A stretch of 63,914 bases of DNA, the filler included, from Psammoneis japonica (taxonomy: Eukaryota), in the NCBI GenBank assembly GCA_008632985.1. It is 4 parts of 4 records of this genome, joined end to end, with 100 filler letters (N's around TTAATTAATTAA, not from the genome) between each part and the next. Parts side by side here need not be neighbours in the genome. Positions count along the whole stretch, not along the records: positions 1 to 20,600 come from QPGO01000448.1; 3 more parts are not named here. One strand, 5' to 3'. Numbering within the stretch: position 1 is the stretch's first letter; the number at the start of each line of letters is the position of its first letter. Below are positions 1 through 63,914 of this stretch, piece after piece. A program made the translations under genes and the position numbers. Below the pieces are notes generated by a model. That model made no database searches. It saw only the letters and a list, made by a program, of their open reading frames with translations, and was not told the DNA's origin.

Positions 1-1472
1 GCAATGACGTAAATTGTCTGGCATTTGTTCATGTCAAAAACAAACTGTGGAATCATCTCTCACTGTTCCATCAGACTTGGCACCCAAGCAGATTGTTTTT
101 CCCAATGGCAGACATGTTCCAGCCACAGGTGAACACACGCATTAAAAAGGGCAACATTTTTGCAATTTTTGTGTGGTCTCACCAACTTGTGATCAAACTG
201 TGTTGATTGGAGAACAATGCTCCTCTTGTTTGCAAGTGCTTTGACACACCAACAAGACCCACCTGAGTGCATTAAAACAATCTGTTGCTTGCATGCAGCT
301 GGGGAACGTCTCCTCAACCACCATGGTCACATGCACAATTTGAACTCCAGCCAAGATGCCACCAGCACTGAGAATGCCTTGTCCTTGGCACAAGCTGATG
401 TTGCTTCAGGAGCTGCAGTGGGATGGGCAGGCAAGGGCATTTTGGTTTTGATCAGCTCTGGTGGCTGCACAGCCTTGTCTCCATGTCAACGCAAGGGGGT
501 GGTCAACAAGGCTTGATGTGACAATGCTCGGGGACAACGCGCTTGGAGCACAACAAGACAAAACCAACATTGTCAATCACGCAGACATGAAGGCCAATCA
601 ACTCTGTGACAATGTCAGTGTGGTGCATGCCAAGAGACAGACAATTGGTGTGAACAAGAGGTGAGGCATTCCAAAAAATGGCAGCAGCATGTTGGTTGGC
701 ACGGGGCACAGCAGAAGCAGCTTGACACTTGTTCACAACAAACATTTTTTCCTGATGCCAAAGTGGCCATGATGTGCCAAGCAGATCAAGGATGGGGGTT
801 GCTGGATTTGCAAATTTTGCAGCTGCCCTCACACTTTGCTGGGAAGTCATGTGTTTTTCTCACATGACAAGTCAGAGCACAAACATCTCAAAACTCTTTG
901 TGAGAGATGCCTGGCTCAGTGCCGCTGACACCTGGGACAGTGAAACCATCAGCCGTGTGCTTGACAGTTTGATGTTGGCCACTTCACGCATGATGATGAT
1001 GGTCCTGTGGCACACTGTGACAACCACTCTAGCCACCAGCTGCCACCAGTTAGAGGGCCCCAACTCTAACTGTTTACAACTGATTTGACTGTGTCGACTG
1101 GCTCAGTTGACTGCAACAAATGCAAAACGTCTGTCCCTGATGCGTTTTTTGGATTTTTGATTTTGATCCTCAGATCACTTCCAACTTCCATCTCAAGTGG
1201 TGACACGCGATCTGTTGCACAGAATTTTGAAAACGTGGATTCTTAAAAATCTGCATTCCCCAAAACAGTCATTTTTAAAAATGACACCGTTGTTTTTTGA
1301 GAATCGTTGGTCATGCCCATTGGGCAACGGTCATTTTGGGCATGTGGGCACAAATTTAACGGTCACACAATTTGACACTGTGCACACATGACATCACATC
1401 ACACAACAATGTGACACACAACACAACATCACTGCATCACATGATTTGACACCACAATGCATTTGCACACAA

Positions 1473-2840
1473 TCACATGCATCTTGGGATTTTGTCAGCT
1501 TTTGACACATCTGGTGGACAACCATTGACAGCCATTTTCAATTCTTTGCAACTGCTCTTGTCCAAGGCTTTCAAGACATGAACTTTCTCTCCTCCAAGTC
1601 TCTTAAAGTGATCCAACATGGCAACCTTGGTTTTTGAAATCGGGGTCGCTTTTGTGACCCTCCTGAAACTCAACGCATTTCTGCCATCCCTTTTTCACAT
1701 CAGCTGCAGTGTGTCCTTCAAAAGGATCGGACTTCTCCTCCTCCTGTTCCTTGTGCTGGCCTTCTTGCTGCTCCTCTTCTGACTCATCATGCTGCTCATC
1801 CTCCTCTGACTTGTCCTGCTGTTTGTCCCGGTGTTCCTTCTTTTGCTCTTCCTGTTGCTTGTGCTGACTCTCCTTCTCTGGCTCCTGTGTGACCTCTTCA
1901 GATTGCATTGATGAGTTTTCCTCCTGCTCTTCCTCCTGCTGTTCCTCCTCCTCCTGAGGTGTCTCTGCAGATTTCCTTCATGGATCCTTTTGACAGTTCC
2001 TTGGATCCTTGAGATTTCCCTTGGCACTTGTTCTGGATGTCCAAATGCTCTTCATCGCAACCAGCTTTTTCCTGCCATGTGCTGCAACAATGGTGCCCTC
2101 TTCTCATGCCTGTTTGTGCGCAATTTCTGCTTGCACCTTGCACCTGTTCCTTGGTTTGTCAACAACAGCAACCTCTTCTCGCAGAGTGTGCCTGTTCCTG
2201 GGCAGCCCATCAACACTGGCAACCTCTGCTTGTGGCGTGCGCCTTTTCATTGGTTTGTCCATTTCCACCATGCTCTTCTGCATGGGTTTGTTGCACTTCT
2301 TTGCTGCCTTGTTGCTCTTCTTGCCAGATTTCTTGGGCAACTTTGCCACCTTTGCATCTTCACAAACTGTCAGAGCCATCAGTGCTGTTGTCAATCAGAG
2401 GAAATGGAGCTAGAGGAACCGTCAGTGTCCTCGGAGACAACATCTTCCAAGTCGCTCTTGGTGTTTGTCTTCCATTTCTTCTTGGCTCCCTCAGAGACAT
2501 CATCTTCTGAGTTTCCATTGGTGGCCTTCTTCCTTTTCTTTTTGAGATCTTTCAAGTGCTTCCTCCAGCAGTTAAAGTGTGTGCATTTAGGGCCATGTTT
2601 CTGGTGGCAACTGGTGAGGGTGGTGGCTTTCTGGATGGTGCACACCACCCCAAACTTGGTGGCGCAAGGCAAACAAATGCACTTGGTTGGCATTTCCTCC
2701 ACCATGCTGGGTGTCACCAGGTTGTTTGCACCATCTCTGATGGAAATGGCAAAGCAACGAATTCCTCCTTCATTCAAGGAAGATTTGACAGCTGTCCTCA
2801 GCTTGTGCATGTCCTTCTTTAGACTTGATGACATGGTCAA
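1473..2840 (-). pseudogene. Decayed gene of unknown function (K-rich and E/Q-rich low-complexity segments) within the TE block
   Basis: Collinear minus-strand ORF pieces 2391-2840, 2104-2394, 1603-1908 and 1473-1673, broken by TGA stops and frameshifts. No recognisable domain. Confidence 0.3.
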
Positions 2841-3550
2841 CCTTGATGCAGCATCACAAAAACAATGTGTTTTTTGTCTGTGTGTTTACATCATGAGGTG
2901 GTGGTGGCTCTTCACATGCACGCGTGTTGGCGTGTGCCACAACTGCATTTTTTGCATGTGACATCATCTTCATTGTGACTTCATGTTGTTCCCTAATTAA
3001 AAAGGTCTTTTTTTCCAAGTCAGCTGTGCCGTTTTTTGACATTTTGGGAATGCCACGGAACCACCAGCTCATTGCATCCAACTCAAAAGAGAAAGCAACA
3101 TGGTTGTTGCTGTTCCTCTCTTTGTTGTTGCTTTCTGTCCAGCATCAGCCATTGTTTGTTTCCCTTCTCCATGCCATGCATCTTGCAAGAGGCAACAGTG
3201 GTGCTCCGCCTTGGTCTAGAGGTCGCGACCTCTCACCATCCTCCTCTTCCTGTTGCTCTGCCAGATGGTCAAGATGTCAAACATGTGATGACTCTTTCTT
3301 GCATTGTCCTTGTCATTCACCTTGTTGTGGACATGCTGGAAGTTCCCTTTGCCCCATGATGTCTCTCCCAAACAGCCTCCTTGTCGTTCACCTCCTCGTG
3401 GATGTGCTGGAACTTCCCGTTGCCATGATGTTTCTCCTGAACAGTCTCCTCACCAATCACTTTGTTGCCATGCATCACCATCATGCCGTTGCAGCTTGTT
3501 GGCCAGCCGTGACCATCCTTCAAGAATGTCATCCAATTCCCCTGCCACTG

Positions 3551-4045
3551 CTCCGTTGCAGCCTGCAGCTCCATCGCCGTCATCACAGCAATGCTGTCAC
3601 GCTCCAACCGCTTCGTTGCAGCCTTCAGCTCTGTCTCCATTGTCGCAGCAATGTCATCATGCTCCGACCACTTCATTGCAGCCTTCAGCTCTGTTGCCGT
3701 CATCACAGCAATGCTGTCATGCTCCGACCACTTCGTTGCAGCCTGCAGCTCCGTTGCCATTGTTGCAGCAACACCGTCAAGCTCTGACCACTTTGTTGAA
3801 GCCTTCAGCTCCATCTCCGTCGTCGCAGCAATGCCGCCATGCTCTGACCGCTTCGTTGCAGCCTTCAGCTGTGTTGCCGTCATTGCAGCAATGCTGTCAT
3901 GCTCCGACCATTTTGTTGCAGCCTTCAGCTCTGTCGCCATCATTGCAGCAATGCTGTCATGCTTTCACCATGTCGTTGCAGCCTGCAGCTCCATTGCTGT
4001 CATTGCAGCAATGCTGCCATGCTCTGACCGCTTTGTTGCAGCCTG
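3551..4045. repeat. 60-bp tandem repeat, about 8 units, encoding a 20-aa repeat (ATELKAATKxSEHDSIAAxT) on the minus strand
   Basis: Successive 60-nt lines align: CTTCGTTGCAGCCTTCAGCTCTGTTGCCGTCATTGCAGCAATGCTGTCATGCTCCGACCA. Unit differences are mostly CG/TG/CA. Confidence 0.95.
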
Positions 4046-4869
4046 CTTGTCCAGCACAGTTGATTCAATTTGCTGCACTCCCTTCAGAAGCAGTTCATTG
4101 GGTGCCTGTGCATGCACCCATTGCTGGGTCAACTGCAGAAAAGAAGAGAACTCGTCATTCCAGGGGAAAGGGCCGTCCATTCAAGAAAACATCTTCCAGG
4201 CAAGCATCCTCCTCTCCTGCACAGATTGCCAATCACAGTGATGGCAGCGATCGTGGTTGTCGTTGTGGCCATCGTCATGGTCGTTCCCGCACTTGTTGTT
4301 CCTCCCTCTCCAGTTCTTGGTCAAGGCTCACCTCACAGTTGCGCTGTGAACATCGATCGCGGTCACGTCACTCATGATCAATTTCTTGGTTTCGGTCTCG
4401 TTCTCACTCCAGTTCCAGGTTCAGGTCTAGATCTCTGCGCCGGTCCTGTTCTCTTCAAGAGACCACCAGCAGGCATTGGTCCTTGTCTGTTGGTGGGCAT
4501 GGTCACTCTCTTTGGTCGACCACTGGGTCAAGTTCTGCAGGAAACTGCAGAAAGAAATGTCACCGTGTCTCTGTTGGTTGTTCCAGTTGCAAAGAAGAAC
4601 CCTTGTTTGTGTCACCCTCTCCTTGTGGATGCCTCTGCTCAAGGAATTCCCCCAAAAGCATGCGCCTGCCCAAAACTTGTGCAGCAGGAGTTTCAGCCCT
4701 GTTTCTCACTGCACAAGGTCTTCTGTTTCCAGGTCCCGTCTGCTCAACCTGTTCAGATGGATTGGAACATGCTTCATCTGCTCGCACCATGTCCCACACT
4801 TCCAGGTCTGACAGGCATCGTTCTCTCAGCTTGGACTCTTTAAGTTTGGACGCTTTGGAGTTGCCTGTT

Positions 4870-6993
4870 GAGCTGTCTTCTTCATCTGCTGTTGGTGCAC
4901 TTGCAAATGCCCAAAAGGAACACTCACACCTTTTCTGTGGAGACACGAGTGGAGAAAGTTCGACTGTCCAAGGCCTTGTTGAGGGAAAATGTGTTTAAGG
5001 AGGAGAGCATGTTCAACATTGTTTTTATTTTTGAAGAGGCCCACCATGGGCACTTTGACGACAACTTGTCCAAGGACAAGCCAGTCGACAACCTTGGCCG
5101 GCTTTCTAAGATGGGATGAGAAAAATGTGTCAAGCGGCATCACGTCACATTCCAGTCTCCATTGCAGGTGGCTTTGCCGTGCAGAGCTGACACATCCCAC
5201 TGCCAAGACAACATTGTTGACCTCGCTTTGGAACTTGGATCAAATGACACGTCTGCTGCATGGTCATTGCATGACATTGACAGTGATCATTCCAATTGCT
5301 TCCTGATGGTTGTGAATTCTTTTCAACAAGATCACCCAACACATCGGATTGACTAGAATCATTTGCAAAAACTCATCAAGAAATGTCATGATGAACCAAA
5401 GGAGGGAGCGTCTCAAACTTTGGCCAAGGGGAAGACAGGAACACACCATCAGCTGCATGATTGCTTTGCTGATTTCGGACTGTGCACAAAAAATGTGAGC
5501 ACTTTTGGGAAGGGATTTGCTGATGGTGTTGCAAGGCCATGCGAGTGGAAGGGCACAAAGGAAGCCATGCAGTTCTTTTTGATTTTGTCTCAAATCATTG
5601 GCTGTCTGCAACCTGAGTTCACATCGAATCCTTGGGACTGTCCAGAATTGCCCAATTGAGCAAATGATCATGTGTGTCTTTTGCAGGGTGCAACGTCCGA
5701 GATTGAGACTGAGGCTGTGCGTTGCTTGTGGAATTCCTTCATCTGCTTCTCCAATTGTCACTCTGACCTGCACAACAGCACCAAGCCAACCATGGCACCC
5801 GTGTGCCATCCATGTCAGCAACTCATGATTCTGGAGTGATGAGAAACGCAGTTGTTGGTTGTTCTGGGTCCTTGGTGGATGACTGTGAATGGCGAATCAA
5901 ATTGACCCCACCACTGACAACACATGCAACAAAAACGCACCAAAATCTTCTGGACTGTCTGAAGTGAGTCAATCTGATGCTGCTTTTTGACAACTTGGAG
6001 AAATTCAAGGGACATGCCGGCATCGATGCTTGCAAAGTGACATGCAACATGGAGCCAGTCGGTTGTCACCAAGTTTTCCTGCACTTCATTGTTGCCCTCA
6101 TTGACAAGCATGAGCTTTCACCGCCCCAAATTGTGTCCGTGCAAACATGCTTCAAGCTGCATCCCCACAAGCCCTGCTTTTTGCCGCTGCCACCATGGTC
6201 CTGCTTTTGGTGTCTTGATTCAAGCCCACAAATGATCCTTTTGGGTTTGGACATGCCATGTGCGAAGCAATGGTGCACATCAAGAATGGCAACCCTCAGG
6301 CATCCCATCTTGATGCTCTTCTTGTTTGCCCAGGCCTGGGTTGCCCACTGGAGAGGAGTGAAATGAATGCAACCACAAGAAAGTTGGTGTGGCAATGGAA
6401 GTGTGGAGGGACCACCCAAAGAAGCCACAAACAAAGACACAGTCAGGGTTTGCAAGAAGTTTCTGAACAAGTTGTCAAAATTTTCGCCTCAATGCGGAGA
6501 TTTGTTTTTGAATCATTCAATGGGCATCATTGCCGAGCTTGGGATTTTGCCCTCTTGGATGATTGATTGCTGTCCTTGCAAAAAAGACAGTCTTCCTGAC
6601 TGCACAATGTTTGAGAAGCACCAACTTGGCACACCCAGCGATGCTGAAATTTTTCGTTTGGCACAAACGCTGAAGGAAGCTTTTTCCATGCAGTTGAACA
6701 AGGACCCTTCTGCAACCAACACACACTTCACCATTCGCTTCATGGAGAACCTGCTGTGCAAGTTGTTTTGAATGTGGTTTGGTGGAAGGAAAGGGTCCCA
6801 TTTTGATGTTTGCTTTTCCGGCCAGACCCTCTTTTTATTTCTGGAAAAGGCAACCCATGTGCATCATTTTGATGGATCTCCTGTCACCAAACCACCTGAA
6901 GGTGGATTGATTGCATCCTTTCCTTTCAAGGAAAAGGACACATGTTTGGCCAAATTGGCCAAACTGGCCAAAGGAGCTGGCAATTTGTTTTGA
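4870..6993 (+). pseudogene. Candidate TET/JBP-like 2OG-Fe(II) dioxygenase fused to a helix-hairpin-helix-like C-terminal domain (decayed)
   Basis: Reading through TGA stops gives FSNCHSDLHN (HSD at 5759-5767), then after a frameshift RNAVVGCSGSLVDD (5842-5883; C likely from Y). Further on are CGDLFLNHSMGIIAELG (~6493-6543), MENLLCKLF* (6742-6771) and FDVCFSGQ. Motif resemblance only. Confidence 0.45.
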
Positions 6994-7589
6994 AATAAAA
7001 ATCATGGTCCGGTTGTCCTCCCCTTCCCATTTCATTTTACAGAGATCATCGCTGATCCACAGTCTTGTCTCGTGCAAACATTGAAGCGGCACGCTGAAGA
7101 TGAGCCATTGTTGATTGACATGGACACAGACAATGATGTTGGTTTGCAGTTTGTGAAAAAGCAATGCATTTCTGCCCTCATGAACAAACCTGTTCCCCGT
7201 CGTCTGAGGAAGCGAAGGTGGACATGTCATCTCACCACATTCAATCAGGAATTTATTGCCTGACACAATGGACTGTGAGGCAATTGTCATGGCATCAGTG
7301 CAACATGATGGGTTGCCTGCAAGGATGCTGTTGTCAAGTTACATCATGTGACACAGCACCAAATGTCATGTCATGTGATGAAAATGATTCCAACAGTGTC
7401 ACACCACATGACATCATAAATTGTCACATGAGGCAAATGCGGTTGCACCCTCAACCACATTTTTCTAATTGATTTTAATCATGACATGATGTCACAAGTT
7501 GTCACATCACATGAGGACACATCCTGTGCACCCGCAACCACATGATTCCAATTGATTTTAATTGTGTGACATCATGTCATGTGATTGCA

Positions 7590-10500
7590 CATCTCCTGAT
7601 TTTGGGCTTTGGTCCAGTCACAAAAGCCAGAACAAGAGCAAGCAGAAACACATCATGCTCTGCCGCTTCTGTGATGGCCACAACGTCCTGTGCACACCCC
7701 ATTTTTACAAAGGCATCTCTGTCTGCCATGATTGGTTGTTTTGCCAGTCATTCACAGGTGATGTTGAACAGGAACAAGCTTTGCAATTGTTGATTGTTCA
7801 AACGCATTGTCAAGAATTCCCTGTTGACATTACTCTGGCCTTTTGCACAGGGCTGTGTTCTTGCTGCACACTCCGAATGAGTCAGCTGGCATCCACTTGA
7901 CTGATTTCTCCATGCCTTGAGCAATGATCCCATGTTCCCGTCACCACTTGCACTGAAAATGATGGACACTTCTTTCTTGCATGTCCATCCTGACTGATGC
8001 AATGTCGCCAACCTCTGCTTCGATGCTGCCATTGTGCATCTTGCACATTTTCCTTGCTTGTTCCAGCTGCAATGCCTTCCTTTTCTTTTCCTGCTCAGCG
8101 CATTGCTTTCTGCGCTGAGAAGAGGCTGATTCCACCAAGGACATGTGACGGGTGCATGAAGTCGCATCTTGAGAATTGGCAAATCCTTCCACATCTCCGG
8201 CTGCTGGCATGGCAGCAAATGCAACACCTGATGAGGCTGCTTGCATGGCAGCAAATGCAACACCTGATGAGGGTGGCCCTGCTTGATTAAACACGGGGTC
8301 TGTCTTCGCAGCAAATGCAACAGCTGATGAGGATGGCCCCACTTGGTTGACCACTGGTTCTTCTGGAATGCATTCCGCATCGTCAGATTCTGGAACATGT
8401 TCTTCCGGCACAGATTCTTCCAGTGAGATGCTTTTTTCCTCTGTGACAAACTCCTCTTCTTCTTCATGTGTTGTCTTCATTTCTGCTGGTTCATCATCAC
8501 CATCCTCTCCTCTGTCCTCTCCTGTGGAAGAGGAAGAGGAGGAGGAGGATGAATCAAGCAGTTGCTGCATGGCTTCATTGCTCACTCAATTCCTGCGGAT
8601 CAGAGCCATCAGTTCCCAGTCCAAATTCTTCAAGGATGAAGATGATTCTGATCTGTCACGCTGACACTCAGCCCGACTCCAACAAAACGAGGTAGAAAGC
8701 ACTCCTCCATCACCAAAAATGTGAGGTGGAACATCTTCCTGGCACATTGGGCACGTGCTTCCCATCTCACTGGTCTCATGCCAGTTGAGCAGACAATGCA
8801 GATGAATCACATGTTGGCTGGCCAGAAGACTTTGTTCCAAGGGGAATGTTTCACTGCAGCACACACAACACGTGGTGTCTGCTTCATCTGCCACCAAGGA
8901 TTCTTTGCTCGCATTGGCCACCTTTTGTCCTTTGTCTGACAAAACAGCAGAGGTTTCATCATCACTGTCACAATCTGACATTGATGTGAGCACATCTTCA
9001 CAAGTTGTCACCGTCAAATCATCATTCAATGAACATTTGGATGTCAAAGATTGGCATTTGCGAACCACAACACGGTGCATTTGTCCATGTGCAATGTCAG
9101 AAAGGTTGAAGGATGAATCGATGGCAGTCCAAATGTGTCCCACTGCAATGGGTCCACATTGGTGTCCATCTGTTTGTTTCACTAAACTGTCACCAACCAT
9201 CATCACCCATCCTTTGTGATTGTGTTGTTGCCTCCAATGCTGACTGTTCAGTGTCTTCCTTGAGATGACTTTTAGATGACGAGTGCGACTCTCTTGCCAT
9301 GAAACCACAGCAATGCAACACGTTTGTTGTGCACAACATCCAACTGCTTGGATTGCAGTTAAGCCCTTTGTACACTGTCACAAGTTCATTCCTCATGTCA
9401 AAGAAAAGTGTCACAAAATGATGGCTTGCATGGGCAACAGCAATCAAGGTGTCAACCCCGGGATCAAGAGCAATCAACTGATCCTCATCAATGATCTCCT
9501 CAGGAAAGTTGCAACAAACTGCCCTGGTGTTGGAGGGATGGATGTCGTGAGACAGCAAAATGGCAAAGCTTGAAATGAAGTCGTGTTCCCACCAACAATT
9601 TGTTTCAACATTGAGACGGCAACAATTGTCATCAAACACGCTGACAACCGCCATCCCCTTGGGACAGCAGCTGCAGTTTAAGGCAGGACAGAGACAGCAA
9701 ACTGTCTCTTTGTCAAGGAGCCCTCGTTGTTGCACAGAGATGGCCTGAGACAAAGCCTGCTCAAGTGTTGTCTGACGCAGGCGTTGTTCAAGCTTCATGT
9801 CATTAACAGGCGCGCACTTCCTGTTCTTGTGTTTGGCTCTGTTCAATGCCTGCAGATGAGCCAGGCTGTTGAATTTCCCTTCCGCCTTCACCGATTGGAA
9901 TGGGGGTGCATCTGCAGCAGTGTTGACCAGCAAGCCAAGAGGTTTGCCATTGTTGGGCAGACCTTCCTCCTCCAACTCATCCAACAAGTTCTGTCCAGGA
10001 ATGGCTTGGCTGGGAAAAGCCCGCTGTTTTGATTCCATGTCAACTGGATCAGGGAGTGCAGCCAGCTTCTTCTCTTTGTCAATTGGGTGTGGGAGTGCAG
10101 CTGGCTTCTTGTCATCTTCCTCTGCATGGTGAGGAAGTGAATCAGGGAGTGCAGCTGGCTTCTTCTCTTCATCAACGGGATGTGGGAGTGCCGCCGGCTT
10201 CTTGTCATCTTCCTCTGCATGGTGAGGAAGTGAAGCCGGTTGGTTGCAATCATCTAGCTCAAAGGCTTGTGAACCCTCCAACGGTTGGAGTTCTTTGTCA
10301 AAGGGCCAAGTCACTTGGCTTGGCAAACCATTCAAATCATCTAGAGTGGTGGCTGGCATCTTGTGCTCCCATTTGGTTGCGGGACAATGCATCGTCAGCA
10401 TTTGCATCTGGCCCGCACTCTTGCATCATGGTCATTTTCTCTCTGTGCTGATCACCAAGACGGTTGACCATCTCTTCAACTGTGATGCAATCAGCTGTCA

Positions 10501-11400
10501 CCTTGTTGGTGGCAGTGATCATGGGTTCCATGTGCTCCATTCCAAACACTGTCAAGTGCGGTGATTGCTCATTGCGTCCAGTGCTTTTTGTCATGTTCAT
10601 GGCAGCCATTGCGTCAGGACAACAGGTGACCCAACTGGCACTGGGGTCACCCTCATCACGCCTCTCCTTCACAAGAGTGGCAATTGACTCCTTCAAGGAA
10701 CCGCTGGTCCTTTCCACAGAACCCTGATCATGGGGCATTCTTGCACGACCACGAACTGTTTGGATGGAAGGTTGAATTTCCTTCAGTTTGTCAATGACTT
10801 CCTTGCCATGAACTTCTCCCCCATGATCAGATTGACACATGAGTGGAGGACCGCCATGTGCTTGGACTCTTTTGTTGGAGTTGGATGCATCCATGACAAC
10901 CTGCTAAAATGATCCTTGACCACAAGAAGCCACCTGTGCATGACCCCGAACACATTGTTTTGTGGGTCCTCTGTGCAGTCAACTCAGTCTGCTTGGACCC
11001 TGTCACGAAAATGATCTGACATTGTGGGACGAACTGCACCTTTGTGCTTTGGAACACGTGGCTGCTTAGAAGAACATTGAGGACAAGTGTCAATGAAAGC
11101 CTTCACAATGCTTTGGGCCACATTGAAATGCTTGTCCTTTGCCACCAAGTGAGTGGATGCCACCTTCTTGTGACCAGACAATGAGTGGATTTGTTTGAGT
11201 GTGTCGAAGCACATCATCTGGTGAACTGCTTGTTTGAGCTTGTCCTCCCCTTTGCAAAAAAGCAACAAAGGGCCCTCCTGAGGATGCTCCACACAGCACT
11301 TGTTGTTCATGCAGTGCCACTCAGGATGTTTGCGGTGCCACTGCTTGACATTGAGACCCTTTTCAGGGTCCTCCGTGTCCATGTGATCAAGCAAGCACAG
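7590..11400 (-). mobile_element. Ginger/GIN-like DNA transposon ORF (decayed): H2C2 zinc finger, rve integrase, Ulp1/C48 peptidase, RING finger, Cys-rich tail
   Basis: IHSLSGH...CPQC (10984-11394); RVQAD..KDHF; CQSDHGGE...PHDQGSVER (10337-10894). Ulp1-like HHF, VYKG (for VYDG) and QTDGHQCG; RING CxxC...HVIHLHCLLNW...CPMC (8586-9308). No RT or LTR belonging to it. Confidence 0.75.
10048..10233. repeat. 93-bp direct duplication in the linker of the Ginger-like ORF
   Basis: Units 10048-10140 and 10141-10233 both encode LPHHAEEDDKKPAALPHP.D.EKK.AALPD. Confidence 0.9.
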
Positions 11401-11799
11401 GATCCGTCAAAACCTTGGATGTTTTGGTGGTGGAAGCACTGCCAACCTCATCCAAGCCATGAGCCTCAGCTGGAAAACAGCATTTGTGATGATTCTCTTC
11501 TGTCATGGCAGAAAGTTTGTTGGGAGACAACAATGCATTGTGCCCTCCGAGCGATCGTTGTGGTGCCGATGCAAAACGACCAGTTTTGCTGGAATGACGG
11601 GTGGGGGTGAGACTGAGTCGAAGCATGGTTGTCAGCAACAGAACAACAAAGAAATGGAAGCAGTGGTGGTGGTGATGCCAACAAAAGCAAGTTCCATGAA
11701 AAGAGTGCACAAAGTGAGATCATCATGGGAGACATTGGATGATTCAGAAATGGGAATCTTCAAGATGGGTCAACAAAAAAAAAGGGTGGCAACCTGGTT

Positions 11800-12330
11800 C
11801 TACAAAGCATTGCAATCCCCCCCCCCCCAATTGACGATGGCTCCAAACTTGTTTTTTTTGGACTTCAGACAAATGCAACAAGGACAATGACTGCAAAAAA
11901 TGCAAACCGTGTTGGCTGCAATGTTGCAACAATCGTCCGACAAACGACTGAATGTTGCTTTGAAGGATTGGGGATGTCCTTCTACCTCATGAGCTTGTGA
12001 CATAATTTCAAAGCACTGAAGTTCATGGATGACACGTTTGTTCTTCGGTGGATGAACCTTTGTGTCTTTGCGACAAATCAATCCATCACGAACGAAACAT
12101 TTCTTGGACATCTGGTTCCATTCAGGGTGCTTGCGTCTCCATTGTTTGACATTGAGTCCAGCAGCATTGTCACAAAACTCACAATGCAACAAGAGGCATT
12201 CAATGTGATGGGGTTGCTCTTGTGTCAGCATCTTGGATGTGGTTCGGGCAAGCTTGCCCCCCGCACCATCGTGACGGAGTGCATCACGTTCGAACAACGC
12301 ACGATGTGGTGGAGACGATGCATTGTTCAT
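11800..12330 (-). pseudogene. Second, diverged integrase-type H2C2 module upstream of the Ginger-like ORF
   Basis: GLNVKQWRRKHPEW...AHEVEGH...CPCC parallels GLNVKQWHRKHPEW...IHSLSGH...CPQC in ORF 10984-11394. Confidence 0.6.
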
Positions 12331-13665
12331 GGTGTCAGCAACAAGGTTTGTGTGGACTGCATTGCATGGGAGAGCGAGCATGGCATTTACGAGAATGAAT
12401 GGCAAGCATTTTTGAAAATGGATGGGGGGGATTCTTGACAGGATTTGCATGGGATTTTAGGTGCGCGAGCTTTGTCGCACGCGATTTTAGTTTGTCGAGC
12501 ACAGTTTTGTGTGCTCTTTAGTTCTGCGCACATGTGCGCGATGTAGTTTGCTTTCGAGCCACTCGGCTCACAAGAACAATGACAACAGCCCGACTTTACA
12601 ACCCACACATCTTCGGCTCCTGTGACGGCATCTCAGCAGGATGCCAATCTGCTGTTCGACAGCAGTGAGGAGCATTGTTTTGTCTGTTGCCATTTGCCTT
12701 CAATTTCTGTCAGATTGACAGTCTTGCTCATTGTTTGCCCATTGAGCAACCGCCATCATCGTCGTTGATTCTGCTGATGACGTCATTTTTCATTTGTGTG
12801 GACCTCCGCACATGTTCCACTTACATCGGCAAGTCTGCACACACTCAATGCCAGACATCGGCTGGAATTTAACACCTCCGTCAGACTCCTGTGCTGCTGG
12901 ACATCTGGATTGTTTACACTGCCCTTTGTCGCTGAAGATGCATGTCCAACGGCTGTGTCCAAGTCTGTCCTTGACCCTGGTCACTTGACATTTTCATTCA
13001 ATGGTTGATGGTCAAGAACCCTGCATGTTCAAGGATCTTTGTCACCAAGGACTTGAATCCACCCTGGACTTTGGCTTTGCCACCACTCCACAAGCTCGCC
13101 GAGTCTGCTGTCCCTAATCTGCCCCAGACTGCTGGCACTCCACAGTTCCACCAGGTCCACGAGGACAACTGTGAGAGCAAGCAGCCATGATCACAGTCTG
13201 CGTTGGGGCAAGGGTGCTTTTCCCACGTTTGTTCATTCGTCCACAGCGCCTGACGCCAACGTCAACTGGCCAGCCTGATCGGGAAATCCAACCGAAGTAA
13301 AACAAGAATGGTTCGGGGGTCTTGTCCACCTCTGGTCAGCTCACCTGCAGGGGTTTACAACCAGCTGCTCTGCTCGCAAGCAAACCAAAGCGTCGCCAGC
13401 CGCGGGTGTGGATGTGCCGGCACAACTCTGCGCACCTGACAGGAAGTTTAGCACTTGACTGTGAACGGGGTGGCACAACCCGGCGACTTCTGATTTTAAG
13501 ACAGTTCAAGATTTCAAGCCAAGTTTCAAGTCAAGTTTCAAGCCAAATTCAAGTCAAGACCATGCTCTAGATTTGTTTCTGCCTTTTGTTCCTGCTGCAC
13601 CGTCCTTCGTCATGGTTCTCACATGACAGCAACAAACCAGAAGCTTTGAGTGCATTCTAGGCACC

Positions 13666-14958
13666 GTGCTCAATCAAGAAGATGACAGCCCTCTTCATTC
13701 TGCCCTGTTCATCAATGGGCTTGAATTGTGCAAGGAATTGTTCATGTTCTTACCTGCCCAAATTGACGCCCTTGCTTGCAATGACGGCGCCAATGCAGCC
13801 CCTTTGCCACGGATCTACAGGAACCTCCTAGCAGCTTTGATCATTTTCTACTTTGTTGAAGCTCGCAACGGTGATGATGTGACCAATGAACCCCAGTTGT
13901 TCACACGCGAGGAATTTTGCTGCTGCCACCTGGGTCTGGACCACTTGACCTCTCTGGCCACTGGTGCAGCACCCTCCGCACCTGTGCTGAGTCCCTTGCC
14001 ATCCAAACCAGGTGAACCCAGCACCATTTTGACACCAGTCCCGCACTGTGCCACCATTCAGGTGTCTCCATTTTGTGGCAGCCTTGGCCTGGTGCAGGAT
14101 TTCAGCCCTCCCACAGGCCTGCACTCTAAGACCAGTTGGGACACTCCACCCACGGCTTCCAAAGCTGCAACCTTTGCACCCCGCAAACCATGTGCTGCCA
14201 ACCTCAACGTGTCAGCCACTGTCACCCTTCACGACCTTTGTTTGGCAAGTGATGGTGACATGAACTTGCCGCACGTTGACAACTTGCTTCTTGCATTTCC
14301 TGATGGGGAGTCTCCTGTTCCCATCATTGAATCTGTTCACAACAGTTCAATCAATTCATCAGATGGGGAGTTCAGGACATGCAAGCAGCTTTGTTGTCCT
14401 GAAGTCTCGCACCACGAGACTGGGCCTCCCGGTTGGATCCCTCAAGTCTCGCACCACAAGACCAGGCCTCCCGATTGGATCCCCCAAGTCTCACACCACA
14501 AGACCAGGCGTCCAGAGCCTCCCAATTGGATCCCCCAAGTCTTGCACCACGAGACTGGGCCTCCCGATTGGATCCCCCAAGTCTCGCACCACGAGACTGG
14601 GCACTCCGATTGGATCCCCCAAGTCTTGCACCATGAGACTGGGCGTCCAGATTGGATCCCCCACGTCTTGCACCACAAGACCAGTCATCACCCCGATCGG
14701 ACCTCTGAAGTCCTGCACTGCAGGACCAGTCACCCTGATTGGAGTTCCAAAGTCTTGTGCTGCCAGACCAGTTGTCCTGACTTGACCTCCGCAAGCGTGC
14801 ACCACAAGAGTTCTCTCTCCGATCGGATCCCTGAACCCTTGCACCTTGAGACTCATTGCTCCAATTGGATGACTGCAGGCTTGCACTGTGAGACCAGTCA
14901 ATCCTGCAGCAACAGTCTCTCAGGAGATGCAGCTGAGCTTGCAATCGGATTGATTTAG
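13666..14958 (+). pseudogene. Gag-like ORF of the non-autonomous LTR element, carrying 14-aa tandem repeats
   Basis: N-terminus (VLNQEDDSPLHSALF...QIDALA) resembles diatom Copia Gag starts. It is shared with the second copy (ORF 49876-50973). Confidence 0.5.
14402..14900 (+). repeat. 42-bp tandem repeat (QVSHHETGPPDWIP), each unit with a hairpin AGTCTCG-CACCA-CGAGACT
   Basis: About 6-7 good units followed by degenerate ones. About 4 units in the second copy at 50190-50355. Confidence 0.9.
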
Positions 14959-16546
14959 CACAAGACCACCACTTGTGTCTTGAGCTCATGCTTGCTCTGT
15001 TCCCCAAGTCATGCAAACACCATGCCACCCTGCTCAAGCATTGCTCTGCTTTTCTAGCAGCAGCCCAGTGTGACAGCCATTCCACGAACCAACAGACGGC
15101 TGTCAGTCTTTGCGACCTTCGCTCAGGGAGTGATGGTGATGTCAACTTGTCTGCATTGTCCTGCGATGCTGCCCCGCTGTTCCACATTGTCAACCAGACC
15201 AATCTTTGCTCCTTCCATTGAAAGTGCACATGTGGAGTTCCACAAGATCCCAAGTGTGCCTTGTGCTTTGACAAGTGCAATGGCATCTGCAATTGGGGAG
15301 ACACAGCCCATCTCGAGATGACCCATTTGGAGAATGCAACGTTGCTCCAGGATCTTGACCCTTTCTTGTCTCCTCATGTTTTTGTGCTTTGACTCCAAAG
15401 TTCTTTGCTCAATCCAAAGTCGAGTCTGTTTCTGTGGCTCCTCAAGCAAAATGGGGAGTGACAGGATTTGAACAGGATTTTGGGTGCGCGCGATTTGTCC
15501 CGCGCAATTTTAGTTTGTCAAGCACAGTTTTGTGTGCTCTTTAGTTCCGCGCGCATGCGCACGATGTAGTTTGCTTTCGAGCCACTCGGCTCACAAGAAC
15601 AATGACAATGGCCTGACTTTACGACCCACACGTCTTCGGCTCCTGTGACGGCATCTAGGTGGGATGCTCATCTGCTGTTCGACAGCAACAAGGAGCATTG
15701 TTTTGTCTCTTGCCACTTTCCTTCAATTTCTGTCAATTCTCAAGAGTGGGTGTTTCCAAAAATCCACGAGCGCAAGTCACGTGCATTTTTTTAAGAATTG
15801 TCAAATTTTGGCAAGATTCCTAGAATCCGCTTTTAAGGCATGCACACAACGAGCGCACAGCAGCACAATGTCAGACAGACGACAGTCGTGCATTTTTTGT
15901 GATTTGCGTGACAAATTGCCATTGACGCCAACGATGATGATGACAATTTTCAGACACTGACAGAGGACAACTTTGTGACAGGCACTTAATGCATTGATCA
16001 ATTGCACTGTGCAGAACACACATGTGCAAAGAAAGTCCCCTGGACGAACTCATGATCGTTCGACAATCGAGTGCATAAAACGACGGTCAAAAAACAGAGC
16101 TCCTTGTTGGTGTGACGTTTTGCGCTCTAATGGAGGTTGCTCGTGGGGACTTTCATGACTGAACACATTCTCAAATGCAATGAACTAAATGTCCATGATG
16201 ACAAAAGACTCTGGGGCACGTCGCTGTCATCGCCATCGTCACGACAATGCACCACTGTCACGTCGCCGATCATTGGCGACGAGGCGCGTAGCGCGCTGCG
16301 TGTTTCTCGCACAGCAGAAAATCCTGAAAAATCAAATTGTCGTGCCTTTGCCCTTGGTTCTGCAATCACCTTAAGAATTTTTGATTTTTTTAAAAATGCG
16401 TGCAACAGATCTTTTACGACCACATCATCATCATTCTCACAGAAGCTCACAACCACAAAATTGACATCATCTGCGGCAGCTGTCACCGTTCGTGGCGCCA
16501 CACACTCTAGAATCAACCAGTGCAGCACATTGTGAATGAACCAACC

Positions 16547-17085
16547 ATGGGCTTTGGAGATGATCTTGCATCGCGCCATGCTGCCAAGAAGGAGGAGTGG
16601 AACAACAAGGCAGAGGACGCAAATGAGGAAATTAAAGGAAATTTGCAAGAGGCAGGAGACCGGCACAAAGATGAGATCGATGATGCTGGAAAGGAAATCG
16701 CTGCCAAACATGGAAAAGGTGTGCAGTGTGCACAGTGCATTGTTGTTTGGCTTTTCGGTTGCTTCACAACTCATGTGCCCTCCTGCTTGATGACATCTTT
16801 GAATTTACAGAGGCGATTGAAGGCAAATTGGAGGATGCCAAGCAAGGTGTGAACGACGCAATCAAAGACACCACTCAGGGCTGGAAAGACAAGGTGACTG
16901 AGACCATGCAGGGCTGGAAGGACGATGCAAATGAGGCTGTGGAGGGTGCCAAGGAGAAGCACAATGACAAGAAGCAGGGTTGGAAAGACAGTGCCAACAA
17001 CTGGAAGGAGGGCATTCAGGGCGACCACAACAAGTGGAAGCAGGATGCCCAAGACAGTGTCGACGATGCGCTCCGTGATGACTGA
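16547..17085 (+). CDS. LEA-like hydrophilic helical-repeat protein with one intron (16719-16810), open but hypermutated
   Basis: ATG at 16547; GT(GTGC)...TTTACAG splice keeps frame into EAIEGKLEDAKQG. QGWKD-type 11-mer repeats; no Tyr. Confidence 0.6.
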
Positions 17086-17673
17086 TTGTGAAGCAGGAAA
17101 TCCATGTGGACAACAGGAAGCCAAGCATTAAATTTTGCACTGTGATTGTTAGCAACTTGCCAAGTTTGAAGTGGATTGAGTCACAAGTGCTGCATTTTTT
17201 GAGTTCGGCCCACCACCCAAAATCACTGCTGACTCTAACTTGCACTGTCCACCTCTGTCAAAAGTCACGCGTGGTCAGGACCACCTTGCAACTACACCTG
17301 ATGCCTGTTGCCCAAGGCAGGCCAAAATCAATGGCGCAAGAAACCAACTAAAAACTGCCGTGGCAACTGCGCAGTTTTGACAGCTGTTTTCAATTCGCAT
17401 TGGTCAACTGCGGCAAGCAGAATCTTCCAAGTGTCACAGTGACAAGCAAAATGGCAACACCAGCCAACACAGCCCATTCAGCCCATGCTGTGTCTCTTTT
17501 CAGATCAAAGACATTTCAAATGCAGAGCACCTTACAACATGGAATTACACTGCCCACTCTGCACATGACTTTCTTCAGGAAGACGTTTTTAAGTGGCACT
17601 CGACAACACGAGATAAGTCATTTTGTGACCCTGTGTTTCCCTTGTGAGTCTGCGCTGTGCATGTTGTTGCTCT

Positions 17674-18410
17674 TTAACTGATTCTGGCTGCTCCAACCAA
17701 GGCCAATAAAATCCAAGGCCTTTTTGCGATCGCTGCGGAGTTCACCCTTTTTGTGACAGAAACGCTGCTTGGCAACCCATCTAGCCGAGAGACGCGACAA
17801 TGACCATTTTCAAGCTTGAACTCTTTCAATCGTTGAAACTTTTCTTTCCACGCATCGTCCTTGTCTGCAAGGCGCTGCATCTTCCACACAAAGCCAATTG
17901 AATCCAAAGCTTGCTTGAGATCATGACGGAGCTTACCTTGGCTGTAGAGGTCACGCTGAGGCCGAACCCAAATTCCCAACATGGCATCTTTTCTGGCAAG
18001 CACAGGGACGCAACAGTGACCGTTCTCCATCTGGCACACTTTCAGCTGTTCAAGCTTCTCTCTCCAAGACAAGTCACCACCACAATCGCTGGATCTCTTT
18101 GCAGTGCTTGCAACGACTCTGCGGTGCTTGTGAGTGCTGTCGTTGTTGTGCTCTTCAGCACTGTCCTCCATGATGGTTCTCTTTGCAATGCTCGCGACTC
18201 TACGGTGCCTGTGAGTGCTGCCAATGGCTCTCTTTGCAATGCTCATGACTCTGTGTTGCTTGTTGTGAGCACTGCTGATGCCATTGCTGCACTCTTCAAC
18301 ATTGTCCTCTGGAGAAGCCTTGCCGACGTTTTTCTGGAAGGAGGGTGTTTTGTTGTCTGACTCTTCACAGAAACACACGACAGCCGCCAATGGTCTGTCG
18401 CGCATCATGA
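17674..18410 (-). pseudogene. Helicase-associated (HA) domain repeat protein
   Basis: WREKLEQLKVCQMENGHCCVP...LGIWVRPQR...ALDSIGFVW, followed by a second WKEKFQRLKEFKLENGHC repeat. Confidence 0.8.
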
Positions 18411-18756
18411 AATCACTGCTGTTGTTCTCATTGAGATTGTTTTCACACTCAGTTTGACTCACAGAACTTTCACTCATTGCAAGTGCACCGACTGTTGGCA
18501 AGTGCACCGGCTGTTGGCAAGTGCATTTGCAGTTCATGCAATCACAATGATGGAGCCGTGTTGTTTGACAGCTGTCCCATGCAGCACAGTGGCGTGCCAT
18601 CACACCAATTGCACATTGGTCTGTTCTGCACCATGCGGGCATTTTGCTTAAAACGTGTTAATTTCGCGTGACAACATCATTTTGAAAAAACTTGTGTCAT
18701 CGTCACAGCCGTTGTGATGCGCAATGTGAGTCACGTTTTGTCAAAACGCCACCTTT

Positions 18757-18915
18757 TGCTCAAACATGTCCATGTTTGAGAAAACGGGACTCAATGTTTG
18801 AGGAATTGCTCAAACTTTGAGCAACATTGAGCACTTGCTCAAACTTGCTGCTCAAACTTGGCAAGTTTGAGCAAACACTCCAACTTGTGCAAAGTTTGAG
18901 CAGTTGCTCAAACAT
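18757..18915. repeat. Cluster of TGCTCAAAC/GTTTGAGCA motifs in both orientations
   Basis: Roughly ten copies forming short hairpins, e.g. TGCTCAAACTTTGAGCA and CTCAAACATGTCCATGTTTGAG. Confidence 0.8.
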
Positions 18916-19464
18916 GCAAAATTGATGCTGTGATGTGCGCTGCAGTGCCGGGTGCAAAACCGCTGTGCAGCACCGGCAATGCGTTCCAGCTCTGGGTGGG
19001 ACCTCGTGCTGCTGAACTGTGACATCGACAGTTTGTTGGATTGTGTCACATGTCGCGCACGTAGAAAGGTGCGTGACTTTTTAAAAATTTTGGGTCATTT
19101 TGTGGTGCACTCATTGAGCAATCCGTCCAACAACTTTTGACATTTTTTGTTGCAGCGCGATTCTACAATGTCTTAAAAATTGCGTGGGGCAGGCACACTT
19201 GCAAAAACGTTGAGTGGTGAGAGGCACAATGGTGCCACAAACTTGGTCGTTCATTTGATGTTGAAGACAAATGTGTCCATTGGTCAAATTCTCATGCTGC
19301 GGAGCTTGCACACGCAGAATTCCGTGGGCCCAATGTCACACGGAGTCCCACCTGGGACTGGAACCCGTGCGGCCTGCTTGTGCTGTGCTGTGCTGCACTT
19401 GCTGTGCGCAACACAATTGTCACTTTCACTGCATGCAGGTGTCAGTGCAAAGTGTGTTCAATGA

Positions 19465-20600
19465 AGTTCACCCTTTTTGTGACAGAAACGCTGCTTTGGC
19501 AACCCATCTAGCCGAGAGATGCGACAATGACCATTTTCAAGCTTGAACTCTTTCAATCGTTGAAACTTTTCTTTCCACGCATCGTCCTTGTCTGCAAGGC
19601 GCTGCATCTTCCACACAAAGCCAATCGAATCCAAAGCTTGCTTGAGATCATGACGGAGCTTACCTTGGCTGTAGAGGTCACGCTGAGGCCGAACCCAAAT
19701 TCCCAACATGGCGTCTTTTCTGGCAAGCACAGGGACGCAACAGTGACCGTTCTCCATCTGGCACACTTTCAGCTGTTCAAGCTTCTCTCTCCAAGACAAG
19801 TCACCACCACAATCGCTGGATCTCTTGCAGTGCTTGCAACGACTCTGCGGTGCTTGTGAGTGCTGTCGTTGTTGTGCTCTTCAGCACTGTCCTCCATGAT
19901 GGTTCTCTTTGCAATGCTCGCGACTCTACGGTGCCTGTGAGTGCTGCCAATGGCTCTCTTTGCAATGCTCATGACTCTGTGTTGCTTGTTGTGAGCACTG
20001 CTGATGCCATTGCTGCACTCTTCAACATTGTCCTCTGGAGAAGCCTTGCCAACGTTTTTCTGGAAGGAGGGTGTTTTGTTGTCTGACTCTTCACAGAAAC
20101 ACATGACAGCCGCCAATGGTCTGTCGCGCATCATGAAATCACTGCTGTTGTTCTCATTGAGATTGTTTTCACACTCAGTTTGACTCACAGAACTTCACTC
20201 ATTGCAAGTGCACAGACTGTTGGCAAGTGCACCGCTGTTGGCAAGTGCATTTGCAGTTCATGCAATCACAATGATGGAGCCGTGTTGTTTGACAGCTGTC
20301 CCATGCAGCACAGTGGCGTGCCATCACACCAATTGCACATCGGGTCTGTTCTGCACCATGCGGGCATTTTGCTTAAAATGTGTTAATTTCGCGTGACAAC
20401 ATCATTTGAAAAAAACTTGTGTCATCGTCACAGCCGTTGTGATGCGCAATGTGAGTCACGTTTGTCAAAACGCCACCTTTTGCTCAAACATGTCCATGTT
20501 GAGAAAACGGGACTCAATGTTGAGGAATTGCTCAAACTTTGAGCAACATTGAGCACTTGCTCAAACTTGCTGCTCAAACTTGGCAAAGTTTGAGCAAACA
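19465..20600. repeat. Near-identical direct copy of 17739-18877 (HA gene plus motif cluster) ending at a scaffold gap
   Basis: Sequence identity by eye. Differences are mostly 1-nt indels plus a few CG/TG changes. Confidence 0.9.
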
Positions 20601-20700
20601 NNNNNNNNNNNNNNNNNNNNNNNNNNNNNNNNNNNNNNNNNNNNTTAATTAATTAANNNNNNNNNNNNNNNNNNNNNNNNNNNNNNNNNNNNNNNNNNNN
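20601..20700. other. Scaffold gap with artificial TTAATTAATTAA linker (also at 41082-41181 and 61566-61665; plain N gap at 62597-63373)
   Basis: N runs with an identical central six-frame-stop linker. Confidence 0.97.
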
Positions 20701-21069
20701 GTTCACAATCTTGCCAAAGCCGAGCGCCTTCAAAGCAAGAGAGCCCGTATTTGTACACTGGAGAATCAAGAGAATGCTCTCTAGAAGTTTGATTCCTAGA
20801 GATTGTAGCATGGCTGTTGATCGTGTGGTGATCTGCTACACTTGTGGGAATATTATCCGTCTCATCTTATTTGATGGGACGGCAGCAAGCTGTACCGGTA
20901 AAAACACTGTTTCTCTGAAACTCAAAACCGTTTTTTGCGTCATCATGGATAGTTTGCATGCGTGAATTTCGAACAAGAGTTTGCGTGCGCTGCACATTAC
21001 GCGTGTTAACTGCTTCGAATAGCTGATGCCAAAACAGGACCACTATGCAGGCAGACTTCTTGCAACTAA

Positions 21070-21790
21070 CTAGTACTTGCCATCCTGCTCGGTTTTCGAT
21101 AACTTCTCCCCTTGGTCGAGTTTCTTCTGGAGGGACGCTTTGATTTTGTGATTCCCCTTCTTAACCCCTCCTCCGTACGTCATACAGCTTTTCTTGGTTA
21201 CAAACGAGAACGCATGATTTATATTTTGCTCTCCACACCAATAGACAAGTCTCGTCATTCTGTCTCGATGGCCCTTGGTCTACTACGAAAAACGAAAAAG
21301 AACTTTGGAATGGGTGAACGAATCCGGTGTTGTGACTAAAGAAGAAGTATTGAAAGGTTACCTTGTTCACTCACGTTTTCGCAAAATGTCATCCATTGCT
21401 TAAGTAGGGCCTACAGGGGCACGTGGCATGGACTCAGAAACATAACCGGCAAAAAGACTTTGCCCCACTTCGCAAATCCGATTTGGCCAAACTCTGTCCG
21501 CACATCATCCAGTATTTCTGAGAGAATTCTCTCCTTCTGTTCTTCAAACTCTCGTTTCATAGCATCTCGTTGTTGCAAGAGAATTTTGATTCTTTCTGAC
21601 GCGTACTGGTTCCGCCTGTTTCCTTTTCTCACGACCGTTGTCCTTCTTGGCTGCTGAGGCTGACTTTCCCTTCTTACCAGCCTTTCTCGGTTTAACCCTT
21701 CTCGTTGACATTGTCTTCGGTCCCCATGCTCAAAGACTTGTTCGGCTCCTCAGGAAGATCTTCCGCTCAAGCTGCAATCGACGTTGCTTT
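21070..21790 (-). pseudogene. PWWP-like domain gene fragment
   Basis: FGQIGFAKWGKVFLPVMFLSPCHVP and LVYWCGEQ...AFSFV in neighbouring ORFs. Interrupted. Confidence 0.4.
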
Positions 21791-21959
21791 GATTTTCTCA
21801 AACTGCCTCTTCCTAGTGGTGCGCGCGCGAAGTTCACGTGCAACGTCACCCAGTGGCGCGGGGGGAGGGACAGACGCGGGGCAATGGCGGAACTGCTGCT
21901 GAGTCATGCAGGTGGGAAAAGAGATGGATTTCGAGTTGGGGTTTGATGTTTGCGATTGT

Positions 21960-22600
21960 AGTTTGGTGGAGTAGCGGGTTAGTTGGTCAGCGAGCGATTT
22001 GGCAATTGCGAGGCTCAGGCTCTGTAGACCCCATTGTGACGGTGTTGAGGAGTGGTGGGTCAGGCCAAAGCGCTTGGCAGAGATGGTTTGCCAGGTGGCG
22101 GCGGCAGGGAGGATGGCAGACGGGGATTGTTGGGCGTAGGCATGTGCGGCGTGGGCAGCTGGGTGTTGAAAACAGGTTTCGGTGTTCCAAGGTGGGGCAG
22201 GTGGAGCAGAGCTGGGGAGGTCTTGGTTGGTGCCAAAACGAAGGTGGTGTGGGCGAAGCAGCCTGGAGCTCCTGGGTGGTCGATGCGCAAAGGGAATGAG
22301 GGATGCTGGCGTTGTCAAGGGCAGATGCAAGGGTTGCTTCGTGTTGGGTCTCCTGGGTTCCGTTGAAATTCCGTTTTGTGCTCGCATGGTGTGCCTTGGC
22401 ATGAGGGTTGAGGGTGGGGGCAGGCAAGCCAGGAGCAGGCAATGGGGGAGGTTTAGGGACAGTGACGTCAATGGCGAGGCATCGGAGGCCGAGAGGGGAN
22501 GGCAGTAGAGGCGGCTGGGGTAAGTTGGATGCGAATGAAACCAGAATTCCAGAATGGCTGGGCAGTGGGCAGCGGGCGGGCGGCAAAAACTGACATCCGT
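21960..22600 (-). mobile_element. 3' fragment of a non-LTR retrotransposon with a restriction-like endonuclease
   Basis: LAIDVTV motif, LIPF.IDH.G..G, and FGLTHHSSTPSQWGLQSL across shifted frames. Strongly C-rich coding strand. Confidence 0.45.
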
Positions 22601-22957
22601 GCGCGGTTGATGGACAGGCCGAGTAGCTCTACCGGTAGAGTTTTCAGTTTCAATTTGCCATTCGACTCACTCTTCCTTTTCGGTCTAAGACCTACTGTAG
22701 ACTAGTAGAGGTAGTCATTGCTACTAGAGGGTTAAAAGTCATTTTTACTACTTTCAGTCCCAATCGGAAAGGGAAAATCCAAGGGCTGCAGCTCAACCAC
22801 GCAACGGCATCCACCTATTGTCTCTGCGGCTAGAGTGCCAGCTCTACGAGTTGAGACTAGCCTATGTTACCACCCTAAGCTCTCCTCTACAAAAAGAAAA
22901 GAGTCATCGATTGTAAGGATGTGTCAGGAGCTCATTTCTTTTAGAATTCTTGGTTCG

Positions 22958-25900
22958 CTACAAAAAATGAGCCGCATGAACTTCCATGTCCTGAAGTTCC
23001 TCTACGTAGGTCCTTCCCATCCCAGATGTCGCCATACCACCACTAAAACTCAAAGGAGCCCCAGTGGTTGCATCCACGGCCAACACGGTGTACCGAAGCT
23101 CACAGGTCAAGATTGCTGTCCCGTCGATTCGTTGTGGGGCGGCTGTCAAGGCACACCAGGCACACCCGGTAGAATTAAACGGAAGCGCCTTGAGTGGTAC
23201 CTGCAAAGTCGGCTGAATCGCTTCTTCCGAAGACTCAGCGACAACAAACGCGACATCACCCAAAGTCCTTCCTTCAATTGCCAAGGCTGAATTTGTAATC
23301 TTTGCTTGAATCACGAGATGGCGAGCAAAGAAATGCTTGACAATCATCACCTCGGGAAAGGTCGGAGACGCAGAGTTCGCCGGTCGGGCTCTAAAAGCTT
23401 TGGAGGAATGAAGCGGTTCTCCCAAGTTGAGTGAACGGAGGGCAGGGACAGCGTGAAGACTTGACTGTGATTTGATCTGTGCGTCAGTGAGCTGTCTCTT
23501 TAGCGACACATATTTTGCTCTCAAGAGCGCAGCAGTAACAGTCAAACGGCGAACCTGAGATTCACTGTCAACCAGTGCCGGAATCAGAAATGGCCTTGCT
23601 ACAGCAGAGACTGGGACATGATGAGGCAACAAGCGAAGAGCAGCCGCCCTATCGATTGAGCTTCGTCGAAGAGCCAGGACCTGAATGGCAGCAGTGATTC
23701 CCCGTTCCGTATCTGGATCAGACTGCAGGGCCACGCGGACGAGCGGCAGATATGCACAGCTAGCTTGTTCCGGTGGCGCAACACCACCCCTCTTGTTCTT
23801 CTCGATTTCATTCCGCGCACGCTGGTACTCGTATCGAGCGTCACAGTATTCCAAAGCTAAGTCCAGGCTCCGCAAGTCACAGTATAAAATCCGCAAAGCA
23901 TCGTCGTGTCGATCGAGCCGACCCAAAAGCAACGCATGCTCTTGCAAGAATGAGGATGGTAATGAAGCAAGCAGGCGTTCAGAATGCACCATTGTGTTTG
24001 GCCAGCGCAAAAGTCGTCGCAGCTTTCCCCTATATAATTGACCCAGTTCAGTATCTGTGTCATTGTCTTCGTCACCACGCTCTGCAATAATGCCTTCGAG
24101 GAGCAAGTAGGACAACTCATCATGCAAATTAGCAATTCGTTCCTCAAAGCCCTCGTCTCGTGGGAGATTATCAAACACGTCTTCTGTCGTTGGTCGACCT
24201 GTCGAAATCCCAATCGCTGATTCCATGTATGTAACGGCCAATGCCCTGCCCGATTCGAGCGGGAGTGGAGCGAGTCCTTCGGTTAGTGGTTTGGCATCAT
24301 CACCATTGTCCTTCATGGACACTGGCGTGTCTGGAGCTTCGTACGGAACTGCAGGTTTCACACTCTTCAACAGCTCCACCACTTGCATTGGATACGATGG
24401 ATGAGCCAATGGATCGTCTCGGGCAGGCATGGACTTCCACTGACCTTCATTCTGAGGGTGCATGGCTGTAAAGACGCTAAGCCCCAACCTGGGATTGCTT
24501 TCCAATAAACGTCGCGTTGCACTTGACTGCAACACCAGTCGACAGCCCTGATCTTCGCGGCTAGCCCAAATCTCGCTTAAATGTGTCGCTGTATAGGACT
24601 CGTACTTGATTTGCGACCAAGCTCCACCAAAGGAGCGACCATCATCATTGCTCGACTCCTGATGGAATCGATCGTGCAATTCTTCAATAGCCCGCTCGTG
24701 CCGGCCGCATGCACGGAGCAACCAAATGGCAGCCTCTGTAAACTCCGTACCCGGCGTGCTGGTCGCCGCCTTGTGACTGGGTGTAACGGGAGTCGGCGAC
24801 GAGACGGCCAAGAGCGAAAAGCTATGCGCAGCCTCCTTTAACAATTTGTCAGCCACTTTTTCGCACACCGTGACAGCCGGCATGCCAACGGTGGAGCCGG
24901 CAAAGGCAACGCCCACTTTGGAACAAGAAGCCACGGCGGCGCGGTTGGCCAAGGCCGAGTTGGGTGGAGTCAATTGAGAACAAACAAGACACAGGAGCGC
25001 TGTTCCAGACACCAAGGTGGCAGGCGACGTCGAGGATGCCACCAAGGACGAGGAGTCTTGCCCCGACGACGATGTCGCGGTTGCGGTACGTCCAGCTTCA
25101 TCAAAGGCTCCGTAGTGACCGCCATCCTTTACTACAACAGCAGCAACCGTCTCGGTAAGCCAACCGGATGTGGCTCCGTTTTCAAAATCTGCCAAACCCA
25201 ACACCGCCTCGAGGTATTGACGCAAGAGCGCTCGTGACGCAGCCGTTGGTTCGGGGCCCACGTACGATGTCGACGTGAAGGATGCATTGACCGCCTCGGC
25301 CAGCTCGGACCGAGGAAATCCGTTCGAACCAAACGCATCAATGGCGAGCCTCATCATTCGATCCGCAAGATCCTAAATGCACATAGAACAAAGAGTTTCA
25401 GGAACAGCAAACAATCAGACACACTGCAATATACTTCCAAACACACCTGAGCTGTATCGGGCTGACACTGGAGAATCTTGGCCTCTCCCGAGTGAGACGC
25501 GGCAATCAACCACGGTTGTTGCAACGTGGAATGACCGGTTGGTTCAACATCGTGCAAGGACCGCAATACAAAATAGTCATTGGGCCGCGTCCCCACTTCC
25601 ACAGTCCGCAGTGGAATTGCCATGCACGAGGGTGACCGAATGGAAATCAAACCATCGCTCGTCAACACCGCCACCCACGGCCACGACGGTGCCGCTGCCA
25701 AAATGGGACTCGCCAACGTGACGGACCCGTGACGGGGAGGACCACACGAGACACTGCCGCCACCGCCAAGCGGCGTGGCATGGTACAAGACATCCACTAC
25801 AGCACACTCTCGACCACTGGCGACAAACATACAAGACCATCCCGGATCTAACGATTGGTCCAAGACATCTACAACCAAAACGGGATGAACTTGTGATGAT

Positions 25901-26791
25901 TGGGCGAAGGAAATTAGCTTGGCGGTTGCGTCTTTTTCACGCTTGTGCACATGTTGTGACGACGATCCCTCTGCAGCTTCGGTTGAGGAGTTAGTTTGTT
26001 CCGACAAGGACCCGGCAATGGCATAGATGGAATTTGCCACAGCCACCACCACCACTTGTCCACCACAGGTGATTTGCATGGCATCCTGACCACTGCGACA
26101 TCCCGGAGACGGCAACGTAATTTGATCAAAGGAAACATGTCGTTTGCGTCGTTTGGTGGCGCCGGCTTCTTCCAAAATCTCGGGAGCAAGTGTTGCCAAA
26201 TTCCAACCCGCTGCATAGACTAAACCACACTTGGGGTGATAGGCTGCACACGACATGCGTGGCAAGGACGTTCCGCTACCAATGGTAGTAAAATTGCCGT
26301 GTCGTAAGGATACCAAGTGCGCTGCAAAGGATCCTGATGATTTCGTCGTTGCGGTCTCGACCGCTGTCCACCAAAAGTAAAAACAGTGGATGACTTGCTG
26401 TTGCTGTAGAAACGTAAATGACCGCCACAATCGATCCCGGTGTAGCGGCTTGAAGGTCTACCGGTAAATAGCTCTTGGGTATGTTTCGATTGGACGAAGT
26501 TGATGAAGGCATTCCCAGCGCTTGTTGTGGTTGATTCCAAGCCGCCGATCGGCTGAGCGAATGCGACCGTCGTTCCGGAGGAGCGTAGGTGCGGTAGTGC
26601 AACGAGCCACGTTCTGTTCCATAGACGACGCTGTGTTGCAAAGAACGACTCGAGGCCGAGGCGGCATCAAAGGGATTGGTCGAGGACGATGCATCGGCTG
26701 ACGGGCCGTAGGCAGAGTTTGGTGCGGCAAACACACAGAGCGACTGCGGAGAAGCCGAGGCACGCAAGTCCCATGTTGCTTCAATCGACAT
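22958..26791 (-). CDS. Vps39/Vam6/TGFBRAP1-like vacuolar tethering protein
   Basis: LLGRLDRHDDALRILYCDLRSLDLALEYCD motif. Intron 25373-25446 joins PDTAQ|DLADRMM in frame. One apparent frameshift near 26350. Normal TpA/CpG content. Confidence 0.75.
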
Positions 26792-27739
26792 TTTGTTTCT
26801 GTGACTTGCAAGTATATATGCAAGAAGTTGATGCGCTGCTATTGCTGCATTTCAAAAGCGTAGCAACGTTCTTAGCTAGACGGGAATGATGAAGAGGTTA
26901 TTGTGATGCTCGTTCTGCAAAGATCGGGGATGTGTGCGAGGTTGAATAAGAGTAATTCAGGATTTGATTAATGAATAAATTCTTGTTAGAATAGAAAATT
27001 TAGTGAAGAAATTTTGCGTTTTCTTATTTACCGTATCCACATGTCCACTCCAAAATTTTTCCAGTCGCAGCAACAACCACAACAGCACCATCAACCGATG
27101 CATTTTGCACAACTCTTGCATGCACAACAAGAGTTGCAAAAGGGGCGGGGGCCTGTTCAAAGTGCACAACCGGGCGTCGAGAGGGAATGTATTCTCAACG
27201 CAGCTCTTCGCCACAGCATCATCTTGTGAAAGACAAACGCCGTTCTCCTCGCGGAATCCGATCGTGCTTCACTTTTTCATCACAGGTGATGTTGATTACT
27301 TATCTAGGTATATAGATAAGGATGTACAATATAAAGAGATTCTTTATGAGTACAGTCATGACGTGCAAAAGGCAGGGAAAACGGATTGGAGTGTTTGCCC
27401 ACCCAAATCGCGCATCTTTCGCCGCATCTTAGATGCAAAATTTTACAGTCAGCGGCAATCCATGCGCGCCATGTCAGCGCCGTCTTTTTCAGCTGACACA
27501 TGAGAGCAACACGCACTGCCTTTGCTTCTTCACCAAAACCTGCACGGTGCAGCTGGAAGAACCAACAAAGAAAGGAAAAAGATGCAACAAAAGTGGTGGC
27601 ATGGACATGCCACAAGGTTGCTTTGCCACGATGTGGCTCCGCAGGGAAGGGCTCTCGTCAAAGGTCGCAGCAGCAGCAGCGGCAGCAGCGCCCCTGGGTC
27701 ATGCTGCCCTTCCGCTCAGGGGGCGAGTGTTGTTTTTTA

Positions 27740-30700
27740 AAACTTCTCATGTGGTGGGTTGTCCACCAGCTGACAAATCCCCTCTTCTTGCACTTTCATT
27801 TCAAAGCTTGGGTCAACGTTGCCCAGCGTTGTCACTCCGGTGCCACAAAGCGAACTCCCTTGAGTTTGCGCACATTGTGGACGACCAATTTAAAAATGAC
27901 AAACCGCAAGAGCTGTCTCCCCAAATCCCTGTGTGCAACTTTTCTCTTCAGCTGCAGCAGGGCTTGTTTGATGACTCTCTTTTTGCAAATCTTTCCAATC
28001 TTGATGTTTCTCCAGAGTCGCGCTGCTCTCAGGTCCTCTCCAGCGAGTGCACGCTGGACGAAAATGGTGACTGGCAACTTTGTGATGACACAGAAATGAA
28101 GGACAGAGAAGCTTGCAGCAACAGTTTGCACAGCTGTTGTGCTCTCGCTCTCCCAGGATCTTTTCATGTGTTTGTTGTGTGCACTGTGCCCACAAAACTG
28201 GGAAAGGACAGGTTGCACCTCATTCGACAGAGCCACTTGTTTTCTCCATGACTCTCATCAAAGCAGGTGCCTGCAGGCATTTTGAAGCATGGCACCCTCT
28301 TTGCTTTGTTTCAAAATTCACTGGCTGCAAAACAAAAAACACTGTTTTGGGGACAAACATCAGAAACTGTTGCTGCGCTCCATCTGTCATTCTCGCGTCC
28401 GCAATTGAAGTGTGCAAGAATTGCCGCCGATGTGCCGAGTCCAACCAGGAGATCAGTGCTGTCTCAAGCATGTGGTTGCCAACAGCATCACTTCAATGGC
28501 AATGCTGTTTGCACAGCACAAGTCACCAACCATGTTTTGGGATGCGAAAACACCTGCTGCATTGGCGATGCTTGTCACATGTCCTGGACATGCAGCAACG
28601 AACTGCTGCATTGCTGCAAGTTTTTTCTCAGGAAGTGATGGAGTGTCTCGCCATTGCAGCCCTTGGACCACCACCCAGTTCCACCAACAGTGCATGGCAT
28701 TTGTGCATTGAGTCAAAAATGCACACAGGGATTTCCAAGTCAAAAGCCAAATCAATTCATTCCATGGCAGCATGCAGCACTGTTGTTCAGCGCATGAAGA
28801 TTTGTGCCCCCACACACTTCACAAGGCATTTGGCTGACACATGGTGGACAACACATTCTTTCCTCTGTGGATGGGCAATGACAGTGAGGGGGGTGTTTTT
28901 GGTTCTGCACTGCCCAACCCAATGCATGTTTTCCAAGGCAACACAGTTTCTCAAATGCTCTCCGTCATTGTTGATGAATTGCCTGACTCTGCCAAAGGCC
29001 AACTGAATGATTTGGCCAATTGCACATTTGGATCTCAGTGGTGCAGACCAGGGCAGAGTTCTGACTTTCCACTGGTCATCCTGCACAATGGTTTTTGCAC
29101 CTTGTCTGGTTTGACCTGTGACCAAAAGATGGGAAGCTGTTTGTGCTTGTGCTGATGGGTCAGACTGAGGAGGGACACAGCACACTCTGCCGTCTTTATT
29201 GCCATCCTCATTTTGACAGGAAAAAAAAAAAGCTGGCCTCCCAGTTCAACAAAGATCCTCCTGAAAACAACTGCAATTACAAAGACAAAGACAACAATGG
29301 TTGTGCACATGAAGAAGGGGAAAAAGAAGCCAACAATCCTGATGAGGCCATCCAAGATGACAACAAGTCTGCCTGTGAATCCAACAATCACCAACAAAAT
29401 CCACATGAGGACAAAGAAGAGAATGGCGCAGATAAAGAATCTCCCTTGGCCACCTCCACAGATGGATCTTCTTTCTCTAATTTGAACAAGCCCCGTGTGA
29501 ACAAAGAATGTGATCCTGCCAACCCCATTTACAACAAATTCCTGGAGAATCAATGTTGCCATCATGGCTTGTTGCACATTTGTCCTTGCACTTCAGAGCT
29601 GGCCACCACTCAAGCCCACTTGTGCCATGACATTGTGTGGATCCAAACAAGAAATGTCAACCTTGACCTGCAACTCTGCACTCCCAATGAAAAGGGTTTT
29701 TTCCGTCACTGAAAGCGTGAGACGACATGCAGACTGACGTCCGAACCTTCACTCACAGGCAACTGACCATGACCAATGGTTTCTTTGCTCTGACATTGAA
29801 AAAGACTTGCCTCTTTCATTCTGCAACAGACCAAACAGCATGGACCTCCAGCCTGTGTGTTGTTCAGCAGACTGTGATGATGTGGAGCATCTGTTGCTGT
29901 TGCTCAACAAGCTGTTGTTGTTCCACTCCTCTCACAGCTGCAGTTCTTCCTCACTCACATGCACCAATTAAGTTGATCTCAAATGCCACCTTGTTCTTCT
30001 AATGTTTGAGCTGTGCAGCCTGATCAATCATGTTGAGGGCATGCATGGGTGGAAAACTTCAAAATTCCACAATCTGCTTCACTTGATTGTTGCTCTTTGT
30101 TGCTTGGGCATCTTCTCTGGATGGGATGCTGCCACTGCTGAATTTGGTCTTAAGAAATGGGCTGAGCTTCCAAGCTGCACATGCCAAGCCTCACATGGTG
30201 AAGAGGAGTTCACTCATCAGCTTGCCAGCCAACTGCACGGGCAGACTCTGTTCATTGGCCATGCCAATGGAACAAATGCATTGCAGCCAAGTTCAAAATT
30301 ACATGATGACTTGGCTCATGCACTTTTGCAGTCAACCACATTGAAAAAACCTGCTGCAAATGCACAGGGAACTTAGAGTTAAAAGGGATCAAAGAGCCTG
30401 CTTGGAGGAGGATGTTGTTGAGTTTTTGTGCCAATGAAGCCAGTGGGGCACAAAGCGGAGGCATGTTGCAGTGCCACTCTGAGTTGAGTCTAAAGGCAGA
30501 ACACAAACTTGTGATTCTGTGCCCATCCGAATTGCCACAAGGCTGGGCAATGGAATGACTTTGCTTGGGTTGCATGCTGAAACAATGATGGAATGGATGC
30601 CTCAATCCCAATGCAACTGCATGGGTTTCTTCTGAGTGACAATGGAGAAGAGGTTGTGGCATTTGAATGAACATGCAAAACACAAAGTGAGGAGGAAAAG

Positions 30701-31210
30701 AAAAGTGCCAAGAATGCTTTGTTGCAGCATTGGTGAATGGAGGGCATGTCACCAAAAAATGAACCTTTTGCTGTTCTAAAAAAACATGCTTGTTGGTGGT
30801 GGGTTCAGCACAGTCTTGCTGAAGACAGTGCTGATGGACAATCAGAAGAAAGGAAAGAAAGGTCACAAAAAAAGCACAGTGGACAGCAGAAAGTTGCCAA
30901 TTTGTCTTTGTCAGGCACTGTGTTGCACAGTGTGAGTTGTCAGACAAAAAGACATTGTTTGTCATGGACATGAAGGATGAGTGGCTGGAAATCTTTTTTG
31001 ATGGTCGTTTGCACTCTGCAGGCAGGAGTGTGTGCAAAGTGTGACAAATTGTTCAAAATGTTGTTCGTCCAGTCACATGATCTTTCCAAATTTTGCCAAA
31101 AATTCTTTTCAGAAACTCTCCAAGTTGGAGTGCAACCACACACTCTCTGGATCCATTGTGTGGTTGCATTTTGCAATGAGTTCCTTCAGCTTGCACCATT
31201 TGTTGACTGA
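27740..31210 (+). mobile_element. Plavaka-like (CMC-related) transposase, decayed
   Basis: KTG...STEPLVFSMTLI...AWHPLCFV; NTFFPLWMG...GVFGSALPNPMHVFQG; GWKTSKFHNLLHL...WDAATAEFGLKKWAELP. Confidence 0.65.
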
Positions 31211-34200
31211 AAAGAACTTGATTCCATTTTTGAATCTGTGTGTCCTTGCTGTGGCAGTGCACAACTCCTTGTGTCACATGGGCAAGAAGATTGTGCCATC
31301 TCCGTGCAAAAAAAAAAAAAAGGTCCTCTTTGAGACCATGATTCTTCAAACAATGCAGGCAGCAAGATGGCTGGTCCATGCAGGCCATGGATGCCAACAT
31401 TTTGTTTGCACGCATTGCTCTCCGTGCATCTTCACACATTTTCTGAGCATCAGCGATGTCGACACTGCTGCCCAATTCAATGGAGCTAATGTTCACTGTG
31501 GCTCCAACCAGGCAGCAACAGAAACCATTCTTTTCATCTTCATTTAAAGCATCACAAGCAGTGTTCTCTGCCAGACAATCTCCAAGGCAGCCAAAAAGTT
31601 GGACATGCACAGTGCCTTGCATGCTGCCCAGCTGAACTGATTTCCCAATTTCTTCTGGCAAATCCATTTCCTTTTGTTTGGTTGCATTTGTTGTCAATTG
31701 ATGAGCTGTGTCCTTCTCTTGCTCTGTCAAGTTTGGGTCATGCAGAACATGGTCTTGCTCTCCAAAAGCGAACTGAATGATGTGGGTGGTCCTTTTGTCT
31801 TGGGGCTGCTGTTGCACAGGCTTTTGTCACAGTTCTGCCACCTGGGATGGAGGGAACTCACTCCCAGCATTGGAAGTCTGTTGGGAGGAACTGTGAACTT
31901 TGTCAGGGTTTCCCCCACATTTGACTTCTTTCACCATTTGCAGCAGGCACTTGCACAACTTGCCTCCACATTCTCTGACAAAGCAAAGATGACACTTGCC
32001 TTTGCGGGCATGGATGTTGCAGTTGGCACTGTCCTCATGAGAAGTGGAGTGCCATTGAACTCCATTGACACAAATGCTTTGTGCTCTGTTGCATGTCACA
32101 AATTTACTTTTCCATCACAGGAATCACAAAAGAGGATCCAGCACAGCCACGCCATGCACTTGAGCATGATGGATTGAGTCTTGCCCTCTTTCATCATAGT
32201 GCACATTCCCTCACTGCAATCTGCCATTGCATTCATGTCCACCGTGGATGGCATCTTTTGTGTTGCATCAGAAATTTCTTCCTTGTTGCACAGAGTGTGC
32301 AGATCAATCATCTTCAAGTGTTCCTTCAGCACCTTTGTGAGTGACTCAGCATGAGGGCAGTCTACATTTAACTCCAGCTCATTCAACCAGCTGTCCACAA
32401 TCCACCGTGTGTGTGTGCCAAGTGGGCAAAGTGTCTGTTTGCAACTGGCACAGATTTCTTGACCAGCTTGGTGATGTTCTTTTCTGAAAGATGCAGTGTC
32501 CAGTCTTTGACCAAAAAGGAGGGTGGCCGTGATGTGATTGTGATTCTTTTCTTTTCCATTGCTTGCATCTAAATGAAAAGTGGCAGCACCTGTCAGCAAA
32601 GTGGTGTGTGCATGGAACTCCCTGAGAGCAGCCCACAGTTCGTTGGGGCAGTTCAGCCATTTTTTGCATTTCTCAGAGACCTTGCATCTCATGGCATTTG
32701 TTGCACCCTGCTGCGATGTTGGTGTTCCATCCAGCATTCCTTTGCAAACACCATGGACAACCATTGCAGACAGCTGCAGTGCCCACTGCCGCATGTGGGC
32801 AGAAGCTTGGTTGGGTGCTCCTGGAGGACAGCATGGCATGGCCACTCCAATGCCACCACTTCTGATCCATTCCCCCCAGGCCATGTTGATGCCAGTGTCA
32901 ATGGAGCAGAACTTTCTGCATTTGTCTGCTTTGGAAAGGGTGACAAACTCACCCCCCCAAGACCATTTCACAAACCATTCTCAATGGTGCTGGAGGTTTG
33001 GGATGGCAGGTCTCATCCTGCAATTTGCTTTGGCAGTTGCAGCATTTGAAATGCGTGTCTGCTGTCATTGTCAGCATTGATCCCACCCACTGCATTGTTT
33101 TCATTGATGACAATGGGGTCGTGGGGCTGCAATCCTGAGTGCGGATATGCAAGCATTTTGACAGCACACAAACATCACCATGTGGGTCCAAATCCAGATT
33201 TGTTGCCAACTCCATTCCCGTTGCTGCATGCCAGTTTGTGTCAGCAAAGATGGAGCTGCGTTTGAATCTGGCACCCTTCCTTTTTCTCAACAAACAACAA
33301 CTGGTCTTTCCAGGATTTTTTGATCTTGTTCAAATTCATCAGATCAAAGTCTGGAAACAACTGTGCTTGTGTTTTGTTGATGTCCATTGGGGACAACAAG
33401 GCAGTTCCCCAGTGCTTGCTGTTTTTGCCATTCAGAGAGTCCAAAGGTTGATGCTTGTCCACCCAACCATTGAAATTTTTCTCCTTGACAGGTTGGCTTT
33501 GTTCTTTCCCTTGTCTTTCACTGGGTTTTACCACAGAGACAGCCACAGTTAGCATCTGGTGCCTCCAAGGCTTTGTCTGGAATGGGGTCAGCATCTGCAA
33601 GAGACTTGGTGGTCCGTGCCTTGTGCAGTGGGCATTTGACTGCACATGGGACAGACAGCACAGCTTTCCAGATGTCCACACAAACATTGCATGCAAATCT
33701 TGCTGCCAATGCTCTCATCCAGTCTCATGCAGTTGGCAACCTCACAAGCACCATCATCAGGTGACTTCTTCCATGTGCAATGAGTGCAATGAAACTTGTT
33801 TTGCCCATGTTGGCAGGACAAGTTCCAACCAGTTTGTGTTTGTTGTCACACACCACCCCTTTCATCTGAAAACAATCAGTGGACAAATGGTCAGAATCAG
33901 CTGATGACAACAGCAAGGTGACAAGTGTGCAAATGTGAGCCAACCTCTGACAACGTAAATCCAAATTTTTCGCTCTGGTGGAAGATGTCTCCTTCCTTTC
34001 CATGGGGTTCCAGTGGCAGCACCACTTTTGGATAAAAGAGAGGCATTTCATCCTCCCATTGATCTTGGCACAGGTGTCTGACAATTGAGACTTTGCCAAC
34101 CACTTGCCAGTTTTCAAACAATTCCTTGGCAACCTGCAAGTTCATTGGCAAATGGACATTTCCAATGTCTGACAGCTTTTGACAGAATCGGGTCAAGGAT

Positions 34201-34940
34201 TGAAGAAAGAATTTGTCAAAATCCTGCAATTGAAACAACCATTGTGCATGCAGACAATGTCCATTGAGATGGAGTTGCAGATGCATTAATTGGCAGTCCA
34301 GTTCTTTACAGTGTGGACATTGAAACTGGCCTTGACTGGCACTTTACAACATGCCATGTCTCAACGATCCTGAATGCATTCATCAGTGGTCATGTCACCA
34401 AACACGGCGCCAATGACCAATGCATTTTTGGTGACATTGGTTTGTTCCTCTCTAGCAAAGATTTTTGCACCCTCTGCCAGAGCATTGCAAAGCCCACTCA
34501 ATTCTTGCAAGTGACCAAAATCATGGTTGTCCAACTCTGCTTGATTGGAAAAGAGGGGTTCATCATAACAGATGTTTCCCAACTCTTCTCCTGGCATTTG
34601 TTGGACAGCATCATTGCTGATGGAAGCTGTGCCATCACAACCACTGACATTGTCTGGGACAGTGTCATCAACAGCAGCACCTTCACTGCCCCAGGTGCTT
34701 TGTTTGCCCTCATCAGCAGTGCTGCAGAATGGCAAGGCATGAGACAAGCTTCCTTTCCCAAACCAATCTAAATGGGAGCAAAGCTCTGCAGACATCTCAT
34801 TGGGTGATTCAACCAACAGTCCTTCCACACAAGAACCAACCAGAAGAACAGCCCATCTCTTCAGTGGATCCACACTTTTCCTCCCTGTCTGGATCATGGC
34901 CACTCTTCCTTTTGCAACGTGGAGCAGATCTCCTTGCACT
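31200..34940 (-). pseudogene. Second candidate TET/JBP-like plus HhH-like gene, convergent with the Plavaka-like transposase
   Basis: FHLDASN (HLDASN at 32558-32575), GTHTRWIVDSW (~32388-32420; H likely from Y), LGSMQGTVHVQLFGCLG, ACMDQPSC and KEDLFFF. Same motif order as the 4870-6993 gene. Confidence 0.35.
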
Positions 34941-36589
34941 TGCCTCTCTCAGTTTGGATGCCTGTGATGACAATTTGTCTGCCACCTGCCACCACAATGC
35001 AAATGACCGACATTGATTTGGGAAACAAAAGGAATGCTGACAGAGTGTTCTTGGCCAAATGACCAAAGCTTGACCAGCAGGAAGTGTGCTGAGAAATCCA
35101 TCCATGTCAAGTTGTTGGAAGAGATGCTGTGCATCAGTGGGAGACAATCCAACAGAAGATGCCCTTTTGCACATCAAGTTCCTCTTGCTGATGTGCTGAC
35201 TGGATTGGAAACAAATGCATTGACAAGAGCTTTTGTTGTTTTCCCAATCCAGTCCAATGGGAAGGGGGGGGGGGAGATGAGACTTTAAGTGGCAAGCAGA
35301 AAACAACAACAACATGGTGATGGGCAACAGAAGTTCCAGCATGAAGAAGGTGTGACCTGGCAAGAAGGCTGAGTGATGCAATTCTTGTGTTGTCACTGTG
35401 ACATTGTGGTGTGGGACCATCCCATGCAAGGGAGCACCTGGGACCACCAACCATGTTGCAGCACATGTGTCAATTGATGAAAAATGATCACAAACTGAAG
35501 GGTTGTCAATTTTTGTGACTGTGCATTGAATGCAATCATAAATCAGCAAAACTCAAACAACAGAATGAAAAATGACAATTGAAATTTCGTGCACTGTTCA
35601 GTGACACAGAACACAGAAAGGTGCAGCAGTGAAGGTCATTCATTGCACACAATGAGAGACACACCAACAACATGCCTCAATCATGGCATTTGAGGATGCC
35701 ACATTTTTCCAGTGGGTGAATGATGTGACTGCTGCCCCAAAACTAAAATTTTGAGTTTGGTGAAAGTCAAGACTGCAGCCCCTCTGTGGCAGCAAAAAAC
35801 CACAATCCCAAAAACCAGCTGGATGGCAAAAAAAAACAGCTGCAGAGAACAACATCGCTGAGTCACAAGTGGAGAGATGAACAACAGCAACAGAAAAACT
35901 GTGCCCATGTCACCTGTGCTCTGCTCCTGTTTCCAGCAATGGAAGAGCTGGGTGACCAGACATCCATGGAAAGTCTTATGGACTGCATTTTTTCTCATCT
36001 CAATGTGAAAAATCCATTGAAAATGGATGAAGTGAACAAACAAATGAGGCTGTCACACAACATGTGCTTTGTGACAGGCAGTTGTGGATGACGATGCATG
36101 TGAGGAGAGACAGATTGACACTGGTGATCCCAGGTTTGCTTCAATGCAGAAACACAGGACTGCTGCACTCATGCGAAGGTTGCACAGAGGTCACATTGCA
36201 AATTTCATGTGCTGTTTGGTTTGCACCATGAGCTCAACAAAAGCAGGCTGTGCATTGGCTGTCAAAATTTCAATTGTTGCATCATTGTGGGATGGCTTGA
36301 CTCAAACAAACACAATGCTGCAATGCACAAATTGATGTTGTGAACTGAACCATTTGAAAATTTTGGCATTCAAAAAGAGGAGCAGCAGAAAACAAGAAAG
36401 GCCAATGCCGTGCTGGCAGGTGCGATTGGCCTGTGGTCAATGCTGGAAATGTGAATTGTGGAGCGAGTCACAACACTGTGGGGACACATGAGCAAAAATG
36501 TCAGCACAAAACAATTCATCAGGTGTGGGCATTGTAGTGAGAGCAACACTGAGACAGGTGCAGGATTGACTGCCAACACAGATTGTGTC

Positions 36590-36935
36590 TTTGGTCACAG
36601 TTGGCAACTGTGAAATGGCAGAGATGGGACCTCACAATGTGCAGATTGCAAAGATGTCAATTGTCAGCTCAGAGGCAGCTAAAAGGAAGTTTGTGGATGG
36701 TCAAATCACCAACTGCATCATGATGGCAGTGCGCCCAAAGACCAAGTTTGTGACACACAACAATGTTGAGTTGACTTTTGGCGGCAAAATGCAGACGAAG
36801 GTTTGCAAACACCTCAACATGGCTGACAGTGACTGTGCAGTTTGGTGGGAACAGAGCAATGAGAAGGTGAGGAAAAGACCAAATTTGAGATGAAACAACA
36901 GACAGGAGGTTTTTAGGAAGAAGATGGTTGGTGCA
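36590..36935 (+). pseudogene. Probable transposon accessory ORF fragment
   Basis: ITNCIMMAVRPKTKFVT...WWEQ...VRKRPNLR*NN looks like protein-coding sequence and is hypermutated. Family uncertain. Confidence 0.3.
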
Positions 36936-37141
36936 CATGATGCAGGCAGCATCCAAATGTGAGGGAGAAGAATGCTCACCCATTTGTTCTTGTTTGGCCA
37001 TGACCAGAGACAACAGCCTAGAAACTGTCGACAATGTCAAAAAAGGCAGGGCATTTGTGGGTGCATGGAAGTGCATGCTGCAGAGATGGAAACAGCAAAA
37101 TGGACAACCTGGGAGGTGCCAAAAGACCATTTGCTAAATTG

Positions 37142-40100
37142 TGAGAACTAAAACTGATGCTCCACTTGACAACCAAGGCAACAAGAATTTGCAGAGAAAG
37201 AGAAGTGACTTGCCTTTGCACCCCAAACCCAACACAGATGAATGTGGTGCAAAGACTTGTCCTGAACGAGCAGTTTTTGATCACATGAAAGAAGAAAAGA
37301 AGTGAGGCTCCACTCTTGTTTTGAACCCCTGACCTCCAATCTCATCTGTTTCTTGATCCATGATTGGGTGAGTCGTCAATGATGGTCAATGGCGGTTTCT
37401 GAGCAGTCATTGTAACATGCAGGACTTGGTGTGTGACGACACATGAACACATGTGTTCTCACACTCCCTCACGCCAAAATGTCTGAGTTGTTGCCAGCCC
37501 TGCACAGACAGGCGATGGCAGATGAGTGACGATGGGTCTGGCATTTTTGTCAGGAAGTCTGCTTGCTGGAGTTTGGTGCCAACAGCGTCAATCAGGAGAC
37601 GTCCATTGGCAACTTCAGAGTGGAAATGGTGATGGACATTGTTGACATGATGCGTTCTTGGATGCATCTTGGGCACCTTTGCAATTTTGAGTGCAGCCAA
37701 GTTGTTCTCAAAAGCTTGCAACACAAATGGTTGGCATGGTTGCCACTGGGCAGAACTTCTTGTTCACCTCCTCAAGGAGGTGCACAGATGCTGTGACATG
37801 CCCAGCAGCCACTGAGGAGGCCAGACATTCACTCCCACTGCCACGGAGAGCAAACTGAGTCTGCAGCTTGGATGACCAGCAGAGAGGAGCCCCTCTGCAC
37901 TCAATGACACAGCCGCAGCAAGATTTTGCCATGTTGGGATCCTCAACTGCAATCGTCTTGTCCCAGTTGTGCCCACAAAAGTCAGCATCCACACAGCACT
38001 CAAAGCTCTTGGTGCCATCCAGTGGGACCTGGATGCAGCGTTGTTGCATGTCAGCAAAAGGTGCCGTCCAAGGCATTTGAGGGGCACACCATGGGATTTC
38101 TTTGGATCAGCAGTGAGCCAAGCCAATTGGTGAGTTGCACATGCAACATCAGGGTGAGTGGACTTCTCTAGGAAGCTGACTTTGCCCATGACCAATCGGC
38201 GGTCGAAATCACAATAAAAAGGTTCACCATCAAGATCAGGCCCAATGAGCCTGGTGGAGAAAGCTGGGAGACCCCCTTGTGGTCACCACCTTCTTTGGCG
38301 TGCCATCTTTGTTGACAAGTCCAAGGTCAATGAGGGTGCTGTCAATGAGATGAGGCTGAGCCAAATGACATCGGTCCTTCTCCCTCTGAATCTTGACTCC
38401 AAAATGCTCATCAATGGTTCCTTCATTCTCCACATCAAATGTGGTTTGCATCAGCTGAGTGACCTTGTCAATGTTGGCAGTGGACTCTTTGTCAAAGACA
38501 AGACAATCATCTGTGCAGACCAGGAGGACCGTTGTTCCCTTGTGGAAGATGCATTCATCATGCTCCGATGGCAAGAATCTGATTTGCAACAACCCCGCTT
38601 GGAGGTGTTTGCGCACCAGGCACGTCCACTGTCATGTCCGCCACAAATGTTTTTCTCAATGCAGAGACAGAACTCATTGTGATCAATGCCAGGAAATGTC
38701 ACTCCCTCAGGTGGCTCCATGAATGTTGGTCATGGAATGTCTGCCTGTGGATGTGCACAAGGACAAAATCAACTTGTCTTGAATGCCAGCCATGCACAAT
38801 GCACAGGTGCAGGAACAGTCAGATTGTTGTCCAAGTTGAGGCAGGTGCATGTGTTTGGTCATGGTGTTTTCCTGGGATCTGTTTGTGTCCACCAAGATTG
38901 AGATGACTCTTCCACTTGTGGACCTCCCTTGTGTCAATTTGGTGCTTGCACTTCATTGACCACACTGTCGGCAAGACAGTCTTGTCATTGAGGACATCAG
39001 CTTTCTCACATGACTCCCAATGGAGGAGCATTCTCTGTTGTCACCTGGGGAATTGCCAGAAGCTTCAATTTCAGTCAAGTGGACAAAAGGACATAAAGAT
39101 GCTGCAATTGAGTGCAAGTCTCTGTCCTTGCTAGCCAAATTGAATGTGCGTGCCAACAAGACAGCTGGCCAACATCATGGAAAGTTTCACGGCGATGCAC
39201 TTTGTGCACCAAGAATGCCTCATTGCTCTGCCAACCTCCTTCTCAACAACTCCACCATCGATCCAAGTGCACAAATCAGTTGTGCGTGCAAAGCTTCATG
39301 CCCAGCTCTTGTTCAACACATGAAAGATGGAAGCATGGTTGGTCGAAGAGGTCTTTCAATCCATGGACTGGTTGTCCCACTCTAAACTTGTGTCCAAGAA
39401 CATCCGGAGGAAAGTCAGCACTGCAAAGTTGGTTCAGGACCTGCTCCCCACCAACAAGATTGCACATCATTACAATCCCAACCGTCCCGATGCGTGCACT
39501 CATTGTTCACACCCGATGGAGGACTGGGATCACATCCCAAAGTGTCCCCACAATGAGACATGGCACTGCCAGTTTTTGCAAGGCTTGTGGAAGAAGTGCG
39601 ACAACATTTGCACTTCACCTCCCATGCAAGATCTCCTTCCAGCAGCCATTGAAGCATGGTTCCAAGACAATTGGCACATGCTGACGACCTGCACTGTGGC
39701 ATCACTGACATCCTTCGCCTCCGGATTGGCTGGCGACAGATCTTCAATGGCAGATTCTCAGTGCAAAATGGAACATTGCACAATGGGAGCACCTTTGTAG
39801 CGCAACCCTTCCTTCCGATGCCAAGGAGAACACAAAGAGGTTGGATTGGGCAGCCACTGTTGGAAGCTTCATCTGGACTCAGTGGCGGGAGCTTTGGGAT
39901 CAGCACAATGATGCGGTTCACGGACACAATGCAGAAATGAAGAAATCAGCTCAAAGGAGAGATGCAAAAGCAGAAGCAAATGCCATTTGCCCCAATCAAG
40001 TGACTGCTTGGCAGAGGACAGATCCATGTTGTTTGGTTCTGTGGAAGAACATCTCACTCATTCCACTCGCAGATTGAACAATTGGTTGGAAATGGTGAGA

Positions 40101-41081
40101 CCCATGTTCAAGTCCAGCATGCGGGAGGTGAAGAGACTGGCTGTGAGGGGCACTCGTGCTGTTGCCAGTCATTTCGGTGTGGCATCACCATCAGGTGATG
40201 CTGGTCCAGGCTGGTCGCTGTGTGCCCCTGCTGCACACATGTGCGCTGGGGGTGTGGGTTAGCTTGTTGCCGGAGTTGCTGGGCGGAATCGCAATGGCAC
40301 CTTAAAAATGGATGTTTGGTTTTGTTTTCTCACATGACTCCCAGTGCTTGTGGGTGGTGTGGTCTTGTGTCTCCTTGACCACAGCCTCCTTCCTTGAATT
40401 TGCTGCATCTGGCTGCTTCACAGCTTCATGCATGTGCACAGTGTCTGGGTCAGCAGAGGCTTTCAAGGAACAAACCACAGGATCATCGAGATCCACCTGG
40501 AAATCATGTTCTGAGCACATGCATTGGTCCAATGTTTTGAATTTGGATCTGCACAACATGACATTGGCATGGCGCTGCAGTTCTGACTCGATCATGCGCT
40601 TTGTTGGTTGAACAGTGCGTCCAGACCATGTTGCTCTCATTGCTGGCAGAGGCTCTGGTTTGGGTGCTTTGGACTCTGGAAGCAATTCAGGGGTTTCAGA
40701 TGCTCCCTCATTCATCGTGGTTGCATGTCTTTGTCCTCCTCAACCAGCTCCTCTGGAACAGCCACTTCTTTGGGCATTTCAGCAGGTTCGATGTCATGGC
40801 GGATGTCATTTGCAATTCACGGTTCTGGCGCGTGCTGTCGTCTTGGTCTTTTCTTCGACTTGTGGTTGAACTTGTGAGTCTCGAATGAAGTGACAGATCT
40901 GTTACAGTGTGTTGCCAGCAGGACTCAGTCGCGTGTTGAGATTTGAGCATTTCGAACAAATTGTCGAACCTCACATGACACTGTGGCGAGACCATGCCCG
41001 CTGAGAGGTTCAACACCAAAGCGACCGACCGACAGTGCCGCGGTGATGGTCCAAGGTGTGGACCAACTCGACAACGAGAGT
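37142..41081 (-). mobile_element. Ty1/Copia (CoDi-like) retrotransposon, 3' part, with 320-bp 3' LTR at 37142-37461
   Basis: IN tail LGPSPRH.RSVALVLN...VSPQCHVRFD; RT LLVCTDD (YVDD) and HPDVACATHQL; RNase H CVDADFCG and QQADFLTK. PPT GAGGGAGTG; LTR termini TGAGAAC...GTTCTCA. Truncated by the gap. Confidence 0.9.
39020..40325 (+). mobile_element. 5'-truncated LINE (RNase H C-terminus plus zinc knuckle) inserted in the Copia, with an 18-bp TSD
   Basis: TTTCTCACATGACTCCCA at 39002-39019 and 40326-40343. Motifs VKWTKGHKD...LNVRANKTA, CTHC...EDWDHIPKC, IGWRQIFNGRF and LWDQHN. Confidence 0.85.
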
Positions 41082-41256
41082 NNNNNNNNNNNNNNNNNNN
41101 NNNNNNNNNNNNNNNNNNNNNNNNNTTAATTAATTAANNNNNNNNNNNNNNNNNNNNNNNNNNNNNNNNNNNNNNNNNNNNAGTATTCGTCTTGCCACGA
41201 TGAGCCATTGCTTGTTTGTTTTAAGTTCTATTTTGATAATTCCAGCTTTTCAACAC

Positions 41257-42240
41257 TCACTTTTCTCTTGTATACACATTAAAGTACTCTTGGCCTTGCG
41301 GAGAATACCCACGTTCTATCCACAAGGATCCATCAAAGAAACTGCTTTCGACGTAATTGGCGCGTCCCTTGAGCAAACCAAAGAGACCCACGGGTAAATT
41401 GGACAAGCCAAAGACATCGGTTGTAATTTGGTCATAGACAAAGGTCAACAATCCAGGATTGACGGGCCCAGGCTATATAGCGTTACACCAGAGTAAAAAA
41501 AGGGAACGACTAGAACGTGAGCACAGCAAAGAGAGCATGGCATACAACATGGACTCGCCCAATATGATGTAACCCATACAGCCAAACTTACGTCCACTGT
41601 CCAAGTACTCTTTGCCACGAGACGATTCAATCCCAGCGTCTTTTCGCTAAATTGCAAAGCATAATCCATCTTGGTCTCGTCAATGAAATCCAATTGAATG
41701 GTTGCATCGCTTGGAAGATCACCCATGGTGGCCCCGTCGGTCGAAAACACCAAGGTCCATTTCGTATTGGGCAGTACGCTTCCAATTTGTCCCAGAGGCA
41801 ACATGGATGGTCGTTGTGCAATAATTTTCTTGACATAGCCCGTCAATTCCAACTTTTTTTCAATCATTAATTGCGAGACCGAATCCCCTGATCCTTCATG
41901 GCTTGTAGTTGAACTTTTATTCTTGGTATTCAAAATTGGTGCTTGCTTCTTTGTCTTTGTTGCTACTTTCACTTGTTTTGGAAGAAAAGCCCTTGCTCTT
42001 GTCGGCTGCAAAGAGTTTCGACTTTCTGTGGCGGTTTTTGAGTCAGAAACGTGGCAATTCGATTCTGACGAGTAGTACTATCACTACTGACGACTCCTGG
42101 AGTGCCATGTGTAGACACAAAAGCTCCGTCTATTGATATCAATGAGGAAGTAATAAGGATCGTTGCGAGGACAACAGTTATCTTTCTCAAGCCGCCGCCG
42201 TGTCGCGAAGAATGTTGTTGGAGTTGCGAGATGAGCTCAT
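41257..42240 (-). CDS. Plastid-targeted fibrillin/PAP-like protein, intron 41473-41591
   Basis: Hydrophobic leader ending IDG-AFV (diatom ASAF-type); KWTLVFST; FFDGSLWIERG. GTAAGT...TAG intron in frame. Two apparent indels near 42190 and 42010. Confidence 0.6.
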
Positions 42241-42472
42241 TGTTGTTGGTATGTTTGTATGTTGTGAGAAAAAGGACTGTACGGAAAGAGACACACTGCT
42301 TTTGTAGCAACTGAGAAAATACGAAAGCTTTATCGGAATGGGAATGACACACAACACTTGAATGCCGAGTCAATCGGGTTGACAACTGACAACAGTGAAA
42401 TCATAAAGATCATGAATCATCATGAGGTTGGTGTCGTGTGTCGTGTCGTGTGCGTGATGACGGTGACGGCAG

Positions 42473-42579
42473 CGAGTCCCGAATGGACTTTGAGTCCCGA
42501 ACACCTTACCAAAATTTTGGTAGGGCTAAATACCAAAATTTTGGTAAGGTGTTCGGGACTCAGACCTATTCGGGACTCG
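42473..42579. repeat. Nested perfect palindrome between two divergent genes
   Basis: 32-bp arms at 42491-42522 and 42531-42562, each containing the palindrome TACCAAAATTTTGGTA. Outer 12-bp arms CGAGTCCCGAAT/ATTCGGGACTCG. Confidence 0.95.
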
Positions 42580-42780
42580 AATCTTCTCTCTGTCCGTGCC
42601 TCCACAATCCCTTGCCGGTACACAGTGGACACTCGTACAAAATTCACGAACTCGGCTTTCTCCTCACTTTTTCGGGAACGGGAAAAACAAAAAGCACACT
42701 TTTGCACGAATATCAATTCTGCAAAGACAACAACTGAAACAGAACGCAAAAGGCAACAATACAATACTACCAATTCCATC

Positions 42781-43557
42781 ATGGACTGTCAAGAAGAAAC
42801 AAGAAAGAGTGTACGCTTTTGCAAAAGTGTCGCGGTTCATCGATACCAAAAGGCACCGCACTTTCAATGGTACAATATGGCGGAGCAAACACAAATCAAA
42901 AAGGACGCACTTTGGGTAGTGAGAAAAGCGTCTTCTCAAAATGCAGAATTGTTTGGCATATGTAGTGCAACAAAGCACTTGTTGGACAATACCTTTACCA
43001 GCATGTCCTTGACACACCAACTCTTGGCGCAGTGGAGTCGATTCTGTGGACCATTACGTGGATTGGAGCGATTGGTCAATATCAAACACGGAAAGGAAAG
43101 ACACCAGCGACAGAAAAATGTCGTTCAAGCAGTCTTGTACGCACAGTATATAAACAAACAACTCGACAACTACAATGATGTAGATTTGATTGCACAAGTG
43201 TCATGCGACAAGTCGAGACACGCAGTGGAGTTTGCTCAACAAATTGCCCTGGCGGACTATCGTGCCTTGGCTACCGAAATGTCACCACAAGAAGAACAAC
43301 AACATCAATTGTTTCTACAAAAGCATGTTCGAGTCGAACAAGAACCACAAAATATGAGCAAGAAGGATATCAAGAGCGGCCGCGGCATTTCCATCTCGCC
43401 ATTAGAAGCCATCAAGGGCTTTTCAAAACAAACTTCCGAAAAGTTGGAGGATGTAGAGATGGAAGTCACACCAAAACAGAGTGGTCCTCCATTTTCTCCA
43501 ATAAAGCCATTGAAGCAAACTGTACCAAATGAAGACGTTGCCGTTGGGGTATGGTGA
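42781..43557 (+). CDS. Diatom-type hypothetical protein (KSVRF...WY...RGLE family)
   Basis: Intact ORF with KSVRF, WYN, LRGLERL, VQAVLYAQ and A..D motifs. Normal composition. Confidence 0.75.
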   Translation: MDCQEETRKSVRFCKSVAVHRYQKAPHFQWYNMAEQTQIKKDALWVVRKASSQNAELFGICSATKHLLDNTFTSMSLTHQLLAQWSRFCGPLRGLERLVNIKHGKERHQRQKNVVQAVLYAQYINKQLDNYNDVDLIAQVSCDKSRHAVEFAQQIALADYRALATEMSPQEEQQHQLFLQKHVRVEQEPQNMSKKDIKSGRGISISPLEAIKGFSKQTSEKLEDVEMEVTPKQSGPPFSPIKPLKQTVPNEDVAVGVW

Positions 43558-43983
43558 TGCTCGAGTCGGGGTTGACTCGTGATGGCTTCAAAGCACAATA
43601 AGGTAACAAGTAGTGCACTCTACTAGCTAGACATATAGATTCAATTAGATATTTAAGTAGTATCTTAGGCGTTACCTATTATATAGTTCTGAATGTGTCT
43701 CTATCATAGTGAGTCCACGGTGAGCAGGGCAACGCCTGTTGTCGCCGCTATCGTTCTCATCTGCTTTTCCAATCCCAGGGCCATTGAACAATCTTTACGT
43801 TTTTGAATGCAGTGTCTTGTGGCTTTCGTGGTGCCTGCCTCGACACTTTCTATTACACTCTCAACACACGACACAACCTTCTGAGCAAGTACCGGTATGA
43901 AGGTTTCACAACGATGATGCGGATAAAAAAACCGCAACCCTCTTACGAATATATGAGATTTCTATTAAACTTTTGAATAGTAT

Positions 43984-45817
43984 CTAGTGTGACGCAACGC
44001 TTGTTCTGGATCCGACGGTACCCATTCCACTCAATACCGCCGCCATGCTGACATTTTCGTCTGCGGTACCAAATCCCGCAGCCTGTTGTGCAATACTCTT
44101 TCCACTGTGCGGAACAGGATCGTGAATGGCTTCCGTCATGGGAGCTACCTTGTTCTTTCGGATTATTCGGATTTGCGTACGTGTGTTTGCGTCGAGTGCC
44201 TGCGGTGATTTCAAGTACGGGTCTGACGGTTTCATAAAGTCTGGAATGTGACGAGGAGGAGCGGTACTGCTTACACGATGCTTTTCCAGATAAAACTCGC
44301 GTGAGTGACGTTGCTCGCTAAAGTTTGAGCTGACCGCCTCGGCATCCGAAGCCCCTGCTGCAACAGCAAGATCCCGTGCCCAAGTTGATACTGGTGATAC
44401 ACGCTCCTCGTCTTTTCCACATCATGTTTGCCAAACATTCGTTGTTTCCGCTGGTCGTCCAGCACAGCTTTTACTGCTATTCGTACATTCATTTGGCGTT
44501 GCTTGCCTTCTTCCATGGACGCAATGTGCTCCAATCCCTATCACAGCAAAAATAAAAGGCAGAAACTGGTGTAAGTGGCATGCAATATCTCTCAACCTCT
44601 GGTATAACAATAGAGCTTGATTCGTACTTACGCGGCGTGAATGACCAAACTTGTGCCACCATTTGTTGTCCAAGTCTTCCTTTTTCGATGGAGAGGACGA
44701 TGAAGATATCGACTCTTTCATTACACTGCTTTTGGTTCCCGGTGTTTGCCACGACTTGTTGGTCATGAGCCACACTTCACTCCCACCCTGCAACATGGCC
44801 TTGGCAACCAAGCGACCCGTCTTTTTAAAATCATCGTAATCGCTCTTTTGCCACCAAATGGCTCCCTTTTCAGCATATGTCATGTTTTTCCGAGACTTGA
44901 CAGTCACGACGCGAGCCATGGGAGCAAACTGCAAGCGTCGCGGATCGGATTCCTTCTTTTCTTCTTCGTGATAAACGGGAAAGAGTGCTCGCCGTTGTCC
45001 CGGAGCATCTTTGGGAGATTTGCGGGATTCGGGTAGATTCCTGGGTGTTTTCGTTGTTCCTCGTTTGAGAATACCCTTGATCTTGGGTTTTTCCTCGCTG
45101 TCTGGGGGCAGCTGATCAAGTAGCCCTTTACCGGCTGGTGGGGTGGATCAGCCATGAGTGGAGAGTCGGGTTGGGAGAGACCAAGTCTGGCCAAGACAGC
45201 GGATCGTTCTCGATCCGTCAGCTTGTCTCCCAGCACATCACTGCCTGTCGAAGACACTTCGTCGTCGTCTCGCTTTCCTCGCTTTGGTACGGTACTGGTG
45301 CTGTGGTCAACAATGGCTTGTTCGGTGGGAATCATATCGTTCGATGAGGTAACTCCATCCACAGAAGAGTTTGCTGACGGAGCTGAAGGAATCGAGTCGT
45401 CCTCGTTTTCATCGGTGGACTTGCTGCTTTGATCCTCGTTGTTTGCCATCCACGTAGGAAACAGACAACAAAAGATGTTTTTCTTGTCTCTTTCATGACC
45501 AAGTAGTGTTGGTGCATAAGGATCCATGTTGTAGCCATCATAGCTATATCCCGCATAATCCAAAGCAAACCTGAATAATCACCATACGAAGTAGTACTTG
45601 ACTCGTCGTTTGTTTTCGATGCTGCTGAGGCTGTTGATAAACTGTCCTTTTTGTTCTTTCCTGCAGATAGTTTATCGACTAGAGTAACTTCTGTCTGTGA
45701 CGACGGTCCATTCAAGCTGTTTCCACTTCTGTTTGTCGATCGGGTCGCTATTTTGTCTTCATTTTCAGCCAAGCTCGACAGTTGAGCATACGAGTCCCTC
45801 GTCAGACCCAACGCCAT
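43984..45817 (-). CDS. Diatom-type hypothetical protein (RGLE family), intron 44538-44631
   Basis: IWWQKSDY...WWHKFGHSRR|GLEHIAS...VKAVLDDQ. Several apparent 1-nt frameshifts. Confidence 0.65.
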
Positions 45818-47044
45818 GGCGAAAACACGTGTTTGTTGCCACAGAAAACAACCTACAAATCGGTATTCTTGTTTCTACAACTACCAAATTCACTTTCTCT
45901 CTGAAGAAAATCAATATAATTGAGAAAGCGTAGGTTAGACGGATAAGCGATGAAACCTAACAAGACTTGGAAGCACGTTCACGTGTTTTCGAGTCAATGA
46001 GAACACGACAAGCTGCAACGGAAAAAGAGTTCGCCACATCGACAACTCGAACAACCACGCGACAGCCACACGACGTGATTTTATCCGAAGGTGAATCATC
46101 CAAAAATTTCTGAAATGAATGTCTTCTACAGACATGAATATCGATAATGAAAAACACGTGGATTTCTACATACGTCAGCCGATAGGAATTCCACGTCGGA
46201 CCTTTGCACGGACTGTACTTAAAGACAACAATGTCCGAATGACAAAAGTCCGACATTTTACTTAGGAACACAAACCACCTGCAATAGATTCTCCGAATCT
46301 GATTGGCTCAACGACCAGTGAACGAACACCCTTCTTGTGTCACTGGATGGAAAAATTCAGCATGGCGAAAGAGCAGGAAGCTTGAAGCGCTTTCGACAAT
46401 GGAAACACAACGAACACAAACGAGAGCCTCGGAAAAATCCAATGATACCTACCTCGATCAAAAGAAGCAAAGCGTCAGATCGAATGGGAAGTTCTTTCTT
46501 CCGCCGTTGGAGTGAGAATCGCCGAGCACTTGTTGTTGAGAAAGAAGGGCAACTCTCGCAAAGAATGAGTTCGGCGTTGTGACCGTTTTAACTGGTAATC
46601 AGTAACGATATTATTTATATACGTGCAGCCTGACAGACTTACTTAGGAGATTCATGAATGGATGACGTCGCCAACCGGAGAGTGTTCGTCGGTTGATGCG
46701 TTAGATTGCGTCAGATCCCAGTACTAAAACTCCGTAGATTCTCACGTAGATTTTTGGCGGGAACTTCGACACACTTCAACATGCTGGATGCGGGAACTCG
46801 CCGATTATTTCCGCTTGTTGCGTTGTGCGTGGTGTTGTCTTCGTTTGAGAAGCCTTGTCGACAAAGGTACCGAACACCTGCGGAGGCAAACATATTTGTT
46901 GCATTCTCCGGCTTGAGAGTGCATTGCTACCCTGTAAAGTTGTCGAGATTGGTACCTGTAGCGAGTTAGCAAGTGAAGCGGTTCTCACAATCACTACAAA
47001 TCACCTAACAAGAACATCACCCCCATTTACTATCGTGAGACAAC

Positions 47045-48011
47045 ATGGCGGAACTCACCGATGCCGATTTGAAGCCTCACATTGAGCGATTGGTGCACAA
47101 GGTTGACTTGGATAGCACGAGTGCCAAAAAGTTTACAGCCCAACTATCAGAAGAGCTGGCGGCATTGACCTAAGCGGTCACAAGAAATTCATCAAAGCGA
47201 CCCTGCATGAAGTGATTCAGAAAATGGAACAAGACAAGCAAGACGAAAGTAGCGAGAAGAAGAGGATGAACCAGCACCACCGCCGAGAAAGAAAGCCAAG
47301 AGCAGCGGTGGAGGTGGTGGAGGCTTGGCTGCTCGTAAGGAAATATCAGACGAGCTTGCGGCCTTTCTGGGAAAGGGCAAGCAAATGGCTCGTACCGAAA
47401 TTGTCAAGGAACTCTGGGCATATATTCGGGAGCATGATTTGCAAAACCCAAACGACAAGCGTGAAATTCTGTTGGATGCAGAAATGCAAAAGGTCTTTGG
47501 TTGCAAGTCCTTTACCATGTTTAGCATGAACAAATACGTCGGAGCGCACATTCATCCATTCAAACCAGTCGATTTGACGTCGTCACCCAAAAAGAAAAAG
47601 GCGGCTGCTGCTACCTCCAAGAATGGAAAGAAGAAAGGACAGGATACGAAAAAGAGAAGAAGTGGAACGCAGGCACCGTACCAACTATCTCCCGAGTTGA
47701 TTCGGGTGGTTGAGAAGCGAATCTTGCCACGGCCTCAAGTCACACAAGCCTTGTGGGCGTATATTCGAAAGCACAATTTGCAAAATCCAAATGATAAGCG
47801 AGAAATTCTTTGTGATGACAAGCTACGTGCCGTCATGGGTGGAAAGGAAAAAGTTACCATGTTTAGTATGAACAAGTACATTACTCCACACTTGTTGGAG
47901 AAACTGGACAAGAGCTATTACAATCACGCGCAAGAGGAAAACGAGGACTCGGATCAGCATGATAGCGAATCAGGGGGAAGTGGGGCAGAATCTAGTGATG
48001 ACGAGGAATAG
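47045..48011 (+). CDS. DEK-C plus two SWIB/MDM2 domain protein (UAF30/Spp27-like)
   Basis: ARTEIVKELWAYIREHDLQNPNDKREILLD and PRPQVTQALWAYIRKHNLQNPNDKREILCD. DEK-C-like N-terminus from ATG 47045 with two apparent indels. Confidence 0.85.
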
Positions 48012-48364
48012 GCGGGGATGGAGAGGAAGTGTGTTCAATTGCATAATCGTACAATTCGAAGAGCGAGCGGTTTGTCAGTCTATTTTACTGTTAAGAATCT
48101 AGATGAGCGCCTCGTTCAATGCATAACATAGTTTCTTTATAGAGTCCTTGCTTGCTTCCTCTACTCTGCGGCGAACACTTGCAAAGGAAGATTCATAACA
48201 TGAAGCCATCGGGAATGCGCACTAGTCCAACTGTGCCTTAGAAGATCACAGGTTTCACTTGTTGCTTACAATAAAAAAGAGTAAAACAACAAAGAAACCG
48301 TGCATTTTTTCTCTCCACATGGCCTAAATTCTAAACCACGACCACAAGAACAATTCTTGAGCAG

Positions 48365-49553
48365 TTACAGGGTGAAGGGACGAACAGGCGCTGCTTCCAA
48401 AGCAAAAGCGGCGCAAGCATGTCTGCAATGACAAGTGTTCTTGCCAGTCAATGAATGATCATTGTTCAAAACAGTCAAACCCAGCATGGCATGTGCAGCT
48501 TCTCCACACTCCAGTTGATCCCAAGTTGTTGCAGCATGGTCTTTTGTCAATTTGGGTGATGACACACCATGAATCTTTTGCCACACCAACAAAAAGCCCC
48601 ACCACTTCCATCTTGTTCATCAGCTGCATTGCTGCAACAAATGCCAAGCCCAGCGGGGCAAAGCACACCACTTTATTGGGCACATTCATTGGAGCAATGG
48701 TTGGGAAACATTGCTTGTCCCTTCAATGTCACCTCAACCCAAACAGTCAGTGGCCATGGGAGCTGTGAGCTGGGCAGTGCTTGAACACCTGCAACAAGAA
48801 AAACAAGAAGAAAGTTTGTTGTGTGCGCTGGCTTGCACAAATGGAAACACAAGACCTGTGAACCATCTTCTCAGCAAGGAGAGAGGCAAGAGTTTGCAAG
48901 CTGTTGTGTTTTTGCCATGCAGCAGCTCTCCAGGAATGACAAAATCAAAAACTGTTTTGCCACTGCTGCCTCGCTGCTGCCACCCACACCAACACCGACC
49001 ACAAAACACAACACAAGCTCCATGTTTAAAGCACTGCTGTGCTTCTGCCCTGCAACTCTGGCAACAAGCTAACCCACACCCCCAGTGCATCATGTGATGT
49101 GGCACGCAGCAGCAGAGATGCGCAACAACCAGTCGAGAATCATGCCACAAGGCTGTGGTGCCCACCAGAAACAGCTGGCAGCAACAAAAACAGGACCAGC
49201 ACAATGACACTTCAAAAGCAAAGCATTTGATGCTTCACTTGGGTTTTCTTCCTGAGATTGGATCTGGCAGCAAAGGTGAAACAGGCAATCTGGAAAAGTT
49301 TCAACATGAGGAAGGGCAGGACAGAAAATGACCTCCAACTTGCGCTGAGCTGGACTCAAATTCACACTTCTGGGAGCAGCAACAACAGAAAAATGTTTGC
49401 AACATGGGGCAGAGAACTTAAAAGGACAATTAGCAGAAGGGGAGTCATTGACACTGGAGAGGCATGGACTGAGAGCAGCTGGCAAGTTGGCAAGCTGATC
49501 GTCCAAAAGGACCTTCAAGACACATGGAAAATGTGCTGAAACTTGTTCAGACT
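48365..49553 (+). mobile_element. Hypermutated fragment, possibly a LINE 3' region, cut by the LTR element
   Basis: Trp-spaced QAIWKSF..KGR...WTQ...W...WQ...WKM pattern and TpA-depleted composition. Confidence 0.3.
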
Positions 49554-52139
49554 TGACAGAATGCAAAGACAAATGGCAAGAATTCAAACAATGACTCCTT
49601 GCTGCTGTCTAAACAGCAGATGAGTCTCCACTCAGAGACCATCACAGGAGCCGAAAGACTGGTGTGTCGGCACAATCAGGCTGCTGTCATTCTTCTTGTG
49701 AGCCGTGTGGCTCGAAAGCAAACTGCATCGTGCGCGCACGTGCGGAGCTAAAGATGCGAGTAGCGCATGACAAATCACGCGCACCTAAAATCATGTTCAA
49801 ATCCTGTCACTCCCCATTTTGCTTGAGGGGCCACAGAAACAGATTTGACTTTGGATTGACTAAAGAACTTTGGAATCAAAGCACCAAAACATGAGGAGAC
49901 AAGAAAGGATCAAGGTCCTGGAGCAACGTTGCATTCTCCAAATGGGTCATCTTGAGTTGGGCTGCGTCTCCCCAATTGCAGATGCCGTTGCACCTTTTGA
50001 AGCTCAAGGCACACTTGGGATCTTGTGGGATTCCACATCTGCACTTGCAATGGAAGGAGCAAAGTTTGGTCTGGTTGACAATGTTGAACAGCGGGGCAAC
50101 ATCGCAGGACAATGTAGACAAGTTGACATCACCGTCACTCCCCAAACTAAGGTCATAAAGACTGACAGCCACCAAGGGATCCTGATTGGGAGGCCCAGTC
50201 TTGAGGTGCGAGACTTGAGGGATCCAATCAGGAGGCCCAGTCTCGAGATGCGAAGTTCCAGGGATCCAATCAGGAGGCACAGTCTCAAGATGCGAGACTT
50301 TAGGGATCCAGTCAGGAGGCCCAGTCTCCGGGTGTGAGACATGGGGGATCCAATCAGTGCGAAGCTGCTTGGATGTCCTGAACTCCCCATCTGATGAACC
50401 GGTTGAACTGTTGTGAACAGATTTGATGATGGGAAAAGGAGGCTCCCCATCAGGAGATGCAAGAAGCAAGTTGTCATTGCCGTCACTTCCCAAACAAAGG
50501 TCATGAAGGGTGACAGCAGCCAACACTTTGAGGTTGGCAGCATGTGGTTTGCGAGGTGCAAGGGTTGCAGCTTTGGAAGCCGTGGGTGGAGTGTCCCAAC
50601 TGGTTTCAAAGTGCGGGCCTGCGTAAGGGCTGCAATCCTGCACTAGGCCGAGGCTGCTTGCAGGCGGGGTGGTCAAGACATGCGGGGCGCGACTGATGCC
50701 AAAAGATGGGGACACCTGAGTGGCGGCACAGTGCGGGACTGGCGTCAAAATGGTGCTGGGTTCACCTGGTTTGGATGGCAAGGGACCCGGCACAGGTGCG
50801 GAGGGTGCTGCACCAGTGGCCAGAGAGGTCAAGCAGTCCGGACCAAGGCGGCAGTTGCGAAATTCCTCGGGTGTGAACAACTGAGGGTTGTTGCTGACGT
50901 CATCACCATTGCGGGATTTGACAGTGTAGAAACTGATCAAAGCTGCCAACAGATTCTTGTGCCCACGTGGCAAAGGTGCAATGCTGCCGTTGTTGTCATA
51001 GACGAGGGCGTCGATTTGGGACGGGAGAAAAGCAAACAGATCTTCGCACGAATCAGAGCCATCAATTGACAGAGCTGATCAAAGAGGGCTGTTCTCACTT
51101 TGGTTGAGCACAGTGCCGAGAATGCACTCAAAGCTTTTGGTTTGTTGCTGTCGCGTGAGAACCATGACAAAGGATGGTGCAGCAGATGCAAATGACAGGA
51201 ACGAATCTAGAGCGTGGTCTCGACCAGAAGTTTTGACTGGAAACTTGGGTTGCAAAACTTGACTTGAAACAGACTTGACTTGAAACAGACTTGACTTGAA
51301 ATCTTGAACTATCTCAAGATCAGAAGTTGCCGGGTTGTGCTGTCCTGTTTGCAGCCAAGTGCAAAACTTCCCATCCGGACCGCAGAGTTGTGTGGGCATG
51401 TCCGAACCCGCAGCTGGTGGCGCTTTGGGTTGCTTGCGAACGGAGCAGCAGGTTGTAAGCCCCTGCAGGCAAGCTAACCAGAGGTGGACAAGACCCCCGA
51501 ACCGTTCTTATTTTGTGTCGGTTGGATTTCCCGATCAGGCTGGCCAGCTGACGTTGGCGTCAGGTGCTGTGGACGAACGAACAAATGCGGGAAAAGCACC
51601 CTCGCCCCAACGTAGACTGCAATCACGGCTGCTTGCTCTCACAGTCATCCTCGTGGACCTGGCAGAACTGCAGAGCACCAGCAGTCTGGGGCAGACAGGA
51701 AACAATGGACTCGGCGTGCGTGTGGGGAAGTGGCAAGGCCGGAGTCAAAGGAGCAGGATCAAGTCCTTGGTTGTCTCGGTCGTGAAAAAGCATGTGCATG
51801 TGTGCATTCAGCGATGAAGCTCCTTGAATGGGTGTGGGGTTCTTGACCGTTAACCGTTGAATGAACATGTCCAGCGACCGTCAACCGATGAATGAAGATT
51901 TCAAGCGACGGGGATCAAGAACAGACTTGGAAACAGCCGTTGAATGCAGGTCTTTGGCAAACAAAAGGTGGCACAATCAATCCAGACATGCAGCAGTAAA
52001 AGGAGTCCAATGGGGAGGTTAAACTCCTGCCGATGCTTGGCATTGAGTGCGCGTAGACATGCCGATGTAAGCAGAACACACACAGAGGCCTGCGCAAAAT
52101 GAAAACAGCATCGTCGGCAGATCAATGACGACGATGGTG
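49554..52139 (-). mobile_element. Second copy of the non-autonomous LTR element; 3' LTR at 49554-49809, 5' end interrupted by Gypsy A
   Basis: Collinear reverse complement of 12750-15735: LTR, PPT, gag-like ORF and 42-bp repeats. Confidence 0.92.
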
Positions 52140-55100
52140 TGTCATGTGGCACAAGGCCCATTGTGGGTGATTGTGGTGATTTTAAGAGTCGTTCATGAAA
52201 AGTGAGACTGCAAAAGTGTAAAATTCTAAAGTGAAGTTCTGGAGCGGCGGTTCTGTGGAATGTTCTTTGTCTTGTCTTTTTCCAGAGACTTTTCTTCCCA
52301 CTCATGCACTGAATGTTCCTGAGATTGTTCTTAAATGCATGGCATCTTGGGACTTCTGAGGAGTTGTCTTGAGACTCATGCATCGTGTCCGAAGGTGTCA
52401 CGGGAAAAGTCGAGTGCTCTGATTCGCTCTTCATTGTCTTGACCATTTTCTTGTGAGAATTGGATTGGTTGAAAAGGGACTTGAAGTTTGGTCAAGAAAT
52501 GTCTTCTTGATTTACTTGGGAAGTGGCACAGTGTGCTCAGGGAGTGACCGTTGTGTCCCGATGTTCAGCATCGCTTTCTGCACGTGCTCGGTTGTTTGCT
52601 TGGGCAGAAGATTTTGGACAAATTGTTCATGGAACATGTGTGTGTCTCTTGATGTGTGTTCACGTAGATGCGTGTTGGTTCTGTTGGTCATTCTCTGTTG
52701 TTCTTTAAGACGTCACAAAGTGTCGGGTCATGAGCACGATGTGACATGCACCTCCTCCAATGAATCACATCAGGGAGAGAAAGGAACGAGACGTTGTGTG
52801 TTGACAGTCTCGCGGTGATTTCCTTTTTGGATGATGACGGTGCCATTGGACTTTGTTTCATGTGTCTCGCATGGGCCAAGTTGGTGCAAGGCGAGTTTGG
52901 ATCGATGAGGGTCATCGTTTCGGAGAGAAACAAGGTCTCCTGCTTTGAAGTCATGATCGAGTCGCCGAGAGTTTTCACGCGCGTCATCCACTTGCGCTTG
53001 TTGTCGGCGGTGAGCACAAATGGTCGGCCAGTGGACGTTGCATTGTAAGGGCAAGATCATGTTGTGTCCAAAAGCAAGTTGGCCGGCAGAGGCTAGCATG
53101 ACGGTGTGTGCCATCGAGTTCATTGCCCAAGTTGCTGAGGCTGTCATTGCATTCCACGGATTTGGTTGATTAAATGCGTTGGGACCATCAACTTGTTGAG
53201 CTCATGTGCAGCTCCACAAAACATCGTGGGTCCGTTTGAGCAGTGAATTTGCTTGTGGGTTCTGCACTGTTGTGGGCTTAGACTTGGTCCCATGAGAAAT
53301 TGACAGCTCTTGAAATTCAATGCCTGTAAATTCTGCACCGTTGTCGTGCGTGCAACAGACCGGGCATGGGAATTTGCATGACCACACTTGGTCAAATGCT
53401 CTGGCAGTTTCCAGAGCTGAGACTGTTGAGATCTGATCCATGCCAGAATGATGAGCAGCTAGATCCACCATCGCAAGGGCGGTCAGCATTAAACTCTGTC
53501 GGTTGACGCCGGCACCAGTGGCAAAGGCAATCGGTCCGACAGTGTCGACTGCCACCTGCAACCAGGGGTTGATCTCAAGGGCCTGTGTGTCCTTGAGAGG
53601 TGTTTTTCCATGTGCTCTGCGGTTCTCTTTGGACCTTGGACAGGTCTGACATTGGTCTGTTTTTGTTTTGACGCCTTGGGTCAAGCCTTGCCAATGACAG
53701 CACTGTCTGAGGGTCTTTTCCATCCGTTGGACACCTGGATGGCGTAAATTGACATGATGCCAATTCAACAGAGGTGCTTGTAGAGCTGCAGGGATGACAA
53801 TCTTGTCCTCAAAAAGGACCAGGCACAGGTGTCCATCCTGCACCATGCAACTGCAGTCAGGTGATTCTTTCCGACTCGGGTCAGTTCGAGCAAGTTTCAA
53901 TGCTTTTTTGCACACAGCATCATCTTGCTGTGCTTCAATGATTGTGTCAAAGGAGACAGGACAGTGAGTGTCATCATCACATTCAAAGGCAAAACACTCT
54001 TCCAGCATTGGATCTGCCGCTGGCATCTCTGGGTCGTCAGTCGTGGTCACGGCACGGGACAGGAATTCCGCAAGCACATTTTTTGCTCCCGGCAGATAAA
54101 GAATCATGGGACCAAATTCTTCCACAATCAGCCGCCAACGACATGCTCGGTCTGATTTGAAATTTGCAAAGGTCAGATTCTTGTGATCCACACAAATCAT
54201 GATCCTGTGACCCAACAGGATGTCACGACACTCTCGGAGCATCACAACTGTCGACAGCAATTGTTGTTCAACAACTGGACATCTTTTTTGCGTGTCAGAG
54301 AGTTTGCGGGAGTAAATTGCTGTTGGGCGCTTGTCTTGAATGACAACGCTGCCTGGCTGGCATTTTGAAGCATTGGTGTAGATGCAGAACATCTCATTGA
54401 AATCAGAGCAGGCAAGAAGCGTCTCGGCAGAGATCCATCTCTTGATTTCTTGAAACGCTTGTTCGTGTTCGGGTTTCCACTTGAACTTGACTGCTTTTGA
54501 GGTCATGCTCGAAAGAGGTGCCAACAGATGGGCACGAAGGCGCCACATCTCGCGACAGAAGTTTGTTGTTCCGACAAAACCTCTGAGTTCTTTCTTTGTT
54601 TTGGGTGAAACCAAATTCACAATTGCATTGACCTTTTTTGGTTGCGGCTTGATTCCATGCCCAGTGATGACAAATCCTAGGTGCTCCGTTTCTAGAGTGC
54701 AAAAGAAAGTTTTTCGCAAATTTGTTCTAAAGCCTGCATCATTCAAAAGCACAAACACTTCATGCAATTGGGCAAGGTGATCATCAAAGGATCCCTTGCC
54801 AACAATCAATGGGTCGTCAATGAAAATCAAAACGAATTCCAAGTGTCCTGACAGGTCAGTCATGACTTCTTGGAATGCATCTGGGGCTGGTGCAAGTCCC
54901 ATTGGCAATCTGCAGCAAGCATGTTTGCTGAACGGCAGCACAGCAGTCAAATGCTGCTGACATTTCTGGCTGATCTGTGTCGTAAAAAATCCCATGTTCA
55001 AATCGATCGCTGTGACACAAGCACAGCCGTGTGGCTTTCGTAGCATGGTTGGCATTGAAGGCAGAGGCCAAGGGCATCGTTGCATGCATTGATTTAAAAG

Positions 55101-56615
55101 CCGAAAGTCGGTGACGAATCGGCAATCACCACCTTTCTTCGGTGTGAACATTGAAGGAAATCCCCAAGCTGAGTCTGAGATCCTTCTCAGAACTCCTGCT
55201 CGGCATGATCACTCTGCTTCTCCCTTCGCCATGTTGTGGTTGATCTGGGGTGTGCTGTGAGGTCGGCACATGATGGGCTTGGTGCCGGGCTTAAGCTCAA
55301 CACTGACCAGTGGTCGCTTGACACACTGTCTGAGCTCTCCTTGCGTGAGGCTTGAGAAGTCTTCTGGCAAGGCAACAAGAGCTTCACCTTGTTCTCTTGA
55401 CAGATGCTCGGGCACACATTCTTGTAAGTCCTCTGCAGGACTGCAGTCATTTGGGCAAACAGCCTTGGTCTTACGAGCTGCCATGAGCTCTTCTAGCATC
55501 GTCGGTTGGTGCCAAAAATCTTCAGGATGTCTCATTGGAAAGGACAAGTCATCCCAAGTGATGACTTTTTCTTGGAAATCAAGCTTCATTCCAAGCTTGA
55601 ACAGAACATCTCGTCCCACCACAGCATCGTAGATTCCCTGCAAGGATGAAATGTAAAGGCGTACGTTGAATTGTCTGTGTGAGGATGTGTCAAGGAATCG
55701 ACAACAAGCTGGCACGATGTGAGTTGTCTGATGGGTCTGCGCAAACAAGGTCTCCCATTGTGTTGGTGCTGAGGCAGCCTCATCCAGTGCTCCTTCTGAG
55801 AGCACATCTTTCTTTGTCATTGTTCAACTGCTGCCGCTGTTGAGTGAGGCGAGCAGAACATTGTTGCTTTTGTCTTGAGTCCCATCGATTGGATCAAGCA
55901 GTTGAAGCCGCACGACACATCCGGGGTTCTTCCATTTGTGTTTTTGAGGCTTTCATGCTGCGTGTCTTTTTGGCTTTTTGTTTGCTGCTTTGCTCTTCTT
56001 CTTGTTCTCTGAAATGGTCAGACATGCCATCTCCAAGGATTTCTTCTTGTTGGTGGAACCAAGTGCGATGCTCTTCATCATCTGGGTGCACCACACCAGG
56101 TTCACAGTAAAAAAAATTGTGATCACTGAATGCACTCAAAGGCTTGTCACCATCACTGTGAGGATCTGGTTCAGGCATTCGTGCCACTGGTTGTGGCTCA
56201 GGCACCACGGCTGGCACAAGTTCATGCATCATGAGAACACTTTCTTCATCGGTGTCAGACTCTGGGGCCGCTGACATTTTCTTGTCAGACTTGCCAGTCA
56301 CAAGTTCGTCTGCCGATGCAGCTCGCTTCGTCTTTGATGTGGTTGCTCAACGAGAAAGTGAGCCATGTTGCTCATGTGGGCAGGGTTTGGTGTCTTCGGA
56401 CGTTTTCGAATGTCCTTCATCTTCATGGAATTCATCTGGATGACTTGGGACAATCAAGTTTCTTCTCGCAGGATGAATGCCTCCATGAGGGAACACTGCG
56501 CAGCAGTCGCAATCATCCATTCCATCTGGACATGGTGCCTCTGTCAACTCCTGGGCATCCGTGCTGTTGTCATGCTCAAAGATTGATGACATCAGAGATG
56601 CGCGCTTGCACGCGC
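52140..56615 (-). mobile_element. Ty3/Gypsy element A (3' LTR 52140-52746; PR-RT-RH-IN), gag interrupted by Gypsy B
   Basis: LLASLNSGS (for LLDSG), FIDDPL, CIYTNASK, HPGVQRM, THDNGAEF. PPT GGAGGAGG next to TGTCAC...ATGACA. Confidence 0.9.
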
Positions 56616-59600
56616 TGTCTGCCCTGTGTGTGCACTGGGCGCTGAAAAAGAAGATGTGTTTTGACTTTGTCGTTGTGAAAATTGTGAGCTAGTTTAGAGC
56701 AGAGAAAATGGGATCGTGCGAACAGGGAATCTTGCCAAATCCCCATTCGTTTGCATTTGGATCGCATCAAATCGATCGTGCGTTTGCATTGTGGATCGTG
56801 CGAATCAAGCCATCACGTGCCATGCACGAGTGATGTCATCATGTGGAATCACACTGCCATCGTGGGCCAGACGATGGGCCAGTGTGCTTCACACGGATGC
56901 TCTCTCAGCATCCTTCTGGAATTGCCTGAGACCCAGAGCCATGCCCTCCTGTGGTCGTGCTTCCCAGGTGCGTGTTGACAACACTACGTTGCCATGCACA
57001 AGAGGCTTGCGCATGGTCTCGCCGTGTTGTCCAGCAGCGAGGCACACTGCACACTCCCCCATGATCAGGGCCGTTAAGTGACAGAATGTCTCACTGGTGA
57101 CAGGGTGCAATCTGCCATAGATTGCACGCATCCATCAGCGCTCCGTTCTGGGTGCGCAACATGCCGTTGTCATGTGCACGGACAACTCTGGCAGGTCCTG
57201 CACAGCTGTCAGAACTGCACTTAGAGGATTGTTCCTGTTTGATGAGTGCCAATTGCCCTGCGGTGCATTGACACTCCTTGTGTTTCTGATTTTCACGCTT
57301 GTCATTTAAGTGGACAAGCTTCTGCTTTCTGGTTTCTGTGTGCTTCCACTTGGCACGATGGGCAATGGACAAAACCGCGTCACGTCTGAAGACCAATTGC
57401 ATGGGACTTGCACATGTGGTCGTGTGCACCGCAGCTCTAACAGCGAAGGCTGCTGTGGAGAGGATGCCACTCCATGGGTCATCTTTGTCCAGTTCCATGT
57501 CCTGCACTGAAAAGGAATGCACCATGTTGCCAAGTGTCTGGTGCACATGTTCCACTGTGGCATTCGCCTGTGGATTCCACTTGCTTGTGGGTTTCTTCAA
57601 AATCCCACAGTCATTTTTAATCATCTGGCTAAATTCTGCCATAAATTCTGTCCCACGGTCATAAACCACCTGGGTTGGCCACGGATGTCTGCATGGCCAC
57701 ATTTGTTCTACGACGTTTGCTACGACGTCTGCGCGTTTCGTAGACACTTCTTCAATCTCGAACCACCCGGTTGCCGGGTCGATCATTGTGACCGCCCATG
57801 ACTGCAAAGTGTCCTTTCCGCGCATTTGAATTTTGTGTGGCCCTGTCACATCCATGCATGGAGTCTCCCATGGAATTATCTCAGCAACCTTTTCTGGCAG
57901 CTTCCCATGATGCTGCATTCAGCGTTTTGTCTTCTGGCATCGATCGCACTTGACGCATGTAGAGTGCACCGTAGACCTCATGCCAGGCCAGCAGAAGTGC
58001 TGGGCAATGGACATTTCCGTGCGTGTCTCTCCTGGATGACACAGTGTCTCGTGGTGCCATTCAGTTGGCAGAACCTGCAATGACTGTGGTGCTGCGATTT
58101 TGTCCTTATGACAGATTAACTGTCGTGATGACCCTCCCCCACGACACGTGCGAATGGAGCAGTCGGACGAGTCCTCAGCTCGCGAGAGCAGGTGCTTGTC
58201 CTTTTGTTGTTCTTTTTGAATGTGCTTGAAGCCAACGGGCGGAGGTGCGGCGTCTTGCGCCTCTGCATTAAAGAGGCTTCATGCAAAGGACGACTCGATG
58301 GAGTGTCTTTTACATCCGGATTGGCTTCGGAAGGCAAGCTGGGTGCCAGCCGAAGGCGACTGAGAGCGTCAGCGACTGGGTTGTGGGTGCCCTTAACACA
58401 GCGTAATTCGGGACCGCATTCTTCGCATGTCAACCGCCAGCACATGACACACTCGGCATTGAATGCTTTGTGCGCAAGATGCCCATGATCAGCATGTGTG
58501 ATCATGCGACAACCAAGGAGAATCGTTTGAAATTCTTTCAACGTCTCCACAATGGCGAGCAATTCTCTCTCCATTGTTGTGCAATTTAATTGCGCACTGT
58601 CAAGCTTTCTGCTGTAAAAGGCGACAGGTTTATCATCTTGGGACACAACTGCTCTCAATTGATGTTTAGAGGCATCGGTGTGCATCTCAAAGGGTTCATT
58701 AAAATCAGGATGTGACAACAAAACATCATCCAATGTTGCCCGTTTAACGGTTTCGAATGCCTCGTTTTCAACGGATGTCCACTCCCACTTGACAGTCTCG
58801 CTTGCGAGTCGTGTTGGCGGAGCCAAGACTTCAGAACGTCTAATCCACGTGTCGTGGCAGCAGTTCACCACACCAATGAATGACCCGCAGGTCGCGTTTG
58901 TTGGTTGGGGTTGCGATTCGCTTGATGGCGTCGACTTTATCAGGCATTGGTCACACTCCGTCTCTGTTGACCAAATGACCCAAGCACTCTAATTGGGTTT
59001 GACAGAAGTGAGATTTGGTTGCGTCAACTTTTAGTCCTGCTTTCTGGACCCTCAATGAAACTTCTTCAAGTTTGTTGAGGTGATCTTCACAGGTGCCTTT
59101 TGTCACGACGAGAAGGTCATCTAAGCACGTTCAAACAAACGATGGATCTTCAAATGGGCCTGACATGCGTTCTTGGAAAATGTCTGGCGAACTGCATGAC
59201 CCCATGGGCAACACCTGCATCTCATGCTTGCCCCACGGGAAGATGAGCGTGCAGAGCTTCTTGCCATCAGCATCCAATTGGATGTGACAATGGCCCACAT
59301 TTAAATCCAGAGATGTGGCCCACACAAAGCCTTTGAGCTTTGAGCAGCACGTCTTGGATGTGAGGAATCGGGTGAGGCAATCGCTTGATCCGTTTGTTCA
59401 GCTCTCTGAAATCATTGACAAAGCGTGCCGTTAAGTCTTTCTTCAGCATGACAAATGATGGAGCTGCCCATTGGGATCGGTTGACGCGTTTGAGAACACC
59501 GATGCGCGCTGGGCGCTCTGCTTCTTTACGCAGCACAGCTTCGTGCACACGAGGTGCTTTACACGGACGAGCGTGGTGTGGTTGTGCACCCTCCTTGAGT

Positions 59601-61565
59601 TGGATGTGGCAGGGTTCTCCCTTCCATTCTCCAGATGTCCCATCAAATGAGGACTCATGGCGTTTCAACAGTGCCAAAAGGTTGTTTTGTTGAACTGCAG
59701 AAAGTCCCATGGCCGATCGCATCATGTCCTTGAGGCAGGCCGGCGCGTGCTTGGCATCTGAAACACGCAAAATCCAGTCAGTTTCCGAAGACAAGGCTTC
59801 TGGATCTTGAAGATAGAAGGAGGTTTCCACCGCAGCATCCATGTGCCTCATTGGTGCTTCTCCATTGACTGATGGCCACTCTGTCATCTGTTCAGAGAAG
59901 ACAACATCAATGCCTTGTGTCTCCAGAATGTCACGTCCAACAATCATGTCGCACTTGCCCAACTTTCCATTGTGTGCGTGGACGGCATGTTTAAGTTCTG
60001 CAGTTTCGGACAATTCTGGCAACTGAAATTTAACGGCACAGTCGTCAGACGCACCAAACGAGCCTGTTGCCGTAGTCCAGTTAGTCTCAGCCATTGAATG
60101 GCTTTGCAAACGCTTGCAGTGTCAACTGTTGAGTGGAGTGCTGCTGGCGCCACCATCTGGCAGTGCCTCAATGGTCTGAGTCTTGCCCTTGCCATGTTCA
60201 GCATTCATGGCCACAAACAAGATTGGAGTGAGATGAGTCTTTTTAACTCATTTGCGGGATTGGCCTGCAACACGTGTACGATGGTAATTCAATTGTTCAT
60301 TCACACATTCATCCAATGTGTTAAAACCACCGGCATCATGTTGGCCTCCTCCTCAGGTGTCCGAATCTTTGGAATCACTTAAGTTGAGGTCACGGAAGTG
60401 ATCAAGCTCCTCCTTGCGTGCCTTGCACTTTTTCTGAGCATTGGCAAAGAACTCCTTGACCTTTGATCTGATGAGAGCATCAATGTCTTCCTCATTCCGA
60501 GGTTTTTCATCAGGCTTGCTGCCTCCGTTGTCAGAATGTCCAGTCTTGACATGTTTCACGTGGTGCTTGAGCTGACGGCAATCCTCCGCATGATGTCCAC
60601 AGTTGGTCCTGTGTGGCACACACGACTTCTGGGTGTTCCGTTGGTTCGTGATCAACGACTCAGGATTGTCCGTTCTACGTCCCCGCTTGCGTGGAACCCC
60701 AGTGTGTTGGTCCAGGTTACCTCCGGCAAGCTCGACCTGCTCGATGCGCTCGCAGAACTGTGCAAATTCGGCAACAGTGTGCGCCAAGGGGTCAAAATTC
60801 TGTAACGTCATGACTTTCTGCCACGCGTTCGGCACACCGCACTCGAACATGTCGCACAGTTCGTCATTGGGCAATGGTGCCGGTGCTTCTCCATCCTCCA
60901 TCACGGGTGGAAGCTGAGAGATGTGGCCGTTAATTTCAACAGCCCTTGCGACATGGTCACAAGTGGAAACCTCTGCGGGCTTGTGCATGAAGCGCCTCAG
61001 ATGACGCTTCTGCAACAGTGCCGCCCTGTGTGGGAAGATGCTCTCCTTTAGCTTCGCGATGCATGCTGCGTGCGTGGCATTGGTTTCGGATGCCTGCGTG
61101 TCAGCGGCATCATTGAATGACGTCAGAGCATCACCCTGTAGTGGGTCGCGCACAAGGGCAAATTTCGCTGGCCCGGTCGTCATGTTTTGTCCTTCGTGCA
61201 TGCGATCCACGTTGCGCAGAAAGATTGGGAGTGTCTCGCATGTAGCCGCAGAAAGGCACGGGATGCCCATCTCGTGCATTGGACTGTCCGGATCAGCAGG
61301 GTTGTTGTGCAGCTTGAACATCTGGCACTCGCCCTGCTGCAGCTCTTTCTTCTCCGGCTGTGCGAACGGAATCGGCGGCTTGGTCCGCTTCTTCATGGTC
61401 GTTTTGAGATTTGTCGGTCCCACCAACATTTCATAGTTTCGTTTCTGTGGATTTCGTCACCTCGCACAATGTGCGAGAGTGACATTGCTGTGCCCCATGT
61501 GTGCACTGGGCGCTGAAAAAGAAGATGTGTTTCGACTTTGTCGTTGTGAAAATTTGAGCTAGTTT
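56616..61565 (-). mobile_element. Ty3/Gypsy element B, nearly full length (3' LTR ~56616-57051; 5' LTR from ~61489 into the gap; gag 60353-61429; pol in frame)
   Basis: Shared LTR text GTGCACTGGGCGCTGAAAAAGAAGATGTG at both ends; PPT CATGGGGGAG. Motifs ALPDGGAS, WAAPSF, CLDD, HTDASK, VADALSR, YDRGTEF. Confidence 0.92.
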
Positions 61566-63914
61566 NNNNNNNNNNNNNNNNNNNNNNNNNNNNNNNNNNN
61601 NNNNNNNNNTTAATTAATTAANNNNNNNNNNNNNNNNNNNNNNNNNNNNNNNNNNNNNNNNNNNNAAAGTGCATCCGTCGACTTGTCCTGTGGCAACCGC
61701 CTGATCGACTCAGAACGTGGGGAAATCCTGGAGGATGTGTTGTTCAATAATTATATAGCACCTTTAGGCAATGAAGGAAGCGACTTTAGGCAAGGCAAGG
61801 AAGCAAAAGAGCAATTCAAGGACGCGAGGACCCACAAGCTGGTGACCCACAATTCTGCGAATCTACCGCTGGAGACAATTTGCAAGATGGGAGACGACTC
61901 CTAGCTGTAACTGGCAATTAAAAGCACTAGTCCATACTAATTTATCATATAGCTCTTTAACAAAGCTGTTCTCATCATTGCAGTAATGATTTCCAGCGCT
62001 TGGAGCCTTGCAGAGAGAACTACCTGCGCACACCAACAACCGGATCAATCCCACTTCCGGGCTTCAATGTCACCAATTGTGTTTGTTGACTTTTGCTATA
62101 GCTCATATTTTACATCCTTCTACATATCAGATGCTTCCTGTGCTATTCGATGCTTCCTGTGCTATTTATTTTATTAACAAACTACGCATCGTTCGGTGTA
62201 TGCAAAATGATGAGAATGGTGTCCGACAGAGAGGTTCCGGCCAGCTGTCGTCATTTACCTGTCACTGGTATCATTTTCTACAGTTTGAACCCAATTTTAG
62301 AAGCATTGAACGCTTGAAAACGCCTCTTTGCAGACAATATGAACAATTTAAGCCGTGCTCCGAATCGATTTGGTTGGAGCTGGCATGTTCACAGGATCCC
62401 AGGTCCAACTGCTTGCGGCTCCTCAGGAACTCCCATAGATTTTTGACACCTGATAACTGCCCAGGATCGTCTCATTTAGGCATAGAGGGAGGCGTTTGAG
62501 CCATTGATTGAAACTTTTGGATGGATTAAAGTCGGCATTGAGTCGATTTGATTGTCGCAAACGATCTTGAAAGCAAGGATTGCCGCGTTTGCTTTTNNNN
62601 NNNNNNNNNNNNNNNNNNNNNNNNNNNNNNNNNNNNNNNNNNNNNNNNNNNNNNNNNNNNNNNNNNNNNNNNNNNNNNNNNNNNNNNNNNNNNNNNNNNN
62701 NNNNNNNNNNNNNNNNNNNNNNNNNNNNNNNNNNNNNNNNNNNNNNNNNNNNNNNNNNNNNNNNNNNNNNNNNNNNNNNNNNNNNNNNNNNNNNNNNNNN
62801 NNNNNNNNNNNNNNNNNNNNNNNNNNNNNNNNNNNNNNNNNNNNNNNNNNNNNNNNNNNNNNNNNNNNNNNNNNNNNNNNNNNNNNNNNNNNNNNNNNNN
62901 NNNNNNNNNNNNNNNNNNNNNNNNNNNNNNNNNNNNNNNNNNNNNNNNNNNNNNNNNNNNNNNNNNNNNNNNNNNNNNNNNNNNNNNNNNNNNNNNNNNN
63001 NNNNNNNNNNNNNNNNNNNNNNNNNNNNNNNNNNNNNNNNNNNNNNNNNNNNNNNNNNNNNNNNNNNNNNNNNNNNNNNNNNNNNNNNNNNNNNNNNNNN
63101 NNNNNNNNNNNNNNNNNNNNNNNNNNNNNNNNNNNNNNNNNNNNNNNNNNNNNNNNNNNNNNNNNNNNNNNNNNNNNNNNNNNNNNNNNNNNNNNNNNNN
63201 NNNNNNNNNNNNNNNNNNNNNNNNNNNNNNNNNNNNNNNNNNNNNNNNNNNNNNNNNNNNNNNNNNNNNNNNNNNNNNNNNNNNNNNNNNNNNNNNNNNN
63301 NNNNNNNNNNNNNNNNNNNNNNNNNNNNNNNNNNNNNNNNNNNNNNNNNNNNNNNNNNNNNNNNNNNNNNNNNNTGTAGCCGGTGGGCTTGGAGATGGCG
63401 ACGTGGCTTTGGTACAGGTGGGTGAAGGCGACGGTGATGGGAGCTTTGGCGCTTTCGTTAGAGCCTGGGATGCCGGAGTCGGTGGCGCTCCTCCTTTGCT
63501 CGGATTTTGGTGACAGCATGGTGGGTGAAGGCGACGGTGTTGCTACTGGTAGCGTTGTGACGGCGCTGGAGGTTTGGTGGGTAAGGACAGGAGGCGTTAG
63601 TGGAAGGGGTTGGAGGCTTTGGCATGTGACGGCGAGTCGTAGGAGCAGGAGTAGTAGCATGTTGCGGTGGTTGGAGCGGGGGTTGGTGTTTGTTTGGGCA
63701 CAAAACCAAGTTCACATTCCACACCAAATCCCTGAAACTCGCCCTCAGGTTTGTACACTGCTTCTTGAATGTTTTCTCGCATCCATCCTCCAAGCAGCAA
63801 GCTCCTTGGTTGGGCATCAACTTTTGGGTTGTCGCACTCGTATCCGGGCTTCGTAAAAGTACCGCCTTGCAACTTGCACGTTTCCTGCAAAAGCTTCCTA
63901 CATCCGAAAAACAA

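Follow-up and report, generated by a model that had tools for sequence, protein, structure and literature searches.

Evidence for a post-integration, TpA-specific transition process in decayed LTR retrotransposons of the diatom Psammoneis japonica

TpA is depleted almost to absence in LTR-retrotransposon DNA of the diatom Psammoneis japonica, and this depletion is real. Very probably, this decayed DNA underwent a transition process that acted after integration and specifically at TpA, and it carries the near-saturated footprint of a hypermutation of the type described in Bigelowiella natans.

Results

The analysed stretch of DNA (the window; P. japonica, GCA_008632985.1; 63,914 nt) consists of four contigs joined end to end, as is evident from three artificial linkers (Table 1). 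True neighbourhoods of transposon (TE) and host DNA are therefore found only at two borders, one at about 27.4 kb and one at about 48.37 kb. The TA-poor blocks, which lie on three separate contigs, consist of decayed LTR retrotransposons of a diatom. The best named relatives of the host protein with a coatomer-gamma platform domain are diatoms; a protein atlas search with the host protein gave no usable match. For pooled comparisons, TE DNA comprised positions 1-20600, 27450-41081 and 48380-61565 (47,418 bp in total), and 15,320 bp of host DNA were compared with it.

Table 1. Features of the window, with observed/expected (O/E) ratios of dinucleotides where available
Feature	Position	Strand	Remarks
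Contig 1, TA-poor transposon block throughout	1..20600	.	TA O/E 0.089, CG 0.435, CA/TG 1.71
60-nt tandem repeat, contig 1	3547-4046		
Gypsy integrase remnant, contig 1	10987-11406	-	
Small LTR element A	12436..15743	+	LTRs 12436-12716 and 15459-15738
HA (helicase-associated) domain gene, TA-poor, two copies	17677..20600	-	17739-18877 and 19465-20600
Artificial linker, three identical copies	20601..20700; 41082-41181; 61566-61665	.	N44-TTAATTAATTAA-N44
Host genes, normal TpA	20701..27400	-	TA O/E 0.51
Protein with coatomer-gamma platform domain (host)	22961-25372	-	
TA-poor transposon block 2, most decayed	27450..41081	.	TA O/E 0.058, CG 0.23, CA/TG 1.81
Copia RT remnants, block 2	37981-38631	-	CTDD and CVDAD instead of Tyr motifs
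Host genes, normal TpA	41182..48370	.	TA O/E 0.55
SWIB-domain gene (host)	47253-48008	+	
TA-poor transposon block 3	48380..61565	-	TA O/E 0.147, CG 0.63
Element B, block 3, relative of element A	49546-52470		81% identity
Gypsy-1 pol: RT, RNase H, integrase	52782..55823	-	
Gypsy-2	56620..61565	-	LTR fragment 56620-56683 matches 61491-61554
Gypsy-2 PR, RT, RH, IN	57094-60121	-	Six frame pieces
Gypsy-2 Gag	60356-61456	-	358 aa from first Met, Tyr = 0

TpA depletion and its confinement

The near absence of TpA from all three TE blocks, which an earlier note on this DNA had claimed, was borne out (Table 1). In the pooled TE DNA we counted 294 TpA steps, while 200 mononucleotide shuffles gave an expectation of 3,097 +/- 41 (minimum 2,995). 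The O/E ratios of TE DNA were 0.09 for TA, 0.44 for CG and 1.70 for CA/TG, as compared to 0.54, 0.94 and 1.20 in host DNA, and the remaining 12 dinucleotides were alike in both, e.g. AA with 1.20 in TE and 1.21 in host DNA. The G+C content was unchanged (0.489 vs 0.485). The thresholds given in the available text of a preprint on B. natans (Rho_TpA of at most 0.43 together with Rho_CpA+TpG of at least 1.52) were passed by 42 of the 46 TE windows and by none of the 13 host windows.

Both borders between TE and host DNA were sharp, within 200 bp. At the first (~27.4 kb), TA counts per 200 bp fell from 12 to 2 and then to 1; at the second (~48.37 kb) they fell from 8 to 0, with normal TA density on the host side up to 48366. 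Thus, the earlier claim that adjacent host genes are unaffected stands as far as the host ratio and the sharp borders go, but only these two borders are real neighbourhoods. As host genes a few hundred bases away were spared, the data show an A:T>G:C process directed against chromatin that is silenced or foreign.

Tandem repeats, non-coding DNA and a stretch free of paralogues were TA-poor to an equal degree, and non-coding LTRs were depleted as well. Most of block 3 is high-copy; the TA-poor stretch 48380-48925 yielded no paralogous contigs at a likeness of at least 80%. Therefore, of the earlier description of the process as confined to repeats, the depletion of TE DNA and the sparing of host DNA hold, but the term ‘repeat-targeted’ is unsupported, given this stretch and the single-copy target in B. 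natans.

Direction of change and neighbour context

The polarity of the changes was read from protein columns of relatives that are only ~40% identical, and not from a family consensus. In the case of Gypsy-2, conserved Tyr was kept in 1 of 32 columns and had become Cys in 15 and His in 11 (Fisher p 1e-14). In the case of Gypsy-1, it was kept in 3 of 27 columns, with 6 changes to Cys and 5 to His (Fisher p 1e-5). The host coatomer-gamma platform protein, on the other hand, kept 13 of its 14 conserved Tyr. In both Gypsy elements together, the replacement codons were TGY (Cys) in 21 and CAY (His) in 16 instances.

The single replacements reported earlier were all found again. On the minus strand, the protease motif LLDSG reads LPDGG (CTGCCAGATGGTGGC at 60149-60163) and the RT motif YLDD reads CLDD (TGCTTAGATGAC at 59116-59127). 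Similarly, GHCHI stands in place of GYYHI (59281-59295), PHHARPC in place of PYHARPY (59561-59581), EAERPA in place of EVERLV (59507-59524) and, in the Copia remnants, CTDD in place of YVDD (38506-38517) and CVDAD in place of YVDAD (37981-37995). The Gag is also free of Tyr when its frame is counted from the first Met.

Second-position T>C products ended in A (NCA) in 36 of 39 cases, as compared to 51 of 141 in the control (p 2e-10), and first-position A>G changes were preceded by T in 29 of 41 cases against a background of 258 of 1,112 (p 6e-11). Among the 137 single-step changes of Gypsy-2, 70 were of the types TA>CA (35) and TA>TG (35), while outside TpA 2 T>C and 7 A>G changes were counted. 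The codon changes of Gypsy-1 were equally balanced (17 TA>CA, 17 TA>TG). Taken together, the Gypsy-2 spectrum and the context tests show A>G and T>C transitions restricted to TpA, in agreement with the T:A to C:G polarity proposed in the earlier note, which had singled out the comparison of T>C at TpA (35) with other contexts (2) as a check. First-position G>A changes were preceded by C in 13 of 17 cases. A runs test for strand-coordinated tracts detected none (z +0.70 and -1.20). Within TA-poor DNA, the conserved-column test covers retroelements only, because the homologue search with the HA-domain protein gave 1 match.

Relatives and reads

A scan of metagenome contigs with alignment yielded 80 related Gypsy loci with a median TA O/E of 0.74 (minimum 0.44), in a set that is biased to unmutated elements by search patterns that contain Tyr. 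The Tyr content of homologues was 3.9%. Hence TpA and Tyr, both named earlier as properties to be checked, are normal in intact relatives. When the mutated Pol protein was the only query, the metagenome contigs yielded no relative.

Read-derived unitigs (word depth ~36-85) reproduced the TA-poor sequence, with 0 differences in a unitig of 589 nt at 48475-49063, and each site was fixed in them as CA or TG. The confirmation from reads that had been proposed was thus obtained in part: the unitigs match, but run X1 is probably the sample behind the window assembly and is not independent support. Run X2 covered only a minor part of block 3. In a paralogue comparison with 1,667 ‘other letters’, 40 were listed, of which 13 were CA/TG in the window against CG and 3 CA/TG against TA; these 40 are too few for a spectrum.

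A wider sequence motif

With the 80 related elements as baseline, TpA survival was 0.31 in TTAA, 0.21 in CTAG, 0.015 in GTAC, 0.005 in ATAT and 0 in GTAT/ATAC. The survival ranking of contexts was identical across all three contigs, TAA being the most resistant. Tyr codons following a pyrimidine had become Cys in 15 and His in 5 cases, those following a purine Cys in 6 and His in 11, a strand-resolved test with few cases (Fisher p about 0.02). The tetranucleotide mass balance of the products closed for most contexts and was too noisy for strand preferences with the host baseline. Altogether this shows that TAY sites (RTAY on both strands) were erased and that TTAA and CTAG survive best, a wider motif that is new here and that was derived in part from survivors set against proxy baselines. 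It provides a concrete specificity for enzyme hunting.

Comparison of LTRs and element copies

The two LTRs of an element are identical at integration. Those of element A are now 88.8% alike, and their 31 mismatches include 4 CA/TG doubles, 10 of CpG against TpG or CpA and 1 of TA against TG. The contrast between TTTAGG at 12458 and TTTGGG at 15481, which had been used to polarise TA>TG, is present. TAs common to both LTRs stand in TTAG (two sites), GTAG and TTAC. Between elements A and B, 41 CA/TG double mismatches were counted, as compared to 6 in the next commonest class; CA/TG doubles can also come from CpG, and about half of them do, as estimated from element and LTR counts. CpG decay appears to be slower than TpA loss, with about one third of CpG decayed by the LTR estimate and the TAs of sensitive contexts gone.

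As both strands were hit equally (35:35) and the LTRs show CA/TG doubles, the results indicate a process of DNA after integration and not RNA editing, although this evidence for action on integrated DNA consists of small numbers (LTR doubles, strand counts). In an alignment of 1,131 bases, the two copies of the HA-domain gene show 10 differences, 0 of these at TpA and 6 at CpG, and their duplication was therefore later than the TA loss. Much of the TA loss is common to copies; thus, either already-mutated DNA kept being copied or part of the loss preceded copying. At their split, elements A and B had only ~54 TA sites in 3.3 kb (an estimate from TA and CA/TG state counts), and numerous Tyr columns of a second family show nothing but Cys or nothing but His.

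Discussion

By the process described here, the T:A pair of a 5'-TA-3' step was converted to C:G after integration. A hit on the adenine of the written strand gives TA>TG and a hit on the adenine of the other strand TA>CA, both strands being hit equally. TAY sites were erased, with concurrent CpG>TpG/CpA decay in the same DNA. By TpA loss and CpG decay together, pyrimidine-purine steps were thus funnelled into CA/TG with the G+C content unchanged.

A precedent for such a footprint exists in B. natans. Mettrop et al. (bioRxiv 10.64898/2026.01.13.699255), in the available text of their preprint, report that integrated viral DNA of this species undergoes A:T>G:C hypermutation at TpA only. Of the 231 mutations that mutation-accumulation lines had gained in this viral DNA, 230 were A>G or T>C, all of these on TpA, and the de novo rate was ~1,000-fold over background; among TpA-poor coding sequences, reverse-transcriptase and DDE domains were enriched. 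By this account, the two systems are alike in that TpA is the sole target and becomes TpG or CpA according to the strand, that only foreign or selfish DNA is affected, the remaining genome being normal, and that low Rho_TpA is combined with high Rho_CpA+TpG in the long term. They also differ. B. natans is a chlorarachniophyte (Rhizaria), whereas P. japonica is a diatom (stramenopile). The process there acts mainly on a giant-virus insert, present as a single copy, and on a virophage, the latter with mildly reduced TpA (Rho 0.45), unlike the nearly saturated LTR retrotransposons of the diatom (TA O/E 0.06-0.15). Its rates were measured live, whereas the diatom process is known from its footprint alone. 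The available text of the preprint contains no wider sequence context, link to CpG decay or mention of diatoms. Our literature searches found no report of TpA hypermutation in diatoms, in agreement with the earlier remark that no description in diatoms was known; outside diatoms, the process has been described in B. natans. The TE footprint probably represents the long-term, near-saturated form of the TpA-only A:T>G:C hypermutation of B. natans.

Among better known systems, fungal RIP resembles the diatom process as a genome defence that acts in situ on selfish DNA through transitions at preferred dinucleotides and leaves genes alone. It is, however, opposite in direction: under RIP, C>T changes at CpA add TpA and enrich the DNA in AT, whereas here TpA is destroyed, CpA is up 1.7-fold and G+C is unchanged. 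RIP itself is set off by duplicated sequence and belongs to a premeiotic stage. CpG decay by 5mC deamination is found in the same blocks (CpG O/E 0.23-0.63), with TpG/CpA as end products. In the pooled TE DNA (CpG O/E 0.44 vs 0.94 in host DNA) it coexists with the TpA loss and does not explain it; 5mC deamination cannot remove TpA. ADAR (A-to-I in dsRNA) and APOBEC3 (C-to-U in minus-strand cDNA) have in common with the diatom process the hypermutation of retroelements, a strict neighbour preference and deamination, the latter as proposed here, and ADAR shares a 5' U. They act on RNA or replication intermediates and leave a one-strand signature, whereas the diatom changes arose after integration and fall on the two strands alike. 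ADAR also differs from the diatom process in 3' preference, which is Y over R in the latter.

Regarding the chemistry, the leading candidate, and quite a possible one, is enzymatic deamination of DNA adenine; the resulting inosine would be read as G. Oxidation of thymine, in which a TET/JBP-type oxidase would make 5-hydroxymethyl- or 5-formyl-uracil at TpA that pairs with G and yields T>C, seems rather unlikely to us. As TA is palindromic, all sequence results would fit it equally, including the strand symmetry, and RTA with T as the target equals TAY with A as the target. Thymine oxidation is known from protists (base J, 5hmU of dinoflagellates), but 5hmU pairs mainly with A. Adenine deamination is the only published proposal for the TpA signature, given in the available text of the B. 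natans preprint. Another route would be ADAR-type A-to-I hyperediting of retroelement RNA, fixed by reverse transcription and re-integration. The best-resolved targets are indeed retroelements, mutated copies were still copied, and, according to the same preprint, ADARs prefer a U on the 5' side of the adenosine that they edit. Editing of sense RNA, however, gives A>G on the coding strand only, whereas ratios of 35:35, 17:17 and, for Tyr to Cys and His, 21:16 were observed. LTR pairs differ by CA/TG doubles of post-integration origin, tandem repeats, non-coding DNA and the paralogue-free stretch are equally TA-poor, and the target in B. natans, by the preprint's available text, is integrated and transcriptionally silent viral DNA. 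RNA hyperediting is largely refuted by the strand symmetry, and we regard it as very unlikely.

Error-prone repair in heterochromatin, with the Pol-eta-like WA mutagenesis that the earlier note had listed as a candidate, is scarcely credible. Pol eta does give A>G at A:T pairs, but WA includes ApA, which is unchanged between TE and host DNA (O/E 1.20 vs 1.21). Besides, A>G changes in Gypsy-2 number 7 away from TpA vs 35 at TpA, and TAA is the most resistant context. Least plausible of all is that TA is natively avoided, by selection against UpA, or that its loss is an artefact of sequencing, base modification or assembly. On some platforms base modifications may lead to miscalls, yet the sites are fixed as CA or TG at a unitig depth of ~36-85, and host DNA of the same contigs is normal. 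UpA avoidance is known in RNA viruses (PMC3829696, in its available part). Selection is nevertheless not the cause here because catalytic residues were lost (YxDD to CLDD, protease DSG to DGG); moreover, non-coding LTRs are depleted too and related loci have normal TA.

Coming back to adenine deamination, we tentatively put forward that diatoms and chlorarachniophytes could share a chromatin-guided adenine editor acting at 5'-TAY-3' of double-stranded genomic DNA in genome defence, an immune module of SAR algae that would be of ancient origin or have been acquired more than once. If so, the editor would disarm transposons and integrated viruses for good through the loss of Tyr codons, stop codons and TATA-like signals, and it would be a major unrecognised force on repeat composition in SAR algae. 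Should the enzyme prove to deaminate adenine in duplex DNA, nature would have its own equivalent of the engineered adenine base editors. For practical purposes, repeat annotation has to deal with Tyr-free, stop-poor pseudo-ORFs in each of the six frames, dates taken from LTR divergence will be distorted, and composition-based detection of foreign DNA is affected.

Diatoms form a dominant group among primary producers; of their genome defences, DNA methylation and histone marks are the ones chiefly known. A TpA mutator of selfish DNA would add a second, irreversible layer of defence, the mirror image of fungal RIP. A saturated footprint in a stramenopile, together with a live measurement in a rhizarian, suggests that such a system occurs widely and is more than the peculiarity of a single species.

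Depletion of TpA in transposon DNA

The 63,914-base window is a pseudomolecule of four contigs joined by identical linkers (N44-TTAATTAATTAA-N44) of the six-frame-stop type, two of the contigs being almost equally long (20,381 and 20,384 bases). Adjacency across the linkers carries no meaning. The real transposon/gene borders, of which one is near 27.4 kb and the other near 48.37 kb, are both inside contigs.

TpA observed/expected ratios (O/E) in 1-kb windows were 0.00-0.28 over 1-20.6 kb, 28-41 kb and 49-61 kb, compared to 0.43-0.69 in host-gene windows. Pooled transposon DNA (47,418 bp, G+C 0.489) retained 294 TpA steps against 3,097 +/- 41 expected from 200 mononucleotide shuffles, giving a TA O/E of 0.09, with CG at 0.44 and CA/TG at 1.70. 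The corresponding values of pooled host DNA (15,320 bp, G+C 0.485, 548 TpA) were 0.54, 0.94 and 1.20. The remaining twelve dinucleotides matched between transposon and host DNA. The depletion is thus confined to transposon DNA, and both within-contig borders are sharp: around 27.4 kb, successive 200-base counts of TpA were 12, 2 and 1, and at 48.4 kb they dropped from 8 to 0. An earlier note, made from the sequence alone, had claimed TpA to CpA/TpG hypermutation of repeats with host genes spared. All motifs quoted there were found in place, and the Gag frame described as lacking Tyr (358 codons from the first Met) indeed contains none; its overall reading was essentially right and the finding is real.

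Features of the window
Feature	Position	Strand	Basis
Linkers	20601-20700, 41082-41181, 61566-61665
Gap of 778 N, last contig, separate from the linkers	62597-63374
Host protein with coatomer-gamma platform domain	22961-25372	-	domain search
Adjoining 367-codon frame	25357-26457	-
Intron-like skip, host gene	44536-44631	-	run X2 contig
Integrase remnant	block 1 (1-20600)		Pfam
Copia RT remnant	block 2 (27450-41081)		Pfam
Ty3/Gypsy element Gypsy-1, pol	52782-55823, block 3 (48380-61565)	-	Pfam
Ty3/Gypsy element Gypsy-2	56620-61565, block 3	-	Pfam
HA-domain gene, two copies	17739-18877, 19465-20600, block 1		Pfam, two helicase-associated (HA, PF03457) domains
Small LTR element A	12436-15743, block 1	+	self-comparison
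Relative of A, element B	49546-52470, block 3		self-comparison
Minisatellites (units ~60 nt and ~42 nt)	3547-4046, 14398-14681, 50189-50379

The source organism is a diatom. The best relatives of the coatomer-gamma platform protein reached 72% identity and the best named one was Nitzschia inconspicua (58%), further named ones belonging to Bacillariaceae, Seminavis, Mayamaea, Fistulifera and Skeletonema. This 804-codon frame aligns solely with the C-terminal part of relatives of mostly 1,200-1,400 residues, and the adjoining frame may supply that gene's N-terminal portion. In another host gene, one contig of sequencing run X2 lacks a 94-base segment bounded by CT..AC, which on the gene's own minus strand reads GT..AG. 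The gap resembles a spliced intron, and X2 accordingly behaves as transcript data, though it carries no RNA record.

In the transposon blocks, the Pfam search returned little beyond the Gypsy, Copia RT, integrase and HA-domain matches. As TAA and TAG are erased, long open frames occur in all six frames. Elements A and B are 81% identical and have the 42-nt minisatellite array in common; all minisatellites are TA-poor. The HA-domain gene is a TA-poor tandem duplicate with 10 differences in 1,131 aligned bases, none at TpA, and its protein had one database homologue in our search. It may be a host gene family trapped in the mutated domain or transposon cargo.

Region 48380-48925 shares the TA poverty of block 3 as a whole, yet it has no paralogous contigs at a likeness of at least 80% and a summed word depth of 59, like host bins. 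Repetitiveness is therefore at most a possible trigger. The region may reflect a mutated domain extending past recognisable repeats, or an old unique remnant.

Polarity and dinucleotide specificity

Alignment of the two Gypsy pol genes used a profile built from 60 homologues with about 40% identity, and columns counted if at least 60% of the homologues agreed. Gypsy-2 kept 392 of 593 conserved columns but only 1 of 32 conserved Tyr (Fisher p 1e-14), with replacement by Cys in 15 and His in 11 cases. Gypsy-1 kept 267 of 519 columns and 3 of 27 Tyr (p 1e-5; Cys 6, His 5, Phe 9). In the case of a host gene, the same test gave 476 of 547 columns and 13 of 14 Tyr, with one change to His. The Tyr and Cys contents of the homologues were 3.9% and 1.3%, against 0.4% and 5.1% in Gypsy-1.

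The codons replacing conserved Tyr were TGY (21) and CAY (16). Where Val, Leu or Ile had become Ala, Pro, Ser or Thr by a second-position T>C, the product codon ended in A in 36 of 39 cases, compared to 51 of 141 retained Val/Leu/Ile codons (p 2e-10). Likewise, T preceded 29 of 41 first-position A>G changes against a background of 258 in 1,112 (p 6e-11). The changed columns of Gypsy-2 comprised 35 TA>CA, 35 TA>TG, 18 CpG transitions, 2 other T>C, 7 other A>G, 4 other G>A, 2 other C>T, 34 transversions and 64 multi-step changes; ambiguous ancestral codons lean to the TA class in these counts, a bias of which the product-codon tests are free. Together, these tests and counts place T>C specifically at TpA, and not at a rate equal to other T contexts.

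A wider motif around TpA

The surviving TpA steps are far from random in context, with the same ranking in all three contigs, when survival is measured relative to 80 related metagenome Gypsy elements. At these loci the TA O/E had a median of 0.74 and went no lower than 0.44, with CA/TG at 1.09; the search favoured intact elements because its patterns contain Tyr.

Survival of TpA by context
Context	Survival
TTAA	0.31
CTAG	0.21
CTAA/TTAG	0.19
GTAA/TTAC	0.17
GTAG/CTAC	0.11
ATAA/TTAT	0.07
ATAG/CTAT	0.017
GTAC	0.015
ATAT	0.005
GTAT/ATAC	0 (none remaining in 47 kb)

Measured against host DNA, TTAA showed no depletion at all. An additive model, fitted by hand, reproduced the tabulated values within about twofold; it lets the 3' neighbour of each of the two adenines determine how fast that adenine is hit, T and C giving much higher rates than G, and G a higher rate than A. 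Survivor counts cannot tell this neighbour from the base two positions upstream of the hit adenine, whereas Tyr codons (TAY) can: after a pyrimidine the Cys to His outcomes were 15:5, and after a purine 6:11 (Fisher p ~0.02, an estimate). Such a shift agrees with an effect of the 3' neighbour and contradicts a model based on the upstream base. Element A retains TA in both of its LTRs only at two TTAG sites, GTAG and TTAC. If thymine is taken as the target, the TAY motif reads RTA. The natural substrates of tRNA adenosine deaminases (U33-A34) and of bacterial TadA (U-A-C-G) recall the T-A-Y preference and may offer a lead.

Timing of the changes

The two LTRs of one element are identical at integration. 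In element A they now differ at 31 positions, including 4 adjacent CA/TG double mismatches, 10 CpG differences and 1 TA/TG difference. Each CA/TG double marks a single ancestral pyrimidine-purine step whose outcome differs between the two LTRs. In the comparison of elements A and B, CA/TG was by far the commonest double mismatch (41 vs 6 for the next class), about half of these coming from CpG and the remainder from TpA, as estimated from CpG state counts; the Gypsy-2 LTR fragments showed one. Thus, part of the conversion arose after integration and independently between copies. Much of the TA loss is nevertheless common to copies, with only some 54 TA sites at the split of A and B (an estimate from state counts). 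Together with the absence of TpA differences between the HA-domain gene copies, this indicates that duplication of already-mutated DNA continued.

Alternative explanations

Contigs from reads of sequencing run X1 reproduced the TA-poor sequence (word depth about 36-85 in single-copy parts), and a 589-base unitig at 48475-49063 showed 0 differences. As X1 is probably the sample behind the window, this excludes an assembly or polishing artefact, though not as an independent confirmation. Miscalls at modified bases would not give sites each fixed as CA or TG, next to normal host DNA on the same contigs. Transitions dominated the differences from paralogous contigs and ran both ways (A>G 339, T>C 339, C>T 322, G>A 362; each transversion class 28-45).

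Editing of the sense RNA would produce TA>TG alone, whereas TA>TG and TA>CA were equal in both Gypsy-2 (35:35) and Gypsy-1 (17:17). Both strands are thus hit equally, and the two classes interleave along the Gypsy elements, with no strand tracts (runs-test z +0.70 and -1.20). Fungal RIP converts CpA to TpA and makes DNA AT-rich, which is the opposite direction. CpG decay is present in the transposon blocks, yet it is unable to remove TpA. Pol-eta WA mutagenesis predicts a loss of ApA, which is absent.

The same footprint in other Gypsy families

Among 120 listed Pol homologues, one (P0093) had 0.6% Tyr and kept 1 of 26 conserved Tyr (Cys 16, His 6). Its cluster of ten members (P0093, P0243-P0251) constitutes a third Gypsy family, sharing 47-55% identity with Gypsy-2. 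Over 31 Tyr columns it showed Cys 82, His 44, Tyr 13, Arg 7 and Phe 19, and mixed columns such as CYCYHHCC or RRCHY show that copies were hit independently. An ancestral Tyr column reading Arg (CGY) implies that one TA step was hit twice. Compared to P0252, the closest intact relative (56% identical, 4.5% Tyr), changes in P0247 were one-way: Tyr>Cys 13:0, Tyr>His 10:1, Val>Ala 8:0, Leu>Ser 7:0 and Ile>Thr 5:0, and also Lys>Arg 15:3, Asn>Ser 5:0, Gln>Arg 3:0 and His>Arg 3:0. The last four of these suggest a weaker A>G outside TpA, after A or C, in that family, which was not evident in the window's own elements. Three more of 147 evaluated representatives (P0332, P0358, P0373) had zero Tyr. The Tyr>Cys/His footprint is also present in further Gypsy Pol families from public protein sets; they may or may not belong to the window's organism.

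Relation to known systems

A literature search for a diatom report of TpA hypermutation found none, the sole matching paper being a 2026 preprint on the chlorarachniophyte Bigelowiella natans (Mettrop et al., bioRxiv 10.64898/2026.01.13.699255). Mutation-accumulation lines there gave 231 mutations in an integrated giant virus and a virophage, of which 230 were A>G or T>C, all 230 on TpA; the rate exceeded that of the remaining genome about 1,000-fold. Reverse-transcriptase and DDE domains were enriched among its TpA-poor coding sequences, and the authors proposed an ADAT2-like adenine deaminase; the text mentions neither diatoms, retrotransposons nor a wider context. Of the 46 transposon windows in the present DNA, 42 passed the preprint's footprint thresholds, whereas none of the 13 host windows did.

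The finding is best classed as an independent second case of TpA-specific A:T>G:C hypermutation, far closer to saturation than the first, which lies in another algal supergroup, and with the RTAY/TAY preference newly resolved here. A putative enzyme would deaminate adenine in DNA, and the process may be aimed at transposon DNA and act as a defence. In this diatom, TpA hypermutation acts on LTR retrotransposons, alongside CpG decay.

Follow-up and report, generated by a model that had tools for sequence, protein, structure and literature searches.

Positions 4988-6963 on the plus strand of the window, by which we mean the whole 63,914-nucleotide stretch of Psammoneis japonica DNA that was analysed, are a dead, hypermutated copy of a family of proteins of about 700 residues. 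The family is conserved, selected and enzyme-like, has an invariant His-x-Asp, lies beside transposase-like genes in metagenome contigs and is named by no database that we searched. That the window holds a dead copy of a conserved, enzyme-like family linked to mobile elements is very probable. The best explanation overall, to which we assign a probability of roughly one half, is that the family represents a transposon passenger enzyme, with a divergent Fe(II)/2-oxoglutarate-type oxygenase as its preferred chemistry. The window copy cannot give a working protein; being dead, it is useful in that it points to the family, and it cleanly records the unusual decay of TA and CG by which it was inactivated.

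The window copy and its decay

A profile made from alignment A1 (35 homologs, 718 positions) was compared to the window with hmmsearch and matched it in four frame pieces, which together run from profile position 6 to 649 (Table 1). The earlier note had picked out four motifs in this region, and all four are found in place on the plus strand. CHSDLHN and RNAVVGCS are in different reading frames, which puts a frameshift between them, and the copy as a whole has at least three frame changes and eight in-frame stops. Its amino acid composition is shifted relative to that of the family: Tyr is 0% in the window copy vs 3.4% in the family and Arg 2.4% vs 6.4%, while Cys (5.7 vs 2.8%) and His (6.1 vs 3.1%) are in excess.

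The DNA around the pseudogene shows an unusual decay in which TA and CG have become TG/CA. TA is nearly absent, with 7 occurrences in 4800-7000, which leaves TGA as almost the sole stop codon, so that open frames alone say little here; 76 ORFs of at least 40 amino acids overlap 3000-10000 and crowd both strands. A search of the main text of papers for a TA-depleting, RIP-like process returned none that was relevant.

The tandem repeat that precedes the conserved part may be what is left of an N-terminal extension of low complexity, such as the long homologs have; the family ORF of one metagenome locus, L001, has an N-terminus that is repetitive and of low complexity in translation. Self-comparison of the window gave no second copy of the family.

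Table 1. Features of the window that bear on the family copy, with profile coverage, independent E-values (i-E) and in-frame stops where these apply.
Feature	Position	Strand	Remarks
60-nt tandem repeat, 8.2 copies	3554-4044	+	upstream of the conserved part
Frame piece 1	4988-5806	+	profile 6-268; i-E 6.4e-25; N-terminal block and H-x-D; stops at 5117 (TGA), 5354 (TAG), 5657 (TGA)
CHSDLHN	5756-5776	+	family H-x-D-x-x-N motif, candidate metal site; C-H-S-D is 5756-5767
Frame piece 2	5803-6180	+	profile 267-391; i-E 9.6e-21; TGA at 5965
RNAVVGCS	5842-5865	+	inside frame piece 2
CNMEP	6043-6057	+	family counterpart NPCNMDP; inside frame piece 2
Frame piece 3	6173-6445	+	profile 405-483; i-E 2.2e-6, the weakest piece; TGA at 6233, 6311, 6359
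Frame piece 4	6418-6963	+	profile 475-649; i-E 1.4e-30; C-terminal block; TGA at 6769
GDLFLNHSMGIIAELGILPSW	6496-6558	+	motif block in the C-terminal part
LNHSMGIIAELGILPSW	within 6496-6558	+	C-terminal block, holds the H512 equivalent
ENLLCK	6745-6762	+	inside frame piece 4
Decayed ORF with RING-H2 finger	8589-9377	-	convergent with the pseudogene; zf-ANAPC11 E 9.4e-5, zf-RING_2 E 0.0045, both below cut-offs
Decayed ORF, weak Integrase_H2C2 match	10987-11406	-	E 3.3e-4, 21.1 bits (cut-off 25.5); basis of the name 'Ginger-like integrase'

Homologs of the family

Searched with a translation of 5767-6993 in which TGA was read as X, 1.84 billion cluster representatives yielded 28 proteins at E<=1e-3, the best at 5.5e-16. 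Intact relatives exist, all of them unnamed and from metagenome assemblies. These homologs, together with profile i-E values down to 1e-30, go far beyond chance and show a real, conserved gene family. A word-indexed search with the broken read of 5767-6993 returned 905 candidates, none at E<=0.01; further homolog searches recovered only the clade of homolog P0005 and added no diversity, and viral contigs searched with a narrower family alignment (A2) gave nothing.

Databases of named families give the family no name. None of the 35 members is matched in Pfam by PF12851 or by any 2OG-oxygenase model even at E<=10, and at the same threshold their C-terminal half is matched by no model of any kind. 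Compared directly to Pfam at E<=10, nine ORF pieces from this region matched only TPR_IPO5 (E 0.12). PDB sequences gave no match at E<=10, either to the profile or to homolog P0011, and the ESM Atlas gave no usable match and no model for homologs P0005 and P0002. Among PHROGs and NCBIfam nothing was recurrent over the 35 members at E<=1; the sole HNH PHROG matches are two, each in a single member, at E 0.2 and 0.28.

The family gene is under purifying selection in most comparisons. Three of the four pairs for which a ratio could be computed have dN/dS of 0.21, 0.18 and 0.10, and the fourth, L001/L006, has 0.66 at a dS of 0.014; in six of ten pairs dS is saturated and gives no ratio. The genome from which the window comes holds several diverged copies: among 42 same-genome contigs, 10 are at least 99% alike, 2 are 95-99%, 10 are 90-95% and 20 are below 90%. 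Exact contigs are not independent confirmation, because the single DNA sequencing source may be the source sample itself. No RNA sequencing run is listed as containing the sequence.

Conserved residues

The strongest conservation falls on the H-x-D-x-x-N motif, of which H258, D260 and N263 are invariant in all 27 homologs that cover it; conservation of the HxD among homologs had been chosen beforehand as a refuting check on the TET/JBP proposal, and it brought no refutation. The Cys that adjoins the motif His is kept in 21/27. Downstream, in what we call the R strand, R287 (its first Arg) is Arg in 28 of 30 homologs and R295 in 29 of 30, and the position six residues past the first Arg is Tyr in only 9/30 and Gln in 16/30. 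In TET/JBP enzymes a downstream His completes the 2-His-1-carboxylate triad, and the Arg that binds 2-oxoglutarate comes about 10-16 residues after it (H---R). Between D260 and R287/R295, an interval that places 27-35 residues between the HxD and the Arg strand, the family has no column with His in 60% or more of its members.

Other His residues are conserved elsewhere: H60 (8/8), H80 (9/10) and H512 (20/20). H60 is part of an H60-x13-[RK]74 arrangement, conserved in 8/8, which lies upstream of the HxD, an order unlike that of TET/JBP, and an Arg 16 residues past H512 is present in only 7/20. Conserved Arg positions further include R52, R156 (10/11) and R445 (18/20). Near the C-terminus an E-N-x-x-C-K motif is held by E581 (19/20), N582 (20/20), C585 (19/20) and K586 (19/20).

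Genomic neighbours

At 11 of 15 metagenome loci an ORF of about 1130 amino acids is convergent with the family gene and lies 129-217 bp from its end. The 15 loci all fall into a single clade, with 53-67% identity to the query, so that this linkage is in effect one observation; at locus L008 about 900 bp of downstream sequence is available and the partner ORF is absent. The partner ORF has dN/dS of 0.14-0.16. By eye it contains a MULE-like '..FGDQG..' / 'C-D-Y-H-H' stretch and a 'C-T-C-x9-C-R-H' stretch, and it looks like a MULE/SWIM transposase, a type defined by a DDE core and a C-x-C-x(n)-C-x-H SWIM finger. Compared to Pfam at E<=10, no family was found in any of four copies, and its sole match among PDB sequences is COMMD9 (E 0.27).

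Neighbours in the window differ from those at the metagenome loci. The window has no homolog of the partner ORF; downstream of the pseudogene are the RING ORF and the weak integrase match of Table 1. The earlier note had described the gene as convergent with a Ginger-like integrase, and of this the minus-strand orientation holds, with a RING-H2 ORF and a sub-cut-off Integrase_H2C2 match; an integrase core (rve) was found neither among 21 ORFs on the minus strand between 7035 and 13530 (E<=1) nor in 10340-10903, and neither 10340-10903 nor 9193-10425 has a PDB match. A Ginger-type integrase joins a core of the retroviral type to an H2C2 zinc domain, and a cysteine protease often accompanies it. 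No convincing terminal inverted repeats were found in window positions 1-20000 or in four of the loci. The window also contains HA-domain genes. The broader link to mobile elements that had been claimed is supported by the transposase-like convergent ORF at the metagenome loci and by the diverged paralogs in the window's own genome.

Possible function

In our view the family would supply DNA transposons with an accessory (passenger) enzyme that has a His/Asp metal site. In the mechanism that we prefer, this enzyme would be a highly diverged oxygenase of the Fe(II)/2-oxoglutarate type, and its modification of a base (5mC or T) in the DNA of the element or close to it would counteract host silencing, as is thought for the transposon-borne TET/JBP genes of fungi. 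Dioxygenase chemistry as such is possible, and we put it forward tentatively. It would be consistent with the surroundings of the HxD, where a hydrophobic strand, a short loop and c-H-x-D are followed by 'saVvGlS', the pattern of strands I-III in AlkB-type oxygenases. Other metalloenzyme folds also contain H-x-D, which counts against the oxygenase reading, as do the lack of a link to any oxygenase by profile methods, the missing His between the HxD and the Arg strand, the poorly kept Arg past H512 and an AlkB alignment score inside the range of unrelated controls.

A different metal-dependent enzyme, a nuclease or hydrolase that would aid movement of the element or resolution of DNA and use H258/D260 to bind Mg, Mn or Zn in place of Fe/2OG, is a serious though doubtful candidate. 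Its invariant residues (H60, H258, D260, C352, E380, H512, E581, C585, D602) are spread over the whole protein, and conserved His, Asp, Glu and Cys distributed in this way fit more than one metal site; the tight convergent pairing with a transposase-like ORF and the lack of an oxygenase signal in any search would also suit such an enzyme. However, no nuclease or hydrolase family is matched apart from the two single-member HNH hits given above, and accessory nucleases are, to our knowledge, not usual in Mutator-like elements. The diatom MULEs listed in one survey have a single ORF (PMC6446971), which also speaks against a nuclease or hydrolase.

The earlier note had proposed a two-domain enzyme, in which a true TET/JBP dioxygenase is followed by an HhH-fold, aGPT-pyrophosphorylase-like domain that acts on oxidised thymine. 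This is unlikely. The H-x-D-x-x-N is invariant, its spacing equals that of the human TET motif given in the earlier note, and in some members (P0011) the Arg strand reads R-V-G-V-V-F-Y-Q-R-K-S and presumably resembles the last TET strand. Against this, PF12851 matches none of the 35 members, PDB sequences gave nothing, no downstream His precedes the Arg strand, and the Tyr of that strand is present in the minority given above. The second domain finds no support in the Pfam result for the C-terminal half or in hhalign comparisons to E. coli Nth, MutY and AlkA, each of which gave a probability of 0.1% and none of which fell on the NHS..GLLPSW stretch proposed as HhH. That TET/JBP genes are carried by fungal transposons is documented (PMC12730594) and is a point in favour of the two-domain enzyme.

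The family could also be a non-catalytic accessory protein, a DNA- or chromatin-binding or anti-silencing factor like VANC of VANDAL elements, with its conserved residues serving structural roles such as zinc sites. Conserved positions rich in Cys and His, among them C-x-C-H and C352, would fit this, and VANDAL elements are a precedent for transposon accessory proteins without catalysis, as cited in PMC12730594. We nevertheless think it improbable: H, D and N are strictly invariant within a six-residue motif across lineages of less than 30% identity, as one would sooner expect of an active site, and the Cys beside the motif His is lost in some homologs (kept in the 21 of 27 noted above).

A far more speculative form of the oxygenase reading, which we regard as very improbable, is a rearranged DNA-base dioxygenase fold, either permuted in a circular way, so that the 'H...R' half (H60-x13-[RK]74) precedes the H-x-D, or split by an insert of about 250 residues. 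Mutator-like and other DNA transposons would have spread it in marine algae, and by oxidising thymine at TpA and 5mC at CpG it would be the chemical source of the TA->TG/CA and CG->TG/CA decay seen in the repeat blocks of the genome. Lastly, the notion that there is no gene, only chance open frames in TA-poor DNA where stops are almost only TGA and frames crowd both strands, is refuted by profile matches with i-E to 1e-30 over about 640 of 718 positions and by 28 independent homologs.

How mobile elements resist silencing by the host can be seen in transposons that encode enzymes of their own for modifying chromatin or DNA, and the clear cases so far are the fungal TET/JBP genes, the plant VANDAL factors and the oomycete SET genes. 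Should the family turn out to oxidise bases, DNA modification carried by transposons would reach a new eukaryotic branch and a rearranged fold; otherwise it would still be an abundant family without a name, whose clear active-site candidate is open to mutation and assay.

Comparison with known systems

The likeness to HhH-GPD glycosylases and phage aGPT-pyrophosphorylases consists of the motifs of the earlier note (G..LF..H..G...LG and E..LC). The regions that hhalign aligned are 667-712 (Nth), 225-245 (MutY) and 293-321 (AlkA), none on 505-530, in a comparison made with these three glycosylases and of low sensitivity to HhH because each template was a single sequence. With AlkB the family shares a strand, the H-x-D and then a 'VSVSLG'-like strand, and the only hhalign alignment sets H258/D260 on the H-x-D of E. 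coli AlkB. This alignment is non-significant (probability 0.2%; score 16.4, vs 11.4-18.0 for eight unrelated control proteins), and nothing in the family was aligned to the second His or the Arg strand of AlkB.

As the putative second ORF of a Mutator-like or other DNA transposon, the family gene is like VANC of VANDAL elements, the SET-domain genes of Phytophthora Harbinger/MuDR elements and maize mudrB. For these passenger genes a role in host silencing or in integration has been proposed (PMC12730594; PMC6446971). The latter source gives the diatom MULEs one ORF each and describes no such two-gene unit. No sequence relation of the family to VANC, the SET-domain genes or mudrB was found.

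The family differs from TET/JBP in its length of about 700 residues and in an extensive conserved C-terminal half that TET/JBP lacks; unlike the fungal members in particular, it has no PF12851 match and no downstream His near the Arg strand, and its hosts are presumably not fungi, the HA-domain genes of the window pointing tentatively to a stramenopile. A search for TET/JBP sequences in 401 bacterial genomes gave 0/401, 0/401 and 1/401, the last spurious and beside mreB, and a search of the main text of papers on TET/JBP with transposons in stramenopiles returned none that was relevant.

The H-x-D/E iron-binding motif is a TET/JBP feature (PMC12730594; bioRxiv 10.1101/2023.11.30.569493). According to PMC12730594, TET/JBP genes are found on a variety of fungal DNA transposons and have been exchanged between superfamilies, and the fungal 'PE-type' transposon-borne TET/JBP proteins give HHpred E-values of only 1.4-19 yet are structurally TET-like. 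A TET/JBP reading of the present family survives its profile misses because these PE-type proteins are likewise barely detectable by profiles. As in the fungal transposons with TET/JBP genes (Kyakuja, Zisupton, Dileera, hAT, EnSpm, Harbinger and others; PMC12730594), an accessory enzyme-like gene lies beside a transposase or, here, a transposase-like gene, and the family is like the fungal genes in standing next to different element types, in its H-x-D and in having some lineages too divergent for profiles.

A decayed member of a conserved gene family

The gene studied here is a defunct member of an unnamed protein family that is linked to mobile elements and has a conserved H-x-D site. The four motifs from which the earlier note had read a transposon-borne TET/JBP-like dioxygenase with an HhH-like domain are present on the + strand where it had placed them, CHSDLHN and RNAVVGCS in different reading frames. 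Only 7 TA dinucleotides occur in 4800-7000, leaving TGA as almost the sole stop; 76 ORFs of at least 40 aa overlap 3000-10000 on the two strands, and open frames in the 4800-7000 region are weak evidence. Nine raw ORF pieces of the region gave no meaningful Pfam match. Positions 5767-6993 were read through with TGA as X (P0001). A word-indexed search with this query found no homolog; phmmer against 1.84 billion cluster representatives returned 28 proteins at E<=1e-3, 4 of them at <=1e-10 (best 5.5e-16). Using an intact homolog (P0005) as second query, we gathered close relatives, aligned 35 sequences (alignment A1) and searched the A1 profile across six frames of positions 1-14000. The four consecutive matches indicate a nearly whole family member at 4988-6963 and, judged from this similarity, the motif region belongs to a real gene family. 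No second copy was found in the window.

Positions of features in the window, with the basis for each call
Feature	Position	Strand	Basis
Profile piece 1	4988-5806	+	profile positions 6-268, i-E 6e-25
Profile piece 2	5803-6180	+	profile positions 267-391, i-E 1e-20
Profile piece 3	6173-6445	+	profile positions 405-483, i-E 2e-6
Profile piece 4	6418-6963	+	profile positions 475-649, i-E 1e-30
CHSDLHN motif	5756-5776	+	read from sequence
RNAVVGCS motif	5842-5865	+	read from sequence
GDLFLNHSMGIIAELGILPSW motif	6496-6558	+	read from sequence
ENLLCK motif	6745-6762	+	read from sequence
Decayed ORF with RING-H2 finger	8589-9377	-	Pfam
Decayed ORF with Integrase_H2C2 match	10987-11406	-	Pfam, sub-threshold
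Coatomer gamma-like host gene	22961-26457	-	appendage platform E 2.6e-11; long uninterrupted frames; non-depleted block
Tandem SWIB/MDM2-domain host protein	47253-48008	+	E 1e-60; non-depleted block
Ty3/gypsy-type pol genes (RT, RNase H, integrase)	53205-55208, 57094-57918, 58119-58988	-	Pfam

At least three frame changes are needed across the four profile pieces, and the copy carries eight in-frame stops (TGA at 5117, 5657, 5965, 6233, 6311, 6359 and 6769; TAG at 5354); it is dead and inactive. Its residue content departs from that of the family for Tyr (0% vs 3.4%), Cys (5.7% vs 2.8%), His (6.1% vs 3.1%) and Arg (2.4% vs 6.4%), the direction expected from decay of TA and CG to TG or CA. At 19 consensus Tyr positions it has His four times, Cys three times and Tyr never. 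Any given His codon here may once have encoded Tyr, so motifs have to be judged on intact relatives.

Decay of TA and CG across the window

The window consists of contigs of ~20.4 kb strung together with N44-TTAATTAATTAA-N44 spacers (20601-20700, 41082-41181 and 61566-61665, ~20.48 kb apart); these are six-frame-stop linkers, and sequences on either side of one are not necessarily linked in the genome. Beyond a 778-N gap (62597-63374) the end is AT-rich. Three repeat-rich blocks (1-20500, 27600-41000 and 48600-61500) are depleted, with observed/expected ratios of 0.06-0.15 for TA and 0.22-0.63 for CG, 1.5-1.8 for TG/CA, and 0.8-1.25 for every other dinucleotide; the gene blocks 20701-27400 and 41182-48400 have TA at ~0.5 and CG at ~0.95. 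Composition changes abruptly, within 500 bp, at two points internal to contigs (~27.5 kb and ~48.5 kb). Tyr accounts for 0.2-0.4% of residues in ORFs of the depleted blocks; the coatomer and SWIB genes have 2.2-2.8%.

A ~2.6-kb repeat family, inverted between two joined contigs at 74-83% identity (12753-14576 vs 52137-50176, 15098-15743 vs 50170-49546), served for reading the mutation spectrum. When repeat pairs of the window are aligned, transitions make up 325 of the 466 mismatches. Aligned pyrimidine-purine steps comprise CG/TG (46), CG/CA (44), TA/TG (14), TA/CA (7) and TG/CA (47), the last far exceeding any other class among 133 double mismatches (next class, 7). Copies that decay independently, from CG and from TA, leave this kind of TG/CA excess, and the process looks like repeat-targeted decay of both into TG/CA. 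Surviving TA in the depleted blocks is mostly TTAA (71), CTAA (38), TTAC (34), CTAG (28) and TTAG (26), and ATAT (1), CTAT (1) and GTAC (3) are nearly lost. TA decay may have a flanking-base preference. A literature search found no published description of such a TA-depleting process. None of the results ties it to the protein family; such a connection, as the earlier note proposed, is speculation and highly improbable.

Because TA decay costs Tyr codons but creates no stops, an open frame in the Ty3/gypsy pol genes is no evidence of function; one such frame of 668 aa is still open despite only 0.4% Tyr. A TA-depleted block also holds a 1.1-kb duplication (17739-18877 and 19465-20600, 98.3% identical) whose ORFs match the Helicase-associated (HA) domain in Pfam (E-values of 6e-20 and 7e-21). 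Expansion of HA domains may point to a stramenopile host.

Intact relatives and their conserved residues

Family members are labelled "hypothetical protein" or left blank in all sources. None of 28 homologs matched a Pfam family at E<=0.01. At E<=10 the 35 A1 members matched 11 families, one member each (best E 0.0087), with no oxygenase, TET/JBP, HhH or aGPT-Pplase model among the matches. PHROGs and NCBIfam scans gave no recurrent match, the PDB sequence library none at E<=10 for the A1 profile or the homolog P0011, and the ESM Atlas neither a usable match nor a model for P0005 or a further homolog, P0002.

Conservation is strong and follows a pattern. H258, D260 and N263 (P0005 numbering) are each present in 27/27 sequences, R287 in 28/30 and R295 in 29/30; six residues beyond R287, the Tyr position holds Y in 9/30 sequences only, against Q in 16/30. 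Among 20 mutually distant members, conserved His columns are H60 (8/8), H80 (9/10), H258 (14/14) and H512 (20/20), and C352, E380, R445, E581, N582, C585, K586 and D602 are conserved as well. Diverged gene copies gave dN/dS of 0.21, 0.18 and 0.10 and one near-identical pair 0.66 at dS 0.014; in six pairs dS was saturated, giving no ratio. Conservation and dN/dS together indicate that intact members encode a working protein; the obvious candidate for its active site is H-x-D-x-x-N.

Association with mobile elements

Scanning metagenomes with a narrower alignment (A2) found 15 loci, in 11 of which (L001-L006, L009-L013) a convergent ORF of ~1130 aa lies 129-217 bp past the family ORF, frame-broken in L013. 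Three of the other four are too short to judge its presence; L008 has about 900 bp downstream and lacks it. Six copies of this partner ORF (for example L001:3955-7362, minus strand) share 80-100% identity; its dN/dS is 0.14-0.16. Pfam gave nothing for it at E<=10, and the PDB a match at noise level only; by eye it has a Mutator-like DDE stretch, a SWIM-like C-x-C...C-x-H finger and a C-terminal CCHC-like cluster, and it may be a MULE transposase that has diverged strongly. All 15 loci fall in one clade, so this linkage amounts to a single observation.

The window copy groups in a different clade, with P0002, P0013, P0014, P0025 and P0028 (tree of 38 sequences, 169 columns), and its neighbours, the RING-H2 and Integrase_H2C2 ORFs, are unlike those of the loci. 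The earlier note had it convergent with a Ginger-like integrase; no integrase core was found near it, and no partner-ORF homolog in the window. No convincing terminal repeats were found in positions 1-20000 or in four of the metagenome loci. One public run, which may be the source sample and is not independent, contains the stretch as exact contig pieces (1006, 811 and 235 bases, 0 differences). In that run 32 of 42 contigs are less than 95% alike, which points to several diverged family copies in the genome.

Proposed function and comparison with known oxygenases

The family is a conserved, selected protein of ~700 residues with an invariant His-x-Asp-x-x-Asn. In one clade its gene lies beside a transposase-like one, and the genome has multiple copies. 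We infer a DNA-transposon passenger enzyme with a putative His/Asp metal site. As a single guess we favour a highly divergent oxygenase of the Fe(II)/2OG type that, on the model of fungal elements, would act on DNA bases and so dampen host silencing; we put oxygenase chemistry at roughly 0.3. The same residues could instead belong to another metalloenzyme serving transposition, a slightly less probable reading. A non-catalytic factor, in a family with this invariant motif, is improbable.

For the C-terminal half, the suggested HhH or aGPT-Pplase likeness found no support: no library was matched, and hhalign to three E. coli HhH-GPD glycosylases, a low-sensitivity test, gave a probability of 0.1%, none touching NHS..GLLPSW. 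The combined TET/JBP-plus-HhH architecture appears unlikely.

As for the oxygenase reading, two papers take as defining for TET/JBP enzymes an H-x-D/E motif together with a His further downstream and an Arg, written "HXD and H---R" (bioRxiv 10.1101/2023.11.30.569493; PMC12730594). The H-x-D is conserved among intact homologs (H258 and D260), but the downstream His is absent in canonical form, with no conserved His between D260 and the Arg strand, and the TET/JBP label is not established. The Arg 16 residues past H512, the next invariant His, is kept in only 7/20. Upstream of H-x-D, H60-x13-[RK]74 (8/8) could be a permuted arrangement, or nothing at all. Aligned by hhalign to A1, E. coli AlkB places its H-x-D on H258/D260 and its next strand on the next strand of the family, with a probability of 0.2% and a score of 16.4 vs 11.4-18.0 for eight unrelated E. 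coli proteins, and is therefore at noise level. Fungal transposon-borne "PE-type" TET/JBP proteins reach HHpred E-values of only 1.4-19 and yet are structurally TET-like (PMC12730594), so a TET/JBP protein may be missed by profile methods.

Follow-up and report, generated by a model that had tools for sequence, protein, structure and literature searches.

Hypermutation of foreign DNA at TpA steps has been described once so far, in a 2026 preprint on the chlorarachniophyte Bigelowiella natans that names a candidate enzyme only. In mutation-accumulation lines of this alga, from which 231 de novo mutations were reported, TpA was converted to TpG or CpA in integrated viral DNA, and an ADAT2-like protein was put forward as the candidate (Mettrop et al. 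2026, bioRxiv 10.64898/2026.01.13.699255). According to the same preprint, the TpA-poor coding sequences of B. natans are enriched in reverse-transcriptase and DDE domains, while its main text contains no analysis of the flanking bases (bioRxiv 10.64898/2026.01.13.699255). Our literature search found no report of TpA hypermutation in diatoms. Here we analyze a stretch of 63,914 nucleotides, filler included, joined from four records of the Psammoneis japonica assembly GCA_008632985.1 (hereafter the window), the repeats of which very probably record a context-dependent TpA hypermutation acting at the DNA level in this diatom genome. As in B. natans, to the extent that the preprint portrays it, TpA appears to have been changed to TpG or CpA on both strands and in foreign or mobile DNA only, with a long-term signature of low TpA and high CpA plus TpG.

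Depleted stretches (1–20000, 28001–41000, and 48501–61000) were assigned from a table of TpA per 1 kb; two non-depleted, gene-bearing stretches (21001–27500 and 41200–48000) served as comparator for all context counts, and the transition zones (20001–21000, 27501–28000, 41001–41199, 48001–48500, and 61001–63914) were excluded from every count. Overall, the observed/expected ratio of TpA is 0.10 in the depleted repeats versus 0.53 in the non-depleted DNA. The first depleted block fills an entire contig (1..20600, ending at the spacer at 20601; 0.02–0.21 per kb) and holds 118 surviving TpA in 1–20000. The second (27445..41081) has the strongest CpG loss (TpA 0.0–0.10, CpG 0.06–0.45) and the third (48367..61565), in which depletion weakens beyond about 60000, contains the region 53202..59830 for which a context rule had been proposed in a preliminary description. 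Between them lie the gene-bearing comparators 20701..27444 (TpA 0.43–0.59, CpG 0.6–1.1), with an ORF for a coatomer-gamma appendage domain (22958–25372, minus strand; Pfam PF08752) and named homologues that are all from diatoms, and 41182..48366 (TpA 0.5–0.69), with a SWIB/MDM2-domain ORF (47253–48011, plus strand; SWIB E=1.1e-60). The loss is confined to repeats and spares the adjoining host genes, with sharp borders: near 27445, the final densely spaced TpA at 27444 is followed by those at 27738 and 27891, and near 48367, the one at 48366 is followed by that at 48674. Depletion sets in at most about 300 bp from the point where many look-alike run X1 contigs begin to accumulate; their summed depth is 46–78 in the second comparator and rises to 586–89,644 from the 48471 bin onward.

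The balance of dinucleotides points to one dominant change. CA/TG rises to 1.70 of expectation in depleted DNA as compared to 1.20 in non-depleted DNA, and the gain in TG (0.0314 per position) is accounted for by half of the TA loss plus half of the CG loss, which together predict 0.0301; apart from TA and CG, no dinucleotide shifted between depleted and non-depleted DNA. Judged from this balance and from the Tyr and Ile columns discussed below, the historical events would have been almost exclusively A:T to G:C transitions at TpA. A process like fungal RIP, that is, C to T at CpA with a rise of TpA, leaves the opposite imprint, since TpA is here 5-fold lower and CpA/TpG higher. As far as sequence can tell, the hypermutation is a historical signature, and nothing here points to ongoing activity: in a 98–99 % identical duplicate (17739–18877/19465–20600), six CpG-derived columns differ, and none of the six shared TpA does (0/6). 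All sequencing runs that contain the sequence belong to a single sample.

Could the pattern have arisen with no mutator at all, for example, if the composition were simply habitual, if TA were selected against, if the repeats had come from a foreign source, or if the sequencing had introduced an artefact? TpA is somewhat low even in the genes (0.53), yet the depletion is common to unrelated families on three contigs, namely two Gypsy lineages, a Copia remnant (reverse transcriptase, 38239–38631, minus strand; RVT_2 E=4.6e-6), and unclassified repeats. Furthermore, a run X1 contig of 589 bases is identical to 48475–49063, although this run is possibly the assembly's own source, and conserved tyrosines have been turned into cysteine or histidine, including the catalytic Tyr of the YxDD motif in one Gypsy copy. 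We thus regard an explanation without a mutator as highly improbable.

The codon evidence stems from two Gypsy pol copies in the third block, with conserved columns polarised by homologues. Copy 1 (52781..55823, minus strand; reverse transcriptase, RNase H, and integrase by Pfam RVT_1, RT_RNaseH_2, Integrase_H2C2, and rve) has a single in-frame stop in 872 codons (53202–55823) and the reverse-transcriptase motif FIDD, whereas the broken copy 2 (57091..60121, minus strand; rve and RT_RNaseH_2) reads CLDD immediately 3' of a stop, its catalytic Tyr having been lost to Cys. Among 27 conserved Tyr columns of copy 1, we find F 10, C 7, H 5, Y 3, and I 2; the 29 columns of copy 2 read C 12, H 11, F 1, Y 1, W 2, A 1, and M 1, so that the 56 columns together give Cys 19, His 16, Phe 11, Tyr 4, and other residues 6. 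At 111 conserved Ile columns, ATA is absent while ACA occurs 15 times, ATG 8 times, and ACT never; none of 50 conserved Val columns is GTA, and 145 conserved Leu columns have retained six TTA and four CTA. The difference between the copies (Tyr to Phe in 10/27 columns with FIDD versus 1/29 with CLDD) suggests that transposon lineages may purge TA from their genes while they are still functional.

These columns also bear on the idea that transcripts of the retrotransposons were edited by an ADAR-like or fungal TAD-like enzyme and the changes fixed by reverse transcription. Retrotransposons are indeed among the targets, and U before the edited A is favored by ADAR (as cited in bioRxiv 10.64898/2026.01.13.699255). 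However, both strands were changed: His 16 stands against Cys 19, and sense-strand CA and TG are about equally frequent (305 versus 281 and 302 versus 263), so that T to C is about as common as A to G in the sense strand, which is not what editing of sense RNA produces. ADAR and fungal editing, moreover, favor G or a purine 3' of the A, while TAG is protected here. In B. natans, finally, the change arises in resident single-copy DNA, as the preprint describes it (bioRxiv 10.64898/2026.01.13.699255), and we consider RNA editing a most unlikely source.

The preliminary description held that surviving TpA sites sit mostly in TYTA/TARA context. Counted across the window, such contexts make up 205/285 survivors in depleted DNA versus 127/459 TpA in non-depleted DNA (odds ratio 6.7, Fisher p=9.6e-33, thus about 1e-32), as compared to a share of 24 % expected from the base composition of the depleted DNA. 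The excess recurs in each block (94/118, 34/52, and 77/115, on separate contigs) as well as inside 53202..59830 (47/63). The Gypsy Tyr codons that had been listed as examples likewise stand: across five pol reading-frame pieces, the in-frame Tyr codons are ATC-TAC (twice), ATT-TAC, CTT-TAT, CTT-TAC, GTT-TAT, TTT-TAC, and TTC-TAT, with no others, and all eight (8/8) are of the form T-Y-TAY. In 281/285 survivors, Y precedes the T or R follows the A.

Resolved into ten tetramer classes, depleted and non-depleted DNA differ strongly (chi-square 201.7, 9 d.f., p=1.5e-38), in line with the earlier proposal of a specificity beyond TpA itself; retained contexts matching background frequencies, which would have spoken against it, were not found. 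Depleted versus non-depleted counts run from TTAA (67 v 17), CTAG (28 v 16), and CTAA/TTAG (63 v 40) over GTAA/TTAC (55 v 64), ATAA/TTAT (27 v 48), and CTAC/GTAG (36 v 79) to ATAG/CTAT (5 v 55), GTAC (3 v 43), ATAT (1 v 38), and ATAC/GTAT (0 v 59). Per 10,000 positions, RTAY falls to 0.9 v 105.3, RTAR to 13.5 v 92.5, and YTAR to 34.7 v 54.9, while TTAA stands at 14.7 v 12.8; in other words, RTAY is depleted about 100-fold, mixed sites about 7-fold, and YTAR about 1.6-fold, and TTAA shows no depletion. Non-depleted neighboring DNA is admittedly a crude stand-in for the original TpA contexts of the repeats, the ancestral state being missing for most sites, but such a background cannot produce a 100-fold spread between tetramers. 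Only four RTAY survivors occur in depleted DNA (9371, 33146, 55662, and 60277). One of them is the exception that had been noted near 9370; it does exist (9371..9372) but reads TTGTAC, and the GTGTAC reported there stands at 60277.

Directly 3' of the TpA, at +1, survival is favored by A (log2 odds +1.27) and G (+0.32) and disfavored by C (−0.88) and T (−2.12) (TAG 0.28 v 0.22, TAT 0.06 v 0.26, and TAC 0.17 v 0.31 in survivors v non-depleted DNA), as compared to +0.81 for A at +2. T at −2 (A at +2) is found in 0.49 of strand contexts versus 0.28, and it is enriched in every adjacent-base class (52–54 % versus 26–37 % in non-depleted DNA). The suggestion that the mutagen disfavors T at −2 was thus right in that this base is protective, but it had folded the adjacent base, which weighs more, into "Y/R".

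A further possibility is that the survivors are new TpA, formed by ordinary mutation after depletion, and that their context reflects where new TpA arise. Some must indeed be new: of all xTG/CAy words, TTG and CAA are the most frequent in depleted DNA, and G to A or C to T changes there would hence yield TTA or TAA. The flanks of survivors are, however, also unlike those of TG and CA in the same DNA. The base 5' of TG is T in 0.32, A in 0.24, C in 0.22, and G in 0.22 of cases, whereas that 5' of surviving TA is T in 0.49, C in 0.28, G in 0.17, and A in 0.06, so that removal must still vary by context. In addition, ancestral TpA has been kept in protected contexts at four conserved Tyr codons and at ten conserved Leu codons (TTA/CTA), and loss proceeds in an orderly, class-by-class manner along 1-kb bins of rising depletion: RTAY drops from 11 over 0.9 and 0.11 to 0.05 per kb, mixed sites from 17.9 over 7.1 and 3.2 to 0.95, and YTAR only from 5.1 over 5.8 and 4.4 to 1.7. 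New TpA as the general explanation therefore seem very unlikely to us, and the TYTA/TARA excess is better read as the residue of differential TpA decay by flank class.

Which of the two adenines of a TpA is struck can be approached at sites with one good flank. Hits on the A followed by Y outnumber hits on the other A by 11:5 at Tyr columns, by 7:4 at Ile columns, and, taking the TA-bearing copy as ancestral, by 11:1 in a pair of paralogous repeats. The pair consists of an element with 277-bp terminal direct repeats (12400..15800, plus strand; repeats at 12436–12712 and 15459–15735) and its second copy (49500..52200, minus strand), both found by self-BLAST and sharing 2537 columns at 81 % identity, 22 of them TA versus TG/CA and 50 CA versus TG. 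Pooled, the ratio is 29:10 (p=0.003), but with the polarised data alone it is only 18:9 (p=0.12); k-mer mass balance favors the same adenine in three separate blocks (41:12, 56:14, and 54:29). In models of retention, a context-free rate gives an NLL of 83 versus −110 to −147 for context models, also with separate exposure times per depletion class. With regard to 58 outcomes, models that contain the 3' base hardly improve on a coin toss (NLL 37–40 versus 40.2), and a model with only the bases 5' of the mutated A was rejected (61–63). How the flank effect divides between 5' and 3' bases is not stable in the full model. Taken together, the outcome data favor an A followed by Y being struck more often, with the 5' base probably adding a smaller effect.

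Alternatively, the rule might belong to the site rather than to the strand, with a dimer or a double-stranded-DNA deaminase, say, reading the duplex as a partly palindromic V-R-T-A-Y-B and striking either A. RTAY decays faster than additive half-site rates allow: its minus-log survival is 4.7, as compared to 0.46 for YTAR, and mixed sites reach 1.9 where additivity would predict 2.6; both outer positions also matter in mixed-site survivors v non-depleted DNA (T at −2 in 80/123 v 83/246, R at +2 in 88/123 v 106/246), and a model with both flanks gains about 30 log-likelihood units over one with the 3' flank only, at the cost of three parameters. On the other hand, symmetrised counts always appear palindromic, which makes an apparent palindrome no evidence by itself, and the two adenines of one-good-flank sites are hit unequally (29:10 as pooled above, and 2–4:1 by k-mer balance in the three blocks), which renders such a site rule improbable.

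The observations are, in our view, probably best explained by a DNA-level mutator of repeated or silenced DNA in this apparently diatom genome, which would convert TpA to TpG or CpA on either strand at a rate set by two bases on each side. RTAY would be lost fastest, mixed sites, of which one flank is good and the other bad, at an intermediate rate, and YTAR slowly, with TTAA practically immune and an additional T at −2 (A at +2) slowing the loss even more. On the mutated strand, T-A-Y(-Y) may be the best notation of the preferred target, R being favored to a lesser degree 5' of the T. In the likeliest chemistry, adenine in one DNA strand would be deaminated to inosine, for which we tentatively consider a TadA/ADAT2-like or other polynucleotide deaminase; none of the ORFs in the window had a Pfam match to a deaminase family. 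We also considered that DNA polymerase eta might have made errors at WA motifs while repairing the repeats, given that this polymerase causes A to G there and has a hotspot in TA. The AA to AG test proposed in the preliminary description nevertheless came out negative (symmetrised AA 1.19 v 1.21, AG 0.97 v 0.93, depleted v non-depleted); with AA untouched, the process is specific to TpA, and a role of polymerase eta is scarcely credible.

Deamination of A in one strand and modification of T in the other amount to the same DNA change, and all counts fit both chemistries equally, as T to C in R-T-A is A to G in T-A-Y. A TET/JBP-type dioxygenase might accordingly act on silenced repeats and oxidise the thymine of R-T-A to 5-hydroxymethyl- or 5-formyl-uracil, which would mispair with G at replication, as 5-formyluracil does, and thereby cause T to C. 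According to PMC11572971, 5-hydroxymethyluracil (5hmU) of dinoflagellates replaces T preferentially at TA and TC steps, labels repeats, and keeps transposons silent. However, there is no TpC effect here (GA/TC 1.05 versus 1.08), and repair of 5hmU by excision should leave more than pure transitions. To our knowledge, neither a thymine dioxygenase nor 5hmU is known from diatoms, and we judge a modified thymine rather unlikely.

Diatoms may possess a TpA-directed DNA-editing defense against transposons, related or convergent to that of the chlorarachniophyte and widespread in stramenopile–alveolate–rhizarian protists, with (R)-T-A-Y-(Y) as its word, TTAA immune, and lineages that purge TA yet remain functional, a scenario that we regard as somewhat less likely than not. 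The same, far deeper footprint in an apparent diatom would extend the phenomenon to a major algal group, and the setting of surviving TpA would be a usable fingerprint of the mutator. So strict a target word would allow the enzyme to be identified biochemically. RTAY and TTAA differ roughly 100-fold, which is a concrete specification for in vitro tests of candidate deaminases or thymine dioxygenases, and the published mutation-accumulation data could be re-read against the flank rule at once. A practical concern is annotation: the stops TAA and TAG are erased in depleted DNA, resulting in long spurious ORFs in all frames, and the systematic rewriting of codons for Tyr, Ile (ATA), and Leu (TTA/CTA) lets transposon proteins escape homology searches.

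Among known systems, fungal RIP is similar in that repeats are hypermutated at a dinucleotide target with sharp borders at repeat ends, but it is opposite in direction, converting CpA to TpA where TpA is destroyed here. AID/APOBEC3 likewise leave a context-specific deaminase footprint in retroelement DNA, the flanks of which are a fingerprint of the enzyme. These are, however, cytosine deaminases causing C to T or G to A in TC/CC contexts, with a strand bias from minus-strand cDNA, whereas the change here is A:T to G:C on both strands and only TA and CG shift. ADAR hyper-editing and the A-to-I mRNA editing of the fungal sexual stage share A to G with U/T before the edited A, but act on RNA, while TAG and TAA are protected and both DNA strands changed in our case. 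TadA/ADAT2 and TadA-derived DNA base editors deaminate A after U/T, which resembles T-A-Y; bacterial TadA has U-A-C-G as its substrate loop, and YAC was the preferred motif of early TadA base editors. Their natural substrates are tRNAs, though, and activity on chromosomal DNA in the wild has, according to the preprint, been reported only in few cases (bioRxiv 10.64898/2026.01.13.699255). Dinoflagellate 5hmU is comparable as a modification at TA (and TC) steps in repeats that is tied to transposon silencing, but it is described as an epigenetic mark, the accessible part of that report does not mention mutagenicity (PMC11572971), and a TC effect is absent here. With respect to B. natans, a rhizarian, the host here would be a stramenopile, given that the named homologues are diatoms; the targets are multi-copy retrotransposons and other repeats rather than the viral DNA described in the preprint; and the TpA ratio of 0.03–0.15 is far deeper than the 0.45 given there for the NCLDV region.

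The window carries three copies of a spacer composed of 44 N, TTAATTAATTAA, and 44 N (20601-20700, 41082-41181, and 61566-61665), which we take to be of the kind that joins contigs into one string. It thus represents four contigs in a row, and neighbourhood across the spacers is not real; a gap of 778 N is furthermore present at 62597-63374. In the gene-bearing parts, an ORF at 22958-25372 on the minus strand encodes a coatomer-gamma appendage domain; every named homologue of it among the 120 listed of 173 matches stems from a diatom, with Nitzschia inconspicua (58 %) followed by Bacillariaceae, Seminavis, Mayamaea, Skeletonema, and Fistulifera, and a top identity of 72 % within this list. A search with this ORF against the protein atlas gave no match, nor did Rfam over the whole window. 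A SWIB/MDM2-domain ORF (47253-48011, plus strand, E=1.1e-60) lies in the other non-depleted part, and the Helicase-associated (HA) domain ORFs of the window are presumably also consistent with a diatom, judging from the known distribution of this domain. We hence regard the host as a probable diatom or one of its near relatives.

Per kb, the observed/expected ratio of TpA is 0.0-0.21 at 1-20000, 28001-41000, and 49001-61000, as compared to 0.43-0.69 at 21001-27000 and 41001-48000. The depleted DNA is repetitive and contains two Gypsy pol regions, a Copia RT remnant, an integrase remnant, and internal paralogues; the weak matches located here, all on the minus strand, are to a RING finger (8589-9377), an integrase zinc finger (10987-11406), and the said Copia RT (38239-38631). 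At 80 % likeness, 7659 contigs of the public sequencing run X1 could be placed on 41200-61000. Their summed depth is not a copy number and is taken here solely to indicate that many similar sequences exist; it is 46-78 as far as 48470 and 586-89,644 from 48471 on. One contig of this run, which may be the source of the assembly itself, is 589 bases long and agrees with 48475-49063 at every base. The TpA density falls within ~300 bases of the rise in depth (TpA is dense until 48366 and does not recur before 48674), and an equally sharp TpA border is found at 27444/27738.

With both strands counted, depleted and non-depleted DNA differ in TA (0.10 versus 0.53), CG (0.42 versus 0.96), and CA/TG (1.70 versus 1.20), while the remaining dinucleotides differ by no more than 0.1. 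The gain of TG per position that is predicted from half of the TA loss plus half of the CG loss (0.0301) closely approaches the observed one (0.0314), so that TG/CA has two feeders, namely CpG decay and TpA→TpG/CpA transitions. Mutagenesis by Pol eta, which the preliminary description had proposed to recognize by AA→AG changes, is ruled out by the untouched AA (1.19 versus 1.21; AG 0.97 versus 0.93).

CpG is strongly depleted in the repeats as well (0.06-0.45 at 28001-41000). In a 60-bp tandem array (3554-4044), CG, TG, and CA are mixed in single columns, which is the footprint of methyl-cytosine decay alongside the TpA process; informative TpA columns are absent from this array. A TpA-poor 1.1-kb duplicate with HA-domain ORFs (17739-18877/19465-20600) shows 98-99 % identity, and its copies differ in 6 CpG-derived columns and in 0 of 6 shared TpA. 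The whole window contains 87 listed stop-to-stop ORFs of at least 150 aa, many of them overlapping in several frames, and we read their abundance in the depleted blocks as a probable reflection of erased TAA and TAG. Pfam assigned no family at E<=0.01 to 90 of the 99 ORFs of at least 120 aa from these blocks.

The TpA steps that survive in depleted DNA had been described as lying mostly in TYTA/TARA context. This observation is real and strong: 205 of 285 survivors conform to it as compared to 127 of 459 TpA in non-depleted DNA (Fisher p=9.6e-33), with a share of 24 % expected from base composition. The individual depleted blocks contribute 94/118, 34/52, and 77/115, and 47/63 fall within 53202-59830, the region originally considered. 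The pol frames contain 8 in-frame Tyr codons, which are precisely those from which the claim had been derived, and 8/8 read T-Y-TAY. The rule can be drawn more sharply: a Y directly before the T or an R directly after the A accompanies 281/285 survivors versus 319/459 non-depleted TpA, and only four RTAY sites (9371, 33146, 55662, and 60277) are left in 45.5 kb of depleted DNA. TATA is represented by 0 versus 54 strand counts. Per 10,000 positions, depleted and non-depleted DNA contain 0.9 versus 105.3 RTAY, 13.5 versus 92.5 sites with one good flank, and 34.7 versus 54.9 YTAR, whereas TTAA is not depleted at all (14.7 versus 12.8); the flank hierarchy spans about two orders of magnitude. The previously noted effect of the second base also held up, as A at +2 (T at -2) amounts to 0.49 versus 0.28 and remains at ~0.52-0.54 after TAA, TAC, and TAG alike, while positions 3 and 4 from TpA have little effect. 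Since TG and CA have ordinary flanks in the same depleted DNA, the context of the survivors is not a matter of repeat composition. When 1-kb bins are ranked by depletion, the loss starts with RTAY, proceeds to the mixed class, and reaches YTAR solely in the bins of strongest depletion.

Ancestral TpA could be inferred from 120 listed Gypsy homologues (of 193 matches) aligned to the window by tblastn. Tyr was regarded as conserved if it made up 60 % or more of no fewer than 15 aligned homologues; of the 56 columns that qualify, the window encodes Cys at 19, His at 16, Phe at 11, Tyr at 4, and other residues at 6. Among 111 conserved-Ile columns, ATA occurs 0, ACA 15, ATG 8, ACT 0, and ACC 1 times, and the prevalence of ACA over ACT and ACC implies that the Thr codons are derived from ATA. 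TTA is kept 6 times and CTA 4 times at conserved Leu and GTA 0 times at conserved Val, which is the flank rule at the codon level. TG and CA are nearly equal on the sense strand (281/305 and 263/302), where T→C and A→G are also equally frequent, showing that both DNA strands were mutated; editing of sense transcripts as the main route is thereby ruled out. The same 120 homologues revealed no extra Gypsy copy in the window outside 52500-60200 (tblastn, E<=1e-3), long homologues were looked for in vain in the case of the Copia RT remnant, and the pol of the window had no match in a metagenome scan.

The two Gypsy copies differ in character. Copy 1 (52781-55823, minus strand) has Phe at 10/27 conserved-Tyr columns, a FIDD catalytic motif, and a single in-frame stop within 53202-55823 (872 codons), while copy 2 (57091-60121, minus strand) has Phe at 1/29 such columns (Fisher p=0.002) and a CLDD motif preceded by a stop. 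As Tyr→Phe requires a transversion, copy 1 may represent a lineage in which selection removed TA at a time when it was still active. Among the 120 listed pol homologues, P0093 contains 0.61 % Tyr, 4.6 % Cys, and 4.5 % His (medians 3.9, 1.2, and 2.7 %, respectively) and is a case of the same Tyr-poor, Cys/His-rich signature in another public sequence. A metagenome scan with P0093 gave three short, distant loci with ordinary TpA (0.65-0.68).

Survival alone does not reveal which strand reads the flanks, because a protective T on the 5' side of the mutated A is equivalent to an A on the 3' side if the opposite strand is the mutated one. Sites where just one flank is good are informative, as 5'-Y-T-A-Y-3' yields Y-T-G-Y if the A before Y is hit and Y-C-A-Y if the other strand is. 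The former outcome prevails over the latter at conserved Tyr with Y as the preceding base (11 Cys versus 5 His), at conserved Ile (ATA) with R as the next base (7 ACA versus 4 ATG), and, assuming that the TA-bearing copy is ancestral, in the paralogue pair 12400-15800/49500-52200 (11 versus 1). The pooled counts are 29:10 (p=0.003) and those of the polarised data alone 18:9 (p=0.12). A k-mer balance, in which CpG-derived products split evenly, was drawn up for three blocks separately and gave 41:12, 56:14, and 54:29. In the paralogue pair, 54 CA-versus-TG discordant columns, for which either a TA or a CG ancestor is possible, were left out, and an RTAY excess was not seen among them.

In likelihood comparisons, every model with context outperformed a flat rate, by ~190-230 log units. 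The outcomes are predicted wrongly by a 5'-only model (NLL 61-63 versus 40.2 for a coin toss), while a 3'-only model is compatible with them (NLL 37-38). Addition of the base before T improved retention by ~30 units for three parameters, even with exposure time fitted per depletion class; in the full model, the division of the effect between the 5' and 3' sides is unstable. RTAY decay exceeds the sum of the half-sites, and uneven exposure would push in the opposite direction. We read the target on the mutated strand as T-A-Y, or better T-A-Y-Y, R before T being preferred to a smaller degree and both flanks influencing one and the same adenine. The sequence specificity of a TpA mutator can fingerprint its enzyme, and this part of the preliminary interpretation stands; its emphasis on the second base shifts to the adjacent one, which matters most, with more of the signal located 3' of the mutated A.

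Taken together, these data show a TpA-specific transition process that acts on both strands and is confined to repeats with sharp borders. It would act on resident DNA, would presumably be enzymatic, and may be targeted by whatever mark these repeats bear. CpG decay in the same repeats suggests cytosine methylation, which occurs on diatom transposons, as a possible mark. Deamination of adenine to inosine, also proposed for Bigelowiella natans, would be the simplest chemistry, and TadA substrates carry U-A-C, which resembles T-A-Y. ADAR-like editing is ruled out by strand symmetry and the protected TAG. Oxidation of thymine at R-T-A fits the DNA data equally well, with a precedent in dinoflagellates, where it marks repeats at TA steps (PMC11572971).

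A 2026 preprint on mutation-accumulation lines of B. natans (bioRxiv 10.64898/2026.01.13.699255) describes de novo TpA→TpG/CpA mutations at ~1000-fold over background in a virophage region and a region of integrated giant-virus DNA, an enrichment of reverse transcriptase and DDE domains among TpA-poor CDS, and a candidate enzyme resembling ADAT2. A flank analysis is absent from the main text; the supplements list mutated sites and may bear on this point. A description of TpA hypermutation in diatoms was found neither in full-text literature searches nor in a 2025 diatom transposon preprint. The flank rule (RTAY fast, YTAR slow) is described neither in the main text of the B. natans preprint nor in the literature searched. 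The process appears to be of the same kind as that in B. natans, but the probable diatom host of the window would belong to a different supergroup branch, and the TpA depletion is much deeper.

Follow-up and report, generated by a model that had tools for sequence, protein, structure and literature searches.

Fungal RIP converts CpA (or another CpN) by C>T change, typically giving TpA, and raises TpA and AT content, whereas APOBEC3 acts on cDNA and leaves G>A changes on the plus strand, and ADAR acts on double-stranded RNA, with strand-clustered A>G changes and a preference for a 3' G. The closest described system is that of Bigelowiella natans, for which the main text of a preprint reports hypermutation of integrated viral DNA from TpA to TpG or CpA (Mettrop et al., bioRxiv 10.64898/2026.01.13.699255). 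According to that text, of the new mutations in mutation-accumulation lines, 210 of 211 and 20 of 20 were A>G or T>C, each at a TpA within an integrated viral region; the de novo rate was raised about 1000-fold and was episodic among lines; and 124 clusters poor in TpA and rich in CpA and TpG were enriched in reverse-transcriptase and DDE domains. A DNA adenine deaminase is proposed there as the agent (bioRxiv 10.64898/2026.01.13.699255). In our literature search, TpA-directed hypermutation of invading DNA was found only in this 2026 preprint, and nothing on a TpA-specific depletion in the repeats of diatoms was retrieved.

Here we analyze a single 64-kb window (the whole stretch of 63,914 nucleotides, from which all of our evidence is drawn). 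We consider it likely that the repeats of this diatom carry a TpA-targeted, strand-symmetric and context-dependent DNA hypermutation that runs beside independent CpG decay.

Compartments of the window and two Gypsy elements

Three artificial 100-base spacers (N44-TTAATTAATTAA-N44) split the window into four joined contigs, and repeats make up about 75% of it. The named relatives of an 804-codon frame in contig 2 are diatoms only (Nitzschia, Seminavis, Fistulifera, Skeletonema and Mayamaea), so the host is a diatom; a search of the protein atlas with the 804-residue gene gave no usable match, and an Rfam scan of the window gave no matches. Dinucleotide content is given throughout as the strand-symmetrised observed/expected ratio (O/E). 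The compartments, which carry no strand, and the features that define them are:

1..20600, TA-poor repeat compartment spanning the entire contig 1
17739-18877 and 19465-20600, duplicated HA-domain (helicase-associated) unit in contig 1, 99.1% identical
20601-20700, 41082-41181 and 61566-61665, artificial spacers of 100 bases each
20701..27400, genic reference compartment of contig 2 (TA O/E 0.51, CG O/E 0.93), containing the 804-codon frame
27500..41081, TA-poor and CpG-poor repeat compartment of contig 2, source of the "older blocks" of the preliminary description
41182..48300, genic reference compartment of contig 3 (TA O/E 0.54, CG O/E 0.98)
48400..61565, TA-poor, TG/CA-rich repeat compartment of contig 3

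The edge between genic and repeat DNA lies between 27400 and 27500 in contig 2 and between 48300 and 48400 in contig 3, and both edges are sharp to about 100 bp. Pfam recognises a single stretch of the contig 2 repeat compartment, 38239-38631, which weakly matches Copia RVT_2. The repeat compartment of contig 3 contains two Gypsy elements:

52781..55847, minus strand, Gypsy A pol (RT, RNase H and integrase zinc finger) in one frame over 3 kb
56616..61565, minus strand, Gypsy B, a copy of a Ty3/Gypsy LTR retrotransposon truncated by the contig end at 61565
56620..56695, minus strand, readable start (seen on the plus strand) of the Gypsy B 3' LTR, which repeats at 61491-61565
57091..60121, minus strand, broken Gypsy B pol (RT/RNase H, integrase zinc finger and integrase core)
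60353-61456, minus strand, open Gypsy B gag frame of 367 codons, with 1 Tyr, 12 Cys and 19 His
61491..61565, minus strand, inner 75 bases of the Gypsy B 5' LTR, the remainder being lost at the contig end

Gypsy B fits Ty3/Gypsy by its LTR repeat and by gag followed, in order on the minus strand, by RT_RNaseH_2 (Pfam, 5.5e-30), Integrase_H2C2 (1.6e-12) and rve (2.8e-08). Its RT part aligns to relatives, though without a Pfam match; no Pfam family matched the gag frame, and of 99 pattern matches to the gag protein among metagenome contigs, none was confirmed. The direct repeat of the LTRs covers 76 nt at 94.7% identity (64 nt at 95%), these 76 bases being all that can be compared, and the target-site duplication is unreadable owing to the contig end. 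Relatives align to Gypsy B as far as 61336, in four frame segments (61336-59341, 59334-58914, 58886-58286 and 58200-57105) separated by three frameshifts, and a TGA stands in a conserved Arg column at 59133. Gypsy B pol is therefore not intact, whereas Gypsy A pol keeps one frame, in which conserved Arg columns hold two TGA stops (55211 and 53204).

Conversion of TpA and its independence from CpG decay

The preliminary description had Gypsy B nearly free of TpA but still rich in CpG, and our counts bear out both observations. The element contains 58 TA (O/E 0.198, against 0.51-0.54 in genic DNA) and 250 CG (O/E 0.766), including the CpG-rich string quoted earlier at 60821-60840, together with 528 TG and 438 CA. 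The Gypsy A block (52201-56615) has a TA O/E of 0.110 and a CG O/E of 0.592. Blocks at 28-37 kb had been presented as older and as having lost both dinucleotides; the loss is real (27500-37500, TA O/E 0.062, CG O/E 0.173), but because the window consists of four joined contigs, these blocks belong to a different contig and not to the nest of Gypsy B.

The depletion extends over the whole repeat fraction. The 47 kb of sequence outside the genic compartments is TA-poor throughout, regardless of type, tandem arrays and the HA-domain duplicate among them. Across eight repeat blocks the TA O/E is 0.045-0.198 and the CG O/E 0.17-0.77, compared with a CG O/E of 0.93-0.98 in the genic blocks, and TA is more depleted than CG in 8 of 8. 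Repeats overall have a TpA O/E of 0.10 and a CpA/TpG O/E of 1.70, the opposite direction to fungal RIP, which we rejected on this ground. The GC content is unchanged between repeat and genic DNA (0.488 vs 0.485). The O/E values of AA/TT and AT are also unchanged, and GC-biased gene conversion was rejected for that reason.

The loss of TpA in Gypsy B is real mutation and is far more advanced than its CpG decay. The comparison used 663 columns, each represented by 30 or more relatives of which 60% or more agree, with 14 relatives as controls. Gypsy B mismatches at 195 of the 663, and a single TA step explains 71 of these 195, divided almost equally between the strands (37 TA>TG and 34 TA>CA), while 24 mismatches are CpG steps; in the controls, TA-type steps account for 45 of 1031 mismatches. 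The steps in Gypsy A are likewise balanced (21 TA>TG vs 23 TA>CA). Tyr is kept in only 1 of 28 columns in Gypsy B (12 His, 12 Cys, 3 other) and 3 of 26 in Gypsy A (6 Cys, 5 His, 10 Phe, 2 Ile), against 362 of 390 in the control relatives; the RNase H piece of Gypsy B alone keeps 1 of 11 (4 Cys, 3 His). Transversion mismatches affect 38 of 663 columns in Gypsy B and 355 of 8658 in the controls. CGN Arg codons survive in 18 of about 32 columns in Gypsy B and 17 of about 25 in Gypsy A, and 14 of the 16 Arg columns lost by Gypsy B show CGN>TGN/CAN-type changes.

Loss of Tyr is also suggested in a repeat that is not a retroelement. The HA-domain frame, 327 residues long, contains a single Tyr beside 18 Cys and 15 His, where relatives have 3.0% Tyr and 1.8% Cys, and a HMMER search (9972 proteins) placed Cys at position 208, at which relatives have Phe (54%) or Tyr (43%). 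Because this is the single informative near-aromatic column, we regard the HA-domain result as suggestive only.

Depletion of the two dinucleotides does scale together in part, which tells against the fast event proposed in the preliminary description: TA and CG O/E co-vary across 46 one-kb repeat windows (Spearman 0.61, p=6e-6) and across the eight blocks (Spearman 0.71, p=0.05). However, CpG-decayed relatives keep their TpA. The 79 related Gypsy loci found in metagenomes have a TA O/E of 0.58-1.11 (median 0.74, none near 0.2), so the depletion in Gypsy B is far beyond chance, and the 8 of 79 with a CpG O/E of 0.01-0.29 still have a TA O/E of 0.60-0.85. These relatives, the destruction of Tyr codons and the flank dependence described below support the earlier claim of a distinct, sequence-specific process that is not a by-product of methylation decay; TpA loss is separate from CpG decay, which is present as a second layer.

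It is hardly credible, by contrast, that the element family is poor in TpA by nature, whether from its codon usage or because UpA is selected against in RNA, or that the depletion is a side effect of CpG decay. That reading could appeal to the correlation just given and to genic DNA being itself moderately TA-poor, but related loci retain TA even at the lowest CpG values, conserved Tyr codons have been destroyed in a way that selection on a working element would prevent, and the flank dependence is of a kind that CpG decay cannot produce. Selection against UpA or codon usage was accordingly rejected on the Tyr codons and on the TA O/E of at least 0.58 in relatives, and CpG methylation decay as the sole cause was rejected because the TpA loss is additional to it and absent from CpG-decayed relatives.

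A sequencing or assembly artefact, in which modified TA sites in heterochromatin would be consistently misread, has a negligible probability. Such misreading of methylated motifs is known for certain long-read chemistries. However, public-run contigs match the TA-poor sequence (the run may itself have supplied the assembly), among them a 589-base record that covers 48475-49063 without a differing letter, and 3 of 120 protein relatives from other records share the Tyr>Cys/His pattern.

Flanking context and timing of the loss

The survival of TpA in repeats depends on its flanking bases. Repeat/genic frequency ratios are 1.01 for TTAA, 0.43 for both CTAA/TTAG and CTAG, 0.24 for GTAA/TTAC, 0.14 for ATAA/TTAT, 0.13 for CTAC/GTAG, 0.03 for ATAG/CTAT, 0.02 for GTAC, 0.01 for ATAT and 0.00 for ATAC/GTAT. 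Counts of TTAA against other TA are 23/524 in genic and 71/223 in repeat DNA (Fisher p=2e-17), and when measured against the Gypsy relatives, Gypsy B retains TTAA at 0.69 and the older blocks at 0.27-0.30. Among inferred TA>TG changes, the TA is followed by A in 11 of 58 (sense-strand A frequency 0.28-0.29) and by G, at +1, in only 4 of 58; among TA>CA changes it is preceded by T in 11 of 57. Because this event-based check is weak, the context rule rests on the spectrum of surviving TpAs.

The data thus far show the conversion itself, its strand symmetry, its independence from CpG decay, the contexts in which TpA survives and the limits of the compartments. The hypermutation that we favor would change A:T to G:C at TpA, giving TpG or CpA depending on the strand hit. 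It would strike TAT/ATA and TAC/GTA most quickly, TAG/CTA less so and TAA/TTA most slowly, so that TTAA would survive longest. It would be confined to repeat or silenced DNA and would remove fast-context TpAs several-fold sooner than CpGs, so that a CpG-rich copy could already be TpA-poor. The agent would be an enzyme acting on chromosomal DNA, not on RNA or cDNA, and may be a DNA adenine deaminase or a thymine-modifying activity, two candidates between which sequence cannot discriminate.

Editing coupled to retrotransposition, in which RNA A-to-I editing or cDNA deamination is fixed by reverse transcription and copies are born hypermutated, seems very improbable. The symmetry of sense-strand outcomes in Gypsy B (TG and CA, and Cys and His, in near-equal numbers) and the equally TA-poor state of tandem arrays, unclassifiable repeats and the HA-domain duplicate oppose it, as do the regional compartment edges and the continuing loss of TA in resident copies (see below). 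It would nevertheless account for TA-poor copies that are rich in CpG and for LTRs and duplicates that share the TA-poor state, and a preference of RNA adenosine deaminases for U before the edited A is cited in the main text of the B. natans preprint (bioRxiv 10.64898/2026.01.13.699255). As a fit to these data, RNA A-to-I editing itself was rejected on the symmetric outcomes and on the tandem arrays and HA-domain duplicate.

The gag frame of Gypsy B is open as had been described, with no stop in 367 codons, but it is of little value as a sign of youth, since open frames are expected under this spectrum of TpA loss. The density of TAA and TAG per kb of frame is 8.8 in Gypsy B vs 15.9 in genic DNA, and in simulation a 367-codon frame stays open with P=0.69 after 75% TA and 20% CpG loss, compared with P=0.21 after an equal number of random transitions. 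Because TAA and TAG are erased, open frames in TpA-depleted DNA are no evidence of youth or function.

Two kinds of comparison bear on timing. Private differences, defined as positions where all aligned public-run contigs differ from the window copy, comprise 13 CpG-type and 3 TA-type changes (one pair ambiguous) among the 40 listed of 1660 variant places, and among these listed positions private changes affect about 2.4% of remaining sites for TA and CpG alike. At 57823 (GTAT) and 59840 (CTAT), TA is present in 13 of 13 and 16 of 16 aligned contigs, respectively, and CA in the window. The HA-domain duplicates, both TA-poor, show 10 differences, of which none is TA-type and 6 are at CpG, in a comparison where only 6 TA sites remain, and two copies of another repeat family show 45 CA|TG double differences vs 2-7 for each other double-transition class. 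The loss of TpA continues on resident copies, as seen at 57823 and 59840 and in the CA|TG double differences. Because private TA changes are few and the duplicates are TA-poor, much of the TA loss probably predates this copy of Gypsy B; most of it may have occurred before the split from sister copies, with slower loss thereafter.

The preliminary description instead saw a fast event on the youngest copy. In its full form, each new insertion would be hit soon by a near-complete, enzyme-driven burst at TpA, with slow CpG decay later, and Gypsy B would have been caught between the two. This is unlikely, although several observations are in keeping with it: TA is the more depleted dinucleotide in every repeat block, Gypsy B has lost 27 of 28 Tyr with transversions barely above the controls, and hypermutation in B. 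natans is described in the preprint's main text as episodic, in a subset of lines. The frameshifts and stops of Gypsy B pol, CGN Arg survival no better than in Gypsy A, and the 13-16 other contigs that retain TA at fast-context sites lost from the window copy argue against a fast event. Private changes that strike residual TA and CpG at equal per-site frequency (listed positions), 99.1%-identical duplicates that are both TA-poor with no TA-type change in 10 differences, and the co-variation of TA and CG O/E also speak against it.

Summed over the Gypsy B family, depth amounts to 10,000-27,000, where single-copy DNA has 50-85, although depth does not equal copy number. How a family with destroyed Tyr codons reached such depth is left unexplained by the hypermutation proposed here. 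At least 95% identity is found in 3138 of 8249 aligned contigs, but as these are short and the window's own copy is among them, this share does not tell whether mutations are shared or arose independently.

Comparison with known systems

A footprint of TpA hypermutation over all repeats of a diatom, much deeper than in B. natans, would make the process a candidate for a widespread eukaryotic genome defence, and its flank spectrum, strand symmetry and compartment edges offer a handle for enzyme finding and mutation-accumulation tests. In TpA-depleted DNA, dating repeats by all substitutions, or by CpG on its own, will give wrong ages, and gene callers will predict Tyr-less, Cys/His-rich pseudo-proteins there, as the 3 of 120 database relatives appear to be.

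The idea of an enzyme that edits mobile elements in a preferred sequence context is shared with APOBEC3 and ADAR, but here the change is A:T>G:C at TpA, equal on both strands, with a preference of T>C>G>>A at +1, and it also affects repeats that are not retroelements. Deamination of 5-methylcytosine makes up the second layer in this window, with its CpG depletion in repeats and TGA at conserved Arg; it cannot remove TpA, and relatives with a CpG O/E down to 0.01 keep TA at 0.58 or above. Like fungal RIP, the process seen here is a repeat-aimed transition hypermutation with a dinucleotide preference that destroys coding capacity across a compartment. The polarity is opposite, with TpA removed, TG/CA raised to an O/E of 1.7 and GC unchanged.

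We tentatively raise the idea, which we hold with more doubt than confidence, of a RIP-like defence of opposite polarity in diatoms and chlorarachniophytes, and perhaps more widely in SAR. Wherever repeats are silenced, a chromatin-guided DNA editor would convert A:T to G:C within 5'-TAB-3' (B = T>C>G), erase Tyr codons and leave a flank signature distinctive enough to point to the enzyme; elements would still reach hundreds of copies, their coding crippled but their spread not stopped.

B. natans is a chlorarachniophyte (rhizarian) and the host here a diatom (stramenopile). On the account in the preprint's main text, its targets are two viral inserts and the 124 small clusters, as opposed to LTR retrotransposons, tandem arrays and unclassifiable repeats, and its rate was measured directly, whereas here the process is known from its sequence footprint. 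Depletion is much deeper in this window (TA O/E 0.05-0.2 vs 0.45 in the B. natans giant-virus region). Flank dependence is seen here, while the words flanking, context and trinucleotide do not occur in the main text of the preprint, whose supplements may hold flanking-base data. As far as that text describes them, the two systems nonetheless share the TpA target with both products, TpG and CpA, on both strands (37 vs 34 in Gypsy B), the mutation of foreign or repeat DNA with host genes spared (here a TA O/E of 0.045-0.198 vs 0.51-0.54), and a long-term footprint of TpA-poor clusters rich in CpA and TpG.

Two kinds of DNA in the window

By the observed/expected (O/E) ratios of dinucleotides, the window contains two kinds of DNA, with borders about 100 bases sharp at 27400-27500 and 48300-48400. 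The TG/CA ratio was 1.56-1.83 in eight repeat blocks (47 kb in total) compared to 1.2 in genic blocks, and depletion was stronger for TpA (TA) than for CpG (CG) in all eight.

O/E ratios of TA and CG by block
Genic blocks: TA 0.51-0.54; CG 0.93-0.98
Gypsy B (56616-61565, minus strand; Ty3/Gypsy LTR retrotransposon copy): TA 0.198; CG 0.766
12-17.7 kb: TA 0.149; CG 0.561
48.5-52.2 kb: TA 0.135; CG 0.481
Gypsy A (52201-56615; neighbour of Gypsy B): TA 0.110; CG 0.592
HA-domain duplicate (helicase-associated-domain duplication, contig 1): TA 0.088; CG 0.619
1-12 kb: TA 0.062; CG 0.326
27.5-37.5 kb: TA 0.062; CG 0.173
37.5-41 kb: TA 0.045; CG 0.349

The preliminary description of Gypsy B as CpG-rich with TpA almost gone is correct in its numbers, and the CpG-rich string quoted for it was located at 60821-60840. 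The blocks at 28-37 kb, offered as older elements that had lost both dinucleotides, are indeed poor in both, but they lie on a different contig than Gypsy B. The window consists of four concatenated contigs joined by 100-base spacers (44 N, TTAATTAATTAA, 44 N) at 20601-20700, 41082-41181 and 61566-61665, so reasoning from neighbourhood across the spacers is unsafe. There is also a scaffold gap of 778 N at 62597-63374 and a lone N at 22500.

An 804-codon frame at 22958-25372 (minus strand) has 174 relatives at E<=1e-10. Among the 120 listed, the named relatives are all diatoms (Nitzschia, Seminavis, Fistulifera, Skeletonema, Mayamaea and Bacillariaceae; 54-58% identity), and relatives without a species name reach 72% identity at best; the host is accordingly taken to be a diatom.

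The HA duplicate is a direct repeat of about 1.14 kb (17739-18877 and 19465-20600; 99.1% identical, 1726 bases apart) that is truncated by the contig end. Both copies encode helicase-associated repeats (HA, PF03457; E 6e-20 and 7e-21); the frame retains 29 of 32 conserved HA columns, yet its 327 residues include a single Tyr, 18 Cys and 15 His. An unclassified repeat family is present in two copies that are 74-83% identical by blastn, 12753-15743 on contig 1 and 49546-52137 on contig 3 (opposite strand), each with a 42-base tandem array (14402-14681 and 50189-50357). A direct repeat pair of 277 bases (12436-12712 and 15459-15735, 88.8% identical) may be the LTRs of this family. A 60-base tandem repeat (3554-4044; 8.2 copies, 79% matches) lies within long open frames in a TA-free stretch and matched no Pfam family. 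The only recognizable domain in the TA- and CpG-poor 13.6-kb compartment of contig 2 is a weak Copia-type reverse transcriptase remnant (38239-38631, minus strand; RVT_2, E 4.6e-06, under the gathering score).

TpA loss at conserved columns and its flanking bases

Gypsy B was aligned by blastx to 287 proteins from relatives, and columns with >=60% agreement among >=30 relatives were used. Gypsy B had 195 mismatches in 663 conserved columns, and 71 of these were a single TA>TG (37) or TA>CA (34) step; the others were CpG steps (24), other transitions (17), transversions (38) and changes of more than one step (45). In 14 control relatives handled identically, TA-type steps made up 45 of 1031 mismatches. 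Only 1 of 28 conserved Tyr columns was kept in Gypsy B (now 12 His, 12 Cys and one each of Trp, Met and Phe) and 3 of 26 in Gypsy A (now 6 Cys, 5 His, 10 Phe and 2 Ile), compared to 362 of 390 in the controls, and Tyr content was 0.3% in five Gypsy B frames versus 4.1% in 120 homologs. Because conserved tyrosines are indispensable to a working element, TpA loss in Gypsy B is genuine, unconstrained mutation, and codon preference as its source is ruled out. Three of the 120 RNase H-region protein relatives, from ENA/JGI records (P0102, P0113 and P0076), are Tyr-less (0-0.4% Tyr, 7-8% Cys plus His) and have Cys or His at 7/11, 10/11 and 7/8 conserved Tyr columns, respectively; the same hypermutation signature is thus present in other public assemblies.

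Both strands of Gypsy B are affected equally (TA>TG to TA>CA, 37:34; Cys to His, 12:12), and TpA survival varies with neighboring bases.

Repeat/genic frequency ratios of TpA by flanking bases
TTAA: 1.01
CTAA/TTAG: 0.43
CTAG: 0.43
GTAA/TTAC: 0.24
ATAA/TTAT: 0.14
CTAC/GTAG: 0.13
ATAG/CTAT: 0.03
GTAC: 0.02
ATAT: 0.01
ATAC/GTAT: 0.00

TTAA differs from other TA contexts (Fisher p=2e-17). Gypsy B retains it at 0.69, compared to 0.27-0.30 in the older blocks; TTAA is a slow context, not an immune one. Most Gypsy B values fit a simple additive model (baseline, Gypsy relatives; our own arithmetic) in which the base 3' of the edited A, a position equivalent to the base 5' of T on the opposite strand, would set the rate (T>C>G>>A). 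Among inferred TA>TG events, the base after the edited A was A in 11 of 58 and G in only 4 of 58, which does not clearly reproduce this rule, so the rule rests on surviving TpAs.

TpA loss, CpG decay and their timing

CpG decay also occurs in the window. CpG sites account for 6 of the 10 differences between the HA duplicates, and 14 of the 16 conserved Arg columns lost from Gypsy B are of the CGN>TGN/CAN type. TpA loss as a by-product of methylation decay was rejected, as CpG-decayed related Gypsy loci retain TA. For 79 related loci from metagenomes, the best of 498 confirmed matches and therefore a sample that favors well-preserved copies, TA O/E was 0.58-1.11 (median 0.74); eight had CpG O/E of only 0.01-0.29 with TA still at 0.60-0.85. 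The earlier proposal is right in that the process is separate and specific, outruns CpG decay and is probably enzymatic.

The gag of Gypsy B is open, as had been described, with 367 codons confirmed. TA>TG/CA steps cannot create an in-frame stop, and CpG decay can do so from CGA only. When 75% TA loss and 20% CpG loss were simulated on 107 long frames of relatives, 1.0 new stops arose per 1000 codons versus 4.2 with an equal number of random transitions, and a 367-codon frame would remain open with probability 0.69 versus 0.21.

The label of youngest element given to Gypsy B is unsupported. Gypsy B is truncated by the contig end, leaving only 76 bases of comparable LTR (94.7% identical), and three frameshifts plus a TGA at a conserved Arg position break its pol. 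At the LTR outer end (56620-56630 versus 61491-61501), the same dinucleotide is TG in one copy and CA in the other, the pattern expected from independent resolution of an ancestral TA or CG, at a position that may lie just beyond the true LTR. Over 3 kb, Gypsy A pol (52781-55847, minus strand) stays in one frame and is broken at conserved columns just twice, both times by TGA at conserved Arg (55211 and 53204), as expected of CGA>TGA decay. By frameshifts Gypsy A looks better preserved, and Arg-codon decay and frameshifts together do not make Gypsy B the younger of the two.

The preliminary description also held TpA loss to be a fast event. TpA loss does outrun CpG decay, but a quick strike on this copy after its insertion was not shown. 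For the faster loss of TpA speak the survival of 1 of 28 Tyr codons versus 18 of about 32 CGN Arg codons in Gypsy B, transversion mismatches (38/663) barely above those of controls (355/8658) and the excess of TA over CG depletion in every repeat block. Against a burst on this copy, TA and CG O/E co-vary (Spearman 0.61, p=6e-6, 46 windows; 0.71, p=0.05, 8 blocks), the HA duplicates are both TA-poor with no TA-type differences, Gypsy B is by codon decay and frameshifts not the younger copy, and at 57823 and 59840, the other 13-16 contigs retain TA in the fastest contexts. Among 40 differences listed between all public-run contigs and the window, 13 were of CpG type and 3 of TA type, and the remainder comprised 16 other transitions and 8 transversions; in this region of roughly 520 CpG and 120 TA sites, private changes thus affect residual CpG and TA alike, at about 2.4% each. 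Fast contexts were probably stripped early, largely before the Gypsy B copy parted from its sister copies, with slow contexts and CpGs decaying jointly afterwards. TpA loss is still ongoing on resident DNA; the repeat family pair 12753-14576 versus 52137-50176 has 45 CA|TG double differences, compared to 2-7 for other double-transition classes, and a further 15 TA|TG or TA|CA differences.

The Gypsy B family is abundant, with a summed contig depth, which is not a copy number, of 10,000-27,000 versus 50-85 for single-copy DNA. Families of the repeat nest at 48903-61565 are highly multiplied (public-run depth sums of 600-110,000 versus 50-85 in the genic part), and variant places there comprise 1357 transitions versus 287 transversions.

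Comparison with known TpA hypermutation

Our literature searches on diatoms or on repeat TpA depletion returned no report of TpA depletion in diatom repeats. The nearest match is the TpA hypermutation of Bigelowiella natans (Mettrop et al., bioRxiv 10.64898/2026.01.13.699255). In that preprint, two integrated viral regions gained 231 new mutations, nearly all A>G or T>C and every one at TpA, at a rate of about 6e-7 per site per generation; 124 TpA-poor, CpA- and TpG-rich clusters are enriched for reverse-transcriptase and DDE domains; and an ADAT2-like deaminase is the proposed agent. The words diatom, flanking, context and trinucleotide are absent from its main text. The flanking-base dependence suggested by surviving TpAs would be new relative to the B. 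natans description and awaits genome-wide confirmation. We file the TpA loss observed here as a member, in a diatom, of the kind of TpA hypermutation newly described in a chlorarachniophyte.
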